Below, piece by piece: positions 1-64,000 of a stretch of 64,000 nucleotides of DNA. How positions within the stretch are numbered: position 1 is the stretch's first letter; each line of letters begins with the position of its first letter. The notes below the pieces were generated by a model. It made no database searches, had not been told where the DNA came from, and saw only the letters and a list, made by a program, of their open reading frames with translations. Made by a program: the position numbers and the translations under genes. The stretch comes from an uncultured Fibrobacterota bacterium (GTDB lineage Bacteria; Fibrobacterota; Chitinivibrionia; Chitinivibrionales; WJKA01): contig CAZPUS010000003.1 in NCBI GenBank assembly GCA_964589825.1, forward strand, positions 64,275-128,274. Reading direction: 5' to 3'.

Positions 1-208
1 TTCCCACTCCGTCTACCGACGAGACAAGGACGGGATGACGATAGCTGCACAGCGGGGCGGCATCGAATACACCGCCGAATCCACCGAATGCTCCCAGCAC
101 GCGGGGATTAAAGCTTTCCGCCACATGCTGTGCCATTCCCTTCTTGACGTGCTCCCACCGGGCGACATCCACCCCGGCATCGGTGTATCGAAGCGATTTT
201 TTATTCAT
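1..208 (-). CDS. purM: Phosphoribosylformylglycinamidine cyclo-ligase (AIR synthetase), N-terminal fragment; the gene runs off the left edge
   Basis: Absent from the ORF track because there is no stop in the window. The reverse complement from the ATG at 208 reads MNKKSLRYTDAGVDVARWEHVKKGMAQHVAESFNPRVLGAFGGFGGVFDA...HPVLVSSVDGVG. This matches the conserved PurM N-terminus (Y.DAGVD, GGFGG, LVS..DGVG). Confidence 0.8.
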   Translation of the reverse strand, partial: MNKKSLRYTDAGVDVARWEHVKKGMAQHVAESFNPRVLGAFGGFGGVFDAAPLCSYRHPVLVSSVDGVG

Positions 209-230
209 AATATCCTGTGTCTTTCTGTTA

Positions 231-390
231 TCTGAATTGTACGGTAGTATTAATAAACGCTGCGGTGTACCGTGCTGCGCTTGTATGTACAAAATGTATC
301 GCACAGCCTTGGTGGTTGTCTCATTGCTTCGGAGAATATACACACAGTACGGATGTCAGCAGAATACGCCGGCAAATTAATTCAGTTAGG
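231..390 (+). repeat. Imperfect-palindrome intergenic element (~160 nt, MITE-like), copy 1
   Basis: The termini tctgaattg... and ...aattcagttagg are inverted. Internal blocks aaacgctgcggtgtaccgtgctgc, tggttgtctcat and cagcagaatacgcc align in order with the copies at 9819, 36672, 41045 and 56130. The left half approximates the reverse complement of the right half. Confidence 0.75.
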
Positions 391-471
391 ATAGTAGCAA
401 AAAAACGTATAGTTTGTAAAAAATAGATAATCTCGTACCCCGGTGCAAAGACGGAATTTATTTTTCGCTTT

Positions 472-1680
472 ATGTCACCTGTTACCAAAATCAAAGGCGG
501 TGTCACCACCGCCCGGGGATTCCGTGCACACGGGATATACTGCGGCATTAAACAGCGGCATGAACCCGATGTCGGTATTCTGATAAGCGACACCACATGC
601 GACGCTGCAGGAGTATTTACGCGAAACGAGTTCGGAGCCGCCTGCGTGCAGCGAAACCGCTCCCTTCTTCCCGGCCGCGGAATACGTGCACTCATCTGCA
701 ACTCGGGCAATGCCAATGCGTGCACCGGTACGCAGGGTGAAGCTGACAACCGGGAACTGGCCGAGTCGCTCGCAAAACATCTGAAATGTCGCAGCGACGA
801 GGTGTGTACCGCGTCCACCGGAGTAATCGGCCGTCCGCTTGCGGTAAGCCTTATCACGCGCGCTTTCGGGGAACTCGTTGAAAAAAGTAAAACCCGGCAG
901 GACGACTCGTTCTGTAAAGCGATTCTTACCACCGATACTACTACCAAGACACACGCAGTCACCGTCACCACCTCCCGCGGAAGCTATACCGTCGGAGGAT
1001 GCGCCAAAGGCTCGGGGATGATACATCCGGACATGGCGACCATGCTCGGCTTTATCACTACCGATGCCGGCATAGATCACACAAAACTCTCATCTGCACT
1101 GAAAAAAGCAGTCGATACAACGTTCAACACCATCACCGTGGACGGTGACACCTCCACCAACGATATGGTCCTTGCATTCGCCAACGGTAAAGCGGACATC
1201 ACGATTTCCACCAGATCGGATCTGGCTGTATTCGAACGCGCTCTTTTTACCGTATGTGACGCACTTGCCCGACAGATCGTAGCCGACGGGGAGGGAGCGA
1301 CCAAATTTCTCGAAATTCAGGTATGTGGCGCGGCTTCACAAAAACAGGCGCAACACGCGGCACGTACCGTTGCCTCGTCCACGCTTCTCAAATGTGCGGT
1401 TTACGGCAATGATCCCAACTGGGGACGTATCCTCTCCGCACTGGGAACCGCCGATGTACGTATCAACCATCGGACGCTGCGTATATGTATCTGCGACACA
1501 TGCGTATTCGAACACATGCAGCCGTGCGATTACGAAGAGGATCGGCTTCAGCAGCGCATGGCCGACAGCGCACACATAACGGTTTCGATCGCTCTGGGTG
1601 CGGGATCGGCGAAGGGCAGCGCCCTCACCTGCGACCTCTCACACGAATACGTGACCATCAATGCGGAGTATCATACCTAA
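472..1680 (+). CDS. argJ: Bifunctional glutamate N-acetyltransferase / amino-acid acetyltransferase (ornithine acetyltransferase)
   Basis: 402 aa. ArgJ signature, including the autoproteolytic site HPDMATMLGFITTDA and the C-terminal YVTINAEYHT. Confidence 0.92.
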   Translation: MSPVTKIKGGVTTARGFRAHGIYCGIKQRHEPDVGILISDTTCDAAGVFTRNEFGAACVQRNRSLLPGRGIRALICNSGNANACTGTQGEADNRELAESLAKHLKCRSDEVCTASTGVIGRPLAVSLITRAFGELVEKSKTRQDDSFCKAILTTDTTTKTHAVTVTTSRGSYTVGGCAKGSGMIHPDMATMLGFITTDAGIDHTKLSSALKKAVDTTFNTITVDGDTSTNDMVLAFANGKADITISTRSDLAVFERALFTVCDALARQIVADGEGATKFLEIQVCGAASQKQAQHAARTVASSTLLKCAVYGNDPNWGRILSALGTADVRINHRTLRICICDTCVFEHMQPCDYEEDRLQQRMADSAHITVSIALGAGSAKGSALTCDLSHEYVTINAEYHT

Positions 1681-1720
1681 CAAAATCGACACCCGTTCTG
1701 CCGGGCTGCGATGTGTACCA

Positions 1721-1758
1721 TAAAAAACACTCCGCTGCAGCGCGAAGCTGCAACGGAG
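1721..1758 (-). terminator. Rho-independent terminator downstream of the hsp20 cluster (minus strand)
   Basis: 12-bp stem ctccgctgcagc / gctgcaacggag (one mismatch) with loop gcgaa. An A-run at 1722-1727 on + gives a U-tract after the hairpin on the minus strand. Confidence 0.6.
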
Positions 1759-1801
1759 CGTATAGGGTAAAGAGGGTTTGGGGTCTTAATTACACAGTCG
1801 G

Positions 1802-2230
1802 TTACGCATTGATGGCGATTTTTTTGGGTTTTGCTTCCTCCCGTTTTGGAATATGAATCTTCAGTACCCCGTTATCGAGCGATGCATTGACCTTCTCTTT
1901 ATCGTATTCATCCGCAAGCTGAAATGAACGATAATAATCACCAACATTGAACTGGCGTACCGACGCTTCTTCTCTGGCTTCCTGGCTGCTCTTTCCGCTG
2001 ATCACCAGGGTATCGTTTTCGTTTACCTCGATACTTACGTCACCTTTTTTTACCCCCGGCATATCAGCGATAAGCAACAACTCGTCATCACTCGTATAGA
2101 TATCCACATCCGGAATATAGGCATTCTCTGTGTTTATCAGACTCTCGGCTCCCGAATGTTTCACTTCCCGTTTATCCTGCTTTTCGATATCTCTGGCCAT
2201 AATAACACCTCCTTTTTGTATTTCGCTCAT
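1802..2230 (-). CDS. Small heat-shock protein, Hsp20/alpha-crystallin family (paralogue 3 of 3)
   Basis: 142 aa. Alpha-crystallin domain motifs ADMPGVKKGDVSIEV and NGVLKIHIPKREE. Confidence 0.9.
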   Translation of the reverse strand: MSEIQKGGVIMARDIEKQDKREVKHSGAESLINTENAYIPDVDIYTSDDELLLIADMPGVKKGDVSIEVNENDTLVISGKSSQEAREEASVRQFNVGDYYRSFQLADEYDKEKVNASLDNGVLKIHIPKREEAKPKKIAINA

Positions 2231-2237
2231 CTATTCT

Positions 2238-2654
2238 TTATTCGACATCAACCTTTATCTGTTTGGGTTTGGCTTCCTCCGCTTTGGGCAGCGTGACGAT
2301 CAGCACACCGTTGCTGAATGATGCCTTTAGCGCATCCTGATTGACCCGATACGGAATCCGAAAACTCTTTTCGAAATCCCCTTCCGGTCTCTCTTCACGA
2401 ACCGCAGTATATTTGCTGCGATCCACGGCGCTTTTCCTCGTTCCCGAAAGGGTCAGCACCCCGTCACTGAAGGTAATATCAACCGCATCTTTCTCAACAC
2501 CCGGAAGTTCGGCATGCACCACAACATCGTCTTCTTCATCGTAGATGTTTACCAGTGGAAATGCGCGCCGTCCTCCTCCATACGTGGAAAAAAGTCTGTC
2601 GAGATCCTGCTGCATACGCTCCAGTCTCGCGAACGGATCCTGATACCATAACAT
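2238..2654 (-). CDS. Small heat-shock protein, Hsp20/alpha-crystallin family (paralogue 2 of 3)
   Basis: 138 aa. Motifs AELPGVEKDAVDITF and NGVLIVTLPKAEE. The gap to the next hsp20 is 7 nt. Confidence 0.9.
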   Translation of the reverse strand: MLWYQDPFARLERMQQDLDRLFSTYGGGRRAFPLVNIYDEEDDVVVHAELPGVEKDAVDITFSDGVLTLSGTRKSAVDRSKYTAVREERPEGDFEKSFRIPYRVNQDALKASFSNGVLIVTLPKAEEAKPKQIKVDVE

Positions 2655-2684
2655 AATTACCTCCTTTTTTAATGTACTTTTTTG

Positions 2685-3182
2685 TTATTCAACAGCTACA
2701 TCTATTTTTTTCTGTTTTTTCTCTTCTTCTGTTTTGGGCAGTGTTACAGAAAGTACGCCGTTTCTGTAATGTGCTTTCGCAGCATCCCATTTGACGTTTT
2801 CACCCACCGGGATGGTTCTGCAAAAACTGCCGTAACGACACTCTCGTCTGCGCCATCCTTTTTTCTCCTCTTTCTGTTCGTCGCGTTTTTCACCGCGTAT
2901 GGTCAGAAAGCCGTTCTGATACGTGATATCCAGATCGTCTTTTTTCAGCCCCGGTATTTCGGAACGAACATATACATTTTTCTTGTCTTCATTCACATCG
3001 ACCGTAGGCTGCAGCATTACCTCTTCTTCATCTCCCCACGGCTCACTCAATGCGGTAAACGGATTCTCGAAAAAACGATCGAACCACTCATCCGCACCAC
3101 GACGCTGCACTCCCCGTTCTCCTTTTTTCCATGGTATTATACCTCGCATACTTACCTCCTGGTTAAGGTTTATAAGGTTCAT
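2685..3182 (-). CDS. Small heat-shock protein, Hsp20/alpha-crystallin family (paralogue 1 of 3)
   Basis: 165 aa. Motifs SEIPGLKKDDLDITY and NGVLSVTLPKTEE. Confidence 0.9.
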   Translation of the reverse strand: MNLINLNQEVSMRGIIPWKKGERGVQRRGADEWFDRFFENPFTALSEPWGDEEEVMLQPTVDVNEDKKNVYVRSEIPGLKKDDLDITYQNGFLTIRGEKRDEQKEEKKGWRRRECRYGSFCRTIPVGENVKWDAAKAHYRNGVLSVTLPKTEEEKKQKKIDVAVE

Positions 3183-3369
3183 CTTTTTCTCATTTATTTC
3201 ACCTGTTATTTATGCAAGTTATGTGCCAATCGCTTATACCCGGACGAAAAAAGCGTCCCCTCTACCCCCTCCGCATTATATCTCTTTACACAGCCTGAAG
3301 TTATACACTCCCGAGCACACGCCGCACGAGGACATCGCCTATCCGGTTTCACATCAAGGAATTACGGTT

Positions 3370-3428
3370 GTTTCAACATGAAACATGCATTCGCATAATT
3401 GAACATGTTTTTTTCATTATTGAAAAAA
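3370..3428. promoter_or_regulatory. Cluster of TGAAA/TTTCA-type inverted repeats upstream of the hsp20 operon (possible operator)
   Basis: GTTTCAacaTGAAAC (3370-3384), the palindrome AACATGTT (3402-3409) and TTTTTTCAttatTGAAAAAA (3409-3428). They lie between the kinase stop (3567) and the hsp20 start (3182). Confidence 0.3.
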
Positions 3429-3566
3429 CAGTGCATCACAATACCCGCCAATGAAACTTTTTACCATTCGTGGTACACCATTGCTCCCATGACTGCCGCC
3501 GTGTATTAATATACCCTTACCCCTCTGGATACCCCCTGTCGTGAGTCGAATACCGCCACACCATCT

Positions 3567-6449
3567 TTATGCCTGAAATTCATTCAGCGCCTTTACCACA
3601 ATTTCTTTGCACTTAAGCCATTCACGGTTAAGTCTCTCCGAACAGATGCGTGCCTGCACCATATTACCGGCTTTCCCCGCTGTTTCTATTTGCATCGCAT
3701 CGCAACGCATGGATTCCAGACCTGCAGTTGCGCACGCCCCCTTAATCGTATGTCCCGCACGGGCTACGGCATCGGGATCATTACTCGCGACAGCCTCTTG
3801 CAGAAATTGTAATTTAGTCGGCATATCATCGAGGAATGCGCGCAGGGTCACAGCCGCTATCTCGCGATCTCCGTCAAATCGCTGCAGCAGTCCTTCCCGG
3901 TCAAAAGGCATTCCGGTCTCGTTTTCAGCATTGTGCTGCACCTCATCACCAAACGATCCGGCCTGTGGCTGCGCATCCTGAGATGCGCCACGGCCTGATG
4001 CGCCGGCATCGAAATCACATACCCATTTCGCCAGCAATGATTCGATCTGACAGGTACGAAACGGCTTGGTAATATACTCATCCATTCCCGCCGCAGTACA
4101 CTTATCCCGGTCACCCTGCAATGCATACGCGGTAAGTGCTACAATCGGTATGCGCCTGCTCCCGGAGCGTTCTTCAGCAGCCCGCACTCGACGAGCGGCT
4201 TCGAACCCATCCATTTCGGGCATCTGACAATCCATAAAGATACAATCGTAGGCGTGTTCTTTACACATGCGCAATACCTGCACGCCGTTATGAGCAATTT
4301 CGATGCCGATGTTGTCGTAGCGCTGCAGCATCGATATAAACACTTTCTGATTTGTGGCATCGTCCTCAGCCAGCAGAATACGTCGGGGGCCGCATTCGGA
4401 AAGAATCCGCCGCAGTGTATACCCGGTGCCCTCGTCCATAGAGGTCGTATCATGGCTGATATTACCGGCAATTGTAAGTGCATTATATAACTGACGACGG
4501 AAAATGGGCACGGTAATAACCTGCACACGTTCCAATGCACAGTTACGCGTCTCTTCCCCGGATGAATTCGCTGAGTCGAGGATAATTACCGACGAAGGGT
4601 TATTTGTACAGTATCGCTGCATATATTCGGGCAGTTCTCTACATAGGTGCGCCCAGGCACCAGGATCAACGACCATTGCATCAAAAGCCCCGCCACCACC
4701 CGACTGCTCACGAACAATTTTGTCTATTCGGGCGGGATTCTCAAGGGTGTACACCCCACATCCCCATGCGTTGCACAACGCGCTCACATACATTCTGTTC
4801 ATCTCATGTTTGAGGGCAACGAGTACCGAAAGCCCATCCGCCAGATCTGCTGTTGCGTCTTCGGATTGGGGCGAATGCGCACAGGTGGCAAGCCGGATAC
4901 GACAGGTAAACACAGAGCCTTTCCCTTTTACGCTCTCGACCGAAATATCGCCTCCCATTTGCTCACACAGTTTTTTTGTAATCGAAAGCCCCAATCCCGT
5001 CCCCCCATATTTTTTACGCATCGACGTCTCGAGCTGGCTGAACGAATCGAATATGTGTTCCTTTTCTGATTCCGGAATACCTACCCCGGTATCCGACACG
5101 CTGATACGTAATGTCAGCTCTTGTGAGATTTCATGCTGTTTCATAACGCAGACACCGATTTCACCCTGTTGCGTATATTTAACGGCATTACCCAGCACAT
5201 TGATCACAATCTGTCTGCATCGCTGAGAATCCCCTTTAAGCCATTCGGGTATTGCCGGATCCATATACAGGATCAGCTCGATATCTCTGCCGTGGATCCG
5301 TGGCAGACACATACGCACTGCATCTTCAATGCACTCATACAACACAAACGGCTTTTCTTTGAGTTCGAACTTTCCTGCCTCGATTTTGGACACGTCAAGA
5401 ATATCATTAATAATTTCAAGCAGGTGATCCCCGCTGTACTTGACCGTCTCCGCATACTGACGCTGTCCGGGATCGAGCTCCGAAGCCAGCAACAACTCGG
5501 TCATGCCCAGAATCCCGTTCATGGGAGTTCGTATCTCATGACTCATGTTTGCCAGAAAGATACTTTTGGCGGTATTGGCAGCCTGTGCCTGCTGTGCCAT
5601 ACGGTTTATTCTTGCATTCTGCTGCTGCAGATAGCGATTGAGTACCTCGGTTTCCGCAAGACTCGTTTTCAGCTGCTTCTCGACTTTCCGCTGTCCGGTA
5701 ATATCGATCATAGTGGTAAGAATCAGTGTCTCATTCTCTTGTTGCATAAATTCGGCATACAGTACTCCGGTACGCAACGTACCATCCCTGCTTCGCACCT
5801 TCATAACGAGGTCACGTATATATCCCGTACGTTGCAATTCATCGAATGCCTGTTTTTCGCCCGTTTGATCGTCGAATAAACCCAGTTCGAGGGATGTTTT
5901 CCCGACAACTTCTTTTTCATCATAGCCCAGAACTTTTTCAAAGGCCCGGTTAACCGTTACGATACATTGTGAATCCGCAGTAGAAAGAACGGTCGGTGAC
6001 GGATAAAAATCGAATACTTTGCGGAATTTCTCGAGTTCAGCCCGGCTGTGTGTAAGATCCTTCGAATAGCCGAATATCGCTTTCTCTCCATTCCAGGTAC
6101 CAGGCCACACCCTTGTCTCCATGGGAATAACGCGCCCGTCTTTTGCAGTCATAGGAAGAGAAAAATCATTACATTCCTCATTAAGTACCGATGACATAAC
6201 CTCAGAAGCCCGTACTCTCTCTCCTTCACCATACAAAGCACATATATTCATACCTGCAAGCTGTTCAACGGGATACCCCAGTGTGCGGGTGAACGCGGGA
6301 TTGGCAAAAAGAATCGTCCCTTCACACGAGCATACCGCCACAAGATCGTCTATGGTTTCAAACAATACACGGAAATTATCGTCATTTTGTGACATGGCAT
6401 AGATCGCGTATTTACGCGCTATGCAATTATGCAAAAAACGCGTATACAC
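3567..6449 (-). CDS. Hybrid sensor histidine kinase (PAS x3, HisKA, HATPase_c, receiver, Hpt)
   Basis: 960 aa. H-box FLANMSHEIRTPMNGILGMTELL, G2 box GGTGLGLSITKKLCEQMGG, receiver RILLAEDDATNQ...CIFMDCQMPEMDG...ITKPF and Hpt HTIKGACATAG. An alternative start is M19 (ATG at 6395). Confidence 0.9.
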   Translation of the reverse strand: MYTRFLHNCIARKYAIYAMSQNDDNFRVLFETIDDLVAVCSCEGTILFANPAFTRTLGYPVEQLAGMNICALYGEGERVRASEVMSSVLNEECNDFSLPMTAKDGRVIPMETRVWPGTWNGEKAIFGYSKDLTHSRAELEKFRKVFDFYPSPTVLSTADSQCIVTVNRAFEKVLGYDEKEVVGKTSLELGLFDDQTGEKQAFDELQRTGYIRDLVMKVRSRDGTLRTGVLYAEFMQQENETLILTTMIDITGQRKVEKQLKTSLAETEVLNRYLQQQNARINRMAQQAQAANTAKSIFLANMSHEIRTPMNGILGMTELLLASELDPGQRQYAETVKYSGDHLLEIINDILDVSKIEAGKFELKEKPFVLYECIEDAVRMCLPRIHGRDIELILYMDPAIPEWLKGDSQRCRQIVINVLGNAVKYTQQGEIGVCVMKQHEISQELTLRISVSDTGVGIPESEKEHIFDSFSQLETSMRKKYGGTGLGLSITKKLCEQMGGDISVESVKGKGSVFTCRIRLATCAHSPQSEDATADLADGLSVLVALKHEMNRMYVSALCNAWGCGVYTLENPARIDKIVREQSGGGGAFDAMVVDPGAWAHLCRELPEYMQRYCTNNPSSVIILDSANSSGEETRNCALERVQVITVPIFRRQLYNALTIAGNISHDTTSMDEGTGYTLRRILSECGPRRILLAEDDATNQKVFISMLQRYDNIGIEIAHNGVQVLRMCKEHAYDCIFMDCQMPEMDGFEAARRVRAAEERSGSRRIPIVALTAYALQGDRDKCTAAGMDEYITKPFRTCQIESLLAKWVCDFDAGASGRGASQDAQPQAGSFGDEVQHNAENETGMPFDREGLLQRFDGDREIAAVTLRAFLDDMPTKLQFLQEAVASNDPDAVARAGHTIKGACATAGLESMRCDAMQIETAGKAGNMVQARICSERLNREWLKCKEIVVKALNEFQA

Positions 6450-6470
6450 ATGGTGCTCGATATGCGATGA

Positions 6471-8225
6471 TTATTTATGGGCTGTTACCAGTTTTTCGGT
6501 AATAATCCGCTCCAGCGAACGCGTATCATATACCTGGGACAGCACCGTGCAGTTGGAGGCCGCCTCCCCGCCCAATTGCTCTTTTTGGGATGCAGACATA
6601 AACGCGAATACCGGAAGCTTTCCGTCTCCGTTGGAGCCGACCGCATCGTTGGGCCGTGCGGAAAGCGCCGTAAATGCTGCGATGGCCTCTTTTGCCGCAT
6701 CGCCACCGGGCCAGAGAATAATACCGTCGAGCGTTTTATCAAGGCTTTTCGTTTCGCTGGTAGCAAAAATGTTTTGATACTGAACCTGTTCCTTGTCAAG
6801 AAAAAACCGTGGCCCCACAAACAAATCCCCGGCAAGATTGACAAAACCCAACTGCATCTGCTCACTGATGCTGTCATCAAGTTCTCTCTGAGGGAATACA
6901 CGCTCTTCGAGCCCGAGAAATTTGCGATACATCCCCACTTCATTGTATACATCATCCAGAAACTGTGGGGGTATCCCGTTCTTTCGCCGAATCGCGGAAA
7001 GAAGATGATTCGGCGTCTCTGTAATGATTTGATCACATTCCGCGCCGATACAACTGCTTTTTGCAAGCAGATCGCTGACATAGACGCAGACTTTCATTAA
7101 ATTACCCGGTGATTTCGCTTCTTCCTCGGATAATGACGGGGCATCGTATTTTTCAGTCACGCCCTGCAGAATTTTTTCGGGAAATTTCCATTTATCGAAC
7201 ACATCGGCCATTACCTGATCATGTGTAACCCGCAGGTATTGCTCCTCGGCATCGATAAACCGCATGCTTTTCTGCGTTGCATCGGTATATACTTTGGAAA
7301 AAATGGACGGGAAGAACTCATCCATAACGATTATGCCGAAATCATGCAGCAAACCCGCCAGAAACGCCTCTTCGGAAGAGAGTTGTTCGGAATGAGCCGC
7401 AAGCTTTTCCGCGATAATTCCGCTTGCAAGGCAATGATACCAGAAGTCGACACGGTCAAAGCCCAGATTGCGGCTCTCCTGATTTACCAGTTTCATGACC
7501 GACATGGCGGTCACGATGCGCTTTGTTTCCCTGAAACCGATCCTTACAACCGCATCCCGCAAGGAATTGATACGCTGATTGCGCCCCGCGAAAAAAACCG
7601 TATTTGATACTTTAAGCAAATCGGCCGATATTACCGGATCCGCCTGAATCACCTTGGCAAGGTCCTTGGCTCCTGCATCCTGATCCTCTGCAAGCTTCAT
7701 TACCCGGGCCACGGTAAACGGAAACGCAAGCAGGTTAGAGATATACCCGCTCATAATATCGATTTTGCGGGTCGCCGACGTGTCGGATGCCACGAGAAGT
7801 TCCATATCCCGTTCCTTATCCGACTTCTGTGACTCCTTTGCAAGCTGCAACTCTTTATTGTTATCTTTGGCTACTTTGCTTATACGGGTAAGCATTTTGC
7901 TGAACTTAAGCGGACGCGTATAGTAATGATTGACCCCGTCCTTTTTAATGCCGTTAAGTATGCCGCTATCCCGCTGCCACCCGTATCCCCAGATTGGAAG
8001 TGCTTTGGTATCTTTATTTTTTCTGAGCAATTTTACCAAATGAAGCTGGTCCTGACATCGGGAGGGAAGTTCTATGAGAAGGATATCCGGTTTGTACTGG
8101 CGGATGGAATTATAGGCATTGTAGGAAGGATCGGAGGTTATCACGTTTACCTGTCGCTGTTTGAGCGCCATATTGAGTATCTGGCGCTCCTTTTCGTTAT
8201 TGATAATCAACATCATGGTAAACAT
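6471..8225 (-). CDS. Pseudo-receiver + HDOD domain signalling protein
   Basis: 584 aa. The N-terminal REC-like fold lacks the acidic pocket (IINNEKE) and has Glu at the phospho-acceptor position (DILLIELP). The central HDOD domain reads FTVARVMKLAEDQDAGAKDLAKVIQADPVISADLLKVSN...GLLHDFG. Confidence 0.8.
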   Translation of the reverse strand: MFTMMLIINNEKERQILNMALKQRQVNVITSDPSYNAYNSIRQYKPDILLIELPSRCQDQLHLVKLLRKNKDTKALPIWGYGWQRDSGILNGIKKDGVNHYYTRPLKFSKMLTRISKVAKDNNKELQLAKESQKSDKERDMELLVASDTSATRKIDIMSGYISNLLAFPFTVARVMKLAEDQDAGAKDLAKVIQADPVISADLLKVSNTVFFAGRNQRINSLRDAVVRIGFRETKRIVTAMSVMKLVNQESRNLGFDRVDFWYHCLASGIIAEKLAAHSEQLSSEEAFLAGLLHDFGIIVMDEFFPSIFSKVYTDATQKSMRFIDAEEQYLRVTHDQVMADVFDKWKFPEKILQGVTEKYDAPSLSEEEAKSPGNLMKVCVYVSDLLAKSSCIGAECDQIITETPNHLLSAIRRKNGIPPQFLDDVYNEVGMYRKFLGLEERVFPQRELDDSISEQMQLGFVNLAGDLFVGPRFFLDKEQVQYQNIFATSETKSLDKTLDGIILWPGGDAAKEAIAAFTALSARPNDAVGSNGDGKLPVFAFMSASQKEQLGGEAASNCTVLSQVYDTRSLERIITEKLVTAHK

Positions 8226-8650
8226 ATTTACAGCCTTATCATACAGACGAATTTATATTTTTACACTCGCAACGACCAATGAGCGTTCGACAGAAAATAC
8301 CATTCGTTACTATGTGCTGCAGACTCAGAATGCCCTCTTCGGAGAACCACCCGCATACCATTGCGGTATCTACGTGCATGGCCCCCTCAAAACACCTGGA
8401 TTTTTGTTGGATACAACTACGCGTGCGAATGCGTACGGCGGATATCTTCACAGGATCGGACACGAAAAACTTCTCACAGCTCTCTTGCAGACGACATTTT
8501 TATATATCTCGGGATTGTTCAGTGACATTGTTTTATTTATTGCACTAACCACTACATTATAATCGTCTCTCCGCCTGTAATAACACATTGCGTCATCCGG
8601 CTGTGCAGACGCGTTTCTTAGCAAACTGCATAAAAAAATCGGCGGTACAA

Positions 8651-9007
8651 TTATATGCCGAGTTTTTCTTTGAGCGCATCAGGCTGAAATGGTTTTACCA
8701 GATAATTGTTCGCTCCCGCTTTCATCGCCTCCACCACCCGGGTCTTCTCCGACTCCGACGTACACATAATAATCTTGACATCTTTGTACGTAGCATCCTC
8801 TCGTACGGTTTTCAAAAATGTCAGCCCGTCCATCACTGGCATATTCCAATCCAGAAGAACTACATCGACCGGCATATTCTGCTTTAATGCGCCCAGCGCC
8901 TCATCACCGTTTGATGCTTCGATGATTTCACTGATTCCAAGGTTTGACAGCTGGTTTTTCTGTATACGCCGCATTGTATTGGAATCATCCACGAGTAACA
9001 CTTTCAT
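8651..9007 (-). CDS. cheY: CheY-like single-domain response regulator
   Basis: 118 aa. KVLLVDDS, VLLDWNMPVMDG, TSE and YLVKPF give a complete receiver active site. Confidence 0.9.
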   Translation of the reverse strand: MKVLLVDDSNTMRRIQKNQLSNLGISEIIEASNGDEALGALKQNMPVDVVLLDWNMPVMDGLTFLKTVREDATYKDVKIIMCTSESEKTRVVEAMKAGANNYLVKPFQPDALKEKLGI

Positions 9008-9086
9008 TGCCGTTCCTCCTTAATATGGTAACTATCGATTTCTCATAAAAAACTGACAGATTTATTAAAAAATATAGGATGATCGG

Positions 9087-9545
9087 TTATTTTGTTTTCA
9101 GTGACACCTCCATGGCAAATTCTCCCACGTTACCCTGAATCGGGACAATTATCGTGGGAGTGCCGCTCGGTGCGGTTATGGAGTGGCTCTTTCCCACTAT
9201 TACATTTGGCAGGGAAATGGTCAGTTTGTATTGACTCAACTCTTTTTTTGCATTGCCCGCGATAATATTGGCGATTTCTCCGATTGCATCGGTGACATCC
9301 GCATCAATAGTCTTTATACTCGTGCCCAGCATGGCTGAAACGACTTTGAGCGCGATCGTTTTGGGGAAACTTATCGCAATAGACCCCTGTGCTTCGCCTG
9401 ACAATCCTATAACCCCCGATACGTCATAGGTCGGCTCCTTGTCCTTTTTAATAGCCGGTTTTCCCGGTTTCACCTCCATCTGAATCATGGTCTGGAATGT
9501 TTCGAGGGTAGCTCTGATAAAGGGGTTCACATATGAGACATCCAT
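9087..9545 (-). CDS. cheX: CheX-type CheY-P phosphatase (CheC/CheX/FliY family)
   Basis: 152 aa. ALKVVSAMLG and AIGEIANIIAGNAK match the Thermotoga/spirochaete CheX blocks. Confidence 0.85.
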   Translation of the reverse strand: MDVSYVNPFIRATLETFQTMIQMEVKPGKPAIKKDKEPTYDVSGVIGLSGEAQGSIAISFPKTIALKVVSAMLGTSIKTIDADVTDAIGEIANIIAGNAKKELSQYKLTISLPNVIVGKSHSITAPSGTPTIIVPIQGNVGEFAMEVSLKTK

Positions 9546-9818
9546 AGGGGGGCTCCTTTAAAGCGTAGTAAGACAAATTATTATTTCTCCACACAGCGGA
9601 ATGCATAATCGGCTCCAACACCCGCCAGCGGGGCAGGATACTACCTTATTATAGCGCCCTTGCAGTGAATTGTCAATTTTTTTTCTCTTTACACGCTGAT
9701 GTGATTGAACCGAAATGCGCCAACGCGGCCATTTCATGATATTTTATCCACCTATACAATGACACCTTACTTCCGGGCGCTCATGAAAGATATAATCGGG
9801 CTATACCGTTACTCAATG

Positions 9819-9953
9819 CCCGAACCACACGTGTATTGCATAACGCTGCATTACACCGTGCGGCTGTTGGTACTGTATGTTTTTTTGCTGACCTTAGCCC
9901 GAAGCACTACTTCCGTAACGCAGGCACGTGCCACGAGAACCATGGTGTTTTCG
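9819..9953 (+). repeat. Imperfect-palindrome intergenic element, shorter copy (central deletion)
   Basis: The left arm gtgtattgcataacgctgcattacaccgtgcggctg aligns closely with the 231 copy (gtagtattaataaacgctgcggtgtaccgtgctgcg). The right arm is weaker. It lies in the 667-nt cheX/lepA divergent spacer. Confidence 0.5.
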
Positions 9954-10212
9954 CAGCCAGAACAACCTATCCTGCAGGATATATCCACCATCTTGGCAAT
10001 TATATCGCAGGCTGAACCCGGCCCATCTGTATACAGGCATTTTTTATTTTATAACAGATTAGCTTGCAGACTTCGCTGTAAGAGCTCAGCGACAGCTGAA
10101 CTCCTGTCGACCGCATACCTCCGGTTATACGCAACGAAGATCTGAACACACGATAACCGGTTACCTGGCGCGTCGCGAGTAACCCATTGCAAAGAATCTG
10201 CGCGTTTCCATC

Positions 10213-12015
10213 ATGTACACAGCACATCATATACGCAATTTCAGTATTATCGCCCATATCGATCACGGCAAATCCACTCTTTCCGACCGTCTGATAGAAC
10301 TGACCGGTACAATAGAAAAAGGGAAAATGCAATCCCAGATTCTTGATGATATGGATCTGGAACGCGAGCGTGGTATTACCATTAAATCACATCCTGTCAG
10401 GATGATCTACGACTACCCGGGTGACAATACAAAATATCAGCTCAATTTGATCGATACTCCGGGGCATGTCGATTTTTCCTATGAGGTATCTAAATCGCTC
10501 CATGCGTGTGAAGGTGCGATTCTGGTGGTAGACGCCACCCAGGGAATAGAGGCACAGACTCTTTCAAACATATATCTGGCTCTTGAAAACGAGCTGCCGA
10601 TAATTCCGGTCATTAATAAGACCGATCTGCCCTCGGCACACACCGAAAGCGTTAAAACCCAGATATGCGACCTGTTGGGCTCCAATCCAGATGAGATCCT
10701 CTGCTGCAGCGCCAAAACCGGTGAAGGTGTCCTGGATATCCTCGAGGCGATAATCACCCGGATTCCACCTCCGCAGGGACATCCGGATGCTCCCTTGAAG
10801 GCGCTGGTATTCGATTCGGTTTATGATTCGTATCGCGGAGCCATCGCCTATATTCGGATATTTGACGGATCGCTGAATGTGGGTGACGCTATCTCGCTGT
10901 ATGCGACAGCAACCGATTATGATGTGAGTGAAATCGGTTTTTTTAAGTTACGGCGCAATCCCACACAACGCCTTTGTGTTGGAGAAACCGGCTATCTGGT
11001 AGCGAGTATCAGGGAAGTCTCGGATATAAAAATCGGCGATACCGTCACGTTAAAGAATAATCCCGCCCCCAATCCCCTGCCGGGGTATAAAGAGATCAAG
11101 CCGATGATTTTCAGCGGGATTTACCCTGAAGAAAAAGACGATTATGAAAATGTCCGGCAATCTCTTGACAAACTCCGCCTCAACGATGCCTCGATCGTGT
11201 ATGAACCCGAATCTTCCCTGGCATTGGGGTTCGGATTCAGGGCTGGATTTTCGGGGCTGCTGCATATGCAGGTTGTACAGGAGCGCCTCGCGCGGGAATT
11301 CAATGTCGATATTATCACGACCACACCAAGTGTGCGTTACGAAATCGACCCGGTATCCGGAGAACCGTATTTTATCGACAGCCCGTCGAAAATGCCCGAT
11401 CCCAAAGATATACACGCGATACGCGAACCCGTATCTGCGGTGCAGATAGTAATACCGAGCGAATTTACGGGCGTAGTAATGAAATTATGCGAATCAAAAC
11501 GCGGACAGATGCAGCATATGGACTATCTCGAAACAACGCGGGTATGCCTCCACTACCGCATACCGCTTTCAGAGATGGTAATCGATTTTTTCGACAAACT
11601 CAAAAGCTGCACCAGAGGGTACGGATCGATGGATTACGAACTCGCGGGATACGAGCAACAGGATCTTATTCGTCTGGACGTCAAGATAAACGGCTCCCTC
11701 ATTGACGCTTTTTCAGCCATTGTACATCGTGAAAAGAGTTATGCATACGGCCAATACATCACCTCCAGGTTAAAGGAGCTGATACCCCGCCAGATGACCG
11801 AAGTCGCAATACAGGCTGCGATCGGCTCCCGGGTAATTGCCCGTACTACGGTGAAAGCATTACGTAAAAATGTTACCGCCAAATGTTATGGGGGTGATAT
11901 AACACGTAAGCGCAAGCTGATCGAAAAACAGAAAGAAGGGAAAAAGCGTATGAAGAAAGTAAGCAGCGTCGATATCCCCCAGGAAGCCTTTCTTGCGGTG
12001 CTGAAGGGAGAATAA
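10213..12015 (+). CDS. lepA: Translation elongation factor 4
   Basis: 600 aa. IRNFSIIAHIDHGKSTLSDRL, DTPGHVDF and NKTDL. Full-length LepA architecture. Confidence 0.95.
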   Translation: MYTAHHIRNFSIIAHIDHGKSTLSDRLIELTGTIEKGKMQSQILDDMDLERERGITIKSHPVRMIYDYPGDNTKYQLNLIDTPGHVDFSYEVSKSLHACEGAILVVDATQGIEAQTLSNIYLALENELPIIPVINKTDLPSAHTESVKTQICDLLGSNPDEILCCSAKTGEGVLDILEAIITRIPPPQGHPDAPLKALVFDSVYDSYRGAIAYIRIFDGSLNVGDAISLYATATDYDVSEIGFFKLRRNPTQRLCVGETGYLVASIREVSDIKIGDTVTLKNNPAPNPLPGYKEIKPMIFSGIYPEEKDDYENVRQSLDKLRLNDASIVYEPESSLALGFGFRAGFSGLLHMQVVQERLAREFNVDIITTTPSVRYEIDPVSGEPYFIDSPSKMPDPKDIHAIREPVSAVQIVIPSEFTGVVMKLCESKRGQMQHMDYLETTRVCLHYRIPLSEMVIDFFDKLKSCTRGYGSMDYELAGYEQQDLIRLDVKINGSLIDAFSAIVHREKSYAYGQYITSRLKELIPRQMTEVAIQAAIGSRVIARTTVKALRKNVTAKCYGGDITRKRKLIEKQKEGKKRMKKVSSVDIPQEAFLAVLKGE

Positions 12016-12977
12016 TGGCCACCAACCTTCAAACCAATAGCGGTAAGGTTTTCGAGCGTGACCTAAGAGCAAATATTTTCCGCATTCTTGCTTTTTTCAT
12101 TATTCTTGCAATTGCGCTCATATTTATAAAACGATTCGTTGGGAACACGTTTGTCCTTCAAACCAACCATATGGCACCCAAGCTTCGTTCGGGAGATCGT
12201 ATCCTCGTTCTTCGCCCTCCTCTCCATTCGGTAATTCGTACCATATTTCCGCTTCGATACCGGCAGACGGTCGTGTTCCGATATCCCCATAAAAAAAAGG
12301 ACCCGGACTGCCTTCATATTGCAGCGATACCGGGTGACACCTTTGCAATTCACCGGGGAAAGGGATTTAATATTACACAGGACAGCATGGTCATCGACTC
12401 AATCGACACCGCAGATGTAATCGATTCTCTTTATTCAATACGTGACTACATGCCTCCCTGCATTCTGCCGAAAAAAGGAGATACCATACAGCTGGAGTCT
12501 CTCTCTTTCCGCATGACATTATTTGTGTTCGATATTATTTGCCGCGAAAACGACAATAAGAATTATGCACTTGATATCGAGCTTTTACTCGATTCGACAG
12601 ATTACACAGACTCGGCCTTCAACGATTTCACTTTGTATCAGGGTACATTCGATACCCTCCCCATACACCTGAAAAAAGATGCCACCTTCTGGAAAAGGTT
12701 CAGGGTCTATCTGAGATTCAAGGAATTCACGGATATTTCACTCTCAACCACTATTACCCTCGATAATATGGAAGTTTTCCGCTACATCTTCAGGGATTCA
12801 TATTATTTTTTACTCGGAGAAAACTGGAAAGAGAGTTATGATTCTCGCTATTTCGGCCCAATAGGGTATCGCGATATTAGCGCAAGCGTTGTAGGTGTTC
12901 TTTGGTCACGCCAGAGAAGAGATTCCACTCATCAGGCCCAATGGCGCTTCAACCGGATTTTAAAAGTTATCCACTAA
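12015..12977 (+). CDS. Signal peptidase I (S26) family homologue with both catalytic-dyad positions substituted
   Basis: 320 aa with an N-terminal TM. Box E GENWKESYDSRYFGPI is conserved. Box B reads TNHMAPKL (Ser to His) and box D reads CLHIAAIPGDTF (Lys to Leu), by eye alignment to B. subtilis SipS. The start is coupled to the lepA stop (TAATG). Confidence 0.7.
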   Translation: MATNLQTNSGKVFERDLRANIFRILAFFIILAIALIFIKRFVGNTFVLQTNHMAPKLRSGDRILVLRPPLHSVIRTIFPLRYRQTVVFRYPHKKKDPDCLHIAAIPGDTFAIHRGKGFNITQDSMVIDSIDTADVIDSLYSIRDYMPPCILPKKGDTIQLESLSFRMTLFVFDIICRENDNKNYALDIELLLDSTDYTDSAFNDFTLYQGTFDTLPIHLKKDATFWKRFRVYLRFKEFTDISLSTTITLDNMEVFRYIFRDSYYFLLGENWKESYDSRYFGPIGYRDISASVVGVLWSRQRRDSTHQAQWRFNRILKVIH

Positions 12978-13022
12978 GACGCGATCGCGGGTATTGTTTC
13001 TTCTAACAACGAATAGCCTATC

Positions 13023-14216
13023 ATGAAAAAACGTCACGGATATTTCGGCTCATTCGGAGGGCAATACGCCCCCGAAGTCCTCATGCCTGCACTCAGGCAA
13101 CTGCAGGAGGCATATTCCGCTTTTAAAAAAGATGCCGCCTGGAATACCCGTTATCGATCTCTCTTGTCAACCTATTGCGGGCGTCCTACGCCGCTATACC
13201 ATGCCGAAAACCTCAGCGAAAAGCTCGGGGGTATACGCCTTTACCTCAAACGGGAAGATCTCAATCATACCGGTGCGCATAAAATCAACAACGCAATCGG
13301 GCAGTGTCTGCTTGCCGATTATATGGGTAAAAAGAGAATAATCGCCGAAACCGGGGCTGGCCAGCATGGTGTTGCGGTGGCTACCGCCGCAGCCCTGCTC
13401 AATAAAGAGTGTCATATTTATATGGGTGACGAAGACATGCAGCGTCAGCGTCCAAACGTCTTCAGAATGCAGCTTCTTGGTGCGGAAGTAATCCCGGTAC
13501 ATTCCGGCGGGAAAACGCTCAAGGACGCAGTAAACGAAACCATGCGTGACTGGAGCGGCTCTGTAGAATCGACTCATTATATCGTGGGATCGACCGTTGG
13601 CCCGCACCCGTTCCCTACAATAGTAAAAGAGTTCCAGAGCGTAATCGGCAGAGAGACCAAACGACAGATTAAAAAAGCAGAAGGAAAATCGGCGGACGAA
13701 ATCGTAGCCTGTGTCGGCGGCGGCTCCAACTCGCTGGGAATATTCTCGGCATTCCTCTCCGATGAATCGGTCGTGCTGACCGGGGTAGAGGCCGGAGGAA
13801 AAGGAATCTCGGGCAAAGCGCACGCGGTTCGACTCACTCCGAATTCTCTCTCCTGTCCCGGCATTTTTCACAGTTCCCATTCTTATGTACTTCAGGACCG
13901 CTACGGTCAGATACATAATACGCATTCGGTTTCGGCAGGGCTCGATTACAGCGGTGTCGGCCCGCAACATGCACAATTGTATGAGTGCGGTCGGGTTCAT
14001 TACACATATGCCACCGATAAAAGTGCAGTACATGCATTCAAGACACTGTGCAGCGTAGAAGGAATCATTCCCGCACTCGAGTCGTCGCATGCACTCGCAT
14101 ACGTTTTAGAAAATGCAGCTGCAATGGAAAAGGGGCGTGTCGTAATTGTCAACCTTTCAGGGAGGGGTGACAAGGACATCTTTCATATTGCCGAATATAC
14201 GGGAGAAAAAATATGA
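13023..14216 (+). CDS. trpB: Tryptophan synthase beta chain
   Basis: 397 aa. [16 protein letters not shown] (PLP lysine), GAGQHG and GGGSN. Confidence 0.95.
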
Positions 14217-15022
14217 GCCGGTATGCAAAAACCTTCGAACGCCTCCGGCAGCGCACTGAAGGCGCATTCATCCCTTTTGCCATGGCCGGAGATCCCGATA
14301 TCGGTCTCAGTGAACGCATATTTAAAACGTACATCGACAACGGCGCGGATATCCTCGAGATAGGCTACCCATTCTCCGATCCGATTGCGGACGGAGCGGT
14401 CAACCAGCGCGCGGCACAACGCGCGATTCATTCCGGCATTACACCTGCACGTTTTTTCCAATTGTTATCCCGATTGCGCAACTACGCTCCGGATACCCCT
14501 TTTGGTCTTTTATGTTATGCGAACACCCTGTATCGATACGGATACGATCGATTTTGTCGTGATCTGTCACGCGTTGGCGTAGACAGTGTGCTTATCGCCG
14601 ACTGCCCTCCCCACGAAGCGCCTTCATTGCACACGGCGCTTTCCCGTTACGGGATCGATCGCGTTTTCATAGTATCCGAACTTACCCCGAACATGCGCAT
14701 ACAAACAATTGCAAAAGATGCGGGAGGTTTCATTTATGTTGTCAGCAGGCTTGGTCCTACCGGCACGCATGCCCATATGGACAAAAATTTAAAAAAAACC
14801 CTCGCACGCATCAAGCAATATACTTCTCTTCCCTTGTGCGTTGGTTTCGGAATATCCACTCCCGACGATGTAATGCAGGTGTTGTCGGCCGGTGCAGACG
14901 GAGCTATCGTAGGCAGCGCTCTTGTACAACATATCGACCGTTATGATTCGACCGATCATCTTTGTCGGAAATTCGCATCAAGTATCCGTTCCTTCAAAAA
15001 AGCGACCAGGCAAGCGAAATAA
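14213..15022 (+). CDS. trpA: Tryptophan synthase alpha chain
   Basis: 269 aa. 4-nt overlap with trp[25 protein letters not shown] and GFGIS. Confidence 0.92.
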
Positions 15023-15037
15023 GCATAGGATAGACGG

Positions 15038-15775
15038 ATGAATACATTACAGATAGAAAATATCGCTCTTGTTCTGGAAGGTCTTGAAGAAGAGATTATT
15101 TCCAAACTCATTAACAGGATTCAATTCTGCCGCAACGACATCATATATCAGGAAGGGAAAAGTGGATTCCAACATGAAGAACACAGAAGCCTTTTCGAGT
15201 TACGGCTTTACTACCAGGAACACATGGATGCCCAGTTCGGACGATTCTGTATACCGGAAGAACGCCCTTTTTCTACACAACTGCCGCCACCAAAACGGCA
15301 CGTAAACGTCAATGCGCAGGTGCTGAAAATCGACAATTATAATCATGTCAACCTGTGCAATAAAATCCTTAAAAGCTATTCCCGACTGTGTGAATGGATG
15401 TGCACTCCCGGAGACGATGCACAGCACGGATCGAGTGTTGAACATGACGTATATGCGCTACAGGCGATCGCCCGCCGCATTCATTACGGATCATTCTATG
15501 TCGCGGAAAGCAAATATCGTGTGGATTCGACTGAGTATGACAGGCTTATAGATGAAGGCAACAGGGACGCAATCGAGCAAAAGCTTACGCGGGCGGATGT
15601 GGAGGGAAAAATTCTCAACAGGGTGCACGACAAAGTGAGTGGAATTCAACATGGGGTAAATACAAAAATACGACGAACCATCGATCCCGATATTGTGCTT
15701 GCATACTACCGGGATCACCTTATTCCGATGACTAAAGAGGGTGAAATCCTTTATCTGATGCACCGCATCAGATAA
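15038..15775 (+). CDS. Chorismate mutase, eukaryotic (yeast Aro7-like) AroQ type
   Basis: 245 aa. ARRIHYGSFYVAESKY, VEGKILNRV and IPMTKEGEILYLMHRI parallel yeast Aro7 SRRIHFGKFVAEAKF, VEEKILERL and IPITKEVEVEYLLRRL. It sits between trpA and tyrA. Confidence 0.8.
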   Translation: MNTLQIENIALVLEGLEEEIISKLINRIQFCRNDIIYQEGKSGFQHEEHRSLFELRLYYQEHMDAQFGRFCIPEERPFSTQLPPPKRHVNVNAQVLKIDNYNHVNLCNKILKSYSRLCEWMCTPGDDAQHGSSVEHDVYALQAIARRIHYGSFYVAESKYRVDSTEYDRLIDEGNRDAIEQKLTRADVEGKILNRVHDKVSGIQHGVNTKIRRTIDPDIVLAYYRDHLIPMTKEGEILYLMHRIR

Positions 15776-15791
15776 AGGATTTCGGGATACA

Positions 15792-16949
15792 ATGCCGGTT
15801 CGAGATTTTATCCGAACATACAGTCAAAAGCGAGACCACATGCAGTATTATCCAAATCGTATTCTGATTTACAGTGTGGGGCTTCTTGGTGCCTCATTCG
15901 GAGCTGCACTCAAAGAATCCGGATTCCAGGGCCATATCATCGGTGCGTCATCCTCCGCAAACATCGCGCGTGCACTCGAGTTAGGCTGTATAGACGAAGG
16001 CTGCGGATATGATGACGCCTGGCAGCATGCGATGCACTCAGATCTTATTATTCTTTGCTCACCGATCCGGATTATCCAGAACACGATAGACAAGCTGTCA
16101 TCGATATCTCTAAAATCCGGATGTATAGTGACCGATATCGGCAGCACTAAACATGAAATCATGAAAACCGCGCAACCAATTTTTGAAAACCGGGATGCAC
16201 TGTTTATCGGTGGCCATCCAATGGCGGGATCGGAAAAAAGCGGCCCGGATGCATCCGATCCTTACATCTTCCAGAATGCACTCTATGTACTCACTTCGTC
16301 CTCGAATCCCCCGCGTGATGTGGAAACCGCGTTTGCACGCTTTCTTTCCACTTACCTGGGATGCAACACCATGTTTCTCGAACCACAGGTACACGATCAT
16401 ATCGCAGCGGCGATAAGCCACGTCCCTCACCTGCTTTCTGTCGCTCTTGTCAAGCTTGCTGCAGACATGCAGAAAAAACATCCGGACACCTTTAATCTCG
16501 CTGCGGGAGGCTTCAGGGACATGACGAGAATTGCCTCGTCTCCATATCGCATGTGGCATGATATCCTGACAACCAATACACCTTATATACGGGAATGCCT
16601 GCACAACTATATCTCGTTGCTGCAACAGATGAACACGCAGCTTGAAGCAGGTTCGCTCGAAGATTGTTTTGAATTCGCCCGAAAAACCAAACAGCAGATC
16701 CCCTCCCGTAAAAAAGGCTTCCTTTCCGAGATGAGTGAAGTACTCGTTACCACACAGGACAAGCCCGGAATCATCGCTTCTATCGCGACGATATTGGCTG
16801 AAAATAATATCAATATCAGCGATATGGAAGTAATGAAGGTGCGGGAAGGCGAAGGGGGAACGATCAAACTTGCATTCTCCTCACACGAAGCGGCGGAATC
16901 CGCGATCGAACTTCTCACCAATTCCGGTTTCTCCGCCCGTGAACGATAG
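15792..16949 (+). CDS. tyrA: Prephenate dehydrogenase with C-terminal ACT domain
   Basis: 385 aa. Rossmann motif YSVGLLGASFG, catalytic GGHPMAGSEKSG and a C-terminal ACT-like region (VTTQDKPGIIASIATILAENNINI). An alternative start is at 15840. Confidence 0.88.
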   Translation: MPVRDFIRTYSQKRDHMQYYPNRILIYSVGLLGASFGAALKESGFQGHIIGASSSANIARALELGCIDEGCGYDDAWQHAMHSDLIILCSPIRIIQNTIDKLSSISLKSGCIVTDIGSTKHEIMKTAQPIFENRDALFIGGHPMAGSEKSGPDASDPYIFQNALYVLTSSSNPPRDVETAFARFLSTYLGCNTMFLEPQVHDHIAAAISHVPHLLSVALVKLAADMQKKHPDTFNLAAGGFRDMTRIASSPYRMWHDILTTNTPYIRECLHNYISLLQQMNTQLEAGSLEDCFEFARKTKQQIPSRKKGFLSEMSEVLVTTQDKPGIIASIATILAENNINISDMEVMKVREGEGGTIKLAFSSHEAAESAIELLTNSGFSARER

Positions 16950-16951
16950 GT

Positions 16952-18319
16952 TTGTTAATGTACACCATATATCCAGCAAAATCGATCGAAGGTACGATAC
17001 GAATACCCCCCGATACCGATGCGTTCGTTACAGCCGCTCTCATGGCGATCGCTACTCGTATCCCTGCGAGGCTTTTTCCTGTTCCCGCATCTTCGGACTA
17101 TTTAGAGTTCTGGATGGATCGACTCTCCTCCCGGGTAACGCTACAGGAACAGGAAGATGAAAGTATCCTCTGTTCTCCGATTTCATCCCCGCAACGGCTG
17201 TGGGATCTTTCACCCGAGACGCTGCCTTGCACGGAATTCAGCCTTTTTCTTCTTCTTGCCGCAGGCCACGTATTTCCAATATCCTCTTTGGCCAGACACA
17301 CTTTGGAATCATGGCAGGAAACCGCCCGGCAATGCGGATGCAAAATCATACAATACGAAGAAAACCACGAATCGGCTATCCGTTTTGACAAAAGCGATGG
17401 ATTTCGATCTCCACGTGCTTCTCTGTCGTCAGAGGAGCTCCTCCGTTGCCTTGGCATTGCATGCAGCCTCGGTCAGAATTGCTCGGTGCAATGTCATGTT
17501 TCCCCTCCACCGTTTTTTCGGCATATTCTCGAAGCATTCGGATGCAGGATTACCCTGTACAACAGCAGGGACACAAAAAAAGAGGACCCCATAACACGAC
17601 GTCTTAAATTTTTAAAAAAGGATAGTAGGCCTGCGCTACAACATATCGATGTTAATTGTATCCGCAAACCACCAAAGCAAGCGCATGCCCCGGTTCTCGA
17701 TATCTCCATTCCGGGAGACCGGACATTCAGTGCATTGCTTATTGCTGCACGCACTATAATTCCAAAGGGCTTTCTGGCGCTTGATAACGTGCTGCTGGAG
17801 CCCCAATCACTCCCTGTACTTTCATTCGTCAAGCGGGCAGGTGCGTCCCTGCACTGTACCACTGATACAACCACATCGTTTGGCAACTGCGGTACGATAA
17901 AAATCGAATCCGGCTCTCTCGCGGGAAGAAAGATGGATTGTACACCCGGATCGTACACTATCGAATATGTCCCGGCAATGTCTATTATCGCGGCATACAT
18001 CCGGAAAAAAAATATATTCAAAGGACTCTCGCATGTCCGGGACTATACATCCGATCCGCTTGCCGTATGGAGTGCAGCGATTTCTCACATTGGCGTACGC
18101 CACGGTCTAATGCCGGAAGGAATTGTCATCGAAGGTACGAAACAATACGATGGGTTCGATCTCAATAAAAAATCACCGTGTCTTCTTCCGTCATACATGA
18201 GTGGTGCGTGTGCCGTGGCCGCTTTGCGGTGCATGGGGAAAAGTACCATAGATCAGCCATCCCTTACCGCTCGGTGGCCCGATTTCTTCAATATTATCGA
18301 TACGGTATGTCACAGGTAA
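16952..18319 (+). CDS. EPSP-synthase (AroA) fold homologue lacking the canonical ligand-binding residues
   Basis: 455 aa, probable ATG at 16958. Collinear with E. coli AroA: IEGTIRIPPDTDAF vs VDGTINLPGSKSVS, LSSEELL vs VSSQFLT, IPGDRTFSALLIAA vs VEGDASSASYFLAA, ARWPDFF vs KTFPDYF. K22, R27, N94/G96, D313, K340/E341/R344 and H385/R386 are all substituted. Confidence 0.65.
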   Translation: MLMYTIYPAKSIEGTIRIPPDTDAFVTAALMAIATRIPARLFPVPASSDYLEFWMDRLSSRVTLQEQEDESILCSPISSPQRLWDLSPETLPCTEFSLFLLLAAGHVFPISSLARHTLESWQETARQCGCKIIQYEENHESAIRFDKSDGFRSPRASLSSEELLRCLGIACSLGQNCSVQCHVSPPPFFRHILEAFGCRITLYNSRDTKKEDPITRRLKFLKKDSRPALQHIDVNCIRKPPKQAHAPVLDISIPGDRTFSALLIAARTIIPKGFLALDNVLLEPQSLPVLSFVKRAGASLHCTTDTTTSFGNCGTIKIESGSLAGRKMDCTPGSYTIEYVPAMSIIAAYIRKKNIFKGLSHVRDYTSDPLAVWSAAISHIGVRHGLMPEGIVIEGTKQYDGFDLNKKSPCLLPSYMSGACAVAALRCMGKSTIDQPSLTARWPDFFNIIDTVCHR

Positions 18320-18525
18320 CGAGCAAAAATCTTATCACGCGTATCGTTATATAAACAAACCGGCGCAATGCTGCCCAATTCGATATTTTCCACCCCTGAG
18401 GGATTGTATCCGCGATATCTGGGGTAAACGGCGCCGCTTCTGCACAGAAGAAAATATTACTGTTCCTCTTTACAGTCTGCGTAAGACGTGCCCCGGAGGA
18501 AGGTAAATCACGCGATCCTTATTAC

Positions 18526-18560
18526 CCCGGATTAACCCGTCGGGCTCATCCGGGATTTTT
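18526..18560 (+). terminator. Possible terminator of the aromatic operon
   Basis: Stem cccggat (18526-18532) / atccggg (18548-18554) followed by atttttgt. The loop is long (15 nt), so the call is tentative. Confidence 0.35.
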
Positions 18561-18769
18561 GTACAAATACATCATGTCTGTCTATATCTTCCCGTTGCCG
18601 TTTGCTGTACGATGTATTACTTCGTATTCAGCCGAGTCTGTGCACTATCGTAAAAACCCGCGTAATTGCCTCCCAATCCATCATACAAAAATCCACCCTG
18701 CCCAAAAAACATCTCTGCATGATTACACCGAACCCGACACGGATGTAATGCCCCCGTGTCCATTCCCAA

Positions 18770-20608
18770 TTAAAGAGACTGTTTACGGAGAAAACTTTCC
18801 CGATAAAAGAACAATTTGGGATCGGTAACCCTGTAGACATGCGGACCGAACCATACGTCACCCCCGGTTGGTGCCTGTTTGCCGTATCCGATATGCACAT
18901 GCGGACCCGTTGTCCTGCCGGTCATGCCAATTGTTCCGATCACTTGGTTTTTGGAAACCGAGTCACCGGTTGCGACATACCGTTCATCCATATGCGCAAA
19001 AAAGATAACCGTATTACCACTTACAACACCGACCGTTTTACCGGCAAGTGAATTATATTTCAGATACACCTTACCGGCAACGGGGGTACGTATCTGCGCC
19101 CCCAGATCTGCCGCCACATCGATTCCATAGTGAGGTGTCCCACCACCGGTGCCGCGTTCGCACCAGTCACCGGTAATGTACGAGAACGAATCTGTCACTA
19201 TGGAACAGAAAAATTCATACGCAGGAGACAGTGACTTATAATTGTTATTATCGATAGTTTGCGGTGGGTAAAAGGCCAGTTTGGCCCCCTGCGGAATAAA
19301 CTCGCTTGTTGCTCTGGGCCCGTCGTGCGTATTATTGTATATGTCAAGGGTCTGACGAATATATTCGTTCAATTGCGCATCTCCTGGGACTATCGCACTA
19401 TGTCTGCATATTGCATATTTGGCAAGACGGAATATCGATTCATCTTTTCCGAAGCGATGGTAGAATACGCGCTGCTTTTCCTTCTTTGACAATTGTACCG
19501 GAGCAAGTGGCTCTGGTGCAGAACGATTTGAAATTGGCGGGTTCCATAAAAGCCCCACGAATAAAACGAGCACCGCCGCTATTTTGTACCATACCCTCGG
19601 AATTGAGGCTCTCTTGGCCGATCCGTTTCCATACGCAAGGTTGTGCGAATAATTGTTAAGGGTATACTGTACCATTGTACAAAGTGAATCGAATGCTTTG
19701 GAGGCTTTAGAGTATTTCTTATACTCGAAAATACTCATGCCCTGGTCCTGCGCATCCCGGATAACCGATGTTTCCGGTATTTCTACATCGAATACGATTG
19801 ACTGGGGTAACATGGCAGAACCACGTCCGTTCTGAATCACGACGGTTTCACACAATTTCTGCAGGAACAATCTGTTTTCGTTTATTGTCCGTGTTTTCCC
19901 CTGTGACCGGGATCCTTTTCTTCCGTATACTTCGTTTTTAATAATCCGTATATGTACCTGTCTGTCCTGCTGGGCAAGCTTTTTCACATTAAGCAGATAA
20001 TCCTTGAAACTCCTTGTCGAAAGCGCACTCAGCGTTACCGGAATAAGGTTAAGGTCGCTTTCGCGATAAAGGCGCTTCGTAACGGTATTCCATATTGATG
20101 GAGTATCTATGAGTATGTATTTATAGTACTGGCGCAACAGAGAAAGATTAAAAAGGAAGTTCTGAATCTGGTAGGGACCCGGCGCACTGTGAAGCGCATA
20201 ATTTGCGGGTATTATATCGAATCCCGGAGAAATCGGAACTACCACTTCGGTAATATCGCCCTTGCCGAAGACCCAGGGAAACAGCGCGGATGCCCCTTTT
20301 TCCGTAACGTTCCGTACAGTCTCCAGCCCCGTATGCGCCCCCGTGTGTATACCCCATGGCGCAAAACGTTTTTTGAATAGATTCCAGGTTGTAGATGCAT
20401 ATTCATTAGGGTCCTTCCCGTACGCGTATGTCGCACTGCCCTGCGCATCCATATCTATGATGACGCATCGTCCCCGTTTTGACAAATGATATGCAAGGTT
20501 TGTCGCAATTGTGGACTTGCCTACTCCACCCTTGATATTTGCGACATTAATAATCCCGCCGGAATCGGCATCTTTAAACAGCACACCTTTATCTTTCGTA
20601 TTTGTCAT
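18770..20608 (-). CDS. Fusion protein: ParA/MinD-type ATPase, transmembrane segment, M23 (LytM) metallopeptidase
   Basis: 612 aa. Deviant Walker A NIKGGVGKSTIA, then IIDMDAQGSAT and ILIDTPS. TM segment VWYKIAAVLVLFVGLLW. C-terminal M23 motifs PHYGIDVAA (HxxxD) and TGPHVHIGY (HxH). Confidence 0.85.
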   Translation of the reverse strand: MTNTKDKGVLFKDADSGGIINVANIKGGVGKSTIATNLAYHLSKRGRCVIIDMDAQGSATYAYGKDPNEYASTTWNLFKKRFAPWGIHTGAHTGLETVRNVTEKGASALFPWVFGKGDITEVVVPISPGFDIIPANYALHSAPGPYQIQNFLFNLSLLRQYYKYILIDTPSIWNTVTKRLYRESDLNLIPVTLSALSTRSFKDYLLNVKKLAQQDRQVHIRIIKNEVYGRKGSRSQGKTRTINENRLFLQKLCETVVIQNGRGSAMLPQSIVFDVEIPETSVIRDAQDQGMSIFEYKKYSKASKAFDSLCTMVQYTLNNYSHNLAYGNGSAKRASIPRVWYKIAAVLVLFVGLLWNPPISNRSAPEPLAPVQLSKKEKQRVFYHRFGKDESIFRLAKYAICRHSAIVPGDAQLNEYIRQTLDIYNNTHDGPRATSEFIPQGAKLAFYPPQTIDNNNYKSLSPAYEFFCSIVTDSFSYITGDWCERGTGGGTPHYGIDVAADLGAQIRTPVAGKVYLKYNSLAGKTVGVVSGNTVIFFAHMDERYVATGDSVSKNQVIGTIGMTGRTTGPHVHIGYGKQAPTGGDVWFGPHVYRVTDPKLFFYRESFLRKQSL

Positions 20609-20642
20609 GACATCACCACCTCTGGATGGTTCTCTCTTTATT

Positions 20643-20821
20643 CCTTAACTAATTGTACAGTATTGTGTTGACACTGTCAAGTAAATCTAACGACATTGTT
20701 GTTAGGTTGCAGAAAATCGTGCTCGGCATATATCAAAAATCGGAAATTGGGCCCGTATCAGGTTGTTATCGTATGCAGAAACTGCAGTAGTGAGAAGCTT
20801 TTTCTGATTATGCTACCCCGG
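20643..20821 (+). repeat. Imperfect-palindrome intergenic element, divergent copy with an insertion
   Basis: ccttaactaattg..., gaaaatcgtgctcgg, caggttgttatcgtatgc and agaagctttttctgatt correspond in order to the conserved blocks of the 41045 copy. The termini are poorly paired. Confidence 0.4.
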
Positions 20822-20951
20822 ATTACAATCACATCGTGGACAAAAATATAAAGCGGCAATTACTCGTTCCAGACACCTTCTCAAAAAACTGAATATACAG
20901 ATGAAACAGGTATCTTGCGGCATAACCGTCAGTTACGGACAATACGGCATG

Positions 20952-21632
20952 TCACTTTGACTTTTGCGTAATTTCGGCAACAAGATTCCCGGCATTCTGA
21001 TGGTATTTTGTATGCAAGGTATCCGCTATAATAGATCGGCATAACTGCAGGGCTTCCTGATAGTTGCCGCCATCTGCTTCCAGACACGCCATCTTCCACG
21101 CAACCGCATTTTTACGATGGGCATATGCCTGATACTCTCTGGCCTTTTCAAAAGACCGACGCGCCTGCGGCTGATCATCCATATATTCATAACAGACTCC
21201 TTCAGCCTCAAAAACCGCCCCTTTAATAAACGTATTATCAGGCAGCTTGCCGGAAGCAACCGATAACCACTCCAATGCAGCGCTGTACTCACCATCGCTC
21301 ATTCTGTTTTTTGCAAGCAAAAATGCACTGTAGCCTGCATAGGAAGTATTGCTGTAATTGTTCACGATACTTTCGAGCTCGTATGAGGCACTGTCAACCC
21401 CAAAAGTCCGTGCAACAAACATCGCCGTGCCGAATGATTCCTGCGCATTTTTCATGGTCGTACTTTTAATCGCCCTGTAAGAAAACATGCCGATTCCAAC
21501 CAGCACTATCACCGTAATTACACCAATCACTCCGCTTCGGTGCTCCCGAACGAATTTTTGCAGACGGGAAATGACATCGGCCAGGGGGTCTTTTCGGTAC
21601 TCTTCCTTCTTCTTGTTCGGTGAAATATGCAT
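20952..21632 (-). CDS. Membrane-anchored TPR-like protein (YfgM/UPF0070-like)
   Basis: Start trimmed to M55 (ATG at 21632) of the 280-aa track ORF. One TM (GVIGVITVIVLVGIGMF) followed by helical-repeat sequence (YSAALEWL..., YQEALQLC...). Confidence 0.55.
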   Translation of the reverse strand: MHISPNKKKEEYRKDPLADVISRLQKFVREHRSGVIGVITVIVLVGIGMFSYRAIKSTTMKNAQESFGTAMFVARTFGVDSASYELESIVNNYSNTSYAGYSAFLLAKNRMSDGEYSAALEWLSVASGKLPDNTFIKGAVFEAEGVCYEYMDDQPQARRSFEKAREYQAYAHRKNAVAWKMACLEADGGNYQEALQLCRSIIADTLHTKYHQNAGNLVAEITQKSK

Positions 21633-22013
21633 ATTTTCCTCACTGGTAATCTCGTAAAAAAAAATAAAAAAATACGATCCTAAAAATAACAATTGGCTGC
21701 AGTATATACCTAATAACCCCCGGACTCTGTTAAAAAAGATTTCTTGCACCTCATTTTTGGCTGTAAAACGATATCCCATACATCGCTGCAGCAACAGTGG
21801 GGAAAAAGTGCCTGTATGTCGTTTGCAGGGCTATAGATAATGGATTAAAGTTCAACACTTCTACAATCATATACAATCACAAAGGGTCGTTTAAACCATA
21901 ATCTGCCTGATATCTTTTATGTATTGATTCGACGGCTTCGTTTAAGCTATTTTTACACACCATTGAAATGAGTTCAGTTACAATCCATACATTATAAAAC
22001 AAGGAGTGTTCAC

Positions 22014-23231
22014 GTGGCACAACTAAAAGGAAATGCGGTTATTGCCCAGGGGGGCGGGCCTACCGCAGTTATCAATCAAAGCTTGGTTGGCGCAATTATC
22101 GAGGCACAGAAATATTCGTGCATCGATAAAATTTACGGCGCAAAACACGGCGTTCGCGGGATTATCGATGAAGATCTGGTAGATCTTACCAGTACGACAT
22201 CCTACAACCTCGAATTTGTCGGTATGACACCTTCCTCGGCGTTGCTCTCCACCAGAGACAAACCGGATGAAGAATACTGTGCAAAGATTTTCGAAGTGTT
22301 AAAAGCACACAATGTACGATTCTTTTTCTACATCGGCGGCAACGACTCTGCCGACACATGCCGTATTGTAAATGAGAATGCCAAAGAGGCGGGCTATGAG
22401 CTCTGTGTCGTCCACATCCCAAAGACTATCGACAATGACCTGCGGGTTACCGATCATTGCCCCGGATTCGGCTCCGCCGCCAAATTCGTGGCGCAATCAT
22501 TCGCCGGAGTAAATCTTGACAACCGCAGTATTCCGGGAGTATACATCGGCGTGGTAATGGGCCGTCATGCCGGGTTCCTTACCGCTGCCGGTGCGCTGGC
22601 CAAAAAATATGAAGATGACGGCCCGCACCTGATCTATGTACCTGAAAAGCCGTTTTCTTCTGATAATTTCATCGAAAAAGTCGATGGAGCCTATTCCCGA
22701 TACGGCCGCTGTGTAATCGCTGTTTCGGAAGGTGTGGTTAATGAAAACAACGAACCGATCGTAACCACCTTGACAAAGGACAACGAAAAAGACGCACATG
22801 GCAACGTACAGCTTTCCGGTACGGGGGCGCTCGCCGATGCGCTGTCTTCTCTTATCAAGGAAAAGCTGAAAATAAAACGTGTGCGCGGTGATACATTCGG
22901 CTACCTGCAGCGCAGCTTCCTTGGCGCTATATCCGAAACCGACAGTCGCGAAGCACGCGAGGTCGGTGAAAAGGCTGTCCAGTACACCGTACTCGAAAAC
23001 CGCAGCGGGAGCGTCGCAATCGTCAGAACCGGAAACTATGCAGTAGAATACACGCTTACTGCGCTGGAGAATGTTGCACGTCATACCAAATCCATGCCGG
23101 ACGAATTCATAGACGCGGATAATGCCGGTGTAACACCTCAATTTATCGACTATGCACGTCCGCTGGCCGGAGTGCTTCCGGCGCAGGAACGCCTGCAGGC
23201 GCCAGCAGTTGAAAAAATTCTTAACAGTTAA
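22014..23231 (+). CDS. 6-phosphofructokinase family enzyme (possibly PPi-dependent type)
   Basis: 405 aa. GTG start with an AAGGAG SD 8 nt upstream. AQGGGPTAVINQS, YIGGNDS, PKTIDNDL and MGRHAGFL. Confidence 0.85.
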   Translation: MAQLKGNAVIAQGGGPTAVINQSLVGAIIEAQKYSCIDKIYGAKHGVRGIIDEDLVDLTSTTSYNLEFVGMTPSSALLSTRDKPDEEYCAKIFEVLKAHNVRFFFYIGGNDSADTCRIVNENAKEAGYELCVVHIPKTIDNDLRVTDHCPGFGSAAKFVAQSFAGVNLDNRSIPGVYIGVVMGRHAGFLTAAGALAKKYEDDGPHLIYVPEKPFSSDNFIEKVDGAYSRYGRCVIAVSEGVVNENNEPIVTTLTKDNEKDAHGNVQLSGTGALADALSSLIKEKLKIKRVRGDTFGYLQRSFLGAISETDSREAREVGEKAVQYTVLENRSGSVAIVRTGNYAVEYTLTALENVARHTKSMPDEFIDADNAGVTPQFIDYARPLAGVLPAQERLQAPAVEKILNS

Positions 23232-23290
23232 ACAACGCTTACGTATTTCTCGGACACACGTTATCCGATAATACCGGAGGATCCACGGAT

Positions 23291-24124
23291 ATGCATTTTT
23301 TTTCTTTTTTTCATCGCAGTGTCGTGGATCCCTCTTTTTATTATGAAGCGGTCCGCGCGCCACTTTCCCGCGCGCTCATTTATATAACCATGCTGTGCAT
23401 GCTGTCCATCCTTGCCATGACCACCGCACGCTATGTCTACACGCTGAATCCCCAAGACGGTCTTGCACCCAAACTCGAATCATTGTTTGAGAACATCTAT
23501 ATAAAAGACGGTCGCCTGTATCCGGCTCGTGAAACACCATATGCACTCTCCAGAGAAAAACTCGCGGTAGTAATCAACGAATTGCTCGATGTGCGGGGCA
23601 ACAGCACAGCGATACGGGACTCATTTATCATCCTGGATACCAGCAGCTCCATGACACCACAGCAATACCCGACAGCTCCAATTATTATGGGAGCATCCCG
23701 CATATACATAAACACCCGGGGTACCTCAGCGCAGAATTCAGGTATTCCCTATTCCAATTTGCTTTCACAAAGCAACGATTTTCATTTTTCCAAAGACGCG
23801 ATACTCTCGATTTTACACAACCATGGTGTCCTATTATTTATTTTTTTATTATTGCAGCAATGCATTGTTGCTATTGTTATTGCGGTACTTGTGTGCGTAC
23901 TGCTTTTTATTGCAACATACCTGCTGTCACCATACCGCATCGTGCGTGCAGGAAACCATTGTAAGCTGATATTATTTTCATTGACACCGGTATGTACGGG
24001 AAATGCGCTGGTAGCGGTTTCCGGATTCAGCAGAGTGTCAAGTATATGGATTGTCTTTGCCCTGTTTTCCCTTGTCATTGTCATACGGGGAAAACGGTAT
24101 ATACGGCGGCATATGCAGGAATAA
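23291..24124 (+). CDS. Polytopic membrane protein (DUF1189-like N-terminus)
   Basis: 277 aa with several hydrophobic spans. The N-terminal pattern FF.RSVVDPSFY...AL.Y resembles DUF1189. No search was run. Confidence 0.5.
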   Translation: MHFFSFFHRSVVDPSFYYEAVRAPLSRALIYITMLCMLSILAMTTARYVYTLNPQDGLAPKLESLFENIYIKDGRLYPARETPYALSREKLAVVINELLDVRGNSTAIRDSFIILDTSSSMTPQQYPTAPIIMGASRIYINTRGTSAQNSGIPYSNLLSQSNDFHFSKDAILSILHNHGVLLFIFLLLQQCIVAIVIAVLVCVLLFIATYLLSPYRIVRAGNHCKLILFSLTPVCTGNALVAVSGFSRVSSIWIVFALFSLVIVIRGKRYIRRHMQE

Positions 24125-24142
24125 AAGAAAAGAGGAGAAAAA

Positions 24143-25021
24143 ATGTTTTTAAATACCGTTATGAAAAAGGGGAACGCGCAAGATCTTGATGGACGTGTAA
24201 CGGTATATGCAAAAGTAGATATTGACCCGGAGGAAGTACTCGAATCCAAACACCCGATTATATCGGTAATTCAAAACGGATTGCTGGTCGCCCAGGGCAA
24301 TTTTATCGAACAAAACAGTCTCAAGGATTTTCTAAACTCGGAAATGGGCCTCTCACTCGATGATGATCTTGAGGAGATAATAAACAGGCTGGGAGGTCTC
24401 GAATCCGCACTTGACCCGCAAAAGCTGCGCGATAAAATGAAAAACATGGAGGAATTCGAGGATTTCATTCCCACACCTGCTAAAGTCGTTCCATTTCAAT
24501 CGGAAGAAGAGATTCTCTCACAGGAGGGAGATGTTTTCTTCATGGGTGATTTTACAAACGTGAGTAACGCCAATCTTTGCGTTAATGCCTTCCCCATTAT
24601 TTATCAGTCCCATTACCGGGAACAACAACTGCACGAGGTAAAAAATGAAGTGCAACAGATTATTTCACAAATTGAAAAAGGGGCCTCATCTGCACCCGGA
24701 AGTCTCTACTCCCTCGACTCGGGAGAAGAGGTCGTTGAAAAGATATTAAAAGATTATTTCCCGCATTTGCTCTATTGTCGAAGTATTAACGAAAACTTTG
24801 AGAAAGCCACACAGCGTTTTCGTGAGTTCATGAAGGGGTACCAATTCCCGCAGGATGTAGAGACAATTATCTCAATTATCTCACGCAATCGCACACTTAC
24901 ACAAAAGCAGTATACGCTTCTGGAGCTCTATGCCAAAAAAATCGCCGCATTGAGGGAAGAAAACTATACCGAACTGGATGAAATACAAAAAAAAATAGAT
25001 GATTTCGATGAAAACGAATAA
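24143..25021 (+). CDS. Hypothetical acidic cytoplasmic protein
   Basis: 292 aa. An AGAGGAG SD lies upstream of the ATG. No recognisable motif. The C-terminus is helical and charged. Confidence 0.5.
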   Translation: MFLNTVMKKGNAQDLDGRVTVYAKVDIDPEEVLESKHPIISVIQNGLLVAQGNFIEQNSLKDFLNSEMGLSLDDDLEEIINRLGGLESALDPQKLRDKMKNMEEFEDFIPTPAKVVPFQSEEEILSQEGDVFFMGDFTNVSNANLCVNAFPIIYQSHYREQQLHEVKNEVQQIISQIEKGASSAPGSLYSLDSGEEVVEKILKDYFPHLLYCRSINENFEKATQRFREFMKGYQFPQDVETIISIISRNRTLTQKQYTLLELYAKKIAALREENYTELDEIQKKIDDFDENE

Positions 25022-25050
25022 TTGAGTGCCCCCGGGTTAGCCATACAGAC

Positions 25051-26709
25051 ATGCATATACCATATAAAAAAGTCTTCGATTCCTTTCCGGTCGCCTCATT
25101 TATCACGACCGACAAATGGGAGGTCCTGGCCGTCAATCGCACCGGCAGACAAATGCTTGACATCGCCCGGATGCGCATCCTTCACAGTGACCTGCGAGAA
25201 CATATCGCGTTCAAGGACAAAACGAGCGATACCTGGCAGAATATCGCGGAAATTCTATATACACACCTGCAATACGACACCGAAATGGTCCTCAAAGATC
25301 ATCCGCACCATAGAGAATCTTTCTTTGGACATTTCGCGGCCCTTCTTACCCACAATGAAACCCATTATTTCAGTGTCTCTATAAGCGAACAGGCGAATGC
25401 GGTACAACTCAACCGGACACTGAACAACAAGGATCTGAAAATAGCCCAGGTCCAATCCGAACTCATGCGCTATACCAAAGAGGCCCGTGATTTAAGCAAG
25501 CTCAAATCGAACTTCCTCAGCATTGCCTCCCACGAGCTTAAAACCCCGCTTACATCGATCAAAGGCTATTCGGATCTGCTTATAGAATCGACTCCCGGCA
25601 AAATAGAGGACGGCTTTGTCGCTCAACTGATAAAAAACATAAACCGTTCCTCCACGAGATTGACGAACGTGGTGAATAATATCCTCGATATAAGCAGAGT
25701 TCAGGAAAAACGCATAGAGCTTCATCCCGAGTATTCGGACATCACAGAAATAGTCACAGACTGCATCGAAGAGCTTACGCCCATCAGTGAAACCAGGCAT
25801 ATCGGTTTTCATTGCGATTTCGCGGACAACCTGCCCAGGTTTTACGGCGACAAGTCACGTATATACCGACAATTTTTCAACATTTTGACAAATGCTATTA
25901 AGTTTTCCCCCGACCACTCATGTATAAATATTAAAGTGAGGATGGAAAATCCCGACAATTATCACATTTCGGTTCGCGATGCCGGTATCGGTATACCGAA
26001 AGAAGAGCGGAAACGCATCTTCGAACCTTTTGTAAAGCTGGGAAGCACCAACAAACACACCTCCCAGAATTACAATTTCATGGGCGGCGGCGCCGGCCTT
26101 GGTTTGTCGGTTGTCAAGGGGATACTCGAGTGCCACGGAGGCCATATCTGGGTAGAAAGCTCACATTGCGGTAATAAGGATGAAATGCCCGGCAGCGTGT
26201 TTCATATGATACTACCGCATACACTCCGCGTCAACTCAGATATCTGTAAAAAATCACGAGATGAATCGAATACCGGGGGTAATGATGAATCAAAATTAAA
26301 ACTGCCTCAACAGACTGAAGCAATGCCAGAAATACTTCTTATAGACAACAACCCGGACACTACGGGTATCATTAAAAAAATGCTTCACGATGCGTTTGAG
26401 CTTATTATCGCGACCTCTGCCGAAGAGGCTCTTACCACAGGCTTTTCCTCTTCATCGGAATGCATCCTGATAAACGAAGCGCTGAAGGGGCTTGACGCGA
26501 TTCGGTTAAGCAGGATTTTTCGTACCCAACCGGAGACAAAAGCGACCCCTCTCGGACTCTATTCATCAGTATCGGATGAATCAAGAATCCGGGATGCCTT
26601 TAATGTCGGGGCCGATGAGTATATAGTACTGCCGCTCAGTGACCGGGATTTTGTAGAAAAAATCTGGCATCTGCTGATAAAAAAGAAGGAAAGCTCGTTT
26701 TTTGCCTGA
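25051..26709 (+). CDS. Sensor histidine kinase with C-terminal pseudo-receiver
   Basis: 552 aa. H-box FLSIASHELKTPLTSIKGYSDLL and HATPase GGGAGLGLSVVKGILECHGG. The C-terminal REC-like domain has Asn at the acceptor position (CILINEAL) and Leu for the conserved Lys (YIVLPL). Confidence 0.85.
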   Translation: MHIPYKKVFDSFPVASFITTDKWEVLAVNRTGRQMLDIARMRILHSDLREHIAFKDKTSDTWQNIAEILYTHLQYDTEMVLKDHPHHRESFFGHFAALLTHNETHYFSVSISEQANAVQLNRTLNNKDLKIAQVQSELMRYTKEARDLSKLKSNFLSIASHELKTPLTSIKGYSDLLIESTPGKIEDGFVAQLIKNINRSSTRLTNVVNNILDISRVQEKRIELHPEYSDITEIVTDCIEELTPISETRHIGFHCDFADNLPRFYGDKSRIYRQFFNILTNAIKFSPDHSCINIKVRMENPDNYHISVRDAGIGIPKEERKRIFEPFVKLGSTNKHTSQNYNFMGGGAGLGLSVVKGILECHGGHIWVESSHCGNKDEMPGSVFHMILPHTLRVNSDICKKSRDESNTGGNDESKLKLPQQTEAMPEILLIDNNPDTTGIIKKMLHDAFELIIATSAEEALTTGFSSSSECILINEALKGLDAIRLSRIFRTQPETKATPLGLYSSVSDESRIRDAFNVGADEYIVLPLSDRDFVEKIWHLLIKKKESSFFA

Positions 26710-26841
26710 ACAATACCTTTATCCCTTATCTTATACGACTAGGCTACTTCATACTATACCATTATGCTTGTGTTTGTATAATACCTCTGCCTTCAATCTT
26801 CCACCTGCGCCTCCCCCACATATTAACTCAACCGATCCCTT

Positions 26842-27294
26842 TTATTCCGCCTGACGTTCCACGGTATTGCGGTCTACATTCTCCTTAAGCGCATCTTCGA
26901 ATGAACGATCCAGTTCAATCGATGCATCCGCCCGCTTCGCATCAATAATTGCTATAGGGGTCGGGTTATCGAGATAGCCCATAACTTCCTGTTCCTCGAA
27001 CATAAACTCTTTCCCTTTTGCCGTAGCCGCCACAAGCCGCTTTTCCACCCAGCCTACGGTACCGCCTTCGGGCATTTCAACCTTGTAATGGTTGCGTGTC
27101 GACTGCAGCACCCTTAACCGATCGTTTTTATCCGCTTTCGCAACAGGCTGGGCATACTTTTCACGCACCTGGTTCTCATAGACTCCGACATCATTCTTTT
27201 TCGGCATAACCCACTCGACGTTCTGCGCCATAACGGCACTACCCATACACGAGATGATTATCACAGCCGACAGAATCATATTCTTACGTATCAT
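26842..27294 (-). CDS. Secreted SH3b-like domain protein
   Basis: 150 aa. Signal peptide MIRKNMILSAVIIISCMGSAVMA. SH3-like region RLRVLQSTRNHYKVEMPEGGTVGWVEKRLV. Confidence 0.55.
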   Translation of the reverse strand: MIRKNMILSAVIIISCMGSAVMAQNVEWVMPKKNDVGVYENQVREKYAQPVAKADKNDRLRVLQSTRNHYKVEMPEGGTVGWVEKRLVAATAKGKEFMFEEQEVMGYLDNPTPIAIIDAKRADASIELDRSFEDALKENVDRNTVERQAE

Positions 27295-27470
27295 AATTAA
27301 CTACTCCTTGTTCACGTGTGTATTCATTGTATGCAAATATATATTAAGGTCAATTGTTTATTCAACCTACCGGATCCTATTATTATTTTACAATAAATCA
27401 GGCTGTTTTGCAACTCCTTTTTATTATATTCTGACATATCCACACCTATACGCTCACATGGTACACGCAA

Positions 27471-27716
27471 ATGGATACGCGCCCCCGGTATAACCTTGAA
27501 AAAGAAGTAAAAGAATTACTCCGTACTGAATCCGACACTCCCGCTCCCCAAAAAAACGCTGCGGGAATTCGTACCTCTGCTGCCGATATTTCGTCTCATT
27601 CCCGTAATACACATACGCACCTCTCTTCTTTTATCAGCACGTTTGTTCGAATTGCGGCAACGCTTTTCGTCCTTTTTATGTTATTCGCATTCGTCCGCAC
27701 CATTATTGCTGCATAA
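27471..27716 (+). CDS. Small tail-anchored membrane protein (hypothetical)
   Basis: 81 aa with a C-terminal hydrophobic span FVRIAATLFVLFMLFAFV. No homology recognised; it may not be expressed. Confidence 0.3.
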   Translation: MDTRPRYNLEKEVKELLRTESDTPAPQKNAAGIRTSAADISSHSRNTHTHLSSFISTFVRIAATLFVLFMLFAFVRTIIAA

Positions 27717-27723
27717 AAAGCTA

Positions 27724-30537
27724 CTAAAAACGTGCGGAAAGCAGCTGCTCCATTTGTAAAAATTCCCAGGTATTCTTTTGGAGCACTTTCTGTTGATATG
27801 CACGATAATAGCGGCGGGCATCTTCTTTCAGCGTATCGAGACAGGCCTTATTGCCCATATGATAATAATAGCCGGATTCGTGTTCAAACCACAACGCCCT
27901 GTACATACGGGAAAATTCGTGGTTGTCAACAGAATCGATATAATAACGCGCAATGAGCCGGGGGCCGGGGAACGGGTGTGATGCACGGGCAACCTCGCGA
28001 TATATTCTTTGTGCAACCTGAGCTGAATTGATATGTTCGTCCCGCAGCGAAAGCTCCCCCATCTTCAGCCGCGCACGCCATGCGAGCACTGCACTGTATC
28101 CACACTCGTTAAAAACCTTTTTATAGATAGTATGGGCGGACCGATTATCGGCCGAATAGTCGTATATTTTTGCAAGTCTCATCCACGCCAGCCATTTAGA
28201 CAGAGTATTTTCTTCCGAAACGACGCAATTGTTCAGGATGTTTTTTGCCGTATCCACATTACGCAGCTGCAGGTGCGCATATGCAAGCTCGCTTTTTATC
28301 CCGATCGCCTCGCGCTCTTTTGCCTGAAAATAATGCAAATACGAGCCTGCCCACTTGATAACTTCCTTATAACGCCCCGCATGATTGAACGCCTCAAGTA
28401 CGCGGGGAACCAGATCGCTTATCACCGGATCGAATCTGAATGTCACATTACTGTATTTCAGCACATCGATTAAAAGACGCGCTGCGCTGTCGGGATATTC
28501 AGCATAGAGGTACGAATGAATCCTGGCAGCAAAATCATCATACGCCCCGTCGACCGCGTCGCTGCCGGAATACTTCCGGACAAGCCGGGAAAAAACCGTT
28601 TTTTCTTTTTCATACATGCCCTGCTTTGCATATACGATCTGTTTCATACGAAGCGCGTTCGCAAAATCATCCTTGCCGCTTTTGGGATTACGTGTCACTT
28701 TGTCAAGAACCTGCAATGCGGCATCGTATCGTTGAAGTCGCATATAGCATTCGGCCATTTTAATGAATATTTCCGGTGTTTTCTCATACCCCGGATGGTC
28801 TACGAAAATAGCATTGTATTCTTTGAGAGCCGCATTATATTCTCCCCGTTCCTTAAAGCGGTCAGCCGCGAGCTCGGGTCCCGAAAGTGCCGGGATGGAC
28901 GCACGATACACGCGGAGATTATCAAACATTGCGCCCTCTCCCGCACTAAAAAAGCCTATCCTGCTGTGCTCGCTACCCACCGGTGCATAACAGTCAACGA
29001 TCCGGGCAATTTCTTTTCCATTGAGCCTCATTGTGATTCTCGCACCGCTTTTTCTTATATGCAGGTGATAAAAACTGCTTGTGGGCATCTTCAATCCATT
29101 AACCTGCCCGTACAACAATTCGCTACCCGGGCGGATAATACCACAGCGGGATGAACCATGATGATGTATCACGAAGCGATAGGCGCTGTCAGGTTCATTG
29201 CCATAAAGAAACAATCCCACATCATGAAAATTCTTTTTCGTACTTTTAATATGGCAGGTTATTTGAATATCCCGGGAAAATTGCTGCTGCAGACGAAAAA
29301 AACTTAAAGTCCCCGGTTTGGTTTTCGCGATCAGCTTATTGTCCAGAAATCTCCATTCCGCCCCGCTCTGTGTCTCTTCGCCCTTAAAGCCTCTCCCGGA
29401 AGAATACCATCGGAAAGAAGAATCACCAACAGTGTCACTGGTAAAATCGTTTGAATAAATCAGCCGCCAATACGATTGTTCTTTTTTGCCCCGGGTATAC
29501 ATCATAACTCCCAACGCCAGAACAAACAGTAACACAATTACCGAAGCACTTATTATCACACTATGCCGTTTATATAGATGCGAGGTTTTTTTAATAATGG
29601 ACGGGGGCTTTGCCGTTACCGTCTCCCCCCGCTGATAATGAAGCAGATCGGAACGGAATTCATCCATACTCTGATATCGTTTTTCCTTTTCTCCGTGTAT
29701 GGCGCGCATGATAATCGCTTCTATATCCCTGGGAAGCCACGGAACCAGTTTTCGCGGAGGGATGGGATTTGATTCTATTACATTCACTGCAGTCTGCTGT
29801 ACACTGCGCTGGTCCAGATAGGGATTTTTAAACGTAGCCATCTCATACAACATAATCCCCAGAGAGCAGACATCGCTGCGCTCATCCACCTCCTGGCCAA
29901 GCAGCCGTTCGGGTGCCATATAGGCGGGAGAGCCGATTATTTCTCCCGTTCTTGTAATTGCGCTCTCCTCGTTCTCCATCGCTTTTGCAAGACCGAAATC
30001 GATCAATACCGGCTGAAGCCGATCGATCATAATGACATTGTTCAATTTCAGATCGCGGTGCACAATTTTCATATTGTGTGCATACGCAAGGGCGTCGGTC
30101 AGTTTTATGACGATTTCCACGACTTCAACCAGCTTGGGTTTCTCGAAGTTGAGGTAATAAAAAAGATTCTTACCTCTGAGATAATCCATCGCAAGATAAT
30201 AAATATTATCCTGCATCGATACTTCATGGATACTGACGATATTGGGATGATTGAGCTTGGCGACCGAATGTGCTTCGGATAGGAACCGATCCACAAAGCG
30301 CCTGTGTATCGTTATATTTGCGGGCAAAACCTTTAGCGCGACCTCTCGCTCGAGATCGGTCTGAAAGGCCTTATATACCACCGCCATGCCACCTCTGTCT
30401 ATCTCCTCTATAATGCGATACTTGCCCAGCTGCTTGCCTACCGGCAGAAACGTACGCTCTATTTTTGGTAATATGTTTTTAACCTCGAATTTGTTATCGG
30501 GGCTGGCATCTGGCTGGTTGCCGCTCATAAATTTCAA
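27724..30537 (-). CDS. Transmembrane Ser/Thr protein kinase with extracytoplasmic ConA/LamG-like and TPR domains
   Basis: 937 aa. Hanks kinase motifs VALKVL, HRDLKLNNVI, DFGLAK and GSPAYMAPE. TM VIISASVIVLLFVLALGVMMY. This is followed by a beta-sandwich-like region and many TPR-like repeats. Confidence 0.88.
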   Translation of the reverse strand: MKFMSGNQPDASPDNKFEVKNILPKIERTFLPVGKQLGKYRIIEEIDRGGMAVVYKAFQTDLEREVALKVLPANITIHRRFVDRFLSEAHSVAKLNHPNIVSIHEVSMQDNIYYLAMDYLRGKNLFYYLNFEKPKLVEVVEIVIKLTDALAYAHNMKIVHRDLKLNNVIMIDRLQPVLIDFGLAKAMENEESAITRTGEIIGSPAYMAPERLLGQEVDERSDVCSLGIMLYEMATFKNPYLDQRSVQQTAVNVIESNPIPPRKLVPWLPRDIEAIIMRAIHGEKEKRYQSMDEFRSDLLHYQRGETVTAKPPSIIKKTSHLYKRHSVIISASVIVLLFVLALGVMMYTRGKKEQSYWRLIYSNDFTSDTVGDSSFRWYSSGRGFKGEETQSGAEWRFLDNKLIAKTKPGTLSFFRLQQQFSRDIQITCHIKSTKKNFHDVGLFLYGNEPDSAYRFVIHHHGSSRCGIIRPGSELLYGQVNGLKMPTSSFYHLHIRKSGARITMRLNGKEIARIVDCYAPVGSEHSRIGFFSAGEGAMFDNLRVYRASIPALSGPELAADRFKERGEYNAALKEYNAIFVDHPGYEKTPEIFIKMAECYMRLQRYDAALQVLDKVTRNPKSGKDDFANALRMKQIVYAKQGMYEKEKTVFSRLVRKYSGSDAVDGAYDDFAARIHSYLYAEYPDSAARLLIDVLKYSNVTFRFDPVISDLVPRVLEAFNHAGRYKEVIKWAGSYLHYFQAKEREAIGIKSELAYAHLQLRNVDTAKNILNNCVVSEENTLSKWLAWMRLAKIYDYSADNRSAHTIYKKVFNECGYSAVLAWRARLKMGELSLRDEHINSAQVAQRIYREVARASHPFPGPRLIARYYIDSVDNHEFSRMYRALWFEHESGYYYHMGNKACLDTLKEDARRYYRAYQQKVLQKNTWEFLQMEQLLSARF

Positions 30538-30636
30538 ATCGCTTTTTGAATGAACGCATGAATCATTCTCTCGTGTATCAGGCTACATTGTAATGATATC
30601 ATAGTGTACCCGATTGTGCAACCCGCTGCCATAAAT

Positions 30637-30667
30637 AAAAAAGGAAGCCGAAACGGCTTCCTTTTTT
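30637..30667 (-). terminator. Rho-independent terminator after the flagellin gene (bidirectional in appearance)
   Basis: ggaagccg-aaa-cggcttcc (30643-30661) is flanked by an A-run on one side and a T-run on the other. Confidence 0.75.
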
Positions 30668-30706
30668 GTACTGACTGCAGATACGGTATATCTCTTATCC
30701 GGAGAA

Positions 30707-31555
30707 TTAACCCTGTAACAGACCAAGTACGCTCTGCGGCACCATATTCGCCTGTGACAGCATGGAGGTACCCGACTGCTGCAGGATCTGGTGCTTGGTG
30801 AATCGTGAGCTTTCATTCGCAAAATCAACGTCACGAATGTGAGATTCTGCTGCAGCCTGATTGGTGTTTGACACGTGCAGGTTGTTCACGGTATGCTCGA
30901 GACGGTTTACGAATGCACCAGTGTCGGCACGCATCGAGTTGACACTGTCAATCGCAGAATCGAGAGTCGAAATCGCACTCACTGCATCCGACTGCGTGCT
31001 GATTGTCGCCGCGTCGATTCCAAGTGCACTGGAGCCCAGAGTATCGATGGAAATCGTGATACTGTCGATACCGACCTGGTTATTCGCGTCAACCCAGAGA
31101 ATAGAGCCACTGTCGACCGCACCGAAGCGCCCGCCATTACTCGAAATCAGTTCCATACCGTTGTAGTTGGTTACACGGGAGATACGGGATATTTCACGGT
31201 CCAGAGACTGAAATTCCTGGTCAACATACGCACGCTCCGTAGAGGTAAGCGTATCATTGGAAGACTGGATAGCCAGCTCTCTCATACGCTGCAGTACTGC
31301 GGAAATTTCATTCGCCGCACCCTCGGCGATCTGCAGAGCCGCGATTCCGTCCTGTGCATTACGTTTAGCCTGATTGGTACCATTTACCTGTGTACGCAGG
31401 TTCTCGGACACACCGAGTCCCGCCGCGTCGTCACTTGCACGATTGATACGAAGACCTGTGGAGAGACGTTCGAGCGAAGTTTTCATCGAACGATTTGTTC
31501 TGTACAGCGCCGTCTGGGTAACCATTGAGGAAATATTGTGATTAATGCGCATCAT
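30707..31555 (-). CDS. Flagellin (short, FlaB/FliC family)
   Basis: 282 aa. N-terminus MMRINHNISSM...LERLSTGLRINRASDDAAGL. C-terminus ILQQSGTSMLSQANMVPQSVLGLLQG. Confidence 0.93.
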   Translation of the reverse strand: MMRINHNISSMVTQTALYRTNRSMKTSLERLSTGLRINRASDDAAGLGVSENLRTQVNGTNQAKRNAQDGIAALQIAEGAANEISAVLQRMRELAIQSSNDTLTSTERAYVDQEFQSLDREISRISRVTNYNGMELISSNGGRFGAVDSGSILWVDANNQVGIDSITISIDTLGSSALGIDAATISTQSDAVSAISTLDSAIDSVNSMRADTGAFVNRLEHTVNNLHVSNTNQAAAESHIRDVDFANESSRFTKHQILQQSGTSMLSQANMVPQSVLGLLQG

Positions 31556-31558
31556 CTA

Positions 31559-31610
31559 CCTCCTTGTAAATGTGAAAAATGAATTCCTCTCTGCACGCAT
31601 CCATGCGTGC
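31559..31610 (-). promoter_or_regulatory. Flagellin 5' leader: GGA-loop hairpin plus an SD overlapping AAGGAGG (CsrA-type site arrangement)
   Basis: On the minus strand, gcacgcAUGGAUgcgugc (31593-31610) presents GGA in a loop. The SD caAGGAGGuagAUG lies at 31559-31566. Confidence 0.35.
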
Positions 31611-31734
31611 ATTCCCCCCTTACCTTTTCCCGGTCCCGCCGTTACCTTTTCGCTCGTTTTGTCTGACTCCTCCTTCCGTCCTGTAAAGAGTTTGAATTGA
31701 TTCGTTTTTTTTCTTCTCTCGACTTCATTCATAT

Positions 31735-31762
31735 TTATCGGCCTGGTATATCGGCGACTTTA
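31735..31762 (-). promoter_or_regulatory. Sigma-28 (FliA)-type promoter for the flagellin gene
   Basis: The minus strand reads TAAAGTCGCCGATATACCAGGCCGATAA, i.e. TAAA-N16-GCCGATAA against the consensus TAAA-N15-GCCGATAA. It lies ~180 nt upstream of the ATG. Confidence 0.6.
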
Positions 31763-31763
31763 A

Positions 31764-31815
31764 CCTGAACTGAGCAATTGTGTTGATGCAAGATCACGAT
31801 ACAGTAAATTCCCTG
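31764..31815 (+). repeat. Imperfect-palindrome element, left-arm fragment only
   Basis: cctgaactgagcaattgtgttgatgcaag...cagtaaattccct matches the left terminus and first blocks of the 56130 copy (ccctaactgagcaactgctttgatgaaag...cagtgcatccct). The right arm is absent, and the cysC terminator follows. Confidence 0.35.
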
Positions 31816-31819
31816 CCAC

Positions 31820-31849
31820 AAAAAAAAGCCGGCGCAATAATGCGCCGGC
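31820..31849 (-). terminator. Rho-independent terminator of sat-cysC
   Basis: Perfect 9-bp stem gccggcgca / tgcgccggc with loop ataa. The A8 run on + gives U8 after the hairpin on the minus strand. Confidence 0.8.
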
Positions 31850-31905
31850 CGCATACTCATCATTTACACCTCTACACCCGGAATTACGTATTAAAGATTT
31901 GCCTT

Positions 31906-32517
31906 TTACTTTTTCGCAATCACGCCCTTCTCCTCCAGGTGATGCAGTACCTGCTGCGCGCATTCCTGCACAGGTGCGGCAGCGGTATCGATCACCAGCT
32001 CGGGCGAATTCGGCTCTTCGTAGGGGGCGGAAACACCGGTAAACTCCTTGATTTCTCCTGCAAGCGCTTTTTTGTAAAGCCCTTTGGGGTCGCGCTCCTT
32101 GCAGGTCTCGACATCCGCTTTTACATAAATTTCCATGAAGTCACCCGGATCGAGCAACGCACGTGCGGCATCACGATCTTTACGATACGGCGAAATAAAG
32201 GAGGTGAGTACCACCATGCCGGCATCGGCGAAAAGCCCGGCCACTTCACCGATACGCCGTATATTTTCGGTGCGGTCTTCGGGGGAGAAGCCAAGATTTT
32301 TGTTCAGCCCGTGTCTGATATTATCTCCATCAAGACTGTAGACTTTAACCCCTCTGTCAAACAGCAGATGTTCGACTTCTACGGCTATTGTCGATTTACC
32401 GCTGCCCGAAAGGCCGGTAAACCACAGCACCACACCCTTATGATTGTTTTGTTTTTCCCGTTCCTGCTTGCTTACCCGACTCTGATGCCACGTAATATTG
32501 GTCGCTTTCTGCTCCAT
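31906..32517 (-). CDS. cysC: Adenylylsulfate (APS) kinase
   Basis: 203 aa. FTGLSGSGKSTIA and LDGDNIRHGLN. Confidence 0.92.
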   Translation of the reverse strand: MEQKATNITWHQSRVSKQEREKQNNHKGVVLWFTGLSGSGKSTIAVEVEHLLFDRGVKVYSLDGDNIRHGLNKNLGFSPEDRTENIRRIGEVAGLFADAGMVVLTSFISPYRKDRDAARALLDPGDFMEIYVKADVETCKERDPKGLYKKALAGEIKEFTGVSAPYEEPNSPELVIDTAAAPVQECAQQVLHHLEEKGVIAKK

Positions 32518-33663
32518 TTACTTCTCCTCGTTTTGAATCCAGGTTTTAAGTACGTCGGATACTTCCTTACGTGTAAACTCGTCCGGCAGATCTTCATTGT
32601 TACGCAGTTTTTCACGAACCTTTGTACCACTGAGAAACACATGGCAGCTTTTGTCGTGGGGACACGTCTTTGCAGTAACCATCTGTTCACATCTGGTACA
32701 GAAGAATGCATGTTCGAACTTGAGCGGGGTAATCTCGAGCGCACCGTCTTCGAGCTCGTTGAAAATCAGCTGGGCATCGTAGGTACCGTAGTAATTGCCC
32801 ACACCTGCATGGTCACGTCCGATAATCAAATGCGAAATCCCGTAATTCTGACGAATGATGGCATGATGTATCGCTTCACGGGGACCGGCATAGCGCATTG
32901 CCATAGGAAGGATGTTCAGCAATACCCGTTCGGCATTGTAGTAATGCTCGATGATGGTTTTATAACAATCCATACGGGTCTTTGCCGGTATATCACCCGG
33001 TTTGATCTCCCCTACGATGGGATGAATCATAAGCCCGTCAACCATCTCGAGTGCGACCTTTGTCAGGTATTCGTGCGCACGATGGATCGGATTACGCGTC
33101 TGAAACGCGGCAATGGTATCCCAGCCTTTTTCGTTAAAATAGTCGCGTGTCTGCTTTGGGGTCAGAAAATTCTCGGGGAAGCCGGTATCTATATTTTCCA
33201 GTACGATCGATACATCACCGGCTACCGCGTATTTACCCTCTTCGAAAATCTTTTTCACACCGGCGTGTTCCTGGTCCGAGGTGCGATACACATGCATGGC
33301 TTCTTTTTCCAGATCGCGCTGGAAATGCTCCGTTACGGTGCAGATGCCAACCGTGGTGCCGTCACGTCCGGTAAGACGGATTGTATGTCCCGACTCGATC
33401 TCCTCATACTGCTGCGGGGTCACCGAAAGCACGATCGGTACGGCAAAAAGCGTCCCGTTGTCGAGTTTCATCTCGTTTACCACGCGTTCATAATCGGCCT
33501 GTCCCATAAACCCTTTCAGGGGTGAAAACCCGCCGATACCGATCATGAGTGCATCGAACAACTGACGATCCGAAAGCATCAGGGTATGCTGTACCTGCTG
33601 CGCTTCCGCCTCCGGCGCCTTTATCAGACGCTCCACTACGGTGCCGCCATGGGGTTTGACCAT
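32518..33663 (-). CDS. sat: Sulfate adenylyltransferase (homo-oligomeric ATP sulfurylase)
   Basis: 381 aa. FQTRNPIHRAHEYL and IGRDHAGVGNYYG. Abuts cysC with no gap. Confidence 0.92.
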   Translation of the reverse strand: MVKPHGGTVVERLIKAPEAEAQQVQHTLMLSDRQLFDALMIGIGGFSPLKGFMGQADYERVVNEMKLDNGTLFAVPIVLSVTPQQYEEIESGHTIRLTGRDGTTVGICTVTEHFQRDLEKEAMHVYRTSDQEHAGVKKIFEEGKYAVAGDVSIVLENIDTGFPENFLTPKQTRDYFNEKGWDTIAAFQTRNPIHRAHEYLTKVALEMVDGLMIHPIVGEIKPGDIPAKTRMDCYKTIIEHYYNAERVLLNILPMAMRYAGPREAIHHAIIRQNYGISHLIIGRDHAGVGNYYGTYDAQLIFNELEDGALEITPLKFEHAFFCTRCEQMVTAKTCPHDKSCHVFLSGTKVREKLRNNEDLPDEFTRKEVSDVLKTWIQNEEK

Positions 33664-33859
33664 TACGCCACTCCTTTTTTTAAACTTTTGGAAAAACTAT
33701 AATATGCGAAACGTGCAAAAACTCATAAAATAATTTATAGACACACACGTGCGGGACTAAAGATGATATGGGGAAGACCCTGCAAGGCCAACAACACAAA
33801 TGAGGTGTTTGCCAACTGTACCCTTAGCGCCTGCCGGCAGGCTCTGATGTGTGCTGAGC

Positions 33860-34849
33860 TCAGCATTTTTCAATAATACGGCGTATCAATTCCCGGGAGT
33901 CCACCCGTTCGGTCTCTGCATTAAAAGAGCGTACCAGTCGATGCATGAGAACCGGATACGCGGCACGCTGCACGTCCGCCACATCGGCACTCATGCGTCC
34001 CTGCAAAGATGCATAGGCGCGCGCCGCGCACAAAAGATACTGGGAAGCTCTGGGCCCCGCCCCCCACATCAGATAGCTTTGTACCTCCTGCGGACAGATC
34101 TCTTCGGATGGACGTGTCATCCGAACGAGACGAACCGCGTATTCGACCACGGAATCGGCCAGGGGTATACGCCGGATAAGCTGCTGGTACGTAAGGAGTG
34201 TCCGGGCATCCAGCTGTGCACTGACCTGTTCACTGTTATATTCACCGAACGTACGCGCAATCCTTACTTCTTCTTCCCAGGAAGGATAATCGAGTTCAAT
34301 GGAAAATTCGAATCGGTCCTGCTGCGCTTCGGGAAGCGGATATGTCCCTTCCTGCTCGATCGGATTCTGCGTTGCCAGTATCCAGAACGGGCGTGGCAGC
34401 GGATAGGTAGTGCCGGATGCGGTCACCTCGTACTCCTGCATTGCCTGCAGCAGCGCCGACTGTGTTTTCGGAGGAGCCCTGTTTATCTCATCAGCCAACA
34501 CAATATTCGAAAAAACCGGTCCTTTGATAAACTGAAAGGCGCGCGTACCGCTGTGCTTGTCTTCGTAAAGCACATCCGCACCCGTAATATCTGCCGGCAT
34601 TAAATCGGGCGTAAACTGTATCCGGTTGAAATCGAGATCGAGCGTCCCCGCCAGTGTTCGTACCATCATGGTTTTTGCCAGTCCGGGGACCCCGACAAGA
34701 AGCGCATGGCCACCCGAAAAAAAGCATGCCAGCAGATCATCGAGTACACGGTGCTGTCCCACGATGACTGTAGACAATTCGCGTTTTACCCGGCCAACAC
34801 CTTCCTGCATCTGCTCCAGAAGGGCGACATCATCGGAGGGTCCGTCCAT
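33860..34849 (-). CDS. MoxR-family AAA+ ATPase
   Basis: 329 aa. Walker A GVPGLAKT and Walker B/sensor LADEINRAPPKTQSALLQAMQE. Confidence 0.9.
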   Translation of the reverse strand: MDGPSDDVALLEQMQEGVGRVKRELSTVIVGQHRVLDDLLACFFSGGHALLVGVPGLAKTMMVRTLAGTLDLDFNRIQFTPDLMPADITGADVLYEDKHSGTRAFQFIKGPVFSNIVLADEINRAPPKTQSALLQAMQEYEVTASGTTYPLPRPFWILATQNPIEQEGTYPLPEAQQDRFEFSIELDYPSWEEEVRIARTFGEYNSEQVSAQLDARTLLTYQQLIRRIPLADSVVEYAVRLVRMTRPSEEICPQEVQSYLMWGAGPRASQYLLCAARAYASLQGRMSADVADVQRAAYPVLMHRLVRSFNAETERVDSRELIRRIIEKC

Positions 34850-34986
34850 ACATCCGCCTTGGTTAGTCGTGAATCAGAACAACAGAGACCACCTGCTCAG
34901 CTGAGGTCTCATGCGTCACAAAAATAAAAAAGGGCCACCTCCGCATTCCCGCCCCGAAGACAAACCGCCACACCTGTGCTGATGCA

Positions 34987-35664
34987 TCACTCTTCCGGGG
35001 GCGAGAGAATCCGTTCGCTGTGAAAAATATGCAACGCCCACCTGCAGAAAAGCAGCCCTATCAGTATACACGCTATCTCTATGATCCACAGCGGTATATG
35101 CACCAGGGTAAACAGCATAACAAGTAACGATACAATCCCGAGATTGATAAAATGCATGAGCCGTGGATTGGAAAGAAACGTAGAGAGTGCCGCATCAGCG
35201 CTTGCGGAGAGAAATGCCGCGCTTAAAAAGAGCGTACTCCCGCGGATAACATAGGCCGTTGAATGAGTGTGGCGCATCCCGAGTGCATGCAGCCCGACAT
35301 AGGTAATTAATGAAGAAAAAATACCTGCTGCAGCTACCATAGTGAAAACAAATAGAATCTTTCCTCCAAGAATCTGCCCTCTCGACACTCCGGAAAGAAA
35401 CAGCATCTCGAGCCTTCCACCGATACGTTCGAAAATAAAAACCCTGTTCGCAAAATTCCCGGTAAGCACCACCGAAAAGAGAGTCCACCATATATAGCGA
35501 AGGAAGAACTCATTCGAAAAAAAATTCGTAATACAAACCCCGGAGTAAAGAACCACAACCAGCCCAAAGGCGAAATGAACCGTCACATTGCTGCGGCGAA
35601 ACGCACGCCATTCTTTCGATAGTACTATACCTGTTGCCCTGATTGTTCGATTCCTGTGTTCCAT
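34987..35664 (-). CDS. ABC-2 type transporter permease
   Basis: 225 aa with about 6 hydrophobic spans. The start overlaps the stop of the upstream ABC ATPase by 1 nt. Confidence 0.65.
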   Translation of the reverse strand: MEHRNRTIRATGIVLSKEWRAFRRSNVTVHFAFGLVVVLYSGVCITNFFSNEFFLRYIWWTLFSVVLTGNFANRVFIFERIGGRLEMLFLSGVSRGQILGGKILFVFTMVAAAGIFSSLITYVGLHALGMRHTHSTAYVIRGSTLFLSAAFLSASADAALSTFLSNPRLMHFINLGIVSLLVMLFTLVHIPLWIIEIACILIGLLFCRWALHIFHSERILSPPEE

Positions 35665-36563
35665 TATCGTATCCTCGATGCTATTGCCTGATCAACAGGC
35701 TTGACCTGTGTGATTCCGATGCCGTGCTCCACAAGCACCTTTACGCCATGGGGAATTTGCTGCGCGGGATTGTGTACACGAATACGCCATTCATTATTCG
35801 GATGCCGCACCGGGACATCCTCGCTTATCTGCTGCAGAAACCCGGAAATGTCCGTGTCTGTGGATACACGTATCATCCACTGTTGAGTCTTGTCGGGAAA
35901 AAAAACACGCTCTTCGGCATTGTGCAACAGACCGTTTTCAAGTACCACGATACGATCGCATACTTTTTCAATCACCTCGCTTCGATGAGAACTTATCACT
36001 ATTGTTTTTCCCTGCGTGCGTTTGGTAAGAATCAACTCACGTATCCGTTCGTATTCATTTACATCGAGCGATCGAAACGGTTCGTCGAGTATGCACACCT
36101 GCGGATCGCTCACGAATGCCCTGCACAAACTGCATAGTGTCTTCTGGCCGGCCGAAAGATACTGCGCCTTTTTCTCCATTACCCGGGAAGAAACTCCTTT
36201 CCAGAAGCGGGAAAAATATGCCGCATACGCGTCGTCGGATACCGACTTTGCCTGCGCCCAGAATTCGACATTTTCCCTGAACGTCAAATTACGAATAAGC
36301 CCCGGCTCTTCGAGTACCGCACCGACTTGTTCGTATAAATGCGCACGGTGCTGCCAGGGATTTTCTCCGAAGAGCGATACAGTCCCGTCGTCTGCACGCA
36401 ACAGCCCCAGCATAATACGTATCAGTGTCGACTTGCCTGCGCCATTGAGTCCTGACAACCCGGTGACTTCACCCGGGTGAAGCTGAAGAGAAAGCCCCGC
36501 AAGTACCCGGTGGGATCCAAACGACTTTTGTATGTGTTCCATTGTCACAGGAATCGTACTCAT
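35664..36563 (-). CDS. ABC transporter ATP-binding protein
   Basis: 299 aa. Walker A GLNGAGKST, signature LSAGQK and Walker B ILDEPF. Confidence 0.9.
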   Translation of the reverse strand: MSTIPVTMEHIQKSFGSHRVLAGLSLQLHPGEVTGLSGLNGAGKSTLIRIMLGLLRADDGTVSLFGENPWQHRAHLYEQVGAVLEEPGLIRNLTFRENVEFWAQAKSVSDDAYAAYFSRFWKGVSSRVMEKKAQYLSAGQKTLCSLCRAFVSDPQVCILDEPFRSLDVNEYERIRELILTKRTQGKTIVISSHRSEVIEKVCDRIVVLENGLLHNAEERVFFPDKTQQWMIRVSTDTDISGFLQQISEDVPVRHPNNEWRIRVHNPAQQIPHGVKVLVEHGIGITQVKPVDQAIASRIR

Positions 36564-36671
36564 TACTTCCCTTTTTCAGTTTTTTTTCATTTTCCAAAGG
36601 TGAACAATACCATCGGGACTTGCTGCATCCACTCTCCTATGTCGCATATGCACAGAAAATATACTATTCTC

Positions 36672-36832
36672 TCCTGAACTAAACGATCACTTTGATGAAC
36701 GCCGAAGCAAGCCGTGCTTTTTCGAGTTCCTGATCATGATTAATCGACCTCACATATTGGCATATCATTTCCGGGAATACAAACGCAGTAATAATGGCAG
36801 CGCATTTCGCGAATACGTCATTCAGTACAGGA
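36672..36832 (+). repeat. Imperfect-palindrome intergenic element (161 nt) flanked by a 5-bp direct repeat TTCTC
   Basis: Termini tcctgaact... and ...cagtacagga. Blocks ctttgatgaacgcc, gccgtgc and gcagcgcatttcgcgaat. TTCTC at 36667-36671 and at 36833-36837 abuts both ends. Confidence 0.75.
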
Positions 36833-37069
36833 TTCTCCGTATGCGCAAAAAAATCTTATTTTTATACGTGTCAATGTCCTATTTGCTTTGCTCCATCTTT
36901 ATTCAGTGACACAACGTATTTTTTGACATTCAGCAGTTAAACTGCAAACAGTGCCTGATGCTGTTTCCCCTGACCGGATGGACATGTTGTCAACCCTCTG
37001 CTGCGAGAGAGCAGCAATTGCATACCCCGTCACCCGCTTTTTACATCGAATCGCCACACAAGCACACCC

Positions 37070-38866
37070 ATGAAAGTAATAATCGCACAACATGCAGGGT
37101 TTTGTATGGGGGTAAAGCGTGCAGTCGATCTTGCGATCGATGAATCACGCAAAGCCCGGCGTCCCATCTATACGCTCGGGCCGCTCATCCACAATATACA
37201 GACGCTGGAGCTTTTAACATCAAAAGGTGTATATGATATAAAAGATTGTGATCCTCCGCCTGAACACGCACACATCCTCGTACGCGCACATGGCGTCACC
37301 CCGGAAACGGAAGAGAATTATCGGGAACAGGGCTATACACTTATCGACGGGACATGCCCGAAAGTCAAGACCGTTCACAGGGTGATCGAAAAATACCGGG
37401 AAAAAGGGTATTATATTGTCATTATCGGAGATCGCGGACACGCCGAAGTTGAAGGGCTTCTCGGTTATGCCGGAGGAGAAGGCACGGTTATTTCTCAAGA
37501 AAGCGATATCGAATCGTTACCCGAAAAAGATAAAATATGCGTTGTTTCCCAAACTACCTTCAACAGCTCGGAATTCGATTCGTTAACCGATACACTGCGG
37601 CAACGTCTTCCTGCGGCCGAATTTGTAATAAAAAAAACAATATGTGCCGCTACCAATAAACGACAGGCGGAAATCCGGAACCTCGCCACGCAGGTGGATG
37701 CGCTCGTGGTAGTGGGTGGAAAACACAGTGCGAACACGACGCGTCTGGCCCATATCGGCTGCAAAGCCGGACTGCCGACACAGCACGTAGAGACAGAAAA
37801 AGAACTCGATACAGAAGCCCTCTCTCGCTATTCCACGGTAGGCGTCACGGCCGGTGCCTCGACCCCAAACTGGATGATAAAGCGTGTCGCCGCCACGATC
37901 GGTGCACTCGATACACAATCGCGAAACTACATAAACCGCTTCACACTAAAAGCACTCCATCTGCTTGGCTACTGTAATATATTTATGGCCTTTAGTGCGG
38001 TATGCGCTTCGTTTTTTTCCTGTGTGGTCCAGGACATATTCTTTTTCCAACCCCGCATACTACTAAGTACCGCGGCCATATTCCTCTACTTCTTCTCAAT
38101 GCATTTGTGGAACAGTGTAGCCAATAGTGAAATCACTCAGCATCTTGGTGTCGCGAGATATACTTTTTACAGCAGACATAAACGGCTGCTTCTTTCTTGT
38201 GCAGGCCTAGGTATGGGTCTTTTGCTCCTTCTGAGCAGCATACCGAATCGCGCGGTGTTTTTTCTCATGCTTTTTTCGACAGTAATCGGACTCGCCTATC
38301 ACCTCCCCGTGGTCCCGGCCTTTTTGCGACGAATCATTCCCTATCGCAGCATCAAAGATGTACCTACATCAAAGGATCTTTTTGTGGCACTGGCCTGGGG
38401 TGCAATCATTACATTTATTTTCCAGGCCGGTGCAGATTTTTTCTTCCGTTTCGATATTTACGCAGCATCCGTATTTTTGATCCTGTTTTTCTATTCATAC
38501 ATCCGTTCTTTGCTTATGGACCTGCGGGATATAGAAGGAGACCGGATTATGGGACGTGAAACACTCATTACCCTTATAGGAGAAAAAAGGGCGCTCAGCG
38601 TCATCTATGTAATGCTGTTTTTCATAATTCTCGTATGCTGTCTCCCCGGTCTTTTTTCACTCTTGCACCACGGCAACCTTCGTTCGACCGACTACATATT
38701 GCTTCTGCAACTGCCGGGAGTCGCCTTCATAAAATTGATTATCGATCGAAAGGCCTATCGAACCATCGATGATCCTTCGATATTCAATTTGCTATGCAAT
38801 GCTCAGTTTTTTATTGTCGGTATACTTGCTCTTACAGGGTACATGGTACTACAAAGTATAGCCTGA
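37070..38866 (+). CDS. ispH: Fusion: 4-hydroxy-3-methylbut-2-enyl diphosphate reductase (IspH) + C-terminal 9-TM UbiA-like prenyltransferase domain
   Basis: 598 aa. Residues 1-~285 are IspH (GFCMGVKRA, DGTCPKV, ICAATNKRQ, GGKHSANT). The remainder has ~9 TM helices with a UbiA-type second Asp-rich motif LMDLRDIEGDRIMGRETL. The first NDxxDxxxD motif is not recognisable (WNSVANSEITQH). Confidence 0.85.
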   Translation: MKVIIAQHAGFCMGVKRAVDLAIDESRKARRPIYTLGPLIHNIQTLELLTSKGVYDIKDCDPPPEHAHILVRAHGVTPETEENYREQGYTLIDGTCPKVKTVHRVIEKYREKGYYIVIIGDRGHAEVEGLLGYAGGEGTVISQESDIESLPEKDKICVVSQTTFNSSEFDSLTDTLRQRLPAAEFVIKKTICAATNKRQAEIRNLATQVDALVVVGGKHSANTTRLAHIGCKAGLPTQHVETEKELDTEALSRYSTVGVTAGASTPNWMIKRVAATIGALDTQSRNYINRFTLKALHLLGYCNIFMAFSAVCASFFSCVVQDIFFFQPRILLSTAAIFLYFFSMHLWNSVANSEITQHLGVARYTFYSRHKRLLLSCAGLGMGLLLLLSSIPNRAVFFLMLFSTVIGLAYHLPVVPAFLRRIIPYRSIKDVPTSKDLFVALAWGAIITFIFQAGADFFFRFDIYAASVFLILFFYSYIRSLLMDLRDIEGDRIMGRETLITLIGEKRALSVIYVMLFFIILVCCLPGLFSLLHHGNLRSTDYILLLQLPGVAFIKLIIDRKAYRTIDDPSIFNLLCNAQFFIVGILALTGYMVLQSIA

Positions 38867-39003
38867 TTGACGTATGTTGCGAATATGCAACTCATCATGT
38901 CGCTTTTTGGAAAAACTCTGCCAGAACAGTATATTTTTTCATGATGACATACCGGGCCAAAGTGCGGCCTAAACTGAACGAGCGCCTGGATGTAAACCGG
39001 TGT

Positions 39004-39789
39004 TTACAGCACCACACTCACCACAATAAAGTTTGAGACCAGAATAAGAACCGAAGCCCCGACAACCGCACGGTTGGTCGCTTTTCCCACGCCCGTGGCG
39101 CCACCGGTGGTAATATAGCCGAAATAACATCCGGTAAGAGTAATAATCCCGCCGAATACAAACGCCTTAATCATACACACAATTACATCGTTGATACTGA
39201 ACAGCATCTTTATGCCGTTGTAAAAAGTCGCGTTGCTCACCCCGAGTCCCACATTCGCGATAAGTTGTGATGTTACGATCGCGAGAAACGATGAGTAAAT
39301 AACCAGTACCGGCATCATGATAAATCCGGCAAGTACCCGGGGGGCGAGAAGGTAGAGAAACGGATCCAGATACAGTACCTCCATGGCATCTATCTGATCG
39401 GTTACCCGCATCGATCCAAGCTCGGAGGCGAGCATGGCGCTTACACGACCGGTGATTACCAGACCGGTAAGCACGGGTCCCAGATCGACGAGTATCGCCT
39501 TGCCTACAGCTGCGCCGAGATAGGTGTAGGGTATGATAAAGGAAAAAAAGTACTGCGCCTGCCAGACGGTAATAATGCCGATAAAGACCGAAATGAGGGA
39601 TATAAGCGGCAGGGATCGTACACCGATACGCATGGATTGTTCAAAAAGCAGATAGTACCTCGTTCCATACGAAGGAAGTACTCGCATTACACGAAGGAAG
39701 AAAAGCATGAGACTTCCCACACGTTCCACCGCCTCCCGTATTGTTCGCCCCGTGGATTCCGCGGTCTCATCGATCAGGCGTGCAATCAT
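39004..39789 (-). CDS. mlaE: MlaE-family ABC transporter permease
   Basis: 261 aa. YLGAAVGKAILVDLGPVLTGLVITGRVSAMLASELGSMRVTDQIDAMEV is the MlaE/Ttg2B signature. Confidence 0.88.
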   Translation of the reverse strand: MIARLIDETAESTGRTIREAVERVGSLMLFFLRVMRVLPSYGTRYYLLFEQSMRIGVRSLPLISLISVFIGIITVWQAQYFFSFIIPYTYLGAAVGKAILVDLGPVLTGLVITGRVSAMLASELGSMRVTDQIDAMEVLYLDPFLYLLAPRVLAGFIMMPVLVIYSSFLAIVTSQLIANVGLGVSNATFYNGIKMLFSINDVIVCMIKAFVFGGIITLTGCYFGYITTGGATGVGKATNRAVVGASVLILVSNFIVVSVVL

Positions 39790-41003
39790 TATGTATCGCT
39801 CTCTTCTTCCATACAGGCCTCACGTTTCTCTTCAATAAACTGCAAAATAGTAAAAAACACCAGCCGATACGGAAACTTCCATACCATTACCAGTACGGGT
39901 CGGGTCATTTGAAACAACGATGTAGACAGACTCATGGATGCAGATATCGATATATCCGTTGTTTCGAAATCGGGGATATATTCGATATTGAATCTCCGCA
40001 GGTGATACATCCCGCAGGCATGTTGTAAAGCCCCCATTGCCCCTGCCATCATTCCGGTGGTGTCCGGCCCCCCGCACCGACCACACACCCGCAGATAAAA
40101 ATGACCGAATCCTAAAATACCTATCCCCGAGGCCACCGATGCAATGATCCACCTAAGAAGCTGCGCTCTCGTATCCGGCTGCTGCGCAATAGCCAACAGA
40201 TACTCCCCTGCCGAGCTGTGACGCACTATATACCAGCGTCCGCATTTACTCTTCTTTTTATTGTTACCTTCCCTTTCTTTGTCGTGTAAATGCTCCTGGT
40301 CGGTTTCAACTCCGTGTGCGGCCTCCTCCTGCTGTTGTGCGGTTTCCGCAGAGCCTTCTACGTCATCCGCATCTTTGGAGCCCGAATCCTCCAATGCCGA
40401 CGCATGCTCATGTGGCGGCCGATCAATTCGTTCATCTTCGTTGCTCCCGGAATTGAGAAGGGAATCGTCGCTTTGCTCCCTATCCGGTCCCTGCGGCGGT
40501 CGATGAGCAGAAACTTCATCCTGATTCCTCTCTTCCGGCTCTTCTGCCATATGAGAGGCTTCTTCGCGACCAACGACGCTACCCCTGTTCTCATCCCTGT
40601 TTGTTTTTTCTCCTTCTCCATTGCGCTGCGCTGAAAAATGGGTCGGTATCTTTTGTTCTGTATGCGGGGGCTGCTCTGCGTGGCTTTCGACGTTATGCAT
40701 TGACGGCGAATCCATATGAGCTTCGGTTGTTCTCCGCTCTTGCTTATTTCCCTCTCCATCATCTTCAGCTGTACGGGGGATTGTAAACCGTGACAGAATG
40801 ACGAAACGAAAACCATCACCGCCGGGTGCATATGACCATGACAAGACGACCGGGTGTATCCAGAAACCCTGCAGCGTGTTCCACCGTCCATGCGAATATT
40901 CGACGCATGCCTTAAACGGAGAAAAATAAAGAAGCAGCAGGAACCCGCACACAAGCATTGCCACCACCCCGATAATAAATAGTATCCACATGATAAATGA
41001 CAT
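39789..41003 (-). CDS. Hypothetical membrane protein with a long acidic disordered linker
   Basis: 404 aa. N-terminal TM (WILFIIGVVAMLVCGFLLLLYF), a ~180-aa E/D/Q-rich low-complexity region and a C-terminal globular part (GGPDTTGMMAGAMGAL). Overlaps the mlaE start by 1 nt. Confidence 0.55.
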   Translation of the reverse strand: MSFIMWILFIIGVVAMLVCGFLLLLYFSPFKACVEYSHGRWNTLQGFWIHPVVLSWSYAPGGDGFRFVILSRFTIPRTAEDDGEGNKQERRTTEAHMDSPSMHNVESHAEQPPHTEQKIPTHFSAQRNGEGEKTNRDENRGSVVGREEASHMAEEPEERNQDEVSAHRPPQGPDREQSDDSLLNSGSNEDERIDRPPHEHASALEDSGSKDADDVEGSAETAQQQEEAAHGVETDQEHLHDKEREGNNKKKSKCGRWYIVRHSSAGEYLLAIAQQPDTRAQLLRWIIASVASGIGILGFGHFYLRVCGRCGGPDTTGMMAGAMGALQHACGMYHLRRFNIEYIPDFETTDISISASMSLSTSLFQMTRPVLVMVWKFPYRLVFFTILQFIEEKREACMEEESDT

Positions 41004-41044
41004 GCTACTGACTCCGTTTGGGCAAACGCAGGAAACTCTTTTTA

Positions 41045-41205
41045 CCTAAATTGAACGGTTGTTTTGATGAATGCTGGGGTGAACCGTGCTGCTATCGTGT
41101 TCTCGCACATTATGGAGCACCCTTTTTGGTTGTCTCATGATTTGCGAGAGTACTAGAGTAGCGCGGATTGCAGCAGCTTTCGCGAACAAAACCGCTCAAT
41201 TCAGG
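41045..41205 (+). repeat. Imperfect-palindrome intergenic element (161 nt) flanked by a 5-bp direct repeat TTTTA
   Basis: Termini cctaaattgaacgg... and ...ccgctcaattcagg. The left half matches the reverse complement of the right half across ~75 nt. TTTTA at 41040-41044 and at 41206-41210. Confidence 0.8.
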
Positions 41206-41256
41206 TTTTATTTGAACCTGAATTATTCAATCAGGTAAACGGGCGTTATGATACCG

Positions 41257-42108
41257 CTATCCGGCCGGTAAAGACGCCCGGCTGTCGGCACCCATAATCT
41301 TCCCGTCTTCAGTGATCACCTCATCCATCGTGATATCGGTATAAGGGTCACGGGGCAGCGGTGACCGGGAAATCTGACACCCGAAGGCAACCCCCAGCAG
41401 TGGTATTCTTCCCTTGAGCTCCTCCAGAAAACTGTCATAATAATGTTTGCCCCGTCCAAGACGTCCTCCTTGTGCGTCAAACGCAACACCCGGACACAGC
41501 ACCAGGTCAAGATCGCTCTTGAGAAAATTGCCTTGTAAATGATCGAGCGGCTCCTGTATACCATACGTACATGTATGACAGTCACAGGTGATATCCGCGA
41601 CCTCCGCTATAACCAGCTCACAGCGATCTTCTTTACAGCACGGCAAAATTGTTCGCTTCCCGTCTGCCTTCATCTGTACGATCAACGCAGCGAGATCCAC
41701 CTCGTCCGCAAGCGCCATATAGACCATTATTGCCCGCGCATCACGGTAAAATGAGGTGTGCGCCACATGCCGACATATGGATGCCGACTTTGCCTGACGC
41801 TGGTCGTGAGACAATTCGGCGCGACGTCTGGAATAATACGCCCTCGATGTTTTTTTGCGTGCGGCCAGATCGTTATGGCTGGTGTCACGGACAACGTCAC
41901 GGGTGCTTTCTTTTACGCTGTGTATCGATTCATTTACCGGTTCAGTGATGTTCGACAGCTCCTCCCGCATCTGATCGCTGTAATACCGCGCTTTGGCGAA
42001 AAGCCTTCCGGCGGTTCGGATAAAGCGAGGCAGTTCTTTTGAACCGAAAAACAGAAGAAGAAGAATAAAAACAACGAGAAGTTCCGGAAAACCTACGCCG
42101 GTAATCAT
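41257..42108 (-). CDS. Fusion: TatA/TatB-family N-terminal module + 5-formyltetrahydrofolate cyclo-ligase
   Basis: 283 aa. The N-terminus MITGVGFPELLVVFILLLLFFGSKELPRFIRTAGRLFAKAR is a TatB-like TM plus amphipathic helix. The C-terminal ~190 aa is 5-FCL (VYMALADEVDL, GVAFDAQGGRLGRGKHYYDSFL). There is no internal Met before the 5-FCL part. 4-nt overlap with tatC. Confidence 0.8.
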   Translation of the reverse strand: MITGVGFPELLVVFILLLLFFGSKELPRFIRTAGRLFAKARYYSDQMREELSNITEPVNESIHSVKESTRDVVRDTSHNDLAARKKTSRAYYSRRRAELSHDQRQAKSASICRHVAHTSFYRDARAIMVYMALADEVDLAALIVQMKADGKRTILPCCKEDRCELVIAEVADITCDCHTCTYGIQEPLDHLQGNFLKSDLDLVLCPGVAFDAQGGRLGRGKHYYDSFLEELKGRIPLLGVAFGCQISRSPLPRDPYTDITMDEVITEDGKIMGADSRASLPAG

Positions 42109-42884
42109 TTATGGCCTCCCCCCTCTGTTTCCCGTTCTGGTCTCTTGTCTGATTTTTGGCCTGAGTTTTGCGCCGCAGCCATCGATATGAGAATACTTAC
42201 CCCATACAAGACAAGAAGGGGCGCGGCAAGAAACAGCTGAGATATGACATCGGGCGGCGTAATGAATGCAGCAAGTATAAAGAATATAACAAATGCATAT
42301 TTAAATTTTTTTACCAGAAAACGAGTGGAAATCACTCCCATTCTGGTAAGTACGAACGATATAACCGGCAGCTCGAATACGAGGCCGAACGCGAGTACGA
42401 TCTTGAGTAAAAAACCGATATACTCATTTGCACGAAAATAGGGCTCAAGGGATCCTGACGCATATCCCGCAAGAAATTTCATTACGTATGGCAGCATCAG
42501 ATAGCTGAATGCGGCACCCAGAAGAAAGCACATGGTCGATGCAATCGCAACCGGGGCAACGATTACTTTTTCACGCTTGTACAATCCAGGCCCGATAAAT
42601 TTCCACACCTGCCAGGATATCATCGGTACCGCAATGATGATACCTCCCGCAACCGCGATTTTAATACTGAGAAGCACCCCTTCTGCCGGTGCGGTAAAAA
42701 TGATCCTGGGTCTGGGTTCCGATATCCTGAGGGGATAGATCATCAGCAGATCGAAGATTTTTCGCCACCATATCCCGCATGGAATCGCACCAGCGATTAC
42801 CGCGGCTATCGACGCGATCATGCGCCACCGTAATTCTTCCAGATGCTGTAAAAACGGCATTTCCCTGTCGGCGTCTTCTGCCAT
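42105..42884 (-). CDS. tatC: Twin-arginine translocase subunit TatC
   Basis: 259 aa. MPFLQHLEELRWRMI with a 6-TM pattern. Confidence 0.92.
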   Translation of the reverse strand: MAEDADREMPFLQHLEELRWRMIASIAAVIAGAIPCGIWWRKIFDLLMIYPLRISEPRPRIIFTAPAEGVLLSIKIAVAGGIIIAVPMISWQVWKFIGPGLYKREKVIVAPVAIASTMCFLLGAAFSYLMLPYVMKFLAGYASGSLEPYFRANEYIGFLLKIVLAFGLVFELPVISFVLTRMGVISTRFLVKKFKYAFVIFFILAAFITPPDVISQLFLAAPLLVLYGVSILISMAAAQNSGQKSDKRPERETEGGGHK

Positions 42885-42893
42885 AATATCTCG

Positions 42894-43127
42894 TTACTGC
42901 TGGCGGTGTTGGTTTGTCCCGTTACCCCCGGACTCTTCATTCTGCCCTTTTTTACCATCTTCCGATGAAGCATCCTCGATTTGTGAATCGTTGTCCTCGG
43001 ACTGCGCCTTTTTAAATTCTTTAAGACCTTTGCCAAGCCCACTGGCCAGTTCGGGGATCTTTTTAGCGCCAAACAACAATATTACTACAACCAGAATAAT
43101 GAGCCATTCAGAACCTCCCGGAATCAT
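42894..43127 (-). CDS. tatA: Twin-arginine translocase subunit TatA
   Basis: 77 aa. [38 protein letters not shown]. Confidence 0.9.
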
Positions 43128-43412
43128 AATCCCTCCTTATTATTCAAGCGACTGTCATTATAAAAGATGCCATGCAGTAGCGTCGTATCACGACAACGTG
43201 AATCACCACAGACACATCCCTCTTATTTTGCAGTATGAAATATACATCACTGCGTAGAACCCGGTAAAATCAAATCCGCACGAAGTCGAGTGCACAACGT
43301 ATTTTTTTACATGCATACCGGTCTTCGTATGCCTGTTGCGTACCGTTTGACCGTATTCCTGTTGGATATCCAGACCGGCGGTCTTAACCACACCCTCTGC
43401 CTGTTACCATAA

Positions 43413-44198
43413 ATGTCGAAAAAAAACAAACCTCATACAAATCACACAGATGCGCAGGAGCGTATCGTATACGGTATCCATCCTGTGGAAGAGCTGCTGG
43501 CGGGACATGAACAAATGATCAATCATGTCTACATTGCCAAAGGCAAAACCAACAGCGCGCTATTCGGCCTTGTAAAGCAATGCAGAAAAAAAAAGCTGCC
43601 GTGCAACATGCTCCCGATGCAGAAGCTTAATGCAATATCGGGTACAACACGCCACCAGGGAGCGGTTGCAGCCTGCAGTCCCAGGGCATACCTTTCTGAA
43701 GCTGACTTCCTCGATTTAATCTCTCTGGCGGGCCATCCTCCGTGTGTCGTATGTCCTTCGTCAATGCAGGATCCCCGCAACCTTGGCTCGATTCTGCGCT
43801 CATGCTGGGCTTTCGGTGCAGACGGCATTTTGCTGGAACGGGCCCGGAGTGTGGGCCTTAATTCGACAGTAGCCAAAACATCCGCGGGCGCGAGCGAACA
43901 CCTGGCTATTGCCCGTCCCTATAATCTTGGCAACACAATACGCGAACTCACACAGCGTGGCTTTGCAATACTGGGTGCTCATGCACATGCCGGAGACTCG
44001 GTTCGCGATTTCGACTTTTCAGTACCGGTATGCTGCATTGTCGGCAGCGAAGACAAGGGGATCCCCCCTTACCTGAAAAAACTGTGTACCAGTCTGGTTC
44101 ATATACCCATGCAGCCACGATTCGATTCTCTGAATGCATCGGTTGCGGTAGCCGTAATGCTTTACGAATGCTATATTCAGAGAGCGGGACAAAATTGA
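43413..44198 (+). CDS. rlmB: SpoU/TrmH-family 23S rRNA 2'-O-methyltransferase
   Basis: 261 aa. N-terminal substrate-binding region, then DPRNLGSILRS, GSEDKGI and SLNASVAVAVMLYE. Confidence 0.8.
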   Translation: MSKKNKPHTNHTDAQERIVYGIHPVEELLAGHEQMINHVYIAKGKTNSALFGLVKQCRKKKLPCNMLPMQKLNAISGTTRHQGAVAACSPRAYLSEADFLDLISLAGHPPCVVCPSSMQDPRNLGSILRSCWAFGADGILLERARSVGLNSTVAKTSAGASEHLAIARPYNLGNTIRELTQRGFAILGAHAHAGDSVRDFDFSVPVCCIVGSEDKGIPPYLKKLCTSLVHIPMQPRFDSLNASVAVAVMLYECYIQRAGQN

Positions 44199-44222
44199 CT
44201 GCACGGCCCGAAGCCACCGATC

Positions 44223-45320
44223 ATGGTACGTTGCCATGACTGCCTGAATATTACCTGTGCCACATCATTCGATTTCATGACAACCACTATACAACTGACC
44301 GCCGGCCCTAAAATAAAAAATCCAATACTACGTGTCGCAGTATTGCTCATATGCCTGGTATCGCTCTTCTGTCACAAGTCTGCATCCCATAAGTCAAGAC
44401 ACTTTTTCAGGCTTGACACTATGGTGCGGATCACTCTCGCAGAGAAACCGTCAAACTCCGCGAAACTATGGCATACGATCGATTCAGTCCTTCTTGCATA
44501 CGAAAACCACTATTCATATAGCGACACGAGTTCTTTGCTATGGGATTTGAATCAAAACAAGCTTTCGCGTATCCGGGTCTCTTCAGATCTTTACAGGATG
44601 CTACGCATTTCGTGCGCGTTCGCTGAAACTACCACGGGCTATTTCGATCCAACAATATTACCGCTAAAAAAGGCCTGGGGGCTCACCTCTACCACACACT
44701 CTCCCCAAATAAGACCACCCGACTCCGCATTCGTCGATTCGGTTCTTACGCACATCGGATATGATAGAATCGATTTCGACTCCGCCGAACGAAACATCAT
44801 TTTTACCGACTCTCTTGTTGAGATCGACATGGGAGGAATAGCGAAGGGCTTTGCGATACAGGCTCTCGACAGCGTCATAAAATCATTCGGCATTTACGAT
44901 TTTTTAATCGATGCAGGAGGAGATATACTTGTCAGAGGGAATAAAAGTGACGGATCGAAATGGATAATTGGCATACGCCATCCCCGTGAATCGGGAATTA
45001 TCGCCCGGATAGAACCGGAAGAAGGAACTATCGTGACCAGTGGTGATTACGAACGCTATGTGGTTATTGACAGCATACGGTATTGCCATATTCTGAACCC
45101 TCACACCGGCTATCCCTGCCGTCGTTACCGTTCGGTGTCGGTCTGGTCTCCCAATCCGGTACGAGCGGACGTATTGAGCACGGCCTTTTTCTGCATGCCC
45201 CGAGACTCCGTATTCCGTTTTGTCAACAGACGGGATTCCTTACATTGTATGCTCATCGATTCTCTGGGCACCATCCACATTAGTGACGGTTGGGAAAAAC
45301 AAATGCATGTATATGAATAG
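44223..45320 (+). CDS. apbE: FAD:protein FMN transferase (ApbE family)
   Basis: 365 aa; the start may be M19 at 44277. GYFDPTILPLKKAWG, DMGGIAKGFA, SGDYERY and HILNPHTG. Confidence 0.85.
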   Translation: MVRCHDCLNITCATSFDFMTTTIQLTAGPKIKNPILRVAVLLICLVSLFCHKSASHKSRHFFRLDTMVRITLAEKPSNSAKLWHTIDSVLLAYENHYSYSDTSSLLWDLNQNKLSRIRVSSDLYRMLRISCAFAETTTGYFDPTILPLKKAWGLTSTTHSPQIRPPDSAFVDSVLTHIGYDRIDFDSAERNIIFTDSLVEIDMGGIAKGFAIQALDSVIKSFGIYDFLIDAGGDILVRGNKSDGSKWIIGIRHPRESGIIARIEPEEGTIVTSGDYERYVVIDSIRYCHILNPHTGYPCRRYRSVSVWSPNPVRADVLSTAFFCMPRDSVFRFVNRRDSLHCMLIDSLGTIHISDGWEKQMHVYE

Positions 45321-45322
45321 CA

Positions 45323-45462
45323 TATCTGCACGAATCATGCAAAATCGGCTGCCATCACGCCCGATACCGCTTCCCGCCATGTATCACGAATATACGTAAC
45401 GATTTGTATTTTACCCGAAAACACTTCTCTCCACAATGACTTTGCACGGGTATTCAAACCGT
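45323..45462 (+). repeat. Possible degenerate imperfect-palindrome element
   Basis: atcggctgccatcacgcccg, atgtatcacg and aatgactttgcacgg parallel agctgccatgaaccgtgctg, atggatcacgcg and catgacataaaactttgcgtac of the 56130 copy. The termini are weak. Confidence 0.3.
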
Positions 45463-45688
45463 ATCTCAACCCGGCATCGAAGTCGGTTGACAATTTGGGA
45501 ACATACATCCAGACAAAGTTTGGGGGCATATCCATTAACCGTCCACCCTCACTTCGTTCTGCATATGAAAACCGGTCGTAATACTATATTTCATGATACA
45601 TTGTTTCAGACGTATCCGCAGCGCTTTCGTTTTCATTTGCCTGCAGGATTAATCCCTTGCACTCTTTATGCTAATTCAGGAGGTCGCA

Positions 45689-46786
45689 ATGTTCCGCACA
45701 ATCACCATCGCATTTATACTGGCAGTTATTTCCGCATGCATGTGCCCCGTCTTTACAAAAGAGAACCACGTTCATGGTGTACTACAGCGCAATGAACGAT
45801 GGCGAGCAGAAAACGGTCCCTATATTATCAATGGGGATCTGGTTGTTCCGGAAAATATTAAACTTACGATTACACCCGGAACACAGGTATTCATCGCAGT
45901 CCCCGATGCATATGACATCGATATCACACAACAGGATCGACTCGATTCCTTACTCTCCGCAATTAAGATACGAGGCACATTGAGCTGCATTGGAAAACGC
46001 GATGCGCGTATTCGTATCCTTCCTTTATTCGCCAACCGCAGTCGCGCGGCATGGTACGGTATTATTCTGGACCACAGCTACAGTGAATTGACCGAGATCG
46101 CGTTCACCGATATTGTCGGTGCAGCCTATGGAATCTATGCAACCGGATGCAGACCCGTCATCCGAAACTGCATATTCGAGTACAATAAGGTAGGGATTTT
46201 CAACCACGACAAGGGCAACACCTATGCCTTCAACAATGTGTTTGCACGTAATTTTGTATGCGGTGCACGGATAGAGGCATCAAACCCGACGTATTACAAT
46301 AATATTTTCTATTCCAACTGGAGCAATGGCCTCTGGGGAGACGATGTCTCGAGCCTTACATTCGAATATAACTGTGTGTATGGCAATTCGGACAATGCTC
46401 TCACCGGGTGTAATCCAAAGTACGGACTACTCACCACCGCCAATGAAAACGGTGACTCAACCGACTATGCGCATAATATATACGCTGATCCGTTATTTGG
46501 AGAGACCGCAATCGCTTCAGGTACTCGAAGCAAAGAAGAGCCTGATTCCGCGCCGATAAAGGATACCGCACTCATTCGGTTGTTAAAAGATGACTCGACG
46601 CATCACGCCGGCAATAACCGCACCGCAAAAATCGAATCGCGTCTTTACAACAATGCCCGGTTCAGACTTAAGAATAATTCCCCTTGCATTAACGCCGGCA
46701 ATCCGAAGAAAGCCTTTAAGGACAAAGACGGCAGCAGAAATGACATGGGGATTTACGGCGCCCGCGAATTTGTCGATCTTCCCTGA
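45689..46786 (+). CDS. Lipoprotein with right-handed parallel beta-helix (PbH1) repeats
   Basis: Start moved to the ATG at 45689, preceded by an AGGAGG SD. Signal peptide/lipobox MFRTITIAFILAVISAC. Repeated beta-helix rungs (NCIFEYNKVGIF, NNVFARNFVCGARI, NNIFYSNWSNGLW). Confidence 0.7.
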   Translation: MFRTITIAFILAVISACMCPVFTKENHVHGVLQRNERWRAENGPYIINGDLVVPENIKLTITPGTQVFIAVPDAYDIDITQQDRLDSLLSAIKIRGTLSCIGKRDARIRILPLFANRSRAAWYGIILDHSYSELTEIAFTDIVGAAYGIYATGCRPVIRNCIFEYNKVGIFNHDKGNTYAFNNVFARNFVCGARIEASNPTYYNNIFYSNWSNGLWGDDVSSLTFEYNCVYGNSDNALTGCNPKYGLLTTANENGDSTDYAHNIYADPLFGETAIASGTRSKEEPDSAPIKDTALIRLLKDDSTHHAGNNRTAKIESRLYNNARFRLKNNSPCINAGNPKKAFKDKDGSRNDMGIYGAREFVDLP

Positions 46787-46864
46787 GACACCTCATCGCC
46801 ATGATCCATCACCACAATACCCCCCCCTCTTTACCATAGCGTGCAGACATATACCCGTGGCACC

Positions 46865-47350
46865 TCACTGCTCGTGCAGCTCAAGCCCCTCCATCATCTC
46901 CTTCAGCTGCTTTCTGGTCGCCTCGTCTATCTTCTGTCTGTTATCGTATTCTTCCAATGCCCGTTCAACAAGCAGAAAACGCGCACGATATTCATCGGTT
47001 AATCCATTAAAAAGACCGCACACATCCTGCATCTGGCGTTTTTCACGGAAGAAAAGCCGTGTAAAGAGATCGCCCGTACGCATCGACTGTGCCCATTTTT
47101 CAAAACGGTATATGGGAATCACGTGCTTGCGCGATGTATACATCCCCACAAACGCCGCAATGACGATATTAATGATCACGCTAACCATCAGACTGGGCAA
47201 TAAGATGGTAAATACCGTCTCCTTATTAAGATTTCCAGAGGTATCCATCTGGTAGATCAATACGCTGCGATAGCGAATAAAATAGGCAAGCAAAATAATG
47301 GCCCATGATACAACCGTCGCGATCACCATCCCACCGATGATTTTTTTCAT
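46865..47350 (-). CDS. Small two-TM membrane protein with HAMP-like linker
   Basis: Start trimmed to MKKIIGG (ATG at 47350). Two TM spans, then a helical segment (PIYRFEKWAQSMRTGDLFTRL...). Confidence 0.5.
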   Translation of the reverse strand: MKKIIGGMVIATVVSWAIILLAYFIRYRSVLIYQMDTSGNLNKETVFTILLPSLMVSVIINIVIAAFVGMYTSRKHVIPIYRFEKWAQSMRTGDLFTRLFFREKRQMQDVCGLFNGLTDEYRARFLLVERALEEYDNRQKIDEATRKQLKEMMEGLELHEQ

Positions 47351-47561
47351 TACCCCTATCTGCACATCTCTTTTTACGAAAAAATTGACGAATGGTCTTC
47401 TTCCCGATCTAGGAGCCATGATCTGCCATCTCCCTCTTTAAATGTGTGTAAGAATGCTGCTATACTACGTATTATACCACCTTGGGCTCTGAAGTGTCAA
47501 TAGCATCACACCACACCAATAGTTATACCATACTGATATATCTGCCAACTGCAAAAATAGA

Positions 47562-49436
47562 TTATTCTTTAACGATCTGTTCGTTAAATGCATAATAAAT
47601 GACATTGGTCACCCATTTAAGCGCTGCTTGCTGACGTGAATCCTTTTTGCCCATTTTGGCCAGCCAGGCTTTCTCTTTATATCCTTCGGTATACAGAATG
47701 GCCGCACGCCCTTTAAATGAATACCCGAAGACCCCTTTTTCAAGGTAGGGCAGATCGCGTGCGTCGACAGATCCTGATGAGGGCACGTTATCGATATTGT
47801 AGTATGAAGAAAAAACAGGATGTTTGGGGTTCTTGCGCGGCAACTTTCTCAAGTGACTCACAAAGAAACCGCCCGTCTTTTTACAAAGTCCCGCTTCTAT
47901 CTGATACACATAAAAACCGCTTTCCACCGGATTTCCATTATTATCCACCGCATACCATTTGTAGTGCTTGTTTTTCTTCAGGTAAGGACGTGGTGCCATT
48001 TCGTAAAGTGTATCGGTATATACAACGGCACCTCGTTTATTGTTGACAGTAATCATCACATCAGTATAGGTCGGCAGAATCATGGGGAAAAAAGTCCATG
48101 GATGAAAGACCTCCGGGACCGGATCGCGCAAGACATAACCCGATACTTCGCTGTCGTCCTGCTGCAGTTTCTCGAGCGTGGCCTGACCGGTACTGTCCGG
48201 GGCCCCGGTCTCTTCAATAATATCACGTATCAGCCCTCGCATACGCACGCACACATTCTCATTATGCGTATTGATAAAATAGATAAAACCACCATGATGG
48301 ATATACGTACGCAGAAAACGCATATTCTGCTCCGACAGGCTTTTGGGCACACCGTGTGCCGAACAGAAAAGAATACGCTGACGCATAATTTCGGATATTC
48401 GAAAAAATTCATATATTCCCTCCAGCTCCCTGCCAGTGGGCCTTTGCGTTTCCCACAACAGCATGAACGACTGCTCCGCGCGTGCGACATAGGCTTTGCG
48501 CCAGTCATCGAGCGGAAAACTCTTTTCAATGGTCTCAATCCAGTTTCCCTCTTCCACCGTCATTCTCGTATCGAAACGAATGCGGAAATAATCGCTCATT
48601 ATTTTTCTTATACGACGTTTAAAAACCTGATACTTGCGTGCACTTATAAACGCAAGTGCATCCGCGACAAGATTGAGGCAGTCGATTTCTGGTTTAAGAC
48701 GTGAAACTTCCCTGGTTTCGGTCGACAAGGTTCTGTCGAGTCCGATCTCATACCATGAGGAAAAGCTCTTGTATCTTCCTACCATGGAAACCGCGCGGCT
48801 GCCGAGTTTGATTTTAAGCGTGGTATTGGTCGAAATATAATCGGCTATATTCTCCAGTTCTCCGTCACTCCACTCTTTTTCCGGATCGTCGCCAGCACTT
48901 CCGGGCAGAAGAAGCGTGGTTATCTCCGCTTTCCCCGAAAGACGCTTGCCGCTTCCCACGATATTGCCTTTACGAAACGAAAAATCGTTCATTCCGATGT
49001 CGAAATCCATATTCATCGAAATGTTGACCGTGGCCAGCTGGGACTGTGATACCACGGCCGCCATCTGATCCGATCCCGCCGCATGCATGGATGGCGCAAC
49101 CGATATGGCGTTGGCATTTGAGGAAAAATTGCGAAACATCGAGGCATCGAACGATTGATCCAGATCGGGATTTGCGGCGATATTGTCGACATTTATATCC
49201 ACATCTATTTTCGGCGGGGCCTCTATATCCGCTTTAGGAGGCGGTGGCGGTTCGGGAGGAGGAGGCGGTTCGGTTACCACTTCGACCGCTTTCATTATCT
49301 TGTCCTTAATTATCTTGTCCGCACCTGTCACACGAAGAAGCAGAAACGCGAGTACATGCGCCCCGACAGTCACAAGCAGAGCAATTCGTGTTATTTTTCG
49401 CTGTTTTCGTCTTTTTTCGGTAATTGCTGATGGCAT
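47562..49436 (-). CDS. Membrane-anchored protein: TonB-like Pro-rich N-terminus, large periplasmic region with a DUF4159-like C-terminus
   Basis: 624 aa. TM ALLVTVGAHVLAFLLL, then PPPPPEPPPPPK. C-terminal pattern LRTYIHHGGFIYF...GRAAILYTEGYKEKAW...VTNVIYYAF. The family assignment is from memory only. Confidence 0.55.
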   Translation of the reverse strand: MPSAITEKRRKQRKITRIALLVTVGAHVLAFLLLRVTGADKIIKDKIMKAVEVVTEPPPPPEPPPPPKADIEAPPKIDVDINVDNIAANPDLDQSFDASMFRNFSSNANAISVAPSMHAAGSDQMAAVVSQSQLATVNISMNMDFDIGMNDFSFRKGNIVGSGKRLSGKAEITTLLLPGSAGDDPEKEWSDGELENIADYISTNTTLKIKLGSRAVSMVGRYKSFSSWYEIGLDRTLSTETREVSRLKPEIDCLNLVADALAFISARKYQVFKRRIRKIMSDYFRIRFDTRMTVEEGNWIETIEKSFPLDDWRKAYVARAEQSFMLLWETQRPTGRELEGIYEFFRISEIMRQRILFCSAHGVPKSLSEQNMRFLRTYIHHGGFIYFINTHNENVCVRMRGLIRDIIEETGAPDSTGQATLEKLQQDDSEVSGYVLRDPVPEVFHPWTFFPMILPTYTDVMITVNNKRGAVVYTDTLYEMAPRPYLKKNKHYKWYAVDNNGNPVESGFYVYQIEAGLCKKTGGFFVSHLRKLPRKNPKHPVFSSYYNIDNVPSSGSVDARDLPYLEKGVFGYSFKGRAAILYTEGYKEKAWLAKMGKKDSRQQAALKWVTNVIYYAFNEQIVKE

Positions 49437-49828
49437 ACGACGTTTACCTCTTGAAAAAATGTATTATCTGGGGTAAAATAATAATAATGACACTGAAAAT
49501 GCCATTTCCGTCCCTGTTTTTTTACCTTCTCTACGGTTTTTCAATACCATGTATGGCGCTTTATCTGTATACGGTGATTGAGGTATGCCGTTTTTTTCCG
49601 CATATAGCATCCACCACCGACCTCCTGTGCAGCATCGGCCATACCTGCAATGCAACGACGACCACACCAGCTTTTTTATCCCTGCAGCTTCGAGCTACCA
49701 ATACTACGCGTAACGTTTACCGGAATAGCCTCATTATTCCACTTCAGACGCGTACCTAAAAAGAATTAAAAATTTGCATATGTAATAAGATATTATGTAA
49801 TTTTAGTAGATGAATTATGTTGCATAAA

Positions 49829-49911
49829 GCCGAAGTGGTGGAATTGGTAGACGCGGCGGACTCAAAATCCGCTGGATTTTTTCCGTGCCGGTTCGAGTCC
49901 GGCCTTCGGCA
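49829..49911 (+). tRNA. tRNA-Leu (anticodon CAA), long variable arm, no encoded CCA
   Basis: Cloverleaf by hand. Acceptor GCCGAAG/CTTCGGC, anticodon stem GCGGA/TCCGC with loop CTCAAAA, variable arm tggattttttccgt, T arm GCCGG-TTCGAGT-CCGGC and discriminator A. Confidence 0.93.
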
Positions 49912-49912
49912 A

Positions 49913-49991
49913 TATAGTCGGAAACCTGTACGGCATTGTCCTGTACGGCATTGTATAGGGTGCACCTGTACTGCTGCGCGGTATAGTCGGA
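49913..49991 (+). repeat. Direct repeats immediately 3' of tRNA-Leu
   Basis: TATAGTCGGA occurs at 49913-49922 and 49982-49991. Between them is a tandem duplication of cctgtacggcattgt (49925-49939 and 49940-49954) plus a partial third copy, cctgtac (49965-49971). Confidence 0.7.
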
Positions 49992-50351
49992 GAGAGACTG
50001 CATTACCCGATCAGCCAATGCAGTGGCCTGCACGGAACGCTATTTGCTTGTACGCGGTACGATAGAATAGTAAATGGTTAAGCTTTTCCGTGTAATATGC
50101 CGATAATAACTAATGTGCCGTTTTTTCAGTATATATACCTGTACGCCGCAATAAACCTGCCTCTGCCGGGAATTCCGGTATGCATGGAGAGGGCATACAC
50201 AGGCGCGTTTTGTGATAAAACCGTTCCAATTCATTTAAAAGCGTATACGCATATATACTTCAACCGAGTTATTTATCAGCTACAAATCAACAAGTCACTG
50301 CAGACATCTTTTATACTGCATTTGTATTCAACAGGAAAGATACTCACGGCT

Positions 50352-50984
50352 ATGCCCATACAGAATTTAATCGCGTACGCGTTTATCTGTCTGCTTACGG
50401 TAACTTCGGCCGCATCGGCACAGCAGGAAACCTATAAACTGCAGCCGGGTGATGTTATATCGATAAACGTAGTGGAACATCCCGAATACTCCGCGCGGCA
50501 TAAAATTCGGCCGGATGGTAATATCAATTATCCGGTATTGGGAGAAATCAAGGTTTCTTCACTAAGCTGCGCAGAACTCGCAAAAATGATGGAAGAAAAA
50601 CTCACTTCTTATATCAACAACCCCATGGTATCGGTAGCGGTCGAAAAATACTACGCAAATAAAATCTATATTATCGGGAATGTGCGTAATCCGGGACGCT
50701 TCGAAATATATGAACCGGTCACCATTCTGAATGCACTCGCGATGTGCGGCGGTTTGACAAAAAAGAATGCCAGTCTGGTCAAGATTATAAAAAAAAGCGG
50801 AGAAATGAAAGATGTAAACCTGAAAACGTCATTTACTGCACAAAATTCGGACCTCCCCATGCTCTACCCGGGAGATACGCTCTACGTTCCCTCTCCATTC
50901 AGCGTACCGTGGGGACTCATTGCAACAATTGTCAGCATTATCAGCTCGTCGATCATGATCGTAGTTAATGTGAACAGACTGTAA
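50352..50984 (+). CDS. wza: Polysaccharide export protein (Wza-like: Poly_export + SLBB)
   Basis: Start trimmed to MPIQNLIAYAFICLLTVTSAASA (signal peptide). YKLQPGDVISINV, IRPDGNINYPVLGEIKV, IIGNVRNPGRFE and LYPGDTLYVP. Confidence 0.85.
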   Translation: MPIQNLIAYAFICLLTVTSAASAQQETYKLQPGDVISINVVEHPEYSARHKIRPDGNINYPVLGEIKVSSLSCAELAKMMEEKLTSYINNPMVSVAVEKYYANKIYIIGNVRNPGRFEIYEPVTILNALAMCGGLTKKNASLVKIIKKSGEMKDVNLKTSFTAQNSDLPMLYPGDTLYVPSPFSVPWGLIATIVSIISSSIMIVVNVNRL

Positions 50985-51014
50985 CGAAGCGTGCGAGCGT
51001 AAGGTATTTTTCGC

Positions 51015-51950
51015 ATGAGCGTACCTGTCATTCTATGCATCGGCAGTGGGAAGGGCGGGGTCGGAAAAACCACGACCATTGCACATCTTGGATATACGCT
51101 TACACGCCGGGGTTTTTCAGTGGGGTTTATCGACGCCGACGTCGGTGGCGCCAACCTCCATCTTTTCCTCGGTAGCGATAACTTACAGAAAGGTCTCGGC
51201 ACACTGCTGACGGAGAAGGATACCCCATTGTCGGATGTAATGAACCCGCTTTCCTTTTCGAACGATTCCTGGTTCGTCCCTGCAGGCGCACACAGTGGCG
51301 ATTTCGCGAACATCGGATTCAGTCAAAAGCAAAAACTTATTCGCCGGTTCAGAGAATCTCAGGCAGACTATGTGTTCATCGACCTTGGGGCTGGATCACA
51401 TTCTCATGTAACCGATTTTTTTGCGTCATTTCCGCACAACATCCTTCTTATCGACGGCTCTCCACCTTCGGTGGAAAATGCTTATATTTTTCTTAAAAAC
51501 AGTGTCGTGCGCGGGCTATTGAGATTTTTCCCGGGAAGACAGGACATCAAAAAATTTATTGCCGAATCACTCTCTACCGGCGGGGTCCGGTCGGTGACAA
51601 GCATCGAAGAGATGATCGTGACATTACAGCACAGTTTTTCGGTCGATACGGACGCACTCAAATCATGGCTCTATTCCCGTCGGATCTATCTGGTAATCAA
51701 TATGCTTACCAACAGCATTGATGAACAACGGGCAAACAAATTGACCAATATAGTACGCAAGTACCTTGCACTCAACTGTGTATATATTGGGTATGTTGCC
51801 TATTCCTCTTTTTTCAAAAATGCGTGGAACCGAGGCGGAAGCCGACACAGCGCTCCCTCATTCCTGGCAGAAAAACCTGAGAAGGTTTCCCATTGTTTTG
51901 ACACAATAGCCCACAATCTTATCACCCTTACCAGAGGCACCAGTCAGTGA
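51015..51950 (+). CDS. MinD/ParA-family P-loop ATPase
   Basis: 311 aa. Deviant Walker A GSGKGGVGKTTT, then IDADVGGANLHLFLG and FIDLGAG. Confidence 0.8.
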   Translation: MSVPVILCIGSGKGGVGKTTTIAHLGYTLTRRGFSVGFIDADVGGANLHLFLGSDNLQKGLGTLLTEKDTPLSDVMNPLSFSNDSWFVPAGAHSGDFANIGFSQKQKLIRRFRESQADYVFIDLGAGSHSHVTDFFASFPHNILLIDGSPPSVENAYIFLKNSVVRGLLRFFPGRQDIKKFIAESLSTGGVRSVTSIEEMIVTLQHSFSVDTDALKSWLYSRRIYLVINMLTNSIDEQRANKLTNIVRKYLALNCVYIGYVAYSSFFKNAWNRGGSRHSAPSFLAEKPEKVSHCFDTIAHNLITLTRGTSQ

Positions 51951-52801
51951 GTTATTTAACCTATTGGAATCTGAAAGAAAAGCCGTTTGAAGAAGTGTGC
52001 AACAGCCATTTCTTTTTTGAAAGTGATGATCACCGGGAAGCCTTCGATCGTATGCACTACGTAATAAACGACCGCAATATGAACATATGCCTGCTTACAG
52101 GGGAAATCGGATCCGGAAAAACGATCACAAAAAACATACTTCGCAGTACGCTTTCACCCCAGCATTTTCAGATCATTGATTTTGACAATTCCAATTTTTC
52201 CTTCGAGGACATTGTATACGATATTATCTCGCGATTCAGGTTCAGAGACCCTGCCATAGAAATGCAGCTTGACGAGAGCGTAAGTTCGCCCGGCCGGGGT
52301 GATAAGTATATGCTGATGAAATCATTTACCGCCAAGCTCGAAAAACTCGTGTATACCGAAAAACGGCACCTCGTACTTATATTCGATGAAGCACAGCAAA
52401 TGTCTGAAGAGGTGATTGAAGAGATAAAAAATTTGACCAATATTTCATCTGAAACACAAAACTACATCACCGTGTTTTTCATAGGACAACCGGAGCTTCG
52501 CACAAAGATATCACGGCTAAAGCAAGTGGACCAGCGCATTTTTCTGCGTTTTCACCTTAACAACCTCGGGTATGAAAACACCCGCAAATACATTCAGCAT
52601 CGGTTGCGGGTTGCAGGCTGCGAACACGAAGCGATATTCACCGCCGATGCTTTTTCGCACATCTTTCACAATACTGCCGGAGTGCCACGCGAAATTAACA
52701 GAGTATGCAAGCTTGCACTTACCTACGGGTATGCGCATGGGCTCTCTGAAATAACAAAAGAAGATATTCAGGTAGTAATTAACGATATCACCGCTACATA
52801 A
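51947..52801 (+). CDS. ExeA/GspA/MshM-like AAA ATPase (PEP-CTERM-locus ATPase type)
   Basis: 284 aa. GTG start overlaps the upstream stop (GTGA). Walker A GEIGSGKTIT, LIFDEAQ and FIGQPELR. Confidence 0.8.
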   Translation: MSYLTYWNLKEKPFEEVCNSHFFFESDDHREAFDRMHYVINDRNMNICLLTGEIGSGKTITKNILRSTLSPQHFQIIDFDNSNFSFEDIVYDIISRFRFRDPAIEMQLDESVSSPGRGDKYMLMKSFTAKLEKLVYTEKRHLVLIFDEAQQMSEEVIEEIKNLTNISSETQNYITVFFIGQPELRTKISRLKQVDQRIFLRFHLNNLGYENTRKYIQHRLRVAGCEHEAIFTADAFSHIFHNTAGVPREINRVCKLALTYGYAHGLSEITKEDIQVVINDITAT

Positions 52802-52807
52802 ATACGC

Positions 52808-55800
52808 ATGTCAGACAAAGAAAAAAAACCGTTCAGACTGGGAGACATCCTTTCAAGGCTTAAGAAAGACGGAAGCCTTGACGACGTATCGGAGGGGGCA
52901 ACGGATAACGATGAACACCGTGCCGAGACCGGCCATTCCGGCCTTTTTTCTTCACCCGGATCGATGTCCGCACTGCACAATTCACCAAAAGACGATTCTC
53001 TTCCTGCACAACCGGTATTCGGTACCCCCCGGGCACGAAATGAAGCGCAATCGGTTCCTCGACAGGAAAAAAACGAACCGCCTTCGAGCTTCGCTTCGTC
53101 AGATGACAATAATACCTCCGGAAATGAGAGAGCCTCTTCGGGTACGGTTCCCCCTTCTCCTCCTCCACCACCGGGCGGATCCGGATCGGACGGGGGCAAT
53201 TACTTCCAGGGCGGCGCATCATTTTCCGAAAACGATGATGAAGAAGAATTCGACATATACCGCTACCTGAGCGTCATTCTTCGCCGCAAGTGGCTCATTG
53301 CCGCCTGTGCGATCATCGCCGGGCTTTACAGCCTTTACAACTTCTCAACCGCAGAAAAGCACTATATTGCACGGGCGCGACTTCTTTTTACCCCCGGTTA
53401 CAGACAGCTTATCAATGACGATGCTATGATGTGGCAATTATGGGGCAGCAGAGAAATCCGTCTCAATACCCATCTGGAATTACTGAAAAGCAACAGACAG
53501 GTTCTCGAAAGTGTTTCGGATAAACTTGGCGAAAACGTCTCTCCCACAACCATAAAAGCGGGAATCACTGTCCATCGCGGCGGTGGCAAGGATGATGACA
53601 GCGAAAACAACATCATTGTTCTTACATTACAACACAACCATCCGGATACTGCGCAGCTGATACTCAATACACTGTGCAGAGAATACATGCGCTATATAAG
53701 CGAAGTGAATGCGCGCGATCTCACTTCCACAATTATTAAACTGCAAACCCAGATAAACAAGATAAAAAACGACCTCAGCGATAAAGAAAACAAGCTGCGG
53801 GCATTTAAGGAAAATAATGAACTGGTTGAGCTCAATAGTGCGACAAACACCATTATATCGAAACTCTCCAATATGGAATCGAATCTGCAAAACACGAGGA
53901 TCGATCTGAAATCGAATCGTGATAAGATTAAATCGGTAACGCAGGAAATGACACAAAACGACATGAAGGTAGTAGGAAATATAACATATGAAGATCCCTA
54001 CCGCAATCGTCTTTCCGAACTTGAATTCGATCTCAACAACCTGCTTACCGAATATAGTCCCGACCATTACAAGGTACGTATGGTCAAGGATAAAATCGAA
54101 AAAATGAAGGAGATCATTCGCTCCGATATCGAAACAAAGATCGCACGAAAAAAAACATATGTAAACAACCCTATTCAACAAACGCTTCGTCAGCAATACA
54201 TCGATCTCAATCTGGCGATTACGGCGCTGGAGTCCAAACGCAAGGCCCAGGAACAGATCGTCGAACAGCTGAATCGCAAGCTACAGTCTCTGCCTGCACT
54301 GCAGCAGGAATATGCGCGTCTTCAACGCAATACCAGCTCACTCGAAAAAACACTCCGCAAGCTTCAGGACAAATACGAAACCCTAAAGATCAAGCGGGAT
54401 TCGCAGGAATCCGATCTCAAGATTCTCGAGCTTGCAAAAGTGCCACAAACCGCATATTCCGACATGAGCGTGTCACGGATACCGCTCGGAATTATAATCG
54501 GACTGATTATCGGAATTGCACTCGCATTTGTGTGGGAATACCTCGATCAGACGATCAAGGATCCCCAGGAAGTAGAAAAGTCCACCGGGCTTCCTCTACT
54601 TGGGCTCATTCCCTATTATGAAAACGACGAATCACCGATACTTCATGGCGATCTCACAAAAGATAAGACAAAACTCGAACCCTACCGCGCGCTCAGAACC
54701 AGCCTTAAACACATTTTTTCCACACACCATATCCAGAGTCTCCTGGTCTGCAGTGCAGTAAAAGGCGAAGGGAAAACCACTATCGCGATTAATCTCGCGA
54801 TTTCGTTTGCCCTTGACGGCAGGAAGGTGATTATTGTAGACGGCGATCTGCGTCGTCCGAGTCTGCACGGTTTTTTTCATATTCCCTCTCCGTCAAAAGG
54901 TCTTACGCATTGCCTGCAGGGCAGCGCCACGATTCAGGACGTAATAACCCCTACCAACATACCCAATCTCTACTGCGTAACGGCCGGAGAACGGGTTGCC
55001 GACAGTGCCGAGTTACTCGGCTCCGCTCATCTTTCCACGTTGATATCGAGTCTTAAAGAGCATTCTCAGCTGGTGATTTTTGATTCTCCTGCGCTCGTCC
55101 CAATCAGCGATTCAATTACCATCGCCGCATCAATGGATGCGACTATTTATGTATTACGTGCGCTGTGGACCCCACGAAAAGCAACGCTGCAGTCCAGAAA
55201 TCAGCTTAGTCAGGTCGGAAGCAATATTATTGGAGCGGTGCTCAACGGACTCTCCCCTGCAAGCGGCTACTATCCGTACTACTACGGCTATTATCGCTAC
55301 TATTCTTACAAATACGCCTATGAAGAGGACGAACCCGCACCCCGTCATTCAATCCGCCGGTTCGGATTGGGCCTTGAAAAAAAAGCCAGAGAGGGACTCC
55401 ATATGCTCAAGCTTTCACTCCCCTCTTTTTTCAGCAGAATGGGAACTTTTTTTTCACACCTGGGTCGCAGCACATTATTCTGGATTCTGCTCGTGCTCTT
55501 TGTCGGCCTTGCCGTTGCCTCCGGCCTTATCTCCTCCAGACGTGCTCACAAGCAGAAAACCATCAAGGCGGCCGATATCTCCTACCGTGGTTCTGTCGCA
55601 CAATCGGCCGAATCCGTCTCTGGATCTTCCGCTCGGAGTAACACCCCTCATACACCAATAACAATTGAAAAAGAACAAACCTCATCCTACGGGGTCTCCT
55701 CCTCGGATATAGAGGCACTGCATCGGGCAGTCCAGCAAAGAGACAGTGCATTTTTTTCCGGGGATTTCTCGGAATACCGGCGTTATTACGACCGGGATGA

Positions 55801-56062
55801 ATTCTCTTTTCCGGGAGGAGGATACACCGAATGGCAGGCCAAAATGCGTCACTTTTTTAACAGCCGTCTCCCGGCCTATACAATACCGCAACCGGATTCA
55901 AACAGGATTTCACCCGCATCGTCACAGCGCTATATATCCAGAACCACTCTCGTAGTAACGGGTCCTGACAACGATACGACTCGTGCCGACTTCATCTCCC
56001 TGTGGCACACAACCCCCGCAGGATGGAAGATTATCAAGGAAAAACGCCGCTTTGATCGATAG
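52808..56062 (+). CDS. Wzc-like polysaccharide co-polymerase / BY-tyrosine kinase with an extra C-terminal TM + NTF2-like extension
   Basis: 1084 aa. Disordered N-terminus, Wzz domain, long coiled coil and a second TM. Kinase motifs are Walker A SAVKGEGKTT, A' VIIVDGDLRRP and B VIFDSPA. Tyr cluster GYYPYYYGYYRYYSYKYAY (nt 55264-55323), followed by ~260 further residues including a TM (LFWILLVLFVGLAVASGLI). Confidence 0.85.
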   Translation: MSDKEKKPFRLGDILSRLKKDGSLDDVSEGATDNDEHRAETGHSGLFSSPGSMSALHNSPKDDSLPAQPVFGTPRARNEAQSVPRQEKNEPPSSFASSDDNNTSGNERASSGTVPPSPPPPPGGSGSDGGNYFQGGASFSENDDEEEFDIYRYLSVILRRKWLIAACAIIAGLYSLYNFSTAEKHYIARARLLFTPGYRQLINDDAMMWQLWGSREIRLNTHLELLKSNRQVLESVSDKLGENVSPTTIKAGITVHRGGGKDDDSENNIIVLTLQHNHPDTAQLILNTLCREYMRYISEVNARDLTSTIIKLQTQINKIKNDLSDKENKLRAFKENNELVELNSATNTIISKLSNMESNLQNTRIDLKSNRDKIKSVTQEMTQNDMKVVGNITYEDPYRNRLSELEFDLNNLLTEYSPDHYKVRMVKDKIEKMKEIIRSDIETKIARKKTYVNNPIQQTLRQQYIDLNLAITALESKRKAQEQIVEQLNRKLQSLPALQQEYARLQRNTSSLEKTLRKLQDKYETLKIKRDSQESDLKILELAKVPQTAYSDMSVSRIPLGIIIGLIIGIALAFVWEYLDQTIKDPQEVEKSTGLPLLGLIPYYENDESPILHGDLTKDKTKLEPYRALRTSLKHIFSTHHIQSLLVCSAVKGEGKTTIAINLAISFALDGRKVIIVDGDLRRPSLHGFFHIPSPSKGLTHCLQGSATIQDVITPTNIPNLYCVTAGERVADSAELLGSAHLSTLISSLKEHSQLVIFDSPALVPISDSITIAASMDATIYVLRALWTPRKATLQSRNQLSQVGSNIIGAVLNGLSPASGYYPYYYGYYRYYSYKYAYEEDEPAPRHSIRRFGLGLEKKAREGLHMLKLSLPSFFSRMGTFFSHLGRSTLFWILLVLFVGLAVASGLISSRRAHKQKTIKAADISYRGSVAQSAESVSGSSARSNTPHTPITIEKEQTSSYGVSSSDIEALHRAVQQRDSAFFSGDFSEYRRYYDRDEFSFPGGGYTEWQAKMRHFFNSRLPAYTIPQPDSNRISPASSQRYISRTTLVVTGPDNDTTRADFISLWHTTPAGWKIIKEKRRFDR

Positions 56063-56129
56063 ATCCGATTCGTCATCCGTGCGTTTTTTCATGCGAAAAC
56101 GTGTTACAAATGATATATTTACAGTACAA

Positions 56130-56287
56130 CCCTAACTGAGCAACTGCTTTGATGAAAGCTGCCATGAACCGTGCTGTCAGTGCATCCCTAATGATGGATC
56201 ACGCGTGATGGTTGGCTCACCGTTTCGGGGGGCGCACCGTCAGTGTACATGACATAAAACTTTGCGTACAGAAGCGCTCAGTTGGGG
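56130..56287 (+). repeat. Imperfect-palindrome intergenic element (158 nt) inside the envelope locus
   Basis: Termini ccctaactgagc... and ...gctcagttgggg pair over 12 positions (one G-T). Blocks ctttgatgaaagctgcc, atgaaccgtgctgtcagtgc and tggttggctca. Left arm ctgtcagtgcatccc faces right-arm ggggggcgcaccgtcag. Confidence 0.8.
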
Positions 56288-56394
56288 TACCGTTTACTCG
56301 ATATACACACGGCTATACCTGAGCAGGTTCTGCTGTCCTGCACCCGGCCCGTTTTTCGTACAACGTTTGCTGTGTACTATTCCGCAACCTTTTT

Positions 56395-58014
56395 TTGCCG
56401 GACACGCGCTATATGAACCGATACCTGCGCATTCTGAAAATTGTGATTTTTGCCGCTCTTACTGCCGGTGTACTGTGGAAAGCGATAGAGGTGGCAAACG
56501 GATTGTACCTGCATTCGGTAACCTCCCGTACTCAGGATAATACCGCTGCCGATACGATATATCATGAAGTAAAAATAGTGGGCCATGTTGCAAATCCCGG
56601 AATTTACAAGGTTCGCCACGGAATTTCTTACTTTGAACTGCTTAATAAAGCCGGTATAACGAACTCATCCGATATAAGCGACATTATGCTGGGCAACCGC
56701 ATAGAGTCCAACAGAATAATTCGGGTTGCGGAGACAGAGACACCGGTATCCGCAGCAGTAGCTAATCAAAAGGTACGTCTGGAATTTTTCTGGGGAAGCG
56801 TGGAGCTGGTATCCAGGGACGGCCGCAGCATGCAGCCTCAGCCCGGTACCGCCATCGAAGAGGGAACACGTATTATCACCGATGCAAACGCGCAGACAGA
56901 GATCTCCCTCAACGCGTATTCGCGCGTGGATATCGATGAATTGAGCGAAATAACGGTGGAGAAAATCGGTGAAGAAAAAGAGGGAAACGTTATCACCCGG
57001 CTTTTTCAGCGATCGGGGATGGGGTGGTTCGACATCTCGTACCGCAATGAAAAAGAACGTGTGAAGATAACGACCCGCTATGCCGATATTACCGTTGCCG
57101 AACAGGGAGCGAATTTTACTATCGATGCATCCTACGATAAAATTGTGGTGCATACTATCGACGGACTGCTTCTTGTGGAACGAAAGCGCACTGATGAAGC
57201 AATCAACCTCATATCGGGCCAGCAGGTTACGGTCTATTCGGATGACCGGCCCTTTCAGGTGCGCAGTTCCGCTGTGCAAAAGACACCGGAGGAGATATTC
57301 TCCCCCCTTACACGGAAAAAGACACAGTATTTTCTTAAAAGACGACCTTTTAATTTCATGTTTATCGGGATACCGCACACCTATTATCTCATAAGCGCCG
57401 ATTTCGATAGAAGACGAGCCACTGTGGTCCATGTTGCCCCGAACACATCGGTAGATCGTTTTGCACAGGGTGTTTCGACCGTGGATCAGGCACTGCTCAA
57501 GGCAGGTCCGGCGTTTGTAAACACCCTTATTGAAGAGATAATGAATGTCAGAATCCGCAATTATATCATGCTGAATCGACTCGACATTCTTCAGATTGCG
57601 GAGACACTCGGCTCAGTGCCGGTACGAGTGGATGCCAAAGCAGCGGGTGAGCTCAATATCCGCGCCGGGCGTCAAAAACTGACCTCTCAGCAGCTTTTCA
57701 GATTTCTCGAACCGGGTGTGTCAGGATGGCAGGGCTCGTACGAACGCCAGAAGCGTGTATTGCAGGCACTTTTTAACAGCCTCTCCACGCAGGAAATTGT
57801 GCTTCGCAGTGTTATTATCCGGCAACTGCTTGCAGAGACCGAATCGAACTTCAACTGGAAAGAAGTCGTTGACAAATATTCCAAATTCAAATCGCAGACC
57901 GGATGGAATTTTAAATACGAACAACTCCCCGTATCACACACCACCCGGGATAACCGTACCTATCTCATCCCCGACCTCAAAGATGCACGGAATCTGCTCA
58001 ACCCTGAAGGATGA
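56395..58014 (+). CDS. Membrane-anchored SLBB + FecR + divergent LytR/CpsA/Psr (LCP)-like protein
   Basis: 539 aa; the start may be at 56413. TM IVIFAALTAGVLW. SLBB IVGHVANPGIYKVRHGISYFELLNKAG. FecR-like GSVELVSRDGRSMQPQPGTAIEEGTRIITDANAQTEISL. The LCP-like order of blocks is present, but SIPRD is replaced by HVAPNT. Confidence 0.6.
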   Translation: MPDTRYMNRYLRILKIVIFAALTAGVLWKAIEVANGLYLHSVTSRTQDNTAADTIYHEVKIVGHVANPGIYKVRHGISYFELLNKAGITNSSDISDIMLGNRIESNRIIRVAETETPVSAAVANQKVRLEFFWGSVELVSRDGRSMQPQPGTAIEEGTRIITDANAQTEISLNAYSRVDIDELSEITVEKIGEEKEGNVITRLFQRSGMGWFDISYRNEKERVKITTRYADITVAEQGANFTIDASYDKIVVHTIDGLLLVERKRTDEAINLISGQQVTVYSDDRPFQVRSSAVQKTPEEIFSPLTRKKTQYFLKRRPFNFMFIGIPHTYYLISADFDRRRATVVHVAPNTSVDRFAQGVSTVDQALLKAGPAFVNTLIEEIMNVRIRNYIMLNRLDILQIAETLGSVPVRVDAKAAGELNIRAGRQKLTSQQLFRFLEPGVSGWQGSYERQKRVLQALFNSLSTQEIVLRSVIIRQLLAETESNFNWKEVVDKYSKFKSQTGWNFKYEQLPVSHTTRDNRTYLIPDLKDARNLLNPEG

Positions 58015-58020
58015 TTACTC

Positions 58021-58899
58021 ATGAGATCTATCGTTTTTGGCGCACACGGCCAGCTTGGCTACGATATGGTCGCCGCACTGCGTTCGATCTACCCGGATGT
58101 ACGCGCGTTTTCTCGCCCTGAGGCGGATATTACCGACCGCCACACCGTTGAAACACTCGTGCGGACCATACGTCCCGATGCAGTAATCAACTGCGCCGCC
58201 TATACAAATGTCGACAGGTGCGAAGAACAAAGCCAGACCGCCTACCTGGTCAACAGGGATGGGCCCGCACTTCTTGCCGATGTGTGCGACGCCGCTGGAT
58301 GCCTGCTTGTACACATAAGCACCGATTACGTATTTGACGGGAAAGCCGGCGTCCCCTACACCGAAGAAGATACGCCGGAGCCGCATACCGTGTACGGTAA
58401 ATCCAAACGAGAAGGCGAGCAGGCAATACAGCACAGATGCGTCGATCATGCAATATTTCGTGTCTGCTGGCTCTACGGTCCTCATGGCACAAAAAATTTT
58501 GTCAAGGCAATAGTGAAACAGATCGTCGAAAAAGGGGAAAAAAGACTTAGCGTAGTGAATGACCAGAAGGGAACCCCCACCTGTTCGATCGATGTGAGTG
58601 AACAGATCGTGGAATGCATACGCCACGGTGCACGAGGTATTTTTCACTGCAGTGCACAGGGAGAATGTACCTGGTACGAATTCGCTCGCCATATTGTTGA
58701 TAGATGCGGGCTGGAGGCAGAGATCGTACCGTATTCCAGTGCGGAGTTTGTACAGAAAGCACCACGTCCCGGTTACAGCGTGCTCGAAAACCGCAGGCTC
58801 GCCCAGGCGGGTATTGATCGAATGCCCCACTGGAAAGACGGATTCGGACGTTATATGTCCGTAAGCGGCGGTGTACAAAGTATTCTGCGCAACCATTAA
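58021..58899 (+). CDS. rfbD: dTDP-4-dehydrorhamnose reductase
   Basis: 292 aa. VFGAHGQLG, NCAAYTNVD, STDYVFDG and YGKSK (YxxxK). Confidence 0.88.
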   Translation: MRSIVFGAHGQLGYDMVAALRSIYPDVRAFSRPEADITDRHTVETLVRTIRPDAVINCAAYTNVDRCEEQSQTAYLVNRDGPALLADVCDAAGCLLVHISTDYVFDGKAGVPYTEEDTPEPHTVYGKSKREGEQAIQHRCVDHAIFRVCWLYGPHGTKNFVKAIVKQIVEKGEKRLSVVNDQKGTPTCSIDVSEQIVECIRHGARGIFHCSAQGECTWYEFARHIVDRCGLEAEIVPYSSAEFVQKAPRPGYSVLENRRLAQAGIDRMPHWKDGFGRYMSVSGGVQSILRNH

Positions 58900-58919
58900 C
58901 GCAATTCACCGGAACACCT

Positions 58920-60020
58920 ATGCCACCGAACAGCAAACAGAACAAAACACTGATCTGTCACCTCATGAATTTGCTGGGCTTTCCCGCCCGTTACTCTCTC
59001 GCACGAAGACGTGTGCAATCCGGCAACAGGAGCGAAAATATTTCGCTTCCCCTCGATCCAAAAAATGTGAACGATTACCTGCTCGTTCTGCCGGTTTCCC
59101 CGTTCGATGCCCTCTATCAAATCGCTATAATAGAATCGATACTTCATGCATTGTCGAAAAGGCGGTGTATCACCGTATGCTGCAGCGAGGTGGCCCAGTT
59201 TATCAGGCATATAAAAGGTATCAGTGAAATCGTTGAATACGACCCGGAGCAAATGCACGAATTTTCCCCCTATTATCATGAAATTTGCAAGAAACTTTCC
59301 GGGTTCGATTTCACCGTCGCATTTATGCTTGCTCACAATCCCAGCCTTGCATTGCTGAGTCTTACCGGTCACTGCAAGGCACGTTTTCGTGCGGGGTATG
59401 AAACGTCTCATGCCGAGCCGTTTCTCAACATTCGCATTGGCAGAGATCCCGGTAAAAAACGTATTGGGGAAAACAGCCGGATTCTTGTACCATTCGGATT
59501 CAAGCTACAAAAAGAAACTACCTGGAAAATACCCAGGGATACCGTCAATGAGGTGCGCCACCTTTTTTCCCAATATAACATTCCGCGCACCACGCGTCTC
59601 ATCGCGCTCGACTGCGCCTGCTGTGTGAAACATTTCGGCAGGTCATGGACCTCACAACTCATTTCGCATTTGTCGGGGACCTATGCCCAACGACTGTTTC
59701 TTGTTATTATGGACCGTGAGTTTTACGATTCGAATACCGACTGGCTGCACTCATTTCGTGTACCGATTATGGCTGACACCTCGGTCTCACGGATAGCAGC
59801 GGCGCTTTACCTCTCCGGCGTACTGATTTCAGGCAAATCGTCAATTTTTGAAATTGCCCATCTTCTGCATAAAAAAGCGATCGGTATATTCCACGAAAAA
59901 GAGCGTGACATATTTATCGATAATGCGTTTTATCAGAAGGCACTCACCTTTACCCGTGGAGATGAATGCATCGATTCTCTCAGGGAAGAGATAGAAAAAT
60001 TTGCATTCAGAACACGATAA
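58920..60020 (+). CDS. Glycosyltransferase family 9 (heptosyltransferase)-like protein
   Basis: 366 aa. GT9-like layout: YLLVLPVSPFDALYQIAIIESILHAL, FDFTVAFML...ARFRAGYE and a C-terminal VSRIAAALYLSGVLISGKSSIFEIAHLLHKKAIGIF. Judged by eye only. Confidence 0.5.
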   Translation: MPPNSKQNKTLICHLMNLLGFPARYSLARRRVQSGNRSENISLPLDPKNVNDYLLVLPVSPFDALYQIAIIESILHALSKRRCITVCCSEVAQFIRHIKGISEIVEYDPEQMHEFSPYYHEICKKLSGFDFTVAFMLAHNPSLALLSLTGHCKARFRAGYETSHAEPFLNIRIGRDPGKKRIGENSRILVPFGFKLQKETTWKIPRDTVNEVRHLFSQYNIPRTTRLIALDCACCVKHFGRSWTSQLISHLSGTYAQRLFLVIMDREFYDSNTDWLHSFRVPIMADTSVSRIAAALYLSGVLISGKSSIFEIAHLLHKKAIGIFHEKERDIFIDNAFYQKALTFTRGDECIDSLREEIEKFAFRTR

Positions 60021-60075
60021 TGCTATCATTTATATGTATTTTACCGAGAGACGACATTCACCACATCCGTGACAT

Positions 60076-61341
60076 ATGAAACAATTACTGATATACCTTT
60101 ACAAAACCATACAATTTCGACTGATTACCTGGAAAAACAAGGTTGAAATAAAAAAAGCCTATACCGGTAACCGTCGTCGTTTCGCGTATATCCGGCCCAT
60201 TTGCATGCTCGCCGCAGCATTGCTTGCCGGGATAGGCCTGGTGACCCTTGTCTCGATATTCGTCATTGCTCCGCTGGCATCGGCACTTACAAGCACTACA
60301 GAAAAAAGCCCCACTGCCGATTCCGCAAAAAACGGAAGTGCTTCGCGTTCATCGCAACGCGGTATCATTCACGACAAAGCGGTATCAAGAGTACTCTCTG
60401 AAAAAGTAACCGATTCGATCAAAGGAATTTACTCCGACAGGGGCCGAAGGGGTAATGCTCGCGCGGGGAATCTGACCTATGCGCCCCGGCGGGCAATCTA
60501 TGTGAACAAACGCCTCGGCAAATTGTTCTTACTGCGCTATACCGGCAGCGGATGGGAGACACAAATAACCTGGCCTGCGGCCACCGGAAGATCTCGGGGC
60601 GATAAAGTCAGAGAAGGAGACCAGAAAACACCCGAAGGAACCTATTTTATAATCGGCCGTCGCGAGGACCGCGAACTCTCTGCGATTTACGGACCCGCTG
60701 CCTTTATCCTGAATTATCCCAACAGAGAAGATATTATCAGGGCTAAAACCGGAAACGGTATCTGGATCCACGGAACCGCTCCCGACTCGAGCCCTGTAAA
60801 TACCCGCGGTTGTATAGAGCTTGACAACAACGATCTACGCCAGCTCGCCGACACGCTGGGACTCGGAATCGGTACCCCGGTCATTATAAGAGAAGGCGAG
60901 ACCAGCGGCTCTTCTCTTTCCATACCGTCATACGACATTCTCAGCATTAAACGCGGTTACAGAATTTCTATTTATAAAACTACACAGCGCTATTTTGAGA
61001 ACAAGCTTGCTATGTGGACCGATGCGTGGGAAGCCCAGAATATCGATCTCTACAGTCAGTTCTACGACACCTCCGATTTCCGCGGCGGCGGGCTTGACTG
61101 GAAACGCTGGCGGGACAAAAAAATACGTACGTTTCAAATCTATTCTCACATAACCGTCGATCTTTCGCACATAAGAGTCACTGAATTCTCGAATGATCGT
61201 GTCGTATTGAAATTCATTCAGGACTATTCGTCCGAGTCCTTCAATGCGTATGGCGGAAAAAAAATGGTTTTTCGCAAAAAAAACGATACCTGGAAGATAT
61301 TCAGAGAGAATGTCTTTCCCCGAGAGGAGTTGGTATTATGA
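60076..61341 (+). CDS. L,D-transpeptidase (YkuD) with C-terminal NTF2-like domain
   Basis: 421 aa with an N-terminal TM. Catalytic region GDQKTPEGTYFI...GIWIHGT...NTRGCIELDNNDL (His/Cys). The C-terminal domain resembles the C-terminus of the Wzc-like protein. Confidence 0.85.
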   Translation: MKQLLIYLYKTIQFRLITWKNKVEIKKAYTGNRRRFAYIRPICMLAAALLAGIGLVTLVSIFVIAPLASALTSTTEKSPTADSAKNGSASRSSQRGIIHDKAVSRVLSEKVTDSIKGIYSDRGRRGNARAGNLTYAPRRAIYVNKRLGKLFLLRYTGSGWETQITWPAATGRSRGDKVREGDQKTPEGTYFIIGRREDRELSAIYGPAAFILNYPNREDIIRAKTGNGIWIHGTAPDSSPVNTRGCIELDNNDLRQLADTLGLGIGTPVIIREGETSGSSLSIPSYDILSIKRGYRISIYKTTQRYFENKLAMWTDAWEAQNIDLYSQFYDTSDFRGGGLDWKRWRDKKIRTFQIYSHITVDLSHIRVTEFSNDRVVLKFIQDYSSESFNAYGGKKMVFRKKNDTWKIFRENVFPREELVL

Positions 61342-63947
61342 ATTTCCCTTTCCTGAAAAAAAACGAATATCAGGATCCTGAAAAGCTGGCAGAAGTGCTG
61401 CAGGACAATGTCGAAAATCTTCAAAAAATAATCGACAACGCTGGTTCCGAAAAGGCCGAAATACATTCCCTGCTCGCATCGATGGAAAAGGAACGAAGTC
61501 AGATACGTACCGAACGTCAGTATGCTCAGCAGATACATACCCAGCTTCAGGAATTCGAGAAAAAGTACGAGCAGGTCGACTCGAAAATCGAATACGTACA
61601 GGCGCAGCAGGAAAACCTTGACAAAAGCATTAAAAGCATATCCACGCTCGAGGATAAGATACACAAGTACGAGTCCGTAATCAACAAAATTCTCGACAAT
61701 GAGAATTACCTCGAAAATCTCGACAAAAACGTCGACAACATCATTCAGAAGCTTGACGGCAAGGCGGATGTAGATGTCGTAAAACAGACTTCGCAATCTC
61801 TGAACGAACTGATGCAGCGTCAGGACAAGCATACCGAAGCGCTCTCTTCAATGGAGCAGAAAACCGAAAAACTTTCCAAAGAGATCGGGGCTGTTGAAGA
61901 GAATTTTGCACAGGTCGGCCAACGCTCGGAATCGCTCAACAGCAATATCGATGAGCTGGAAGAACGCATGAATTCGCTCATGCTGACCAGGGAAAAAGTC
62001 GAAAATCTCAACGATCTTTCGGAATATGTAAAGTCGAAAGTCAAGGAACTCGACTATCAGCGTGTAGTGGTGGAAAAGGCGACTGAAGAAGCCGGACGCT
62101 TGAACACCATTACCTGGCGTGTGGACAACGAATTAAAGCATGTCAAACAGAACCTCTCCACACTACAGCGCACCGAAAAAAATATCGAGCAGATAAACGA
62201 AATGCTGGAAAGAAGTCAGAGCTCGATAAATGAAATCCGTCAGTTCCAGAAAATGATGGAGAATGCAACGCATAAAATCACGGAAATAAAACAACTCGAT
62301 TCATATCTTGACGAAAAGCTAGAGAGTTTCAACCAGAAAACCGAGCATGTAAACAAGGTGTACGAACGTGCCCACGAAGTCCATACCATCGCCAAAAACA
62401 CCGAGGCGACGGTCAACACGGTAACCAAACATAAACAGATGGTCGAAGAGACGAGGAATAAAATCATCGAATACGAAAAACACGTCGATAAAATCAATTC
62501 CCGCATAGATGAGATGGACAAGCAGTGGAACACCCTCGACTCAATAAGACAGCAGGTCGAATCACTGCAGGAACAGGCCAATGAGGTGGAACAGAACCAG
62601 GAGAATTTGCAGAATACACAGAACCAAATACAATCTCACCAGAACAAACTCGAAGATCTTCGCTCGCTTATAGACGACACCTGCCAGAAGGAAGAGTATA
62701 TGCTTGAGTACAAATCACAGATCGAGCAGATGGATAAACGCATACAGGACTCCATGAAGCAGGGCGAAGAACTCAACACACGAATACAGGAGCTGAGTAA
62801 CTACGACCAGTATATATCAGGTGTCTCCGATCAGATCGAAGAGCTGCAGTCACTTTCAAATAAGGTCAGTGATAAAATCAACGATGTCAACGACCGTGCG
62901 CGCATTATCCAGGAGGTCGACAACAAAATCGCGAATCTCGGGGATATGGTGGAGGATATCGACGAACGCATCGACGGCCAGCTCAAACGGAAATCGCAAA
63001 TTGACAACGCGGAAAAACGCCTCGACCAGCTCAACTATCTTATCGGCGACATCAACATGAAGATACAGAACCTCTCACGGGACCAGAAAAACGTGGATGA
63101 GGTGAAAAGCAAACTCTCCACCATTTCGGTGCAATCCAACGAAGCGGAAGAGACTATCGAACGACTCTCGAGTGAAAAACGAAAACTCACGGAGACCGAA
63201 AACTACATTCAATCGCTGCAGCACCAATGCGAAGAACTCGTACGCAAAGCGAATAAGGGAATCGACCACTTCGATGAAAAACTCAATGAGTCCGAACAGA
63301 GAATGAATGAGAAAGATGCGCGTTTTCAGCAGCTTCTCCAACAAAATCAGAACGACCTCGATACAATAAACGAATACCGTACCCATATCAATCAGGCGGT
63401 CGATCAGCTGTCTGAAGTACAGAAGGCGTATGAAAACCTCAAAAACGAAATGAATCAGATCAACAGACGATACACCAAAATCGAAGCGATCGACTCACGA
63501 ATTGAAAATATCAACACCGCTATTTCGGATATCGAAATTCGCATTGAGGCGGTCGACAAGCAACGTGATATAATCGATAAGGCGCAAAAGAAAATTGACA
63601 CGCTAATCGATACAAGCCAGAAAACGGATGACAAGATCGATGAAATAAAATCACAGCACACCAAAATCGAAGAAATAGGCAACGAGACCAAAAACATCGA
63701 AAAACTGATGGGTTCACTTGAGCAACGGGCGTCCAAGCTTACGCAGCAGGAAAAACACATAAGCGAAGGAGAACAGAGAATAAAGAATCTCAATCTCCTC
63801 ATGAGTGATATAAAATCACAGATAACCAACCTTACCAAGGAGAGTGAGCGTATACAGCAGGCAACCGAGAAATCCTCCGAGTTGAAATACCTGCTTGGTG
63901 AAGTTGAACAGAAGCTTAAATTACTGCGCAATGAAAGTAACACCTGA
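61338..63947 (+). CDS. 869-aa coiled-coil-rich protein (no enzymatic motif)
   Basis: Almost entirely E/K/Q/N/L/I heptad-like sequence. No Walker or SMC head motifs. 4-nt ATGA overlap with the L,D-transpeptidase gene. Confidence 0.75.
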   Translation: MNFPFLKKNEYQDPEKLAEVLQDNVENLQKIIDNAGSEKAEIHSLLASMEKERSQIRTERQYAQQIHTQLQEFEKKYEQVDSKIEYVQAQQENLDKSIKSISTLEDKIHKYESVINKILDNENYLENLDKNVDNIIQKLDGKADVDVVKQTSQSLNELMQRQDKHTEALSSMEQKTEKLSKEIGAVEENFAQVGQRSESLNSNIDELEERMNSLMLTREKVENLNDLSEYVKSKVKELDYQRVVVEKATEEAGRLNTITWRVDNELKHVKQNLSTLQRTEKNIEQINEMLERSQSSINEIRQFQKMMENATHKITEIKQLDSYLDEKLESFNQKTEHVNKVYERAHEVHTIAKNTEATVNTVTKHKQMVEETRNKIIEYEKHVDKINSRIDEMDKQWNTLDSIRQQVESLQEQANEVEQNQENLQNTQNQIQSHQNKLEDLRSLIDDTCQKEEYMLEYKSQIEQMDKRIQDSMKQGEELNTRIQELSNYDQYISGVSDQIEELQSLSNKVSDKINDVNDRARIIQEVDNKIANLGDMVEDIDERIDGQLKRKSQIDNAEKRLDQLNYLIGDINMKIQNLSRDQKNVDEVKSKLSTISVQSNEAEETIERLSSEKRKLTETENYIQSLQHQCEELVRKANKGIDHFDEKLNESEQRMNEKDARFQQLLQQNQNDLDTINEYRTHINQAVDQLSEVQKAYENLKNEMNQINRRYTKIEAIDSRIENINTAISDIEIRIEAVDKQRDIIDKAQKKIDTLIDTSQKTDDKIDEIKSQHTKIEEIGNETKNIEKLMGSLEQRASKLTQQEKHISEGEQRIKNLNLLMSDIKSQITNLTKESERIQQATEKSSELKYLLGEVEQKLKLLRNESNT

Positions 63948-64000
63948 ACCGACCTATTTAAGGCGTCTGGATTCCACGTATGCAGTGCGGACGGCAGCAG

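Follow-up and report, generated by a model that had tools for sequence, protein, structure and literature searches.

The question raised by this locus is what is represented by a group of imperfect palindromes of about 160 nt that recur between the genes of a 64-kb stretch of DNA from an uncultivated, Fibrobacterota-related genome (the window, the whole of which was analysed). Four full-length copies of 158–161 nt, all four on the + strand, were located at positions 231–390, 36673–36831 (the left end of this copy lies at 36672 or 36673), 41045–41205 and 56130–56287, and they rank first among the direct-repeat families of the window. That these copies are related to each other, as stated in the original prediction, was confirmed by leave-one-out nhmmer searches with profiles built from the other copies, giving E-values from 9e-10 to 1e-20 (7e-18 for copy 231, 9e-10 for copy 36672, 1e-20 for copy 41045 and 6e-12 for copy 56130). 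Covariance model (CM) scores were 144 and 128 bits for copy 231 and 147 and 122 bits for copy 36672. The gene and ORF map bore out the intergenic position of all copies in the window. Pairwise identity among the window copies was 54–64%, corresponding to 36–46% differing positions, which is a larger divergence than the roughly one third assumed earlier. Copy 231 has a left terminus without the outer CC, and copy 56130 represents a diverged subfamily in which both arms have changed together.

Besides these copies, the window contains shorter members of the family. A probable decayed copy at 9819–9976 (+) is recognisable by its left arm alone (about 9819–9870), to which leave-one-out nhmmer assigned model positions 2–53 at E = 0.057. 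It carries the core AACGCTGCATTACACCGTGC, as found in a scan with a pattern that had been designed with this copy in view. Both covariance models missed it. Of the copy initially delineated at 9819–9953, only the left ~50 nt could be retained. The decayed copy is located upstream of lepA in a gap of 667 nt, the equivalent gap in the nearest relatives measuring 160–250 nt. The relative proposed at 31764–31815 was upheld as a 31-nt left-terminal stub at 31762–31792 (+), with 81% identity to the left end of copy 56130 (blastn E = 0.002 in the intergenic set), and not beyond that; the stub is a member of the second direct-repeat family found in the window. A possible further left-terminal stub, CCTAAACTGAACG at 38968–38980 (+), lies in a convergent gap; it is identical to the terminus of copy 41045 at 12 of 13 bases and matches the degenerate terminus pattern exactly, with an nhmmer E-value of only 0.4–5. 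The 21-nt mini-palindrome ACCTGAATTATTCAATCAGGT (41216–41236, +), 10 nt past copy 41045, is regarded as a candidate internal-deletion remnant because only a left and a right terminus are present; a local inverted repeat was recorded at 41198–41224. The weak relatives suspected at 20643, 45323, 18455, 8272 and 3294 were not recovered by nhmmer --max, by covariance models with filters off (including a seven-copy model) or by intergenic all-against-all blastn, and were discarded.

Beyond the window, three further, independent full copies are present on two contigs (L204 and L205) of a JGI metagenome belonging to a different organism. The loci were reached via a peptide profile from the coding hypothesis discussed below, which matched the spurious ORFs P0126 and P0129. 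The L204 copy spans positions 9723–9882 (122.7 bits, E = 3e-31), and L205 carries two full copies (L205a and L205b) in opposite orientations, at 1225–1384 and 656–823. The G+C content of these contigs is 57% versus 48% for the window, and their neighbour genes bear no relation to the window genes. Across the whole set, copy length is 158–168 nt and identity between copies is 54–79%, with copy 41045 being nearer to the L204 copy (79% identity) than to the copies of its own genome (54–64%).

Searching with the pattern ATRAANGCTGNNNTGNACCGTGCTG gave no match in GTDB genomes and one in JGI metagenomes. This locus, L082, has a 36-nt core in common with the family and a 120-nt hairpin fold (z = −2.1), and was left as a "possible" member because no credible gene was seen on its contig and it could not be aligned unambiguously. 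A looser pattern returned only chance matches in viral contigs, and copy 41045 gave no blastn match to plasmids. In the nearest syntenic relatives, which have the lepA-lepB-trpB-trpA gene order in common with the window, no copy was present in 72 kb (about 52 kb non-redundant). The host lineage has no close sequenced relative according to the protein neighbours searched, as ArgJ and LepA show at most 49% and 69% identity, respectively, to any known protein, and the product of a 404-aa neighbour gene returned no homologue.

What the family conserves is a long hairpin on one strand, with ACCGTGCTG in the 5′ arm, the sequence itself being poorly preserved. The termini, CCTRAAYTGA...TCARTTYAGG, were confirmed to be inverted repeats; they form a terminal helix of 11–12 pairs, in which 83% pairing is maintained over the seven copies. 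Folding of the consensus gives a single extended hairpin (−66 kcal/mol, z = −6.4). The paired change previously quoted for this helix is real, with C-G in copies 36672 and 56130, U-A in copy 41045 and U-G in copy 231. Over the seven copies, a hairpin of roughly 50–60 pairs is preserved and 84% of the cells are paired; 21 cells are doubly changed compared with 12.4 ± 2.7 in shuffles (1 of 500 reaching 21), and the covariation score is 0.307 compared with 0.235 in shuffles (reached by none of 500). Copy 41045 is the best-preserved one and forms a hairpin of 63 pairs with small internal loops only. The claim that each copy stays self-complementary was overstated, since only copies 41045 (z = −8.3) and 56130 (z = −2.9) fold better than shuffled sequence; values for the others in the window were −1.15 (copy 231), −0.28 (copy 36672, the palindrome of which is mostly decayed) and −1.1 (copy 9819). 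The two former copies also fold better than expected from neutral decay of the consensus (z = −3.35 for copy 41045 and −2.27 for copy 56130).

A strand preference was evident from folding energies, with the element's own strand folding better than the opposite strand in six of the seven copies, by up to 26 kcal/mol; for copy 41045, −75.2 kcal/mol was obtained on the + strand versus −57.7 kcal/mol on the − strand. Among the structure-based pairs of the seven copies, 61 G·T oppositions were counted versus 34 A·C oppositions. Comparing copy 41045 with the L204 copy, 11 stem transitions preserve pairing via G·U and 2 are of the A·C type. The asymmetry emerged clearly only once structure-based pairs were used and the further copies were included; in an arm-to-arm alignment of the four window copies alone it was not significant (29 versus 24). 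G·U (G·T) pairs are tolerated by the hairpin, which implies that the element works as a single strand. This bears on the reading as a protein-bound duplex palindrome, be it an operator, a nucleoid site or a cruciform. Such a site would be compatible with the invariant CCGT core within ACCGTGCTG, confined to one arm, and with the location of many copies in divergent promoter gaps. It would not, however, favour G·T over A·C on one of its strands, and since, in addition, the arms are only 52–68% Watson-Crick complementary and the neighbour genes have no common pathway, we consider this reading very improbable.

A small protein gene, or its remnant, within the repeat is already largely refuted and now hardly credible. 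It had been suggested by variation among the four window copies that recurs every 3 nt in their left half (p = 0.0004), a BLOSUM column-shuffle test on one − strand frame (z 2.6–2.7), an ATG that three of the window copies have in the same position and the ORFs that gene callers placed over two metagenome copies. The 3-nt period, however, is absent in the three metagenome copies (p 0.39–0.47), no reading frame beginning with a start codon stays open throughout the set of copies, and the mini-ORFs of 12–29 aa have their stops at differing places. The coding reading also failed in the comparison of copy 41045 with L204, where 79% DNA identity stands against about 55% peptide identity and the differences do not cluster at third codon positions.

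Several features point to mobile DNA. Boundaries are sharp, with similarity stopping exactly at the hairpin ends, and the copies occupy non-syntenic sites in two organisms. Perfect direct repeats of 5–6 bp flank copy 41045 (TTTTA at 41040–41044 and 41206–41210, so that the element with its repeats spans 41040–41210) and copy 36672 (ATTCTC at 36666–36671 and 36832–36837, spanning 36666–36837); the chance of at least two such cases among four copies is 8e-4. The flanks of L205b match at four of five bases, and flanking direct repeats are absent at copies 231 and 56130, L204 and L205a. Target-site duplication is, therefore, only a candidate, direct repeats being found at two, perhaps three, of seven copies. 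Further signs of mobility are the terminal stubs and the mini-palindrome consisting of two termini. The left flank ends in TTTWA at copy 41045, L205b, L204 and the stub at 31762. Neither a transposase, Y1 transposase, RAYT or integrase among the about 50 ORFs of the window nor a partner insertion sequence sharing the element's ends could be detected in these 64 kb. Of the features by which a MITE is recognised, the family has small size (<about 400 bp), no internal transposase or conserved ORF, terminal inverted repeats, and dispersed, sharp-edged copies at unrelated sites.

Of the options initially offered, i.e., a MITE, a transcribed hairpin RNA or a protein-bound palindrome, the first two are jointly favoured because of the sharp boundaries, the non-syntenic sites, the nearest relatives without a copy, the covariation and the strand asymmetry; the palindrome option is not. 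Our preferred reading, for which we see about even chances, is a non-coding, non-autonomous MITE-like foldback repeat of about 160 bp that is moved in trans and transcribed in leaders. Being mobile or formerly mobile and without a transposase of its own, the element would be moved by an enzyme encoded elsewhere, would insert mostly 16–340 nt upstream of a gene of the same direction and would form a long leader hairpin in the transcript of that gene. Copies 231, 36672 and 9819 and the terminal stubs would then be decaying relics that have lost their pairing. Transcription in gene leaders is probable and, like the mode of movement and any effect on neighbour genes, inferred. Several observations run against the MITE-like reading. 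Direct repeats are lacking at four of the seven copies, and no partner transposase or insertion sequence was seen in the 64 kb. The single orientation shared in the window is not predicted by random insertion through a DDE transposase. In addition, copy number is low, and two of the four window copies fold no better than shuffles.

With regard to gene context, a co-oriented gene start is found 16–336 nt downstream of seven out of eight copies. Copy 231 is separated by 22 nt from the start codon (ATG, position 208) of a − strand gene and is followed by argJ after 81 nt; copy 36672 is followed by an ispH fusion gene after 238 nt, and copy 56130 by a co-oriented gene after 107 nt. The two L205 copies, 400 nt apart, each point at the adjacent gene, with distances of 16 and 89 nt to the start codons, the shorter one being that to the GH43-like gene. 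Copy 41045 lies between two − strand genes. A 5-formyltetrahydrofolate cyclo-ligase gene is found near copy 41045, which is taken as a coincidence.

A non-mobile structured RNA selected for base pairing, either a cis-acting leader hairpin or a duplicated small RNA gene, would account for this placement upstream of co-oriented genes, including the L205 copies that each face their adjacent gene, and also for the paired changes above shuffle controls, the conserved G·U pairs, the strand-specific fold and the two copies out-folding neutral decay. Against it, the unit is not accompanied by a conserved promoter or terminator, similarity ending at the hairpin ends, and the genes that follow the copies have unrelated functions (argJ, lepA, ispH, a LytR-family gene and a GH43-like gene). 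Moreover, the best hairpin, copy 41045, is the one without a co-oriented downstream gene, the fold is lost in two window copies, there is no Rfam match, and mobile DNA accounts better for the truncated stubs and for the direct repeats at the flanks. On balance, we regard a non-mobile RNA as unlikely.

The prediction of a uniform orientation held within the window, where copies and stubs lie on the + strand in seven out of seven cases (p about 0.02), but not elsewhere, the L205 pair being opposed; an orientation independent of context everywhere, as claimed earlier, was not supported. GC skew is negative throughout the window and mostly negative in L204 with the element placed on the + strand. 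These data are relevant to the possibility that the hairpin moves as single-stranded DNA, either by an HUH (Y1) enzyme of the RAYT or IS200/IS605 type or by a tyrosine recombinase as at attC, because mobility by such an enzyme would tie orientation to the direction of replication. The one-strand bias and the skew agree with this explanation, as do the strand-specific fold tolerating G·T and the TTTWA left flank, which could be a one-sided target sequence. It is, nevertheless, rather improbable in our view. Not only are the L205 copies opposed at a distance of 400 nt, but it is the C-rich strand that is structured, and this is not the one expected to serve as lagging-strand template; moreover, the window has no Y1 transposase, RAYT or integrase. 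Perfect flanking direct repeats, as present at two copies, are not expected from HUH transposition (IS200/IS605).

The CCTAAC / GTTAGG termini of some copies resemble attC core sites. Like attC, the elements are imperfect palindromes in which structure is conserved over sequence, and attC is recognised on one strand. In contrast to attC, an R/L box layout with an unpaired central spacer was not seen in the folds, and the elements, at 160 nt, exceed typical attC length. An integron attC was rejected, there being no cassette array and no integrase in the window, and the cores RYYYAAC / GTTRRRY are matched partly and in some copies only. The copies are spaced at 4–27 kb, with housekeeping genes on both strands between them, and, hence, do not constitute a cassette array.

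In REPINs, a variable spacer is enclosed by two short REP units that are highly conserved; copies number in the tens to hundreds, and a RAYT gene accompanies them. Compensatory changes across the hairpin are common in REPINs and the single-stranded form is thought to matter (PMC3116915), which provides a precedent for single-strand mobility; the present family is likewise a non-autonomous hairpin repeat with paired changes. Unlike in REPINs, conservation is spread along the arms, and a REP assignment was rejected: the alignment contains neither a short, highly conserved REP unit nor the conserved GTAG or CGTC tag given for REPs in PMC3733652, and no RAYT gene or Y1 domain is present among the about 50 window ORFs.

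A bolder possibility, which we put forward tentatively and with low confidence, is that the repeats belong to an undescribed class of strand-specific long-hairpin nucleic acid common to two uncultivated lineages. This could be either a leader RNA hairpin in front of unrelated genes, maintained by selection on pairing, or an element whose single strand is copied by an enzyme so far unconnected with repeats of this kind; in the present genome, orientation would depend on the chromosome strand.

In agreement with the original prediction, the family did not fit any described one, with no Rfam match even at E ≤ 10 and the ERIC core being absent. With Rfam 15, only a tRNA-Leu at 49829–49911 reached the gathering score in the window. 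6S RNA is a long hairpin with a large central bubble and usually single-copy; it was rejected based on the lack of an Rfam match at E ≤ 10 at the loci of copies 231 and 41045, the small internal loops and the presence of several copies. An intrinsic terminator was likewise dismissed, as the scan gave no match around copy 41045 and no consistent T run follows the other copies.

Correia / NEMIS elements of Neisseria are about 100–160 bp in length, have long terminal inverted repeats and form a long hairpin when co-transcribed with their neighbours. They are often found near gene starts, and the hairpin RNA is a natural substrate of double-strand-specific RNases. In Correia elements, the target duplication is TA, copies number in the hundreds and the terminal sequence is characteristic, whereas in the present family the direct repeats, where present, comprise 5–6 bp and copy number is apparently low. 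ERIC / IRU (127 bp) and YPAL / RU-2 (about 168 bp) of enterobacteria are, like this family, miniature, whole-length imperfect palindromes, and in both cases the copies are intergenic, diverged yet hairpin-forming and without an internal transposase. ERIC and YPAL elements often lie inside transcribed regions, and both are described as MITE-like small mobile sequences (PMC2759123, PMC3184786). The present family differs in having no sequence similarity to them, in occurring in another phylum with a handful of copies seen, and in its termini, (A)CCTRAAYTGARCG; the ERIC2 core had no match in the window at up to three mismatches, and ERIC / IRU was rejected. We conclude that this is a small, new family which most resembles a familiar kind of element, as exemplified by ERIC, Correia and REPIN, and not a new kind.

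In well-studied bacteria, miniature hairpin repeats influence how genes are expressed and how the genome is rearranged, but from uncultivated phyla they are, to our knowledge, almost unknown. Here, a family is common to two organisms of very different base composition and carries measurable selection for a one-strand hairpin. The covariance model R2, together with a handful of seed sequences, serves as a search tool for genomes and metatranscriptomes of these lineages. If the elements are indeed transcribed and processed, they would represent leader-hairpin control spreading by transposition; otherwise, the family would be of use as a marker for mobile DNA and for differences between strains.

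When aligned, the five intergenic segments for which the original prediction had proposed a dispersed repeat family showed clear similarity. As a chance control, each copy in turn was withheld from the profile before an nhmmer search, and the family was confirmed by recovery of all four full-length copies on the + strand, here named by start position: c231 (231-390; E=7e-18), c41045 (41045-41205; E=1e-20), c56130 (56130-56287; E=6e-12) and c36672 (36673-36831; E=9e-10). The largest direct-repeat family of the window consisted of the same four copies, and an all-against-all blastn of 7.3 kb of intergenic DNA revealed no second shared family. With pairwise identities of 54-64%, the full copies differ at more than the roughly one third of positions estimated before. 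The fifth segment, at 9819 (+ strand), was recovered over its first ~50 nt only (E=0.057), as a probable decayed copy. From the weaker relatives initially listed, 31762-31792 (+ strand) was retained as a 31-nt match to the left end of the full copies; those at 20643, 45323, 18455, 8272 and 3294 were matched neither by nhmmer --max nor by the 4-copy and 7-copy covariance models with filters off. A terminus pattern match marked a further possible stub at 38968-38980 (+ strand). The left end is what the relics at 9819, 31762 and perhaps 38968 retain. As anticipated for a family fitting no described one, no match was found in Rfam, to the ERIC core or in plasmid records, and the defining features of a REPIN, an attC site or 6S RNA were each lacking.

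DNA pattern scans for relatives of the family yielded nothing convincing. A profile of the left-arm + frame translations, searched against 1.84 billion proteins, matched two spurious ORFs, P0126 and P0129, which read through related elements, and their contigs (JGI metagenome 3300037796) bear three further full copies. The copy on contig L204 (9723-9882) scored 122.7 bits with a model naive to it and is 79% identical to c41045; contig L205 carries L205a (1225-1384; 95.7 bits) and, on the opposite strand, L205b (656-823; 47.3 bits). The G+C content of these contigs is 57% vs 48% in the window, implying a different organism. The genes beside the copies (glmS, a GH43-like gene, a sulfatase) are unrelated to those of the window, and similarity ends exactly where the hairpin ends. 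In 72 kb fetched from the nearest relatives (~52 kb non-redundant), no copy was found. The order lepA-lepB-trpB-trpA is common to the window and the Chitinivibrionales-like loci L206, L208 and L209, and the gap upstream of lepA, which holds the decayed 9819 copy in the window, measures 667 nt there (9546-10212) vs 160-250 nt in the relatives. On a separate 2.1-kb JGI contig without credible genes (L082, Ga0209679_1093020), positions 819-945 include a ~120-nt hairpin (z -2.1) in which 36 nt match the conserved left core; this may be a shorter and distantly related member of the family.

Two of the four full-length window copies, c41045 with TTTTA and c36672 with ATTCTC, have perfect direct repeats on their flanks; two or more such cases among four copies would arise by chance with a probability of 8e-4. 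L205b is flanked by TTTTA and TTTTT, and the other four of the seven full copies have no flanking direct repeat. In four of the ten copies and stubs (41040-41044 and 31759-31763 in the window, 9718-9722 on L204, 824-832 on L205), the left terminus is preceded by the five bases TTTTA or TTTAA; this TTTWA could point to preferred targets or to a target sequence on one side only. Ten nt past c41045, the 21-nt palindrome ACCTGAATTATTCAATCAGGT (41216-41236) joins a left terminus to a right terminus; it could be what an internal deletion left behind, or else a second insertion that has collapsed. The single orientation first noted held within the window, where all seven copies and stubs share the + strand (p about 0.02) and the GC skew stays negative from end to end, but not on L205 with its two opposed copies. 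A co-oriented gene starts 16-336 nt downstream in seven of eight copies (~50% expected by chance), the exception being the best copy, c41045; this placement upstream of co-oriented genes is only suggestive.

Folding revealed c41045 as the sole strong hairpin among the window copies (-75.2 kcal/mol, z -8.3) and c56130 as a moderate one (z -2.9), whereas c231, c36672 and 9819 folded no better than shuffled sequence. The claim that each copy stays self-complementary was therefore overstated, though the paired change quoted for the terminal helix is real. The 4-copy consensus gave one long hairpin (z -6.4), and RNAalifold predicted a single rod. Compared with neutral decay simulated from the consensus, folding was better than expected for c41045 (z -3.35) and c56130 (z -2.27), as expected for c231 (z 0) and worse for c36672 (z +1.7). 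These differences imply that some copies are relics and that others come from lineages in which both arms changed together.

Across all seven full copies, pairing is conserved and the fold is strand-specific. With the RNAalifold consensus structure, which was derived from the same alignment of these related sequences, 84% of cells were standard pairs, 21 cells were changed on both sides vs 12.4+-2.7 in shuffles (1/500), and the covariation score was 0.307 vs 0.235 (0/500); sliding the partner columns by 1-3 positions as a control left 35-40% pairing. The strand with ACCGTGCTG in the 5' arm, set by homology, had the lower free energy in six of the seven copies, by 17.5 (c41045), 26.4 (L204) and 21.2 kcal/mol (L205a). 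Several G.U pairs were retained in five to six of the seven copies, and G.T oppositions outnumbered A.C oppositions by 61 to 34, a bias with which a protein-bound duplex palindrome, one of the options initially offered, is hard to square. An event-based comparison of c41045 with L204 agrees with a strand-specific fold: 11 single stem transitions toggle between Watson-Crick and G.U, keeping pairing on the ACCGTGCTG strand, and just 2 belong to the A.C type that would preserve pairing on the opposite strand.

A small protein gene is largely refuted. The left halves (positions 1-80) of the four window copies showed a 3-nt period of variability (0.58/0.26/0.37 by phase, p=0.0004), which may have arisen by chance; it was absent in the three independent metagenome copies, and no reading frame is open in all copies.

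Among the window genes are ordinary housekeeping genes (argJ, lepA, trpA/B, ispH, tatC, a flagellin gene, polysaccharide export genes). The proteins closest to ArgJ (49%) and LepA (65-69%) come from Fibrobacterota, Chitinivibrionales and Chitinispirillaceae MAGs, and every window protein looked up was the sole member of its 90% identity cluster, indicating a very poorly sampled lineage. For the 404-aa protein at 39789-41003, a search of 5.8 billion proteins found no homologue but the protein itself, and no Pfam/NCBIfam domain was recognised. The ORFs also include an unusual 598-aa fusion of IspH (residues 1-285) with a UbiA-type prenyltransferase-like C-terminal half (37070-38866), a 283-aa ORF adjoining tatC with a TatA/B-type N-terminus and 5-formyltetrahydrofolate cyclo-ligase (41257-42108), and a 612-aa ORF whose N-terminus is of ParA/MinD ATPase type and whose C-terminus is an M23 peptidase (18770-20608). 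The motif CACAACGTATTTTTT(G/T)ACAT(T/G)CA, found upstream of the ispH fusion gene (36909-36932) and of a SpoU-type methyltransferase gene (43292-43315; 89% over 28 nt), is a candidate promoter or operator shared by the two genes. Three tandem HSP20-family genes lie on the - strand downstream of argJ (1802-3182). At 60000-64000, AT skew reaches +0.29 over an 869-aa coiled-coil-like ORF (61338-63947) with internal repeats at 300-nt and 165-nt spacing.

Movement as single-stranded DNA, by a hairpin element of REPIN/RAYT, IS200/IS605 or attC-like type, would explain why the fold is strand-specific, and REPINs are reported to show compensatory changes (PMC3116915); this reading is weakened by the opposed L205 pair, by the direct repeats at the flanks and by the lack of matching enzyme genes in the window, where no transposase, integrase or Y1 enzyme was found. 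A non-mobile structured RNA family is a further rival. Best supported, and among the options first proposed, is a non-autonomous, MITE-like hairpin repeat acting as a single strand. The size of the copies, the inverted repeats at their termini, their scatter over non-syntenic sites and the lack of coding capacity are as expected of a MITE. Such an element would have reached unrelated intergenic positions in two or more organisms, its older copies decaying; most simply, it would act as a transcribed leader hairpin of the genes it precedes, a placement known for Correia and ERIC elements. What adds some interest to the family is its unusual host lineage, its occurrence in organisms that differ strongly in base composition, and a measurable one-strand structural constraint.

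What the first reader, a model, noticed from the sequence alone, without database searches (positions are those of the whole stretch)
18770..20608. Single polypeptide joining a cytoplasmic ParA/MinD ATPase to a periplasmic M23 peptidoglycan endopeptidase
The 612-aa ORF has a complete deviant-Walker-A ATPase at the N-terminus (KGGVGKST, DMDAQG, LIDTPS). One hydrophobic span follows (VWYKIAAVLVLFVGLLW). The C-terminus is a LytM/M23 domain that retains the metal ligands (HYGID, HVH). ParA/MinD proteins position cargo on the nucleoid or membrane, and M23 enzymes cleave peptidoglycan cross-links. Coupling the two across the membrane would give nucleotide-dependent, spatially controlled hydrolysis at, for example, a septum, pole or flagellar insertion site. 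I am not aware of this architecture having been characterised.
Basis: partly seen in the sequence, partly recalled or inferred. Interest (0 to 1): 0.65.

Follow-up and report, generated by a model that had tools for sequence, protein, structure and literature searches.

The report
ParA ATPase fused to M23 endopeptidase
This is a genuine, conserved but uncharacterised membrane protein of the phylum Fibrobacterota: one chain has a ParA-type ATPase inside the cell, a single membrane helix, and an apparently active cell-wall-cutting M23 enzyme outside, which suggests a new way of controlling wall cleavage from the cytoplasm.

Summary
Pfam, PHROGs and structure comparison support a complete ParA/Soj-type ATPase (residues 18-320), one TM helix (336-355) and an M23 domain (477-595). 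All catalytic residues are invariant in 28 relatives at about 48% identity. The fusion is not an assembly artefact: more than 120 independent full-length homologues exist, and every named one is from Fibrobacterota.

New findings:
- A wider superfamily keeps the TM helix, a family-specific linker domain and an intact M23 site. In about 30 representative clusters, including cultured Fibrobacter succinogenes and Hallerella, the ATPase motifs are destroyed. These are pseudo-ParA domains (hhalign 94.5%).
- Most loci encode a small atypical receiver-like protein immediately upstream. The window and its closest relative lack it.
- Three of the four Soj DNA-binding positions are non-basic, which argues against nucleoid-guided positioning.

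Most likely this is a bitopic peptidoglycan DD-endopeptidase whose cytoplasmic ParA domain acts as an ATP-dependent dimerisation or regulatory switch. That mechanism is inferred, not shown. No publication on this architecture was found. Novelty: new variant of a known kind. Interest is about 0.55.

The parts
18770..20608 (-). Complete gene for the 612-aa ParA-TM-linker-M23 fusion protein (stop codon included)
   Evidence: ORF list. An identical protein, P0001, and more than 120 full-length homologues.
19649..20557 (-). Cytoplasmic ParA/Soj-type deviant Walker A ATPase domain (residues 18-320), with a variable helical insertion at about 85-115
   Evidence: Pfam AAA_31, CbiA and ParA. PHROG ParA-like 19-313, E=4.5e-36. 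AF2 model. Foldseek matches to Soj, ParA, FlhG, McdA, BcsQ and MinD with target TM-score 0.7-0.79.
20510..20539 (-). Deviant Walker A NIKGGVGKST (signature Lys26; P-loop K31, S32, T33)
   Evidence: Invariant in 28 of 28 aligned relatives. Coordinates verified.
20438..20461 (-). Switch I / Walker A' IIDMDAQG (D52, D54, Q56), the ParA-type DxDxQG form
   Evidence: D52, D54 and Q56 are invariant. Coordinates verified.
20096..20119 (-). Walker B YILIDTPS (D168)
   Evidence: D168, T169, P170 and S171 are invariant. This is the region of hhalign homology to the degenerate forms.
19868..19909 (-). Family-specific invariant basic cluster RSQGKTRTINENRL (G237, K238, R240, T241, E244, N245, R246); function unknown
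   Evidence: Column counts across the alignment.
19754..19783 (-). EIPETSVIRD, the counterpart of Soj's adenine-binding/DNA-binding motif I-P-K-S-V-K. The two Lys positions are Glu279 and Val282 here.
   Evidence: HMMER alignment to HpSoj. Residue definitions from PMC6393308. Column counts.
19544..19603 (-). Single transmembrane helix (residues 336-355), preceded by a basic low-confidence tether (321-335)
   Evidence: Hydropathy and flank-charge analysis in 28 relatives. AF2 helix 330-355.
19490..19519 (-). Conserved proline-rich juxtamembrane motif APEPLAPVQL (family consensus APRPxAPQQL)
   Evidence: P365, P367, A369 and P370 are invariant.
19199..19471 (-). Family-specific periplasmic linker domain (residues 380-470): beta-alpha-alpha-beta plus a helix, predicted to pack with M23 as one unit; no Pfam match
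   Evidence: AF2 models (periplasmic model pLDDT 85.8, pTM 0.81). No Pfam hit for residues 337-488. Conserved across the superfamily. Not matched in the PDB.
18824..19180 (-). Periplasmic M23 (LytM-type) metallopeptidase domain (residues 477-595), with HxxxD (H493, D497; nt 19118-19132), catalytic H539 (within nt 18986-19003) and HxH (H570, H572; within nt 18890-18907)
   Evidence: Pfam Peptidase_M23 at 65.1 bits. All five residues are invariant in the family and conserved in all 42 superfamily representatives except P0126, whose first HxH histidine is Arg (SPRVHI). Foldseek matches EnpA, ShyA, Csd1/2, LytM and lysostaphin.
18776..18820 (-). Conserved C-terminal helix (residues 597-611; DPKLFFYR motif)
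   Evidence: D596, P597, K598, F600 and F601 are invariant. AF2 helix.
20652..20680 (-). Sigma-70-like promoter TTGACA-17-TACAAT (11 of 12 matches), ending about 44 nt upstream of the ATG
   Evidence: Consensus scan. This is a pattern match only, and the total count in the region is not above the shuffled expectation.
20609..20951 (-). 343-nt non-coding gap at the position where most relatives encode the small receiver-like partner; no remnant detected
   Evidence: No ORF longer than 37 aa. No tblastn or HMM hit. Not conserved with the gap in L085. No Rfam match.
20952..21632 (-). Upstream co-directional gene for a membrane-anchored TPR_21 (YfgM-like) protein (226 aa from the ATG at 21632), syntenic with the fusion gene in most Fibrobacterota loci with an intact ATPase
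   Evidence: Pfam TPR_21 at 42.8 bits. Synteny in 11 of 15 related loci plus L085.

Best explanation
The gene encodes a bitopic inner-membrane peptidoglycan DD-endopeptidase specific to Fibrobacterota.

Shown:
- An N-terminal cytoplasmic ParA/Soj-fold ATPase has every residue needed for ATP binding, sandwich dimerisation (signature Lys26) and hydrolysis.
- A tether of about 15 residues leads to one TM helix.
- The periplasmic part is a family-specific linker domain packed against an M23 domain with a complete zinc and catalytic site.

Inferred mechanism:
- ATP binding makes the two cytoplasmic domains form the usual nucleotide-sandwich dimer. As in MinD, both C-termini then face the membrane.
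- Dimerisation brings two TM helices and two periplasmic modules together. ATP hydrolysis releases them.
- The oligomeric state, and with it the localisation or the open/closed state of the linker-M23 unit, would therefore be set from the cytoplasm. This would couple cell-wall cleavage for growth, division or shape to the cell's energy or signalling state.
- In most relatives a small atypical receiver-like protein encoded immediately upstream is the probable cytoplasmic partner. This lineage has lost that gene and appears to transcribe the fusion gene from its own promoter.
For: - Both domains and the topology are supported.
- Walker A, Switch I, Walker B and all five M23 catalytic residues are invariant at about 48% identity, which indicates purifying selection on both activities in this tier.
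- The periplasmic part is predicted as one compact unit, pTM 0.81.
- M23 enzymes with closed and open forms, ShyA and the 6jmx/6jmy peptidase, are among the structural matches.
- The small receiver-like gene is conserved immediately upstream across both tiers.
- murB lies directly downstream in L088.
- The family spans the phylum, including cultured Chitinispirillum, Fibrobacter and Hallerella. A housekeeping envelope role would fit that, but it is not shown.
Against: - There is no experimental evidence of any kind.
- ATPase motifs were lost in about 30 representative clusters, apparently more than once, while the M23 site stayed intact. ATP switching therefore cannot be essential to the core function of the superfamily.
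- How a single TM helix would transmit a signal is unknown.
- I could not inspect model coordinates to see whether the linker domain occludes the active site.
- The partner gene is absent in the window.
- Substrate specificity (DD-endopeptidase) is assumed from sequence and fold matches to ShyA/MepM/Csd3-type enzymes, all below NCBIfam cutoffs.
Confidence: 0.5

Rival explanations
1. The cytoplasmic domain is mainly a scaffold. The ParA fold would serve as a docking platform for the receiver-like protein or another cytoplasmic landmark, tethering and localising the endopeptidase much as bactofilin recruits LmdC. ATP turnover would be an accessory or vestigial feature.
For: - Pseudo-ATPase forms keep the domain, the TM helix, the partner gene and the active M23 site. 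They include F. succinogenes and Hallerella.
- ATPase decay appears to have happened at least twice.
- The BacA-LmdC precedent supports this mode of recruitment (PMC10945521).
Against: In the window's tier every ATP-binding and hydrolysis residue is invariant across about 50% sequence divergence, which is hard to explain without a functional ATPase. The window also lacks the proposed partner yet keeps the ATPase.
Confidence: 0.25
2. This is classical ParA positioning. The ATP-bound dimer would bind the nucleoid or a ParB-like partner, so that wall hydrolysis is patterned relative to the chromosome, for example by nucleoid occlusion of cleavage.
For: - The ATPase is ParA/Soj-type rather than MinD-type: it has the DxDxQG form, and its best sequence and fold matches are Soj, ParA and PF-32.
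- The domain is net basic and carries an invariant GKTRT..ENR(K/R) cluster of unknown role.
Against: - Three of the four Soj DNA-patch positions are acidic, non-basic or Tyr in 26-28 of 28 sequences.
- No ParB-like gene is adjacent in any locus.
- The permanent TM anchor precludes diffusion over the nucleoid.
- Pseudo-ATPase orthologues exist.
Confidence: 0.1
3. This is a dedicated wall-opening enzyme for inserting a trans-envelope machine such as a flagellum, pilus or secretion system. The ParA domain would act like FlhG or TadZ in choosing the site.
For: - The window organism has chemotaxis genes.
- flgM lies about 3.5 kb away in L002-L004.
- The receiver-plus-ParA pairing recalls TadZ/CpaE (own knowledge).
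- FlhG and FleN are among the fold matches.
Against: - Orthologues are present in cultured Fibrobacter and Hallerella. Lack of motility was long taken as a phylum feature on the basis of Fibrobacter (abstract of PMC4704652).
- No flagellar, pilus or secretion genes are consistently adjacent.
- The NCBIfam CpaE-type hit is far below its cutoff.
Confidence: 0.05
4. This is a non-catalytic LytM factor. The M23 domain would activate amidases, as EnvC, NlpD and DipM do, rather than cut peptidoglycan itself.
For: EnvC and DipM LytM domains are among the structural matches. The analogy to cytoplasmic-ATPase control by FtsEX-EnvC is attractive.
Against: H493, D497, H539, H570 and H572 are invariant in the family, and one superfamily representative, P0126, has Arg at the first HxH histidine. 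LytM factors are defined by degenerate sites (abstracts of PMC10336132).
Confidence: 0.03
5. This is an artefact: a frameshift or chimeric assembly has joined two separate genes.
For: None was found. Read depth cannot be checked here.
Against: - More than 120 independent full-length homologues come from NCBI, JGI, ENA and Logan assemblies, with conserved length and a conserved junction, TM helix and linker.
- The architecture is the same in the isolate genome of Chitinispirillum alkaliphilum.
- Base composition is uniform across the gene.
Confidence: 0.01

Closest known systems
FtsEX-EnvC, FtsEX-PcsB and FtsEX-RipC (a cytoplasmic ATPase controlling a periplasmic LytM/hydrolase module)
   Same: A cytoplasmic nucleotide cycle is coupled across the inner membrane to a LytM/M23-fold protein acting on peptidoglycan (abstracts). 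The EnvC LytM domain is a structural match.
   Different: FtsE is an ABC ATPase, FtsX is a multi-pass membrane protein, and EnvC is a separate, catalytically dead activator. Here a ParA-fold ATPase, one TM helix and a catalytically complete M23 domain form a single chain. No sequence relationship exists outside the M23 fold.
BacA-LmdC module (a bactofilin recruiting a bitopic M23 endopeptidase; PMC10945521)
   Same: Both are bitopic inner-membrane proteins with a C-terminal periplasmic active M23 domain whose placement is governed by the N-terminal cytoplasmic part.
   Different: LmdC has only a cytoplasmic tail of about 38 residues with a beta-hairpin, plus a periplasmic coiled coil, and it depends on a separate bactofilin polymer. 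Here the cytoplasmic part is a 320-residue ParA ATPase, the periplasmic spacer is a globular domain, and no bactofilin gene is adjacent in any locus examined.
ShyA, MepM, Csd3 and Pgp3-type M23 DD-endopeptidases
   Same: These are the best sequence and fold matches for the catalytic domain, with a complete HxxxD/H/HxH site. Closed and open forms of ShyA and the 6jmx/6jmy peptidase show that neighbouring domains can gate M23 activity.
   Different: Those enzymes are secreted or lipid-anchored periplasmic proteins with LysM or other N-domains and no cytoplasmic ATPase. All NCBIfam equivalog scores here are far below cutoff (for example ShyC 43.8 against 700). The linker domain here matches none of theirs.
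MinD, FlhG and Soj (deviant Walker A dimerisation switches)
   Same: They share the fold and all nucleotide-switch motifs. Like MinD and FlhG, the C-terminus leads to the membrane.
   Different: The reversible amphipathic membrane-targeting helix is replaced by a permanent TM helix. The Soj DNA patch is not conserved. No MinE-, MinC- or ParB-type partner gene is adjacent. A periplasmic enzyme is attached.
TadZ/CpaE (atypical receiver domain plus ParA/MinD-like ATPase)
   Same: An atypical receiver fold is paired with a ParA-like ATPase. Here the two are encoded as adjacent genes in most relatives. The resemblance is from my own knowledge of TadZ.
   Different: TadZ is a single soluble polypeptide within tad pilus loci. 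Here the receiver is a separate protein that is absent in the window, there are no tad genes nearby, and the NCBIfam CpaE-type score is far below cutoff.

Membership tests
ParA/MinD (SIMIBI, deviant Walker A) ATPases | Deviant Walker A KGGxxGK[ST] with a signature lysine | tested here: met
   NIKGGVGKST at residues 24-33, invariant in 28 of 28.
ParA/MinD (SIMIBI, deviant Walker A) ATPases | Switch I Asp residues and a Walker B Asp | tested here: met
   D52, D54 and D168 are invariant.
ParA/MinD (SIMIBI, deviant Walker A) ATPases | Complete fold over the whole domain | tested here: met
   PHROG ParA matches residues 19-313 at E=4.5e-36. Foldseek target TM-score is 0.7-0.79 to Soj, ParA, FlhG and MinD.
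ParA/MinD (SIMIBI, deviant Walker A) ATPases | ATP-dependent sandwich dimerisation and partner-stimulated hydrolysis | not testable with these tools
   This needs biochemistry. Only the residues required for it are shown.
Chromosomal/plasmid ParA (Soj) partition ATPases | Basic nsDNA-binding patch (HpSoj K199, K227, K230, K247; PMC6393308) | tested here: not met
   K227 is E/D in 28/28, K230 is non-basic in 28/28, and K247 is Y in 26/28. The K199 equivalent could not be aligned.
Chromosomal/plasmid ParA (Soj) partition ATPases | NCBIfam ParA_partition equivalog score and an adjacent parB-type gene | tested here: not met
   The score is 67.9 bits against a cutoff of 180. No ParB-like gene is next to any of the loci.
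MinD | C-terminal amphipathic membrane-targeting helix; minC and minE context | tested here: not met
   The C-terminus of the ATPase continues into a true TM helix. TIGR01968 scores 26.6 against 212.9. No min genes are adjacent.
Peptidase family M23 (LytM-type metalloendopeptidases) | HxxxD and HxH zinc ligands plus a catalytic His | tested here: met
   H493, D497, H539, H570 and H572 are invariant in the family and conserved in all superfamily representatives except P0126, whose first HxH histidine is Arg (SPRVHI).
Peptidase family M23 (LytM-type metalloendopeptidases) | Pfam model above the gathering score, and the fold | tested here: met
   65.1 bits against 28.7. EnpA target TM-score is 0.79-0.81, and LytM and lysostaphin score about 0.7.
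Peptidase family M23 (LytM-type metalloendopeptidases) | Zinc-dependent cleavage of peptidoglycan cross-links, and its bond specificity | not testable with these tools
   This needs an enzyme assay on sacculi or muropeptides.
LytM factors (EnvC, NlpD, DipM) | Degenerate, catalytically inactive M23 site | tested here: not met
   The active site is complete, so this protein is not filed as a LytM factor.
FtsEX-type regulators | ABC-type ATPase (FtsE) with a multi-pass FtsX permease-like partner | tested here: not met
   The ATPase has the ParA fold, and there is a single TM helix.
LmdC-like bactofilin-associated M23 peptidases | Short cytoplasmic beta-hairpin tail, a periplasmic coiled coil, and an adjacent bactofilin gene (PMC10945521) | tested here: not met
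   The cytoplasmic part is a 320-aa ATPase, and the linker is globular. No bactofilin family appears among the neighbours.
BcsQ (JGI's label) and BY-kinases (Wzc) | Family model cutoffs and cellulose or capsule gene context | tested here: not met
   TIGR03371 scores 37.1 against 157.85, and TIGR01007 scores 24.7 against 108.05. No bcs or wz genes are nearby.

The most novel reading that the evidence does not exclude
This would be a single-polypeptide trans-envelope switch. ATP-driven ParA dimerisation in the cytoplasm, transmitted through just one TM helix per subunit, would gate an active M23 endopeptidase in the periplasm. It would be an independent, minimal solution to the task performed by FtsEX-EnvC. 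A dedicated atypical receiver protein would act as its input, and related lineages would provide a natural series of pseudo-ATPase derivatives.
Probability: 0.25. Interest if true: 0.75.

Novelty: new variant of a known kind. Interest (0 to 1): 0.55.

Why it matters
Bacteria must keep peptidoglycan hydrolases under tight spatial and temporal control, and only a few ways of controlling them from the cytoplasm are understood, such as FtsEX-EnvC and bactofilin-LmdC.

This family puts a well-understood nucleotide switch and an apparently active endopeptidase in one chain, separated by one helix. It could be a compact system for studying how a cytoplasmic state is conveyed to a periplasmic enzyme.

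The co-existence of forms with intact, intermediate and dead ATPase domains, all with an unchanged catalytic site and the same small partner gene, offers a natural experiment on what the ATPase contributes.

The family also marks an uncharacterised, phylum-wide envelope component in Fibrobacterota, which includes major fibre and chitin degraders. Current annotations ('AAA family ATPase', 'M23 family metallopeptidase', 'BcsQ/MepM') each describe only half of the protein.

Tried and rejected
- **Remnant of the partner gene in the gap.** I searched the 343-nt gap for the receiver-like gene with tblastn, a three-frame translation and a family HMM and found nothing. The only HMM hit in the window, 8651..9007, is an ordinary CheY next to a CheX-like gene.
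- **RNA or conserved element in the gap.** There is no Rfam match, and the gap is not conserved with L085.
- **Fusion in Steroidobacteraceae (L075).** This locus has two separate genes, a 246-aa ParA and a 305-aa TM-M23 protein. Another Steroidobacteraceae locus has no M23 gene nearby, so the adjacency is probably incidental.
- **Defence-system or phage origin.** PADLOC gives only a local P-loop hit, and the PHROG hits are generic ParA and M23 families. Synteny is with housekeeping genes.
- **LysM identity of the linker domain.** The beta-alpha-alpha-beta order suggested LysM, but Pfam gives no hit and Foldseek against the PDB aligns only the M23 part, so this is left unassigned.
- **Naming the window's organism.** P0001 has no name or contig on record. 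The organism is inferred to be Fibrobacterota from homologue labels and synteny.
- **Taxon of the intermediate lineage (P0138, P0142).** Only two unnamed sequences exist.
- **FSU_2836 of F. succinogenes S85.** This is listed as an uncharacterised cytoplasmic-membrane Peptidase_M23 protein in PMC6851124 and may be the orthologue, but I could not verify the sequence.
Full report
**Observation**

The window holds an uninterrupted 612-codon ORF at 18770..20608 on the minus strand. These are NIKGGVGKST (residues 24-33), IIDMDAQG (50-57), YILIDTPS (164-171), the hydrophobic span IPRVWYKIAAVLVLFVGLLW (336-355), HYGID (493-497), FFAHMD (H539) and GPHVHI (H570, H572).

Pfam scores both halves above their gathering thresholds: AAA_31 at 74.3 bits, CbiA at 45.7, ParA at 37.2, and Peptidase_M23 at 65.1. 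No NCBIfam equivalog reaches its cutoff, so the protein does not belong to a named orthologous group such as ParA_partition, MinD, BcsQ, ShyA/C or MepM. PHROGs matches residues 19-313 end to end to ParA-like partition proteins at E=4.5e-36.

**The fusion is not an artefact**

A search of 5.8 billion proteins returned an identical NCBI protein and more than 120 full-length relatives. They are 605-650 aa long, cover 98-100% of the query at 46-52% identity (one at 74%), and all carry both domains. They come from NCBI, JGI, ENA and Logan assemblies.

The names given are 'AAA family ATPase' from Chitinivibrionales, Chitinispirillaceae or Fibrobacter sp., and 'Peptidase, M23/M37 family' from the isolate Chitinispirillum alkaliphilum. 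JGI labels them 'BcsQ/MepM'. In a scan of species-representative genomes, all 13 full-length matches are Fibrobacterota. Base composition is even across the gene.

The locus is syntenic with C. alkaliphilum and with the closest relative, L085. In each, the fusion gene is followed by a convergent aroA-tyrA-(unknown)-trpA-trpB block and preceded by a TPR_21 gene.

**Anatomy**

In an alignment of 28 relatives at about 48% identity, the following residues are invariant:
- K26, G27, G28, G30, K31, S32 and T33 (Walker A)
- D52, D54 and Q56 (Switch I)
- D168, T169, P170 and S171 (Walker B)
- H493, D497, H539, H570 and H572 (M23 site)

Only one segment is hydrophobic enough to span the membrane. It sits at the same position in 27 of 28 relatives, although its sequence varies. 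Its N-side flank carries about three K/R residues against about one on the C-side. With no signal peptide, an ATPase that needs cytoplasmic ATP, and an enzyme whose substrate is periplasmic, the topology must be N-in/C-out. I inferred this from hydropathy and the positive-inside rule; no dedicated topology predictor was available.

The AlphaFold model (pLDDT 77.5) gives the following layout:
- a ParA fold at residues 18-320, with a variable helical insertion at about 85-115
- a low-confidence basic tether at 321-335
- a TM helix at 330-355
- a beta-alpha-alpha-beta unit plus a helix at 380-470
- the M23 beta-domain at 477-595
- a conserved terminal helix at 597-611

Foldseek against the PDB matches the N-domain to Soj, ParA, FlhG, McdA, BcsQ, FleN and MinD, with target TM-scores up to 0.79. 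It matches the C-domain to EnpA at 0.77. No solved chain contains both domains.

Modelled alone, the periplasmic part is a confident single unit with pLDDT 85.8 and pTM 0.81. Its PDB matches (EnpA, ShyA closed and open forms, Csd1/2, LytM, lysostaphin, DipM, EnvC) align only to the M23 part. The linker domain has no Pfam hit, so it remains a family-specific domain of unassigned fold. A proline-rich motif (consensus APRPxAPQQL) directly follows the TM helix.

**A wider superfamily with dead ATPases**

An exhaustive HMMER scan of 1.84 billion 50%-identity representatives found only 37 proteins at E<=1e-30 and 153 at E<=1e-10. Besides about eight full-length representatives with intact ATPase motifs, roughly 30 representatives of 388-668 aa match only query residues ~335-608, which cover the TM helix, the linker and M23.

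A motif table shows that all of them keep HxxxD, the catalytic His, HxH and the TM segment. Their Walker A and Walker B are destroyed. The one blemish in the M23 motifs is the intact-ATPase representative P0126, which reads SPRVHI, with Arg at the first HxH histidine.

Their N-terminal domains are nevertheless ParA-derived. Profile-profile comparison gives 94.5% probability (E=7.7e-8) over the Walker-B core. Two rare proteins, P0138 and P0142, are intermediate: Pfam still detects AAA_31, but their Walker A reads DSWGEFGATS.

Named members of the degenerate tier are annotated 'M23 family metallopeptidase' and come from Hallerella succinigenes, Fibrobacter succinogenes, Fibrobacter sp. UWB11 and Fibrobacteraceae MAGs. 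A rough midpoint-rooted NJ tree of the shared periplasmic module, without bootstrap support, places the degenerate forms in two separate positions. This suggests the ATPase was lost more than once. I did not test whether any genome carries both an intact and a degenerate copy.

**A conserved partner gene that is missing here**

In most loci a gene of 116-174 aa ends 3-40 nt upstream of the fusion gene. It has a receiver (CheY-like) fold: Pfam Response_reg scores 38.8 bits in L008 and is weaker elsewhere. The copies from the degenerate tier match an HMM of the intact-tier copies at E=8e-9 to 5e-6.

Aligned to CheY, the phospho-acceptor Asp is present in about six of ten copies and is Asn in the others. 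The T87 position is Asn in all. The receiver is therefore atypical and, at least in part of the family, cannot be phosphorylated.

Many intact-tier loci also have an upstream co-directional TPR_21 (YfgM-like) membrane protein and a divergent SpoIIE-type phosphatase. The window keeps the TPR_21 gene (20952..21632) but lacks the phosphatase and the receiver gene. In place of the receiver gene there is a 343-nt gap with the following properties:
- It has no ORF longer than 37 aa and no tblastn or HMM remnant.
- It is not conserved with the equivalent gap of the 74%-identical relative L085.
- It has no Rfam match.
- It contains a near-consensus promoter-like site, TTGACA-17-TACAAT, ending about 44 nt before the ATG. 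This is a pattern match only.

**What kind of ParA**

The Switch I form DxDxQG and the best matches (Soj, ParA, Borrelia PF-32) place the domain with ParA rather than MinD. HpSoj binds non-specific DNA through K199, K227, K230 and K247, and K227 and K230 lie in the conserved I-P-K/R-S-V-K/R motif (PMC6393308).

The HMMER alignment anchors that motif on this family's E-I-P-E-S/T. Column counts give E/D at the K227 position in 28/28, no Lys or Arg at K230 in 28/28, and Tyr at K247 in 26/28. The K199 equivalent could not be aligned because of a family-specific insertion. That insertion carries an invariant basic cluster, G237-K238-T-R240-T...E244-N245-R246-K/R247, whose role is unknown.

The canonical nucleoid-binding surface is therefore not conserved, but a different basic surface cannot be excluded.

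**Most likely mechanism**

*Shown:* the protein is a bitopic inner-membrane protein with a cytoplasmic ParA-type ATPase bearing all switch residues and a periplasmic M23 domain bearing all catalytic residues. Both sets are under purifying selection in this tier.

*Inferred:* ATP-bound ParA/MinD-type proteins form nucleotide-sandwich dimers through the signature lysine, and in MinD both C-termini of the dimer point to the membrane. That is established knowledge for the family, and the MinD-ATP dimer 3q9l is among the fold matches. The same geometry here would bring two TM helices and two periplasmic modules together in the ATP state and release them after hydrolysis.

Neighbouring domains are known to gate M23 endopeptidases, as the closed and open forms of ShyA and the 6jmx/6jmy peptidase show. 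The linker-M23 unit is therefore a plausible target of such control. The receiver-like protein is the obvious candidate for a cytoplasmic input or partner where it exists.

The phylum-wide spread and the murB neighbour in one lineage point to general wall remodelling for growth, division or shape rather than a specialised machine. I put this at about 0.5. The architecture itself is near-certain; the coupling mechanism is conjecture.

**Rivals**

The strongest rival (0.25) is that the ParA fold is chiefly a scaffold or landmark-binding domain, comparable to the cytoplasmic tail of LmdC that docks on bactofilin (PMC10945521), with ATP turnover accessory. The pseudo-ATPase orthologues argue for this. 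The strict conservation of every ATPase residue in the window's tier argues against it for this protein.

The other rivals are weaker:
- Nucleoid- or ParB-guided positioning (0.1) is weakened by the lost DNA patch, the permanent anchor and the absence of parB-like neighbours.
- A flagellum- or pilus-specific wall opener (0.05) is weakened by orthologues in cultured Fibrobacter and Hallerella, in a phylum long described as non-motile on the basis of Fibrobacter (abstract of PMC4704652), and by the lack of consistent context.
- A catalytically dead LytM factor (0.03) is contradicted by the intact site.
- An assembly artefact (0.01) is excluded.

**Comparison with what is known, and novelty**

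The protein works most like FtsEX-EnvC and BacA-LmdC, which exert cytoplasmic control over a periplasmic LytM/M23 module, but it is a member of neither. The ATPase is ParA-fold rather than ABC. There is one TM helix rather than a permease. The M23 domain is catalytically complete and covalently attached. No bactofilin gene is nearby.

It is a member of the ParA/MinD superfamily and of peptidase family M23 at the domain level. It is not a member of any named orthologous group that I tested.

Full-text searches found no paper on a ParA-M23 or MinD-LytM fusion, and a survey of autolysin architectures does not mention an ATPase partner domain. An F. succinogenes envelope proteome lists FSU_2836, an uncharacterised cytoplasmic-membrane Peptidase_M23 protein that rose 1.74-fold on cellulose (PMC6851124). 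It may be the pseudo-ATPase orthologue, but I could not verify the sequence.

I rate this a new variant of a known kind. The sequences are already in public databases under half-descriptive names, but the architecture, its partner gene and its ATPase-decay series appear to be undescribed.

**Limits**

- Model coordinates could not be inspected.
- The tree is a quick distance tree.
- No function is experimentally supported.

Noticed in passing
window 20609-20951: This is a 343-nt non-coding gap exactly where most relatives encode the small receiver-like partner. It has no remnant of that gene, is not conserved with the equivalent 416-nt gap in the 74%-identical relative L085, and has no Rfam match. 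It carries a near-consensus sigma-70-like promoter at 20680..20652 (-).
   Followed up: yes
window 6471-9545 (minus strand): A canonical CheY (8651..9007), a CheX/CheC-like protein (9087..9545) and a 584-aa receiver-containing regulator (6471..8225) lie together. The source organism therefore appears to be chemotactic and motile.
   Followed up: partly
window 15038-15775 (+): A conserved ~245-aa gene with no Pfam match on record for its homologues in L001 and L085 sits between trpA and the prephenate dehydrogenase gene, in the same position in the window, in C. alkaliphilum (L001) and in L085. It may be an unrecognised aromatic-pathway enzyme such as a chorismate mutase.
   Followed up: no
L075 2111-3926 (Steroidobacteraceae MAG): A stand-alone 246-aa ParA gene is followed 157 nt later by a gene for a 305-aa TM-anchored M23 peptidase. 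This is the same two activities encoded as neighbouring genes. Another Steroidobacteraceae locus (L018) has no M23 gene nearby, so the adjacency may be coincidental.
   Followed up: partly
L088 5610-8544: This rare intermediate lineage (P0138 and P0142, the only two sequences known) still scores as AAA_31 in Pfam, but its Walker A reads DSWGEFGATS. The locus order is the receiver-like gene, the fusion gene, then murB 9 nt downstream.
   Followed up: partly
L086 7381-7914; L087 2082-2516; L089 8692-9144; L090 8703-9155: Fibrobacter and Hallerella loci with the pseudo-ATPase form have a further small gene (144-177 aa, no Pfam match) directly downstream. It may be a third component specific to that tier.
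   Followed up: no
L001 5175-6737; L002 5165-6691 (and L005, L007, L008, L011, L013, L017): A ~510-aa SpoIIE/PP2C-type phosphatase is transcribed divergently from the TPR_21/receiver/fusion operon in many intact-tier loci. It is absent next to the window's copy, where a phosphofructokinase-like gene (22014..23231) takes that position.
   Followed up: partly
window 19868-19909 (residues 234-247) and 19490-19519 (residues 364-373): Two family-specific invariant motifs have no known function. One is a basic cluster, GKTRT..ENR(K/R), inside an insertion of the ParA fold. The other is a proline-rich APRPxAPQQL motif immediately after the TM helix.
   Followed up: partly
window residues C401 (nt 19406-19408), C471 (nt 19196-19198) and C483 (nt 19160-19162): The periplasmic part of the intact tier has conserved cysteines: C483 in DWCERG is in at least 90% of relatives, and the C in AKYAIC is in most. 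They are absent from the degenerate tier. They might form a disulfide between the linker domain and the Gly-rich loop beside the active site, but distances could not be checked.
   Followed up: no

Follow-up and report, generated by a model that had tools for sequence, protein, structure and literature searches.

A probable old MITE family with IS1380-like ends, located between housekeeping genes in DNA from an uncultured Fibrobacterota-like bacterium

In an uncultured Fibrobacterota-like bacterium, a non-coding palindromic repeat of 160 bases is present as four diverged copies between housekeeping genes of the window, i.e. the whole 64-kb stretch of DNA that was analysed. The four copies are likely to be members of an old family of miniature transposons (MITEs), probably mobilised in trans by a transposase of the IS1380 type. 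This reading is supported, though not proven, as the best explanation of everything that could be tested. The data show the repeats with their inverted termini, the duplications and how far they exceed chance, the likeness of the ends to ISEcp1-type repeats and the lack of a transposase gene in the window; that the copies were moved in trans, which transposase did so and how old they are is what we infer. The traits of a MITE found here are a short non-coding body (158-161 nt), terminal inverted repeats, flanking duplications that differ from locus to locus (with a shift of 1 nt in register) and dispersal as four copies within 56 kb. Miniature transposons of this kind are ordinary bacterial junk DNA.

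A covariance model was constructed from these copies; in the 64-kb window it gave exactly four matches, all on the + strand, at 229-394 (150 bits), 36671-36834 (149 bits), 41043-41208 (170 bits) and 56128-56290 (152 bits). Measured between homologous CC...GG ends, copies 1 to 4 are 160, 159, 161 and 158 nt long, and the identical length of 161 nt reported in the initial annotation was an artefact of non-homologous boundaries. Pairwise identity among the four copies is 51-63%. Copy 1 (231..390, + strand, 160 nt) has a divergent gene start on one side, at about 207, and argJ on the other, at 472. Copy 2 (36673..36831, + strand, 159 nt between its CC...GG termini) is flanked by an ABC ATPase gene that starts at 36563 on the - strand and by lytB-ubiA, at 37070 on the + strand. 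Copy 3 (41045..41205, + strand, 161 nt), in which the palindrome is the best preserved of the four, has a - strand gene on either side: it is 41 nt upstream of the point (41003) at which a 404-aa gene starts, and its distance from the end of a 5-FTHF cyclo-ligase ORF (41257) is 51 nt. Copy 4 (56130..56287, + strand, 158 nt) separates a Wzz/tyrosine-kinase gene (end 56062) from a LytR/SLBB gene (56395). All four copies are intergenic, and none is part of the long ORFs taken as genes. The orientation shared by all four would arise by chance in one case out of eight.

The copies are imperfect palindromes with terminal inverted repeats of 14-17 bp, for which the consensus is 5'-CCTGAATTGAACGG. In helix 1 of the consensus structure, columns 3-14 pair with columns 154-165 at 91%. 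Seven of the eight copy ends start with CC, the exception being the left end of copy 1, which starts with TC. Copy 1 has the left end TCTGAATTGTACGG and the right end ...AATTCAGTTAGG. The inverted repeats of copy 2 are CCTGAACTAAACGA on the left and, reverse-complemented, CCTGTACTGAATGA on the right; in the same notation, the two ends of copy 3 are CCTAAATTGAACGG and CCTGAATTGAGCGG, and those of copy 4 are CCCTAACTGAGC and CCCCAACTGAGC. At 41217..41235, 11 nt beyond the right end of copy 3, a 19-nt mini-palindrome, CCTGAATTATTCAATCAGG, was noticed by eye. It is composed of the terminal repeat's first 8 nt and last 8 nt, and may be a copy with its interior deleted. A loose scan for further collapsed copies performed no better than a Markov null. 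A lone 14-mer at 38968 resembling the terminal repeat was rejected, as a 14-mer with three mismatches can be expected by chance and this one stands without a partner.

Perfect direct repeats flank copies 2 and 3, at the positions given for them in the initial annotation. At copy 2, TTCTC occupies 36667..36671 and 36833..36837. The left repeat stands one T (36672) before the CC terminus and reads ATTCTC together with A36666; the right repeat is preceded by A36832, such that ATTCTC directly abuts the GG terminus. If copy 2 is taken with its extra left T, the repeat is one of 6 bp, ATTCTC. At copy 3, TTTTA abuts exactly on both the CC terminus (41040..41044) and the GG terminus (41206..41210). 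The flanks of copy 4, TACAA and TACCG, match at three of five positions, as had been claimed, and read as a decayed duplication. Those of copy 1, TGTTA and ATAGT, show no duplication (0 of 5), also in agreement with the earlier description. The two perfect duplications abut their termini 1 nt out of register, and either single register gives five of five in one copy only, with three or four of five in the other. In the initial annotation, copy 2 had been begun one base outside its CC terminus (CCTG...CAGG, with T before it and A after it), and copy 3 at CC.

A perfect abutting 5-mer repeat at random window positions 158-161 nt apart has a probability of 0.0014, which rises to 0.012 with a slack of +/-1 nt per boundary, and to 0.018 in AT-rich flanks. 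Perfect repeats at two or more of four copies, with flexible boundaries, have P = 8e-4 to 1.8e-3. When one fixed register is imposed on every copy, the flanks agree at 11 of 20 positions (P = 0.0066). Tabulated over the four window copies (a small sample, n = 4), the flanking 5-mers match in excess of chance, with P = 8e-4 to 6.6e-3, or about 0.001-0.007 depending on boundary freedom. The transposed MITE put forward in the initial annotation is upheld as regards a short, non-coding element with terminal inverted repeats and differing, above-chance flanking repeats, but the argument from an identical length fails.

The palindrome bears on an alternative that we consider unlikely, i.e. that the copies are a structured RNA family (sRNAs, or hairpins of 5' UTRs or intergenic regions) under selection for structure, with the 5-mers being a coincidence or a leftover of mobile origin. 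The consensus is a rod-like hairpin with 89% of cells paired, and compensatory double changes are found in 12 of its 41 stem pairs, where shuffles give 5.9 and slid controls 2-4; a count of 12 was reached in none of 500 shuffles and is above all slid controls. Some structural constraint exists, because neutral decay after insertion would not yield 12 compensatory pairs out of 41. Selection on an RNA would also agree with the fold of copy 3 (z -8, with -75 kcal/mol for the + strand and -58 kcal/mol for the - strand) and with the + orientation of all four copies, three of which are in sense, upstream of or between + strand genes. The consensus folds of the two strands are similar, that of the + strand being slightly better (-20.9 vs -18.4 kcal/mol on the - strand, with 29 vs 15 G-U cells), and the unpaired motifs TTTGATGAA, CCGTGCT and GGTTGTCTCA are conserved. 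However, the fold of copy 2 does not stand out from those of shuffled sequence (z -0.55), and the arms lack strand asymmetry: their mismatches to each other (29 G.T vs 24 A.C) show no strand bias, which points to a DNA palindrome and not to one transcribed strand under selection. The genes downstream are unrelated (argJ, lytB-ubiA, a capsule-type gene, an antisense position), and the element is missing upstream of lytB in the closest relative found. At the gathering score, Rfam 15 returned tRNA alone for the whole window, and even at E <= 10 the only family returned for copy 3 was mir-318, a chance match. A structured RNA would, moreover, leave the flanking repeats (P about 0.001 to 0.007) unexplained.

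For the MITE family preferred here, the termini suggest a link to the IS1380 family, in which termini are 5'-CC and target duplications measure 4-5 bp. The ends were compared with those of two IS1380-family elements, namely ISEcp1, whose inverted repeats in plasmid pC15-1a are CCTAGATTCTACGT and CCTAAATTCCACGT, and a complete ISEcp1-like element of 1,699 bp on a metagenome contig (L064), with ends CCCGCATTCTACGT / CCGGAATTCCACGT and the duplication TATCA/TATCA. The 5'-CC rule holds in both elements as read, and the core CCnnAATTnnACG is common to the copy termini and the inverted repeats of both. The left end of copy 3 matches the right repeat of ISEcp1 at 11 of 14 positions, a score that a random 14-mer starting with CC equals at P about 0.003 per comparison, with four repeats compared. 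Across all ends, the matches to ISEcp1-type repeats, which represent one IS1380 clade, range from 3 to 11 of 14, and most type-A ends have 7-11. IS1380-family members sampled from plasmids were for the most part ISEcp1 itself.

The window copies resemble ISEcp1-type IS1380 elements (DDE transposase, Pfam DDE_Tnp_1_4 and DDE_Tnp_1) in their 5'-CC termini, their 14-17-bp repeats with the shared core and their T/A-rich 5-bp duplications (TTTTA and TTCTC here, TATCA in the L064 element). A 5-bp direct repeat is also tabulated for IS1247, which belongs to the IS1380 family as well (PMC3281130). The copies differ in being about 160 bp long without a transposase gene, whereas ISEcp1, the L064 element and IS1247 are about 1.66-1.70 kb, and in their host, which is a Fibrobacterota-like lineage. 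Their palindromic interior also has no detectable similarity to ISEcp1 subterminal regions: in a comparison with 120 nt of subterminal sequence from ISEcp1 and from the L064 element, no significant local similarity was found beyond the terminal 14 nt, and the interior thus gives no sign of an origin by internal deletion from an ISEcp1-type parent IS. Within the repeats, positions 9-10 and 14 consistently differ from the ISEcp1 type (GA..G vs CY..T), which would make the parent another member of the family.

Mobilisation of the MITE by a family other than IS1380, e.g. as a Tn3-derived TIME or by an IS1634- or IS3-type element, seems quite unlikely. IS1634- and IS3-type elements make duplications of about 5 bp, and the similarity to ISEcp1 extends over just 14 nt (P about 0.003-0.01, two IS1380-family elements tested). 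On the other hand, the core CCnnAATTnnACG is shared with both ISEcp1-type elements read, and the CC...GG termini are unlike Tn3-family ends, which begin GGGG, and IS3 ends, which are TG...CA. Like the window copies, Tn3-derived TIMEs are non-autonomous and give 5- or 6-bp duplications on insertion into AT-rich DNA (PMC4133298). They are, however, at least 262 bp long with the 38-bp repeats of Tn3-family ends (PMC4133298), compared with repeats of about 14-17 bp here, and the identity of a Tn3-derived TIME was rejected on the termini CCTGAA... / ...TTCAGG. Integron attC sites, REP/RAYT elements and IS630-type elements (TA duplication) were likewise rejected on termini.

That the copies are a non-mobile palindromic repeat (of the REP/BIME type, or a site of recombination or protein binding) with a chance match of 5-mers is very improbable. 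In its favour, they are intergenic, palindromic and in a single orientation, and the statistics come from four copies only; against it, REPs are 20-40 nt long without an architecture of terminal inverted repeats plus duplication, P for the matching flanks is at most 0.0066 and the ends resemble transposon inverted repeats. REP/BIME sequences, which are also intergenic palindromic repeats, are mobilised by RAYT (IS200/IS605-like) transposases without target duplication, whereas the window copies are four to eight times the length of a REP and have flanking direct repeats. ERIC, Correia/NEMIS and RUP, the classical bacterial MITEs with a hairpin fold, are imperfect palindromes of 100-160 bp, non-coding and intergenic, whose ends are inverted repeats; they occur in many copies and form hairpins when co-transcribed. 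The window copies share this non-coding, intergenic and palindromic build, inverted ends included. These three families duplicate TA (IS630/Tc1-like logic), in contrast to the 5-bp duplication here; the window copies have no sequence similarity to them and are much more diverged.

As the initial annotation had stated, the window contains no transposase: a Pfam scan of about 48 ORFs detected none, and two IS1380 transposases used as tblastn queries had no match. An autonomous element with the same ends was also not found in the 64-kb window. In the closest relative found, the syntenic gap between the ABC-ATPase gene and lytB-ubiA is 144 bp, compared with 506 bp here, and the element is absent from it (50% amino-acid identity, with flanks too distant to align). 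The best homologues of lytB-ubiA are only about 50% identical, and two of their loci are without a copy. Exact-protein look-ups yielded identical proteins in one sample only, SRR13334649, in short Logan contigs that are the same as the window, and no strain variants or empty sites. Metagenomes and viruses were scanned with the conserved-motif pattern TTRATRAANGCYGNNNNNNNCCGTGCT. The JGI metagenomes gave 21 chance loci, of which a single one scored, and that weakly (21 bits, pattern-driven), and IMG/VR gave one chance locus by the pattern; neither held further copies. A blastn search of copy 3 against plasmids gave no match.

For an old MITE family, we propose that the terminal inverted repeats of 14-17 bp (5'-CCTGAAYTGARCGG) would be bound by a DDE transposase whose gene is elsewhere in the genome, most likely one of the IS1380 family and ISEcp1 type. 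The enzyme would then excise or copy the 160-bp element and insert it at T/A-rich sites with 5-bp staggered cuts, and gap repair would leave a 5-bp direct repeat, different at each locus. Diverged sublineages of copies would account for identities of 51-63% beside two intact duplications. The arms would co-vary since the two ends of a palindromic element must stay alike, and only those copies that landed between genes would have survived. Once co-transcribed with a gene, a copy is predicted to form a long hairpin, by which termination or mRNA stability could be affected.

Several observations run against a MITE family. A perfect duplication is present in only two of the four copies, with boundaries 1 nt out of register, and the copies, at 51-63% identity, are far more diverged than typical MITE families. 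All four also share one orientation, and 12 of 41 pairs carry compensatory changes. To these are added the lack of a transposase, an autonomous element or an empty site among what was searched, the lack of more copies in the JGI metagenomes and IMG/VR, and a likeness to ISEcp1 that ends with the terminal 14 nt. A selected hairpin function would explain both the compensatory changes at such identity and the single orientation. A further version, which we regard as speculative and unlikely, is a MITE family of the IS1380/piggyBac type in deep-branching Fibrobacterota whose palindromes are selected as RNA or DNA hairpins (terminators, or sites of mRNA stability or processing). A limited literature search did not turn up an IS1380/piggyBac-type MITE link.

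The significance is mostly one for annotation: the copies constitute a repeat family, specific to the lineage, at which assemblies will fragment. The family inflates several intergenic regions of a poorly sampled Fibrobacterota-like genome, where a small RNA or a riboswitch could be annotated in its place by mistake. The compensatory changes in the arms offer a small, testable case of how symmetry is kept up in palindromic mobile elements. If the IS1380 link is true, the copies would represent a miniature derivative for a family of transposons whose best-known role is the spread of CTX-M beta-lactamase genes, and would provide a handle on how that family recognizes its ends.

A repeat search combined with a covariance model derived from these repeats identified exactly four members of this palindromic repeat family in the window, all on the plus strand. 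The model matched copy 1 at 229-394, copy 2 at 36671-36834, copy 3 at 41043-41208 and copy 4 at 56128-56290 with scores of 149-170 bits, and everything else in the window scored 12.5 bits or less. Pairwise identity among the copies is only 51-63%. Measured between homologous CC...GG ends, copies 1-4 are 160, 159, 161 and 158 nt long; the identical length of 161 nt reported in the initial annotation was thus an artefact. All four are intergenic: copy 1 separates a divergent gene start from argJ, copy 2 separates an ABC ATPase gene from lytB-ubiA, copy 3 lies between two minus-strand genes, and copy 4 has a Wzz/tyrosine-kinase gene on one side and a LytR/SLBB gene on the other. The single orientation has a 1 in 8 probability by chance; three copies are sense to adjoining plus-strand genes and copy 3 is antisense to its minus-strand gene pair.

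The window is ordinary chromosome, encoding argJ, three HSP20 (small heat-shock protein) genes in tandem directly downstream of argJ (1802-3182, minus strand), two-component kinases, lepA, trpA/B, tyrA, aroA, pfk, flagellin, ATP sulfurylase, MoxR, an IspH-UbiA fusion, mlaE, tatC, capsule export genes, rmlD and one tRNA-Leu. As first noted, it carries no transposase: none of approximately 48 ORFs scanned against Pfam has a transposase domain, and tblastn of the window with two IS1380 transposases gave no match. A 5-formyltetrahydrofolate cyclo-ligase ORF (41257-42108, minus strand), which adjoins tatC (42105-42884), shows a weak resemblance to TatA/B/E at its N-terminus (E = 5.6e-4), which reflects either a tatA fusion or a wrongly called start that joins two genes. 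A 581-aa plus-strand ORF (31780-33525) that matches no Pfam family overlaps the gene for ATP sulfurylase (32518-33663, minus strand), which is well supported; the longer ORF is probably spurious, at least in the overlap.

All four copies are imperfect palindromes. The fold of copy 3 is an almost unbroken hairpin of 160 nt, with an energy of -75 kcal/mol (z -8) for the plus strand and -58 kcal/mol for the minus strand; that of copy 2 is no more stable than the fold of shuffled sequence. Of the 41 pairs in the consensus structure, in which 89% of cells are paired, 12 carry compensatory double changes, compared with 5.9 +/- 1.6 in shuffles (0 of 500 reached 12) and 2-4 in a slid-partner control. 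This covariation, together with the common orientation, is what favours the main rival explanation, a structured-RNA family, which we nevertheless regard as improbable. When the left arm is compared with the reverse complement of the right arm on the plus strand, the oppositions comprise 29 G.T and 24 A.C, and the consensus folds of the two strands are similar (-20.9 and -18.4 kcal/mol). Therefore, the symmetry belongs to the duplex and is not clearly that of one transcript. Besides this missing strand bias, other points count against an RNA family: copy 2 folds poorly, the neighbouring genes are unrelated to one another, no Rfam family matches, and flanking repeats are present. Conserved arm-specific motifs also occur, the left arm carrying TTTGATGAA and CCGTGCT and the right arm TTTCGCGAA; thus, the family has defined left and right ends.

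The flanking strings were found exactly as first described: TTCTC on both sides of copy 2 (36667-36671 and 36833-36837), TTTTA on both sides of copy 3 (41040-41044 and 41206-41210), TACAA/TACCG at copy 4 and no repeat at copy 1. For pairs of positions drawn at random from the window at a spacing of 158-161 nt, the probability of a perfect abutting 5-mer repeat is 0.0014, rising to 0.012 with +/-1 nt freedom per boundary and to 0.018 where both flanks are AT-rich. This freedom matters because the boundaries originally drawn for copies 2 and 3 are not homologous in the alignment, that of copy 2 having been set one base outside the conserved CC terminus (T/CCTG...CAGG/A) and that of copy 3 at the CC. 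With per-copy chances of 0.012-0.018, at least two perfect duplications among four copies have P = 8e-4 to 1.8e-3. The two perfect duplications are real strings above chance, but one base out of register with each other, and in any single register only one of them is 5/5: the CC...GG register gives 5/5 for copy 3 and 3/5 for copy 2, and the register one base wider per side gives 4/5 and 5/5, respectively. Over all four copies, 11 of 20 flank positions match in both registers (P = 0.0066). Copy 2 has a 6-bp repeat, ATTCTC, when one additional T is tolerated on its left side. The duplications give a real signal, though a modest one, and it rests on four copies.

Excision of copy 2 with one TTCTC would join CGCATA to TATGCG (36640-36860), so that an inverted repeat of 6 bp would surround the insertion site; this is probably due to chance. 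Further, a mini-palindrome of 19 nt, CCTGAATTATTCAATCAGG, is found 11 nt beyond the right end of copy 3 (41217-41235). In it, the first 8 nt of the family's terminal repeat are joined to the last 8 nt; it has no flanking duplication (TTGAA/TAAAC) and looks like a second copy with its interior deleted across the hairpin.

We take CC termini with a 5-bp duplication to be the combination that points to IS1380 in the ISfinder family table. The ends of copy 3 (left, CCTAAATTGAACGG; right, reverse-complemented, CCTGAATTGAGCGG) share a core, CCnnAATTnnACG, with those of ISEcp1 in plasmid pC15-1a (CCTAGATTCTACGT and CCTAAATTCCACGT) and of a complete 1,699-bp element in metagenome contig L064 (448-2146; CCCGCATTCTACGT and CCGGAATTCCACGT), whose transposase is 84% identical to that of ISEcp1 and which is flanked by a perfect TATCA/TATCA duplication. 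The best terminal match to ISEcp1-type ends is 11/14, which a random window 14-mer starting with CC equals with P ~0.003 (~0.01 after four comparisons). For IS1247, another IS1380-family element, a 5-bp direct repeat is tabulated (PMC3281130). Assignment to IS1380 is a supported lead, short of demonstration. The copies show no similarity to ISEcp1-type elements beyond the terminal repeat and are therefore not simply an ISEcp1-like IS with its interior deleted. Environmental metagenomes commonly encode transposases with 83-93% identity to the clinical ISEcp1 enzyme (proteins P0121-P0240), and examples come from MAGs of Labilibaculum and of an ANME-2 archaeon.

The gene beside copy 2 (37070-38866, plus strand) is one ORF fusing IspH/LytB, of isoprenoid synthesis, to a UbiA-type prenyltransferase, a fusion shared by hundreds of proteins from Chitinispirillaceae, Chitinivibrionales and Fibrobacter. 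Its best homologues, in MAGs of these groups, are 44-51% identical, and an identical copy occurs only on one Logan contig of 2.4 kb, from SRR13334649; the host lineage is therefore Fibrobacterota-like and poorly sampled. In GCA_964571815.1, the nearest relative in which the ABC-ATPase and lytB-ubiA genes are likewise arranged divergently, the gap is 144 bp, compared with 506 bp here, and contains no copy of the repeat; a second relative likewise has none. Such an element-free gap is what insertion predicts, although at 50% protein identity it is not a true empty site, and it speaks against a conserved lytB leader RNA. A motif matching all four copies did not find the family in JGI metagenomes or IMG/VR.

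The transposition of a miniature element proposed in the initial annotation is thus supported by duplications above chance and ISEcp1-like ends, short of proof. We consider it likely that the four copies are an old MITE family, mobilised in trans by a DDE transposase from outside the window. This enzyme would most likely be of the IS1380 family, and insertion would be at T/A-rich 5-bp targets. Most of the divergence may predate the present insertions and stem from active, symmetric master lineages, and not from neutral decay in place; this is the easiest explanation because strong divergence coexists with intact duplications and compensatory arm changes. By a rough estimate, not a tool result, wholly post-insertional divergence would leave only ~19% of duplications perfect, and two of four is compatible even with this. 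The MITE and structured-RNA readings are not exclusive and can both hold; ERIC- and Correia-type MITEs act as RNA hairpins once inserted.
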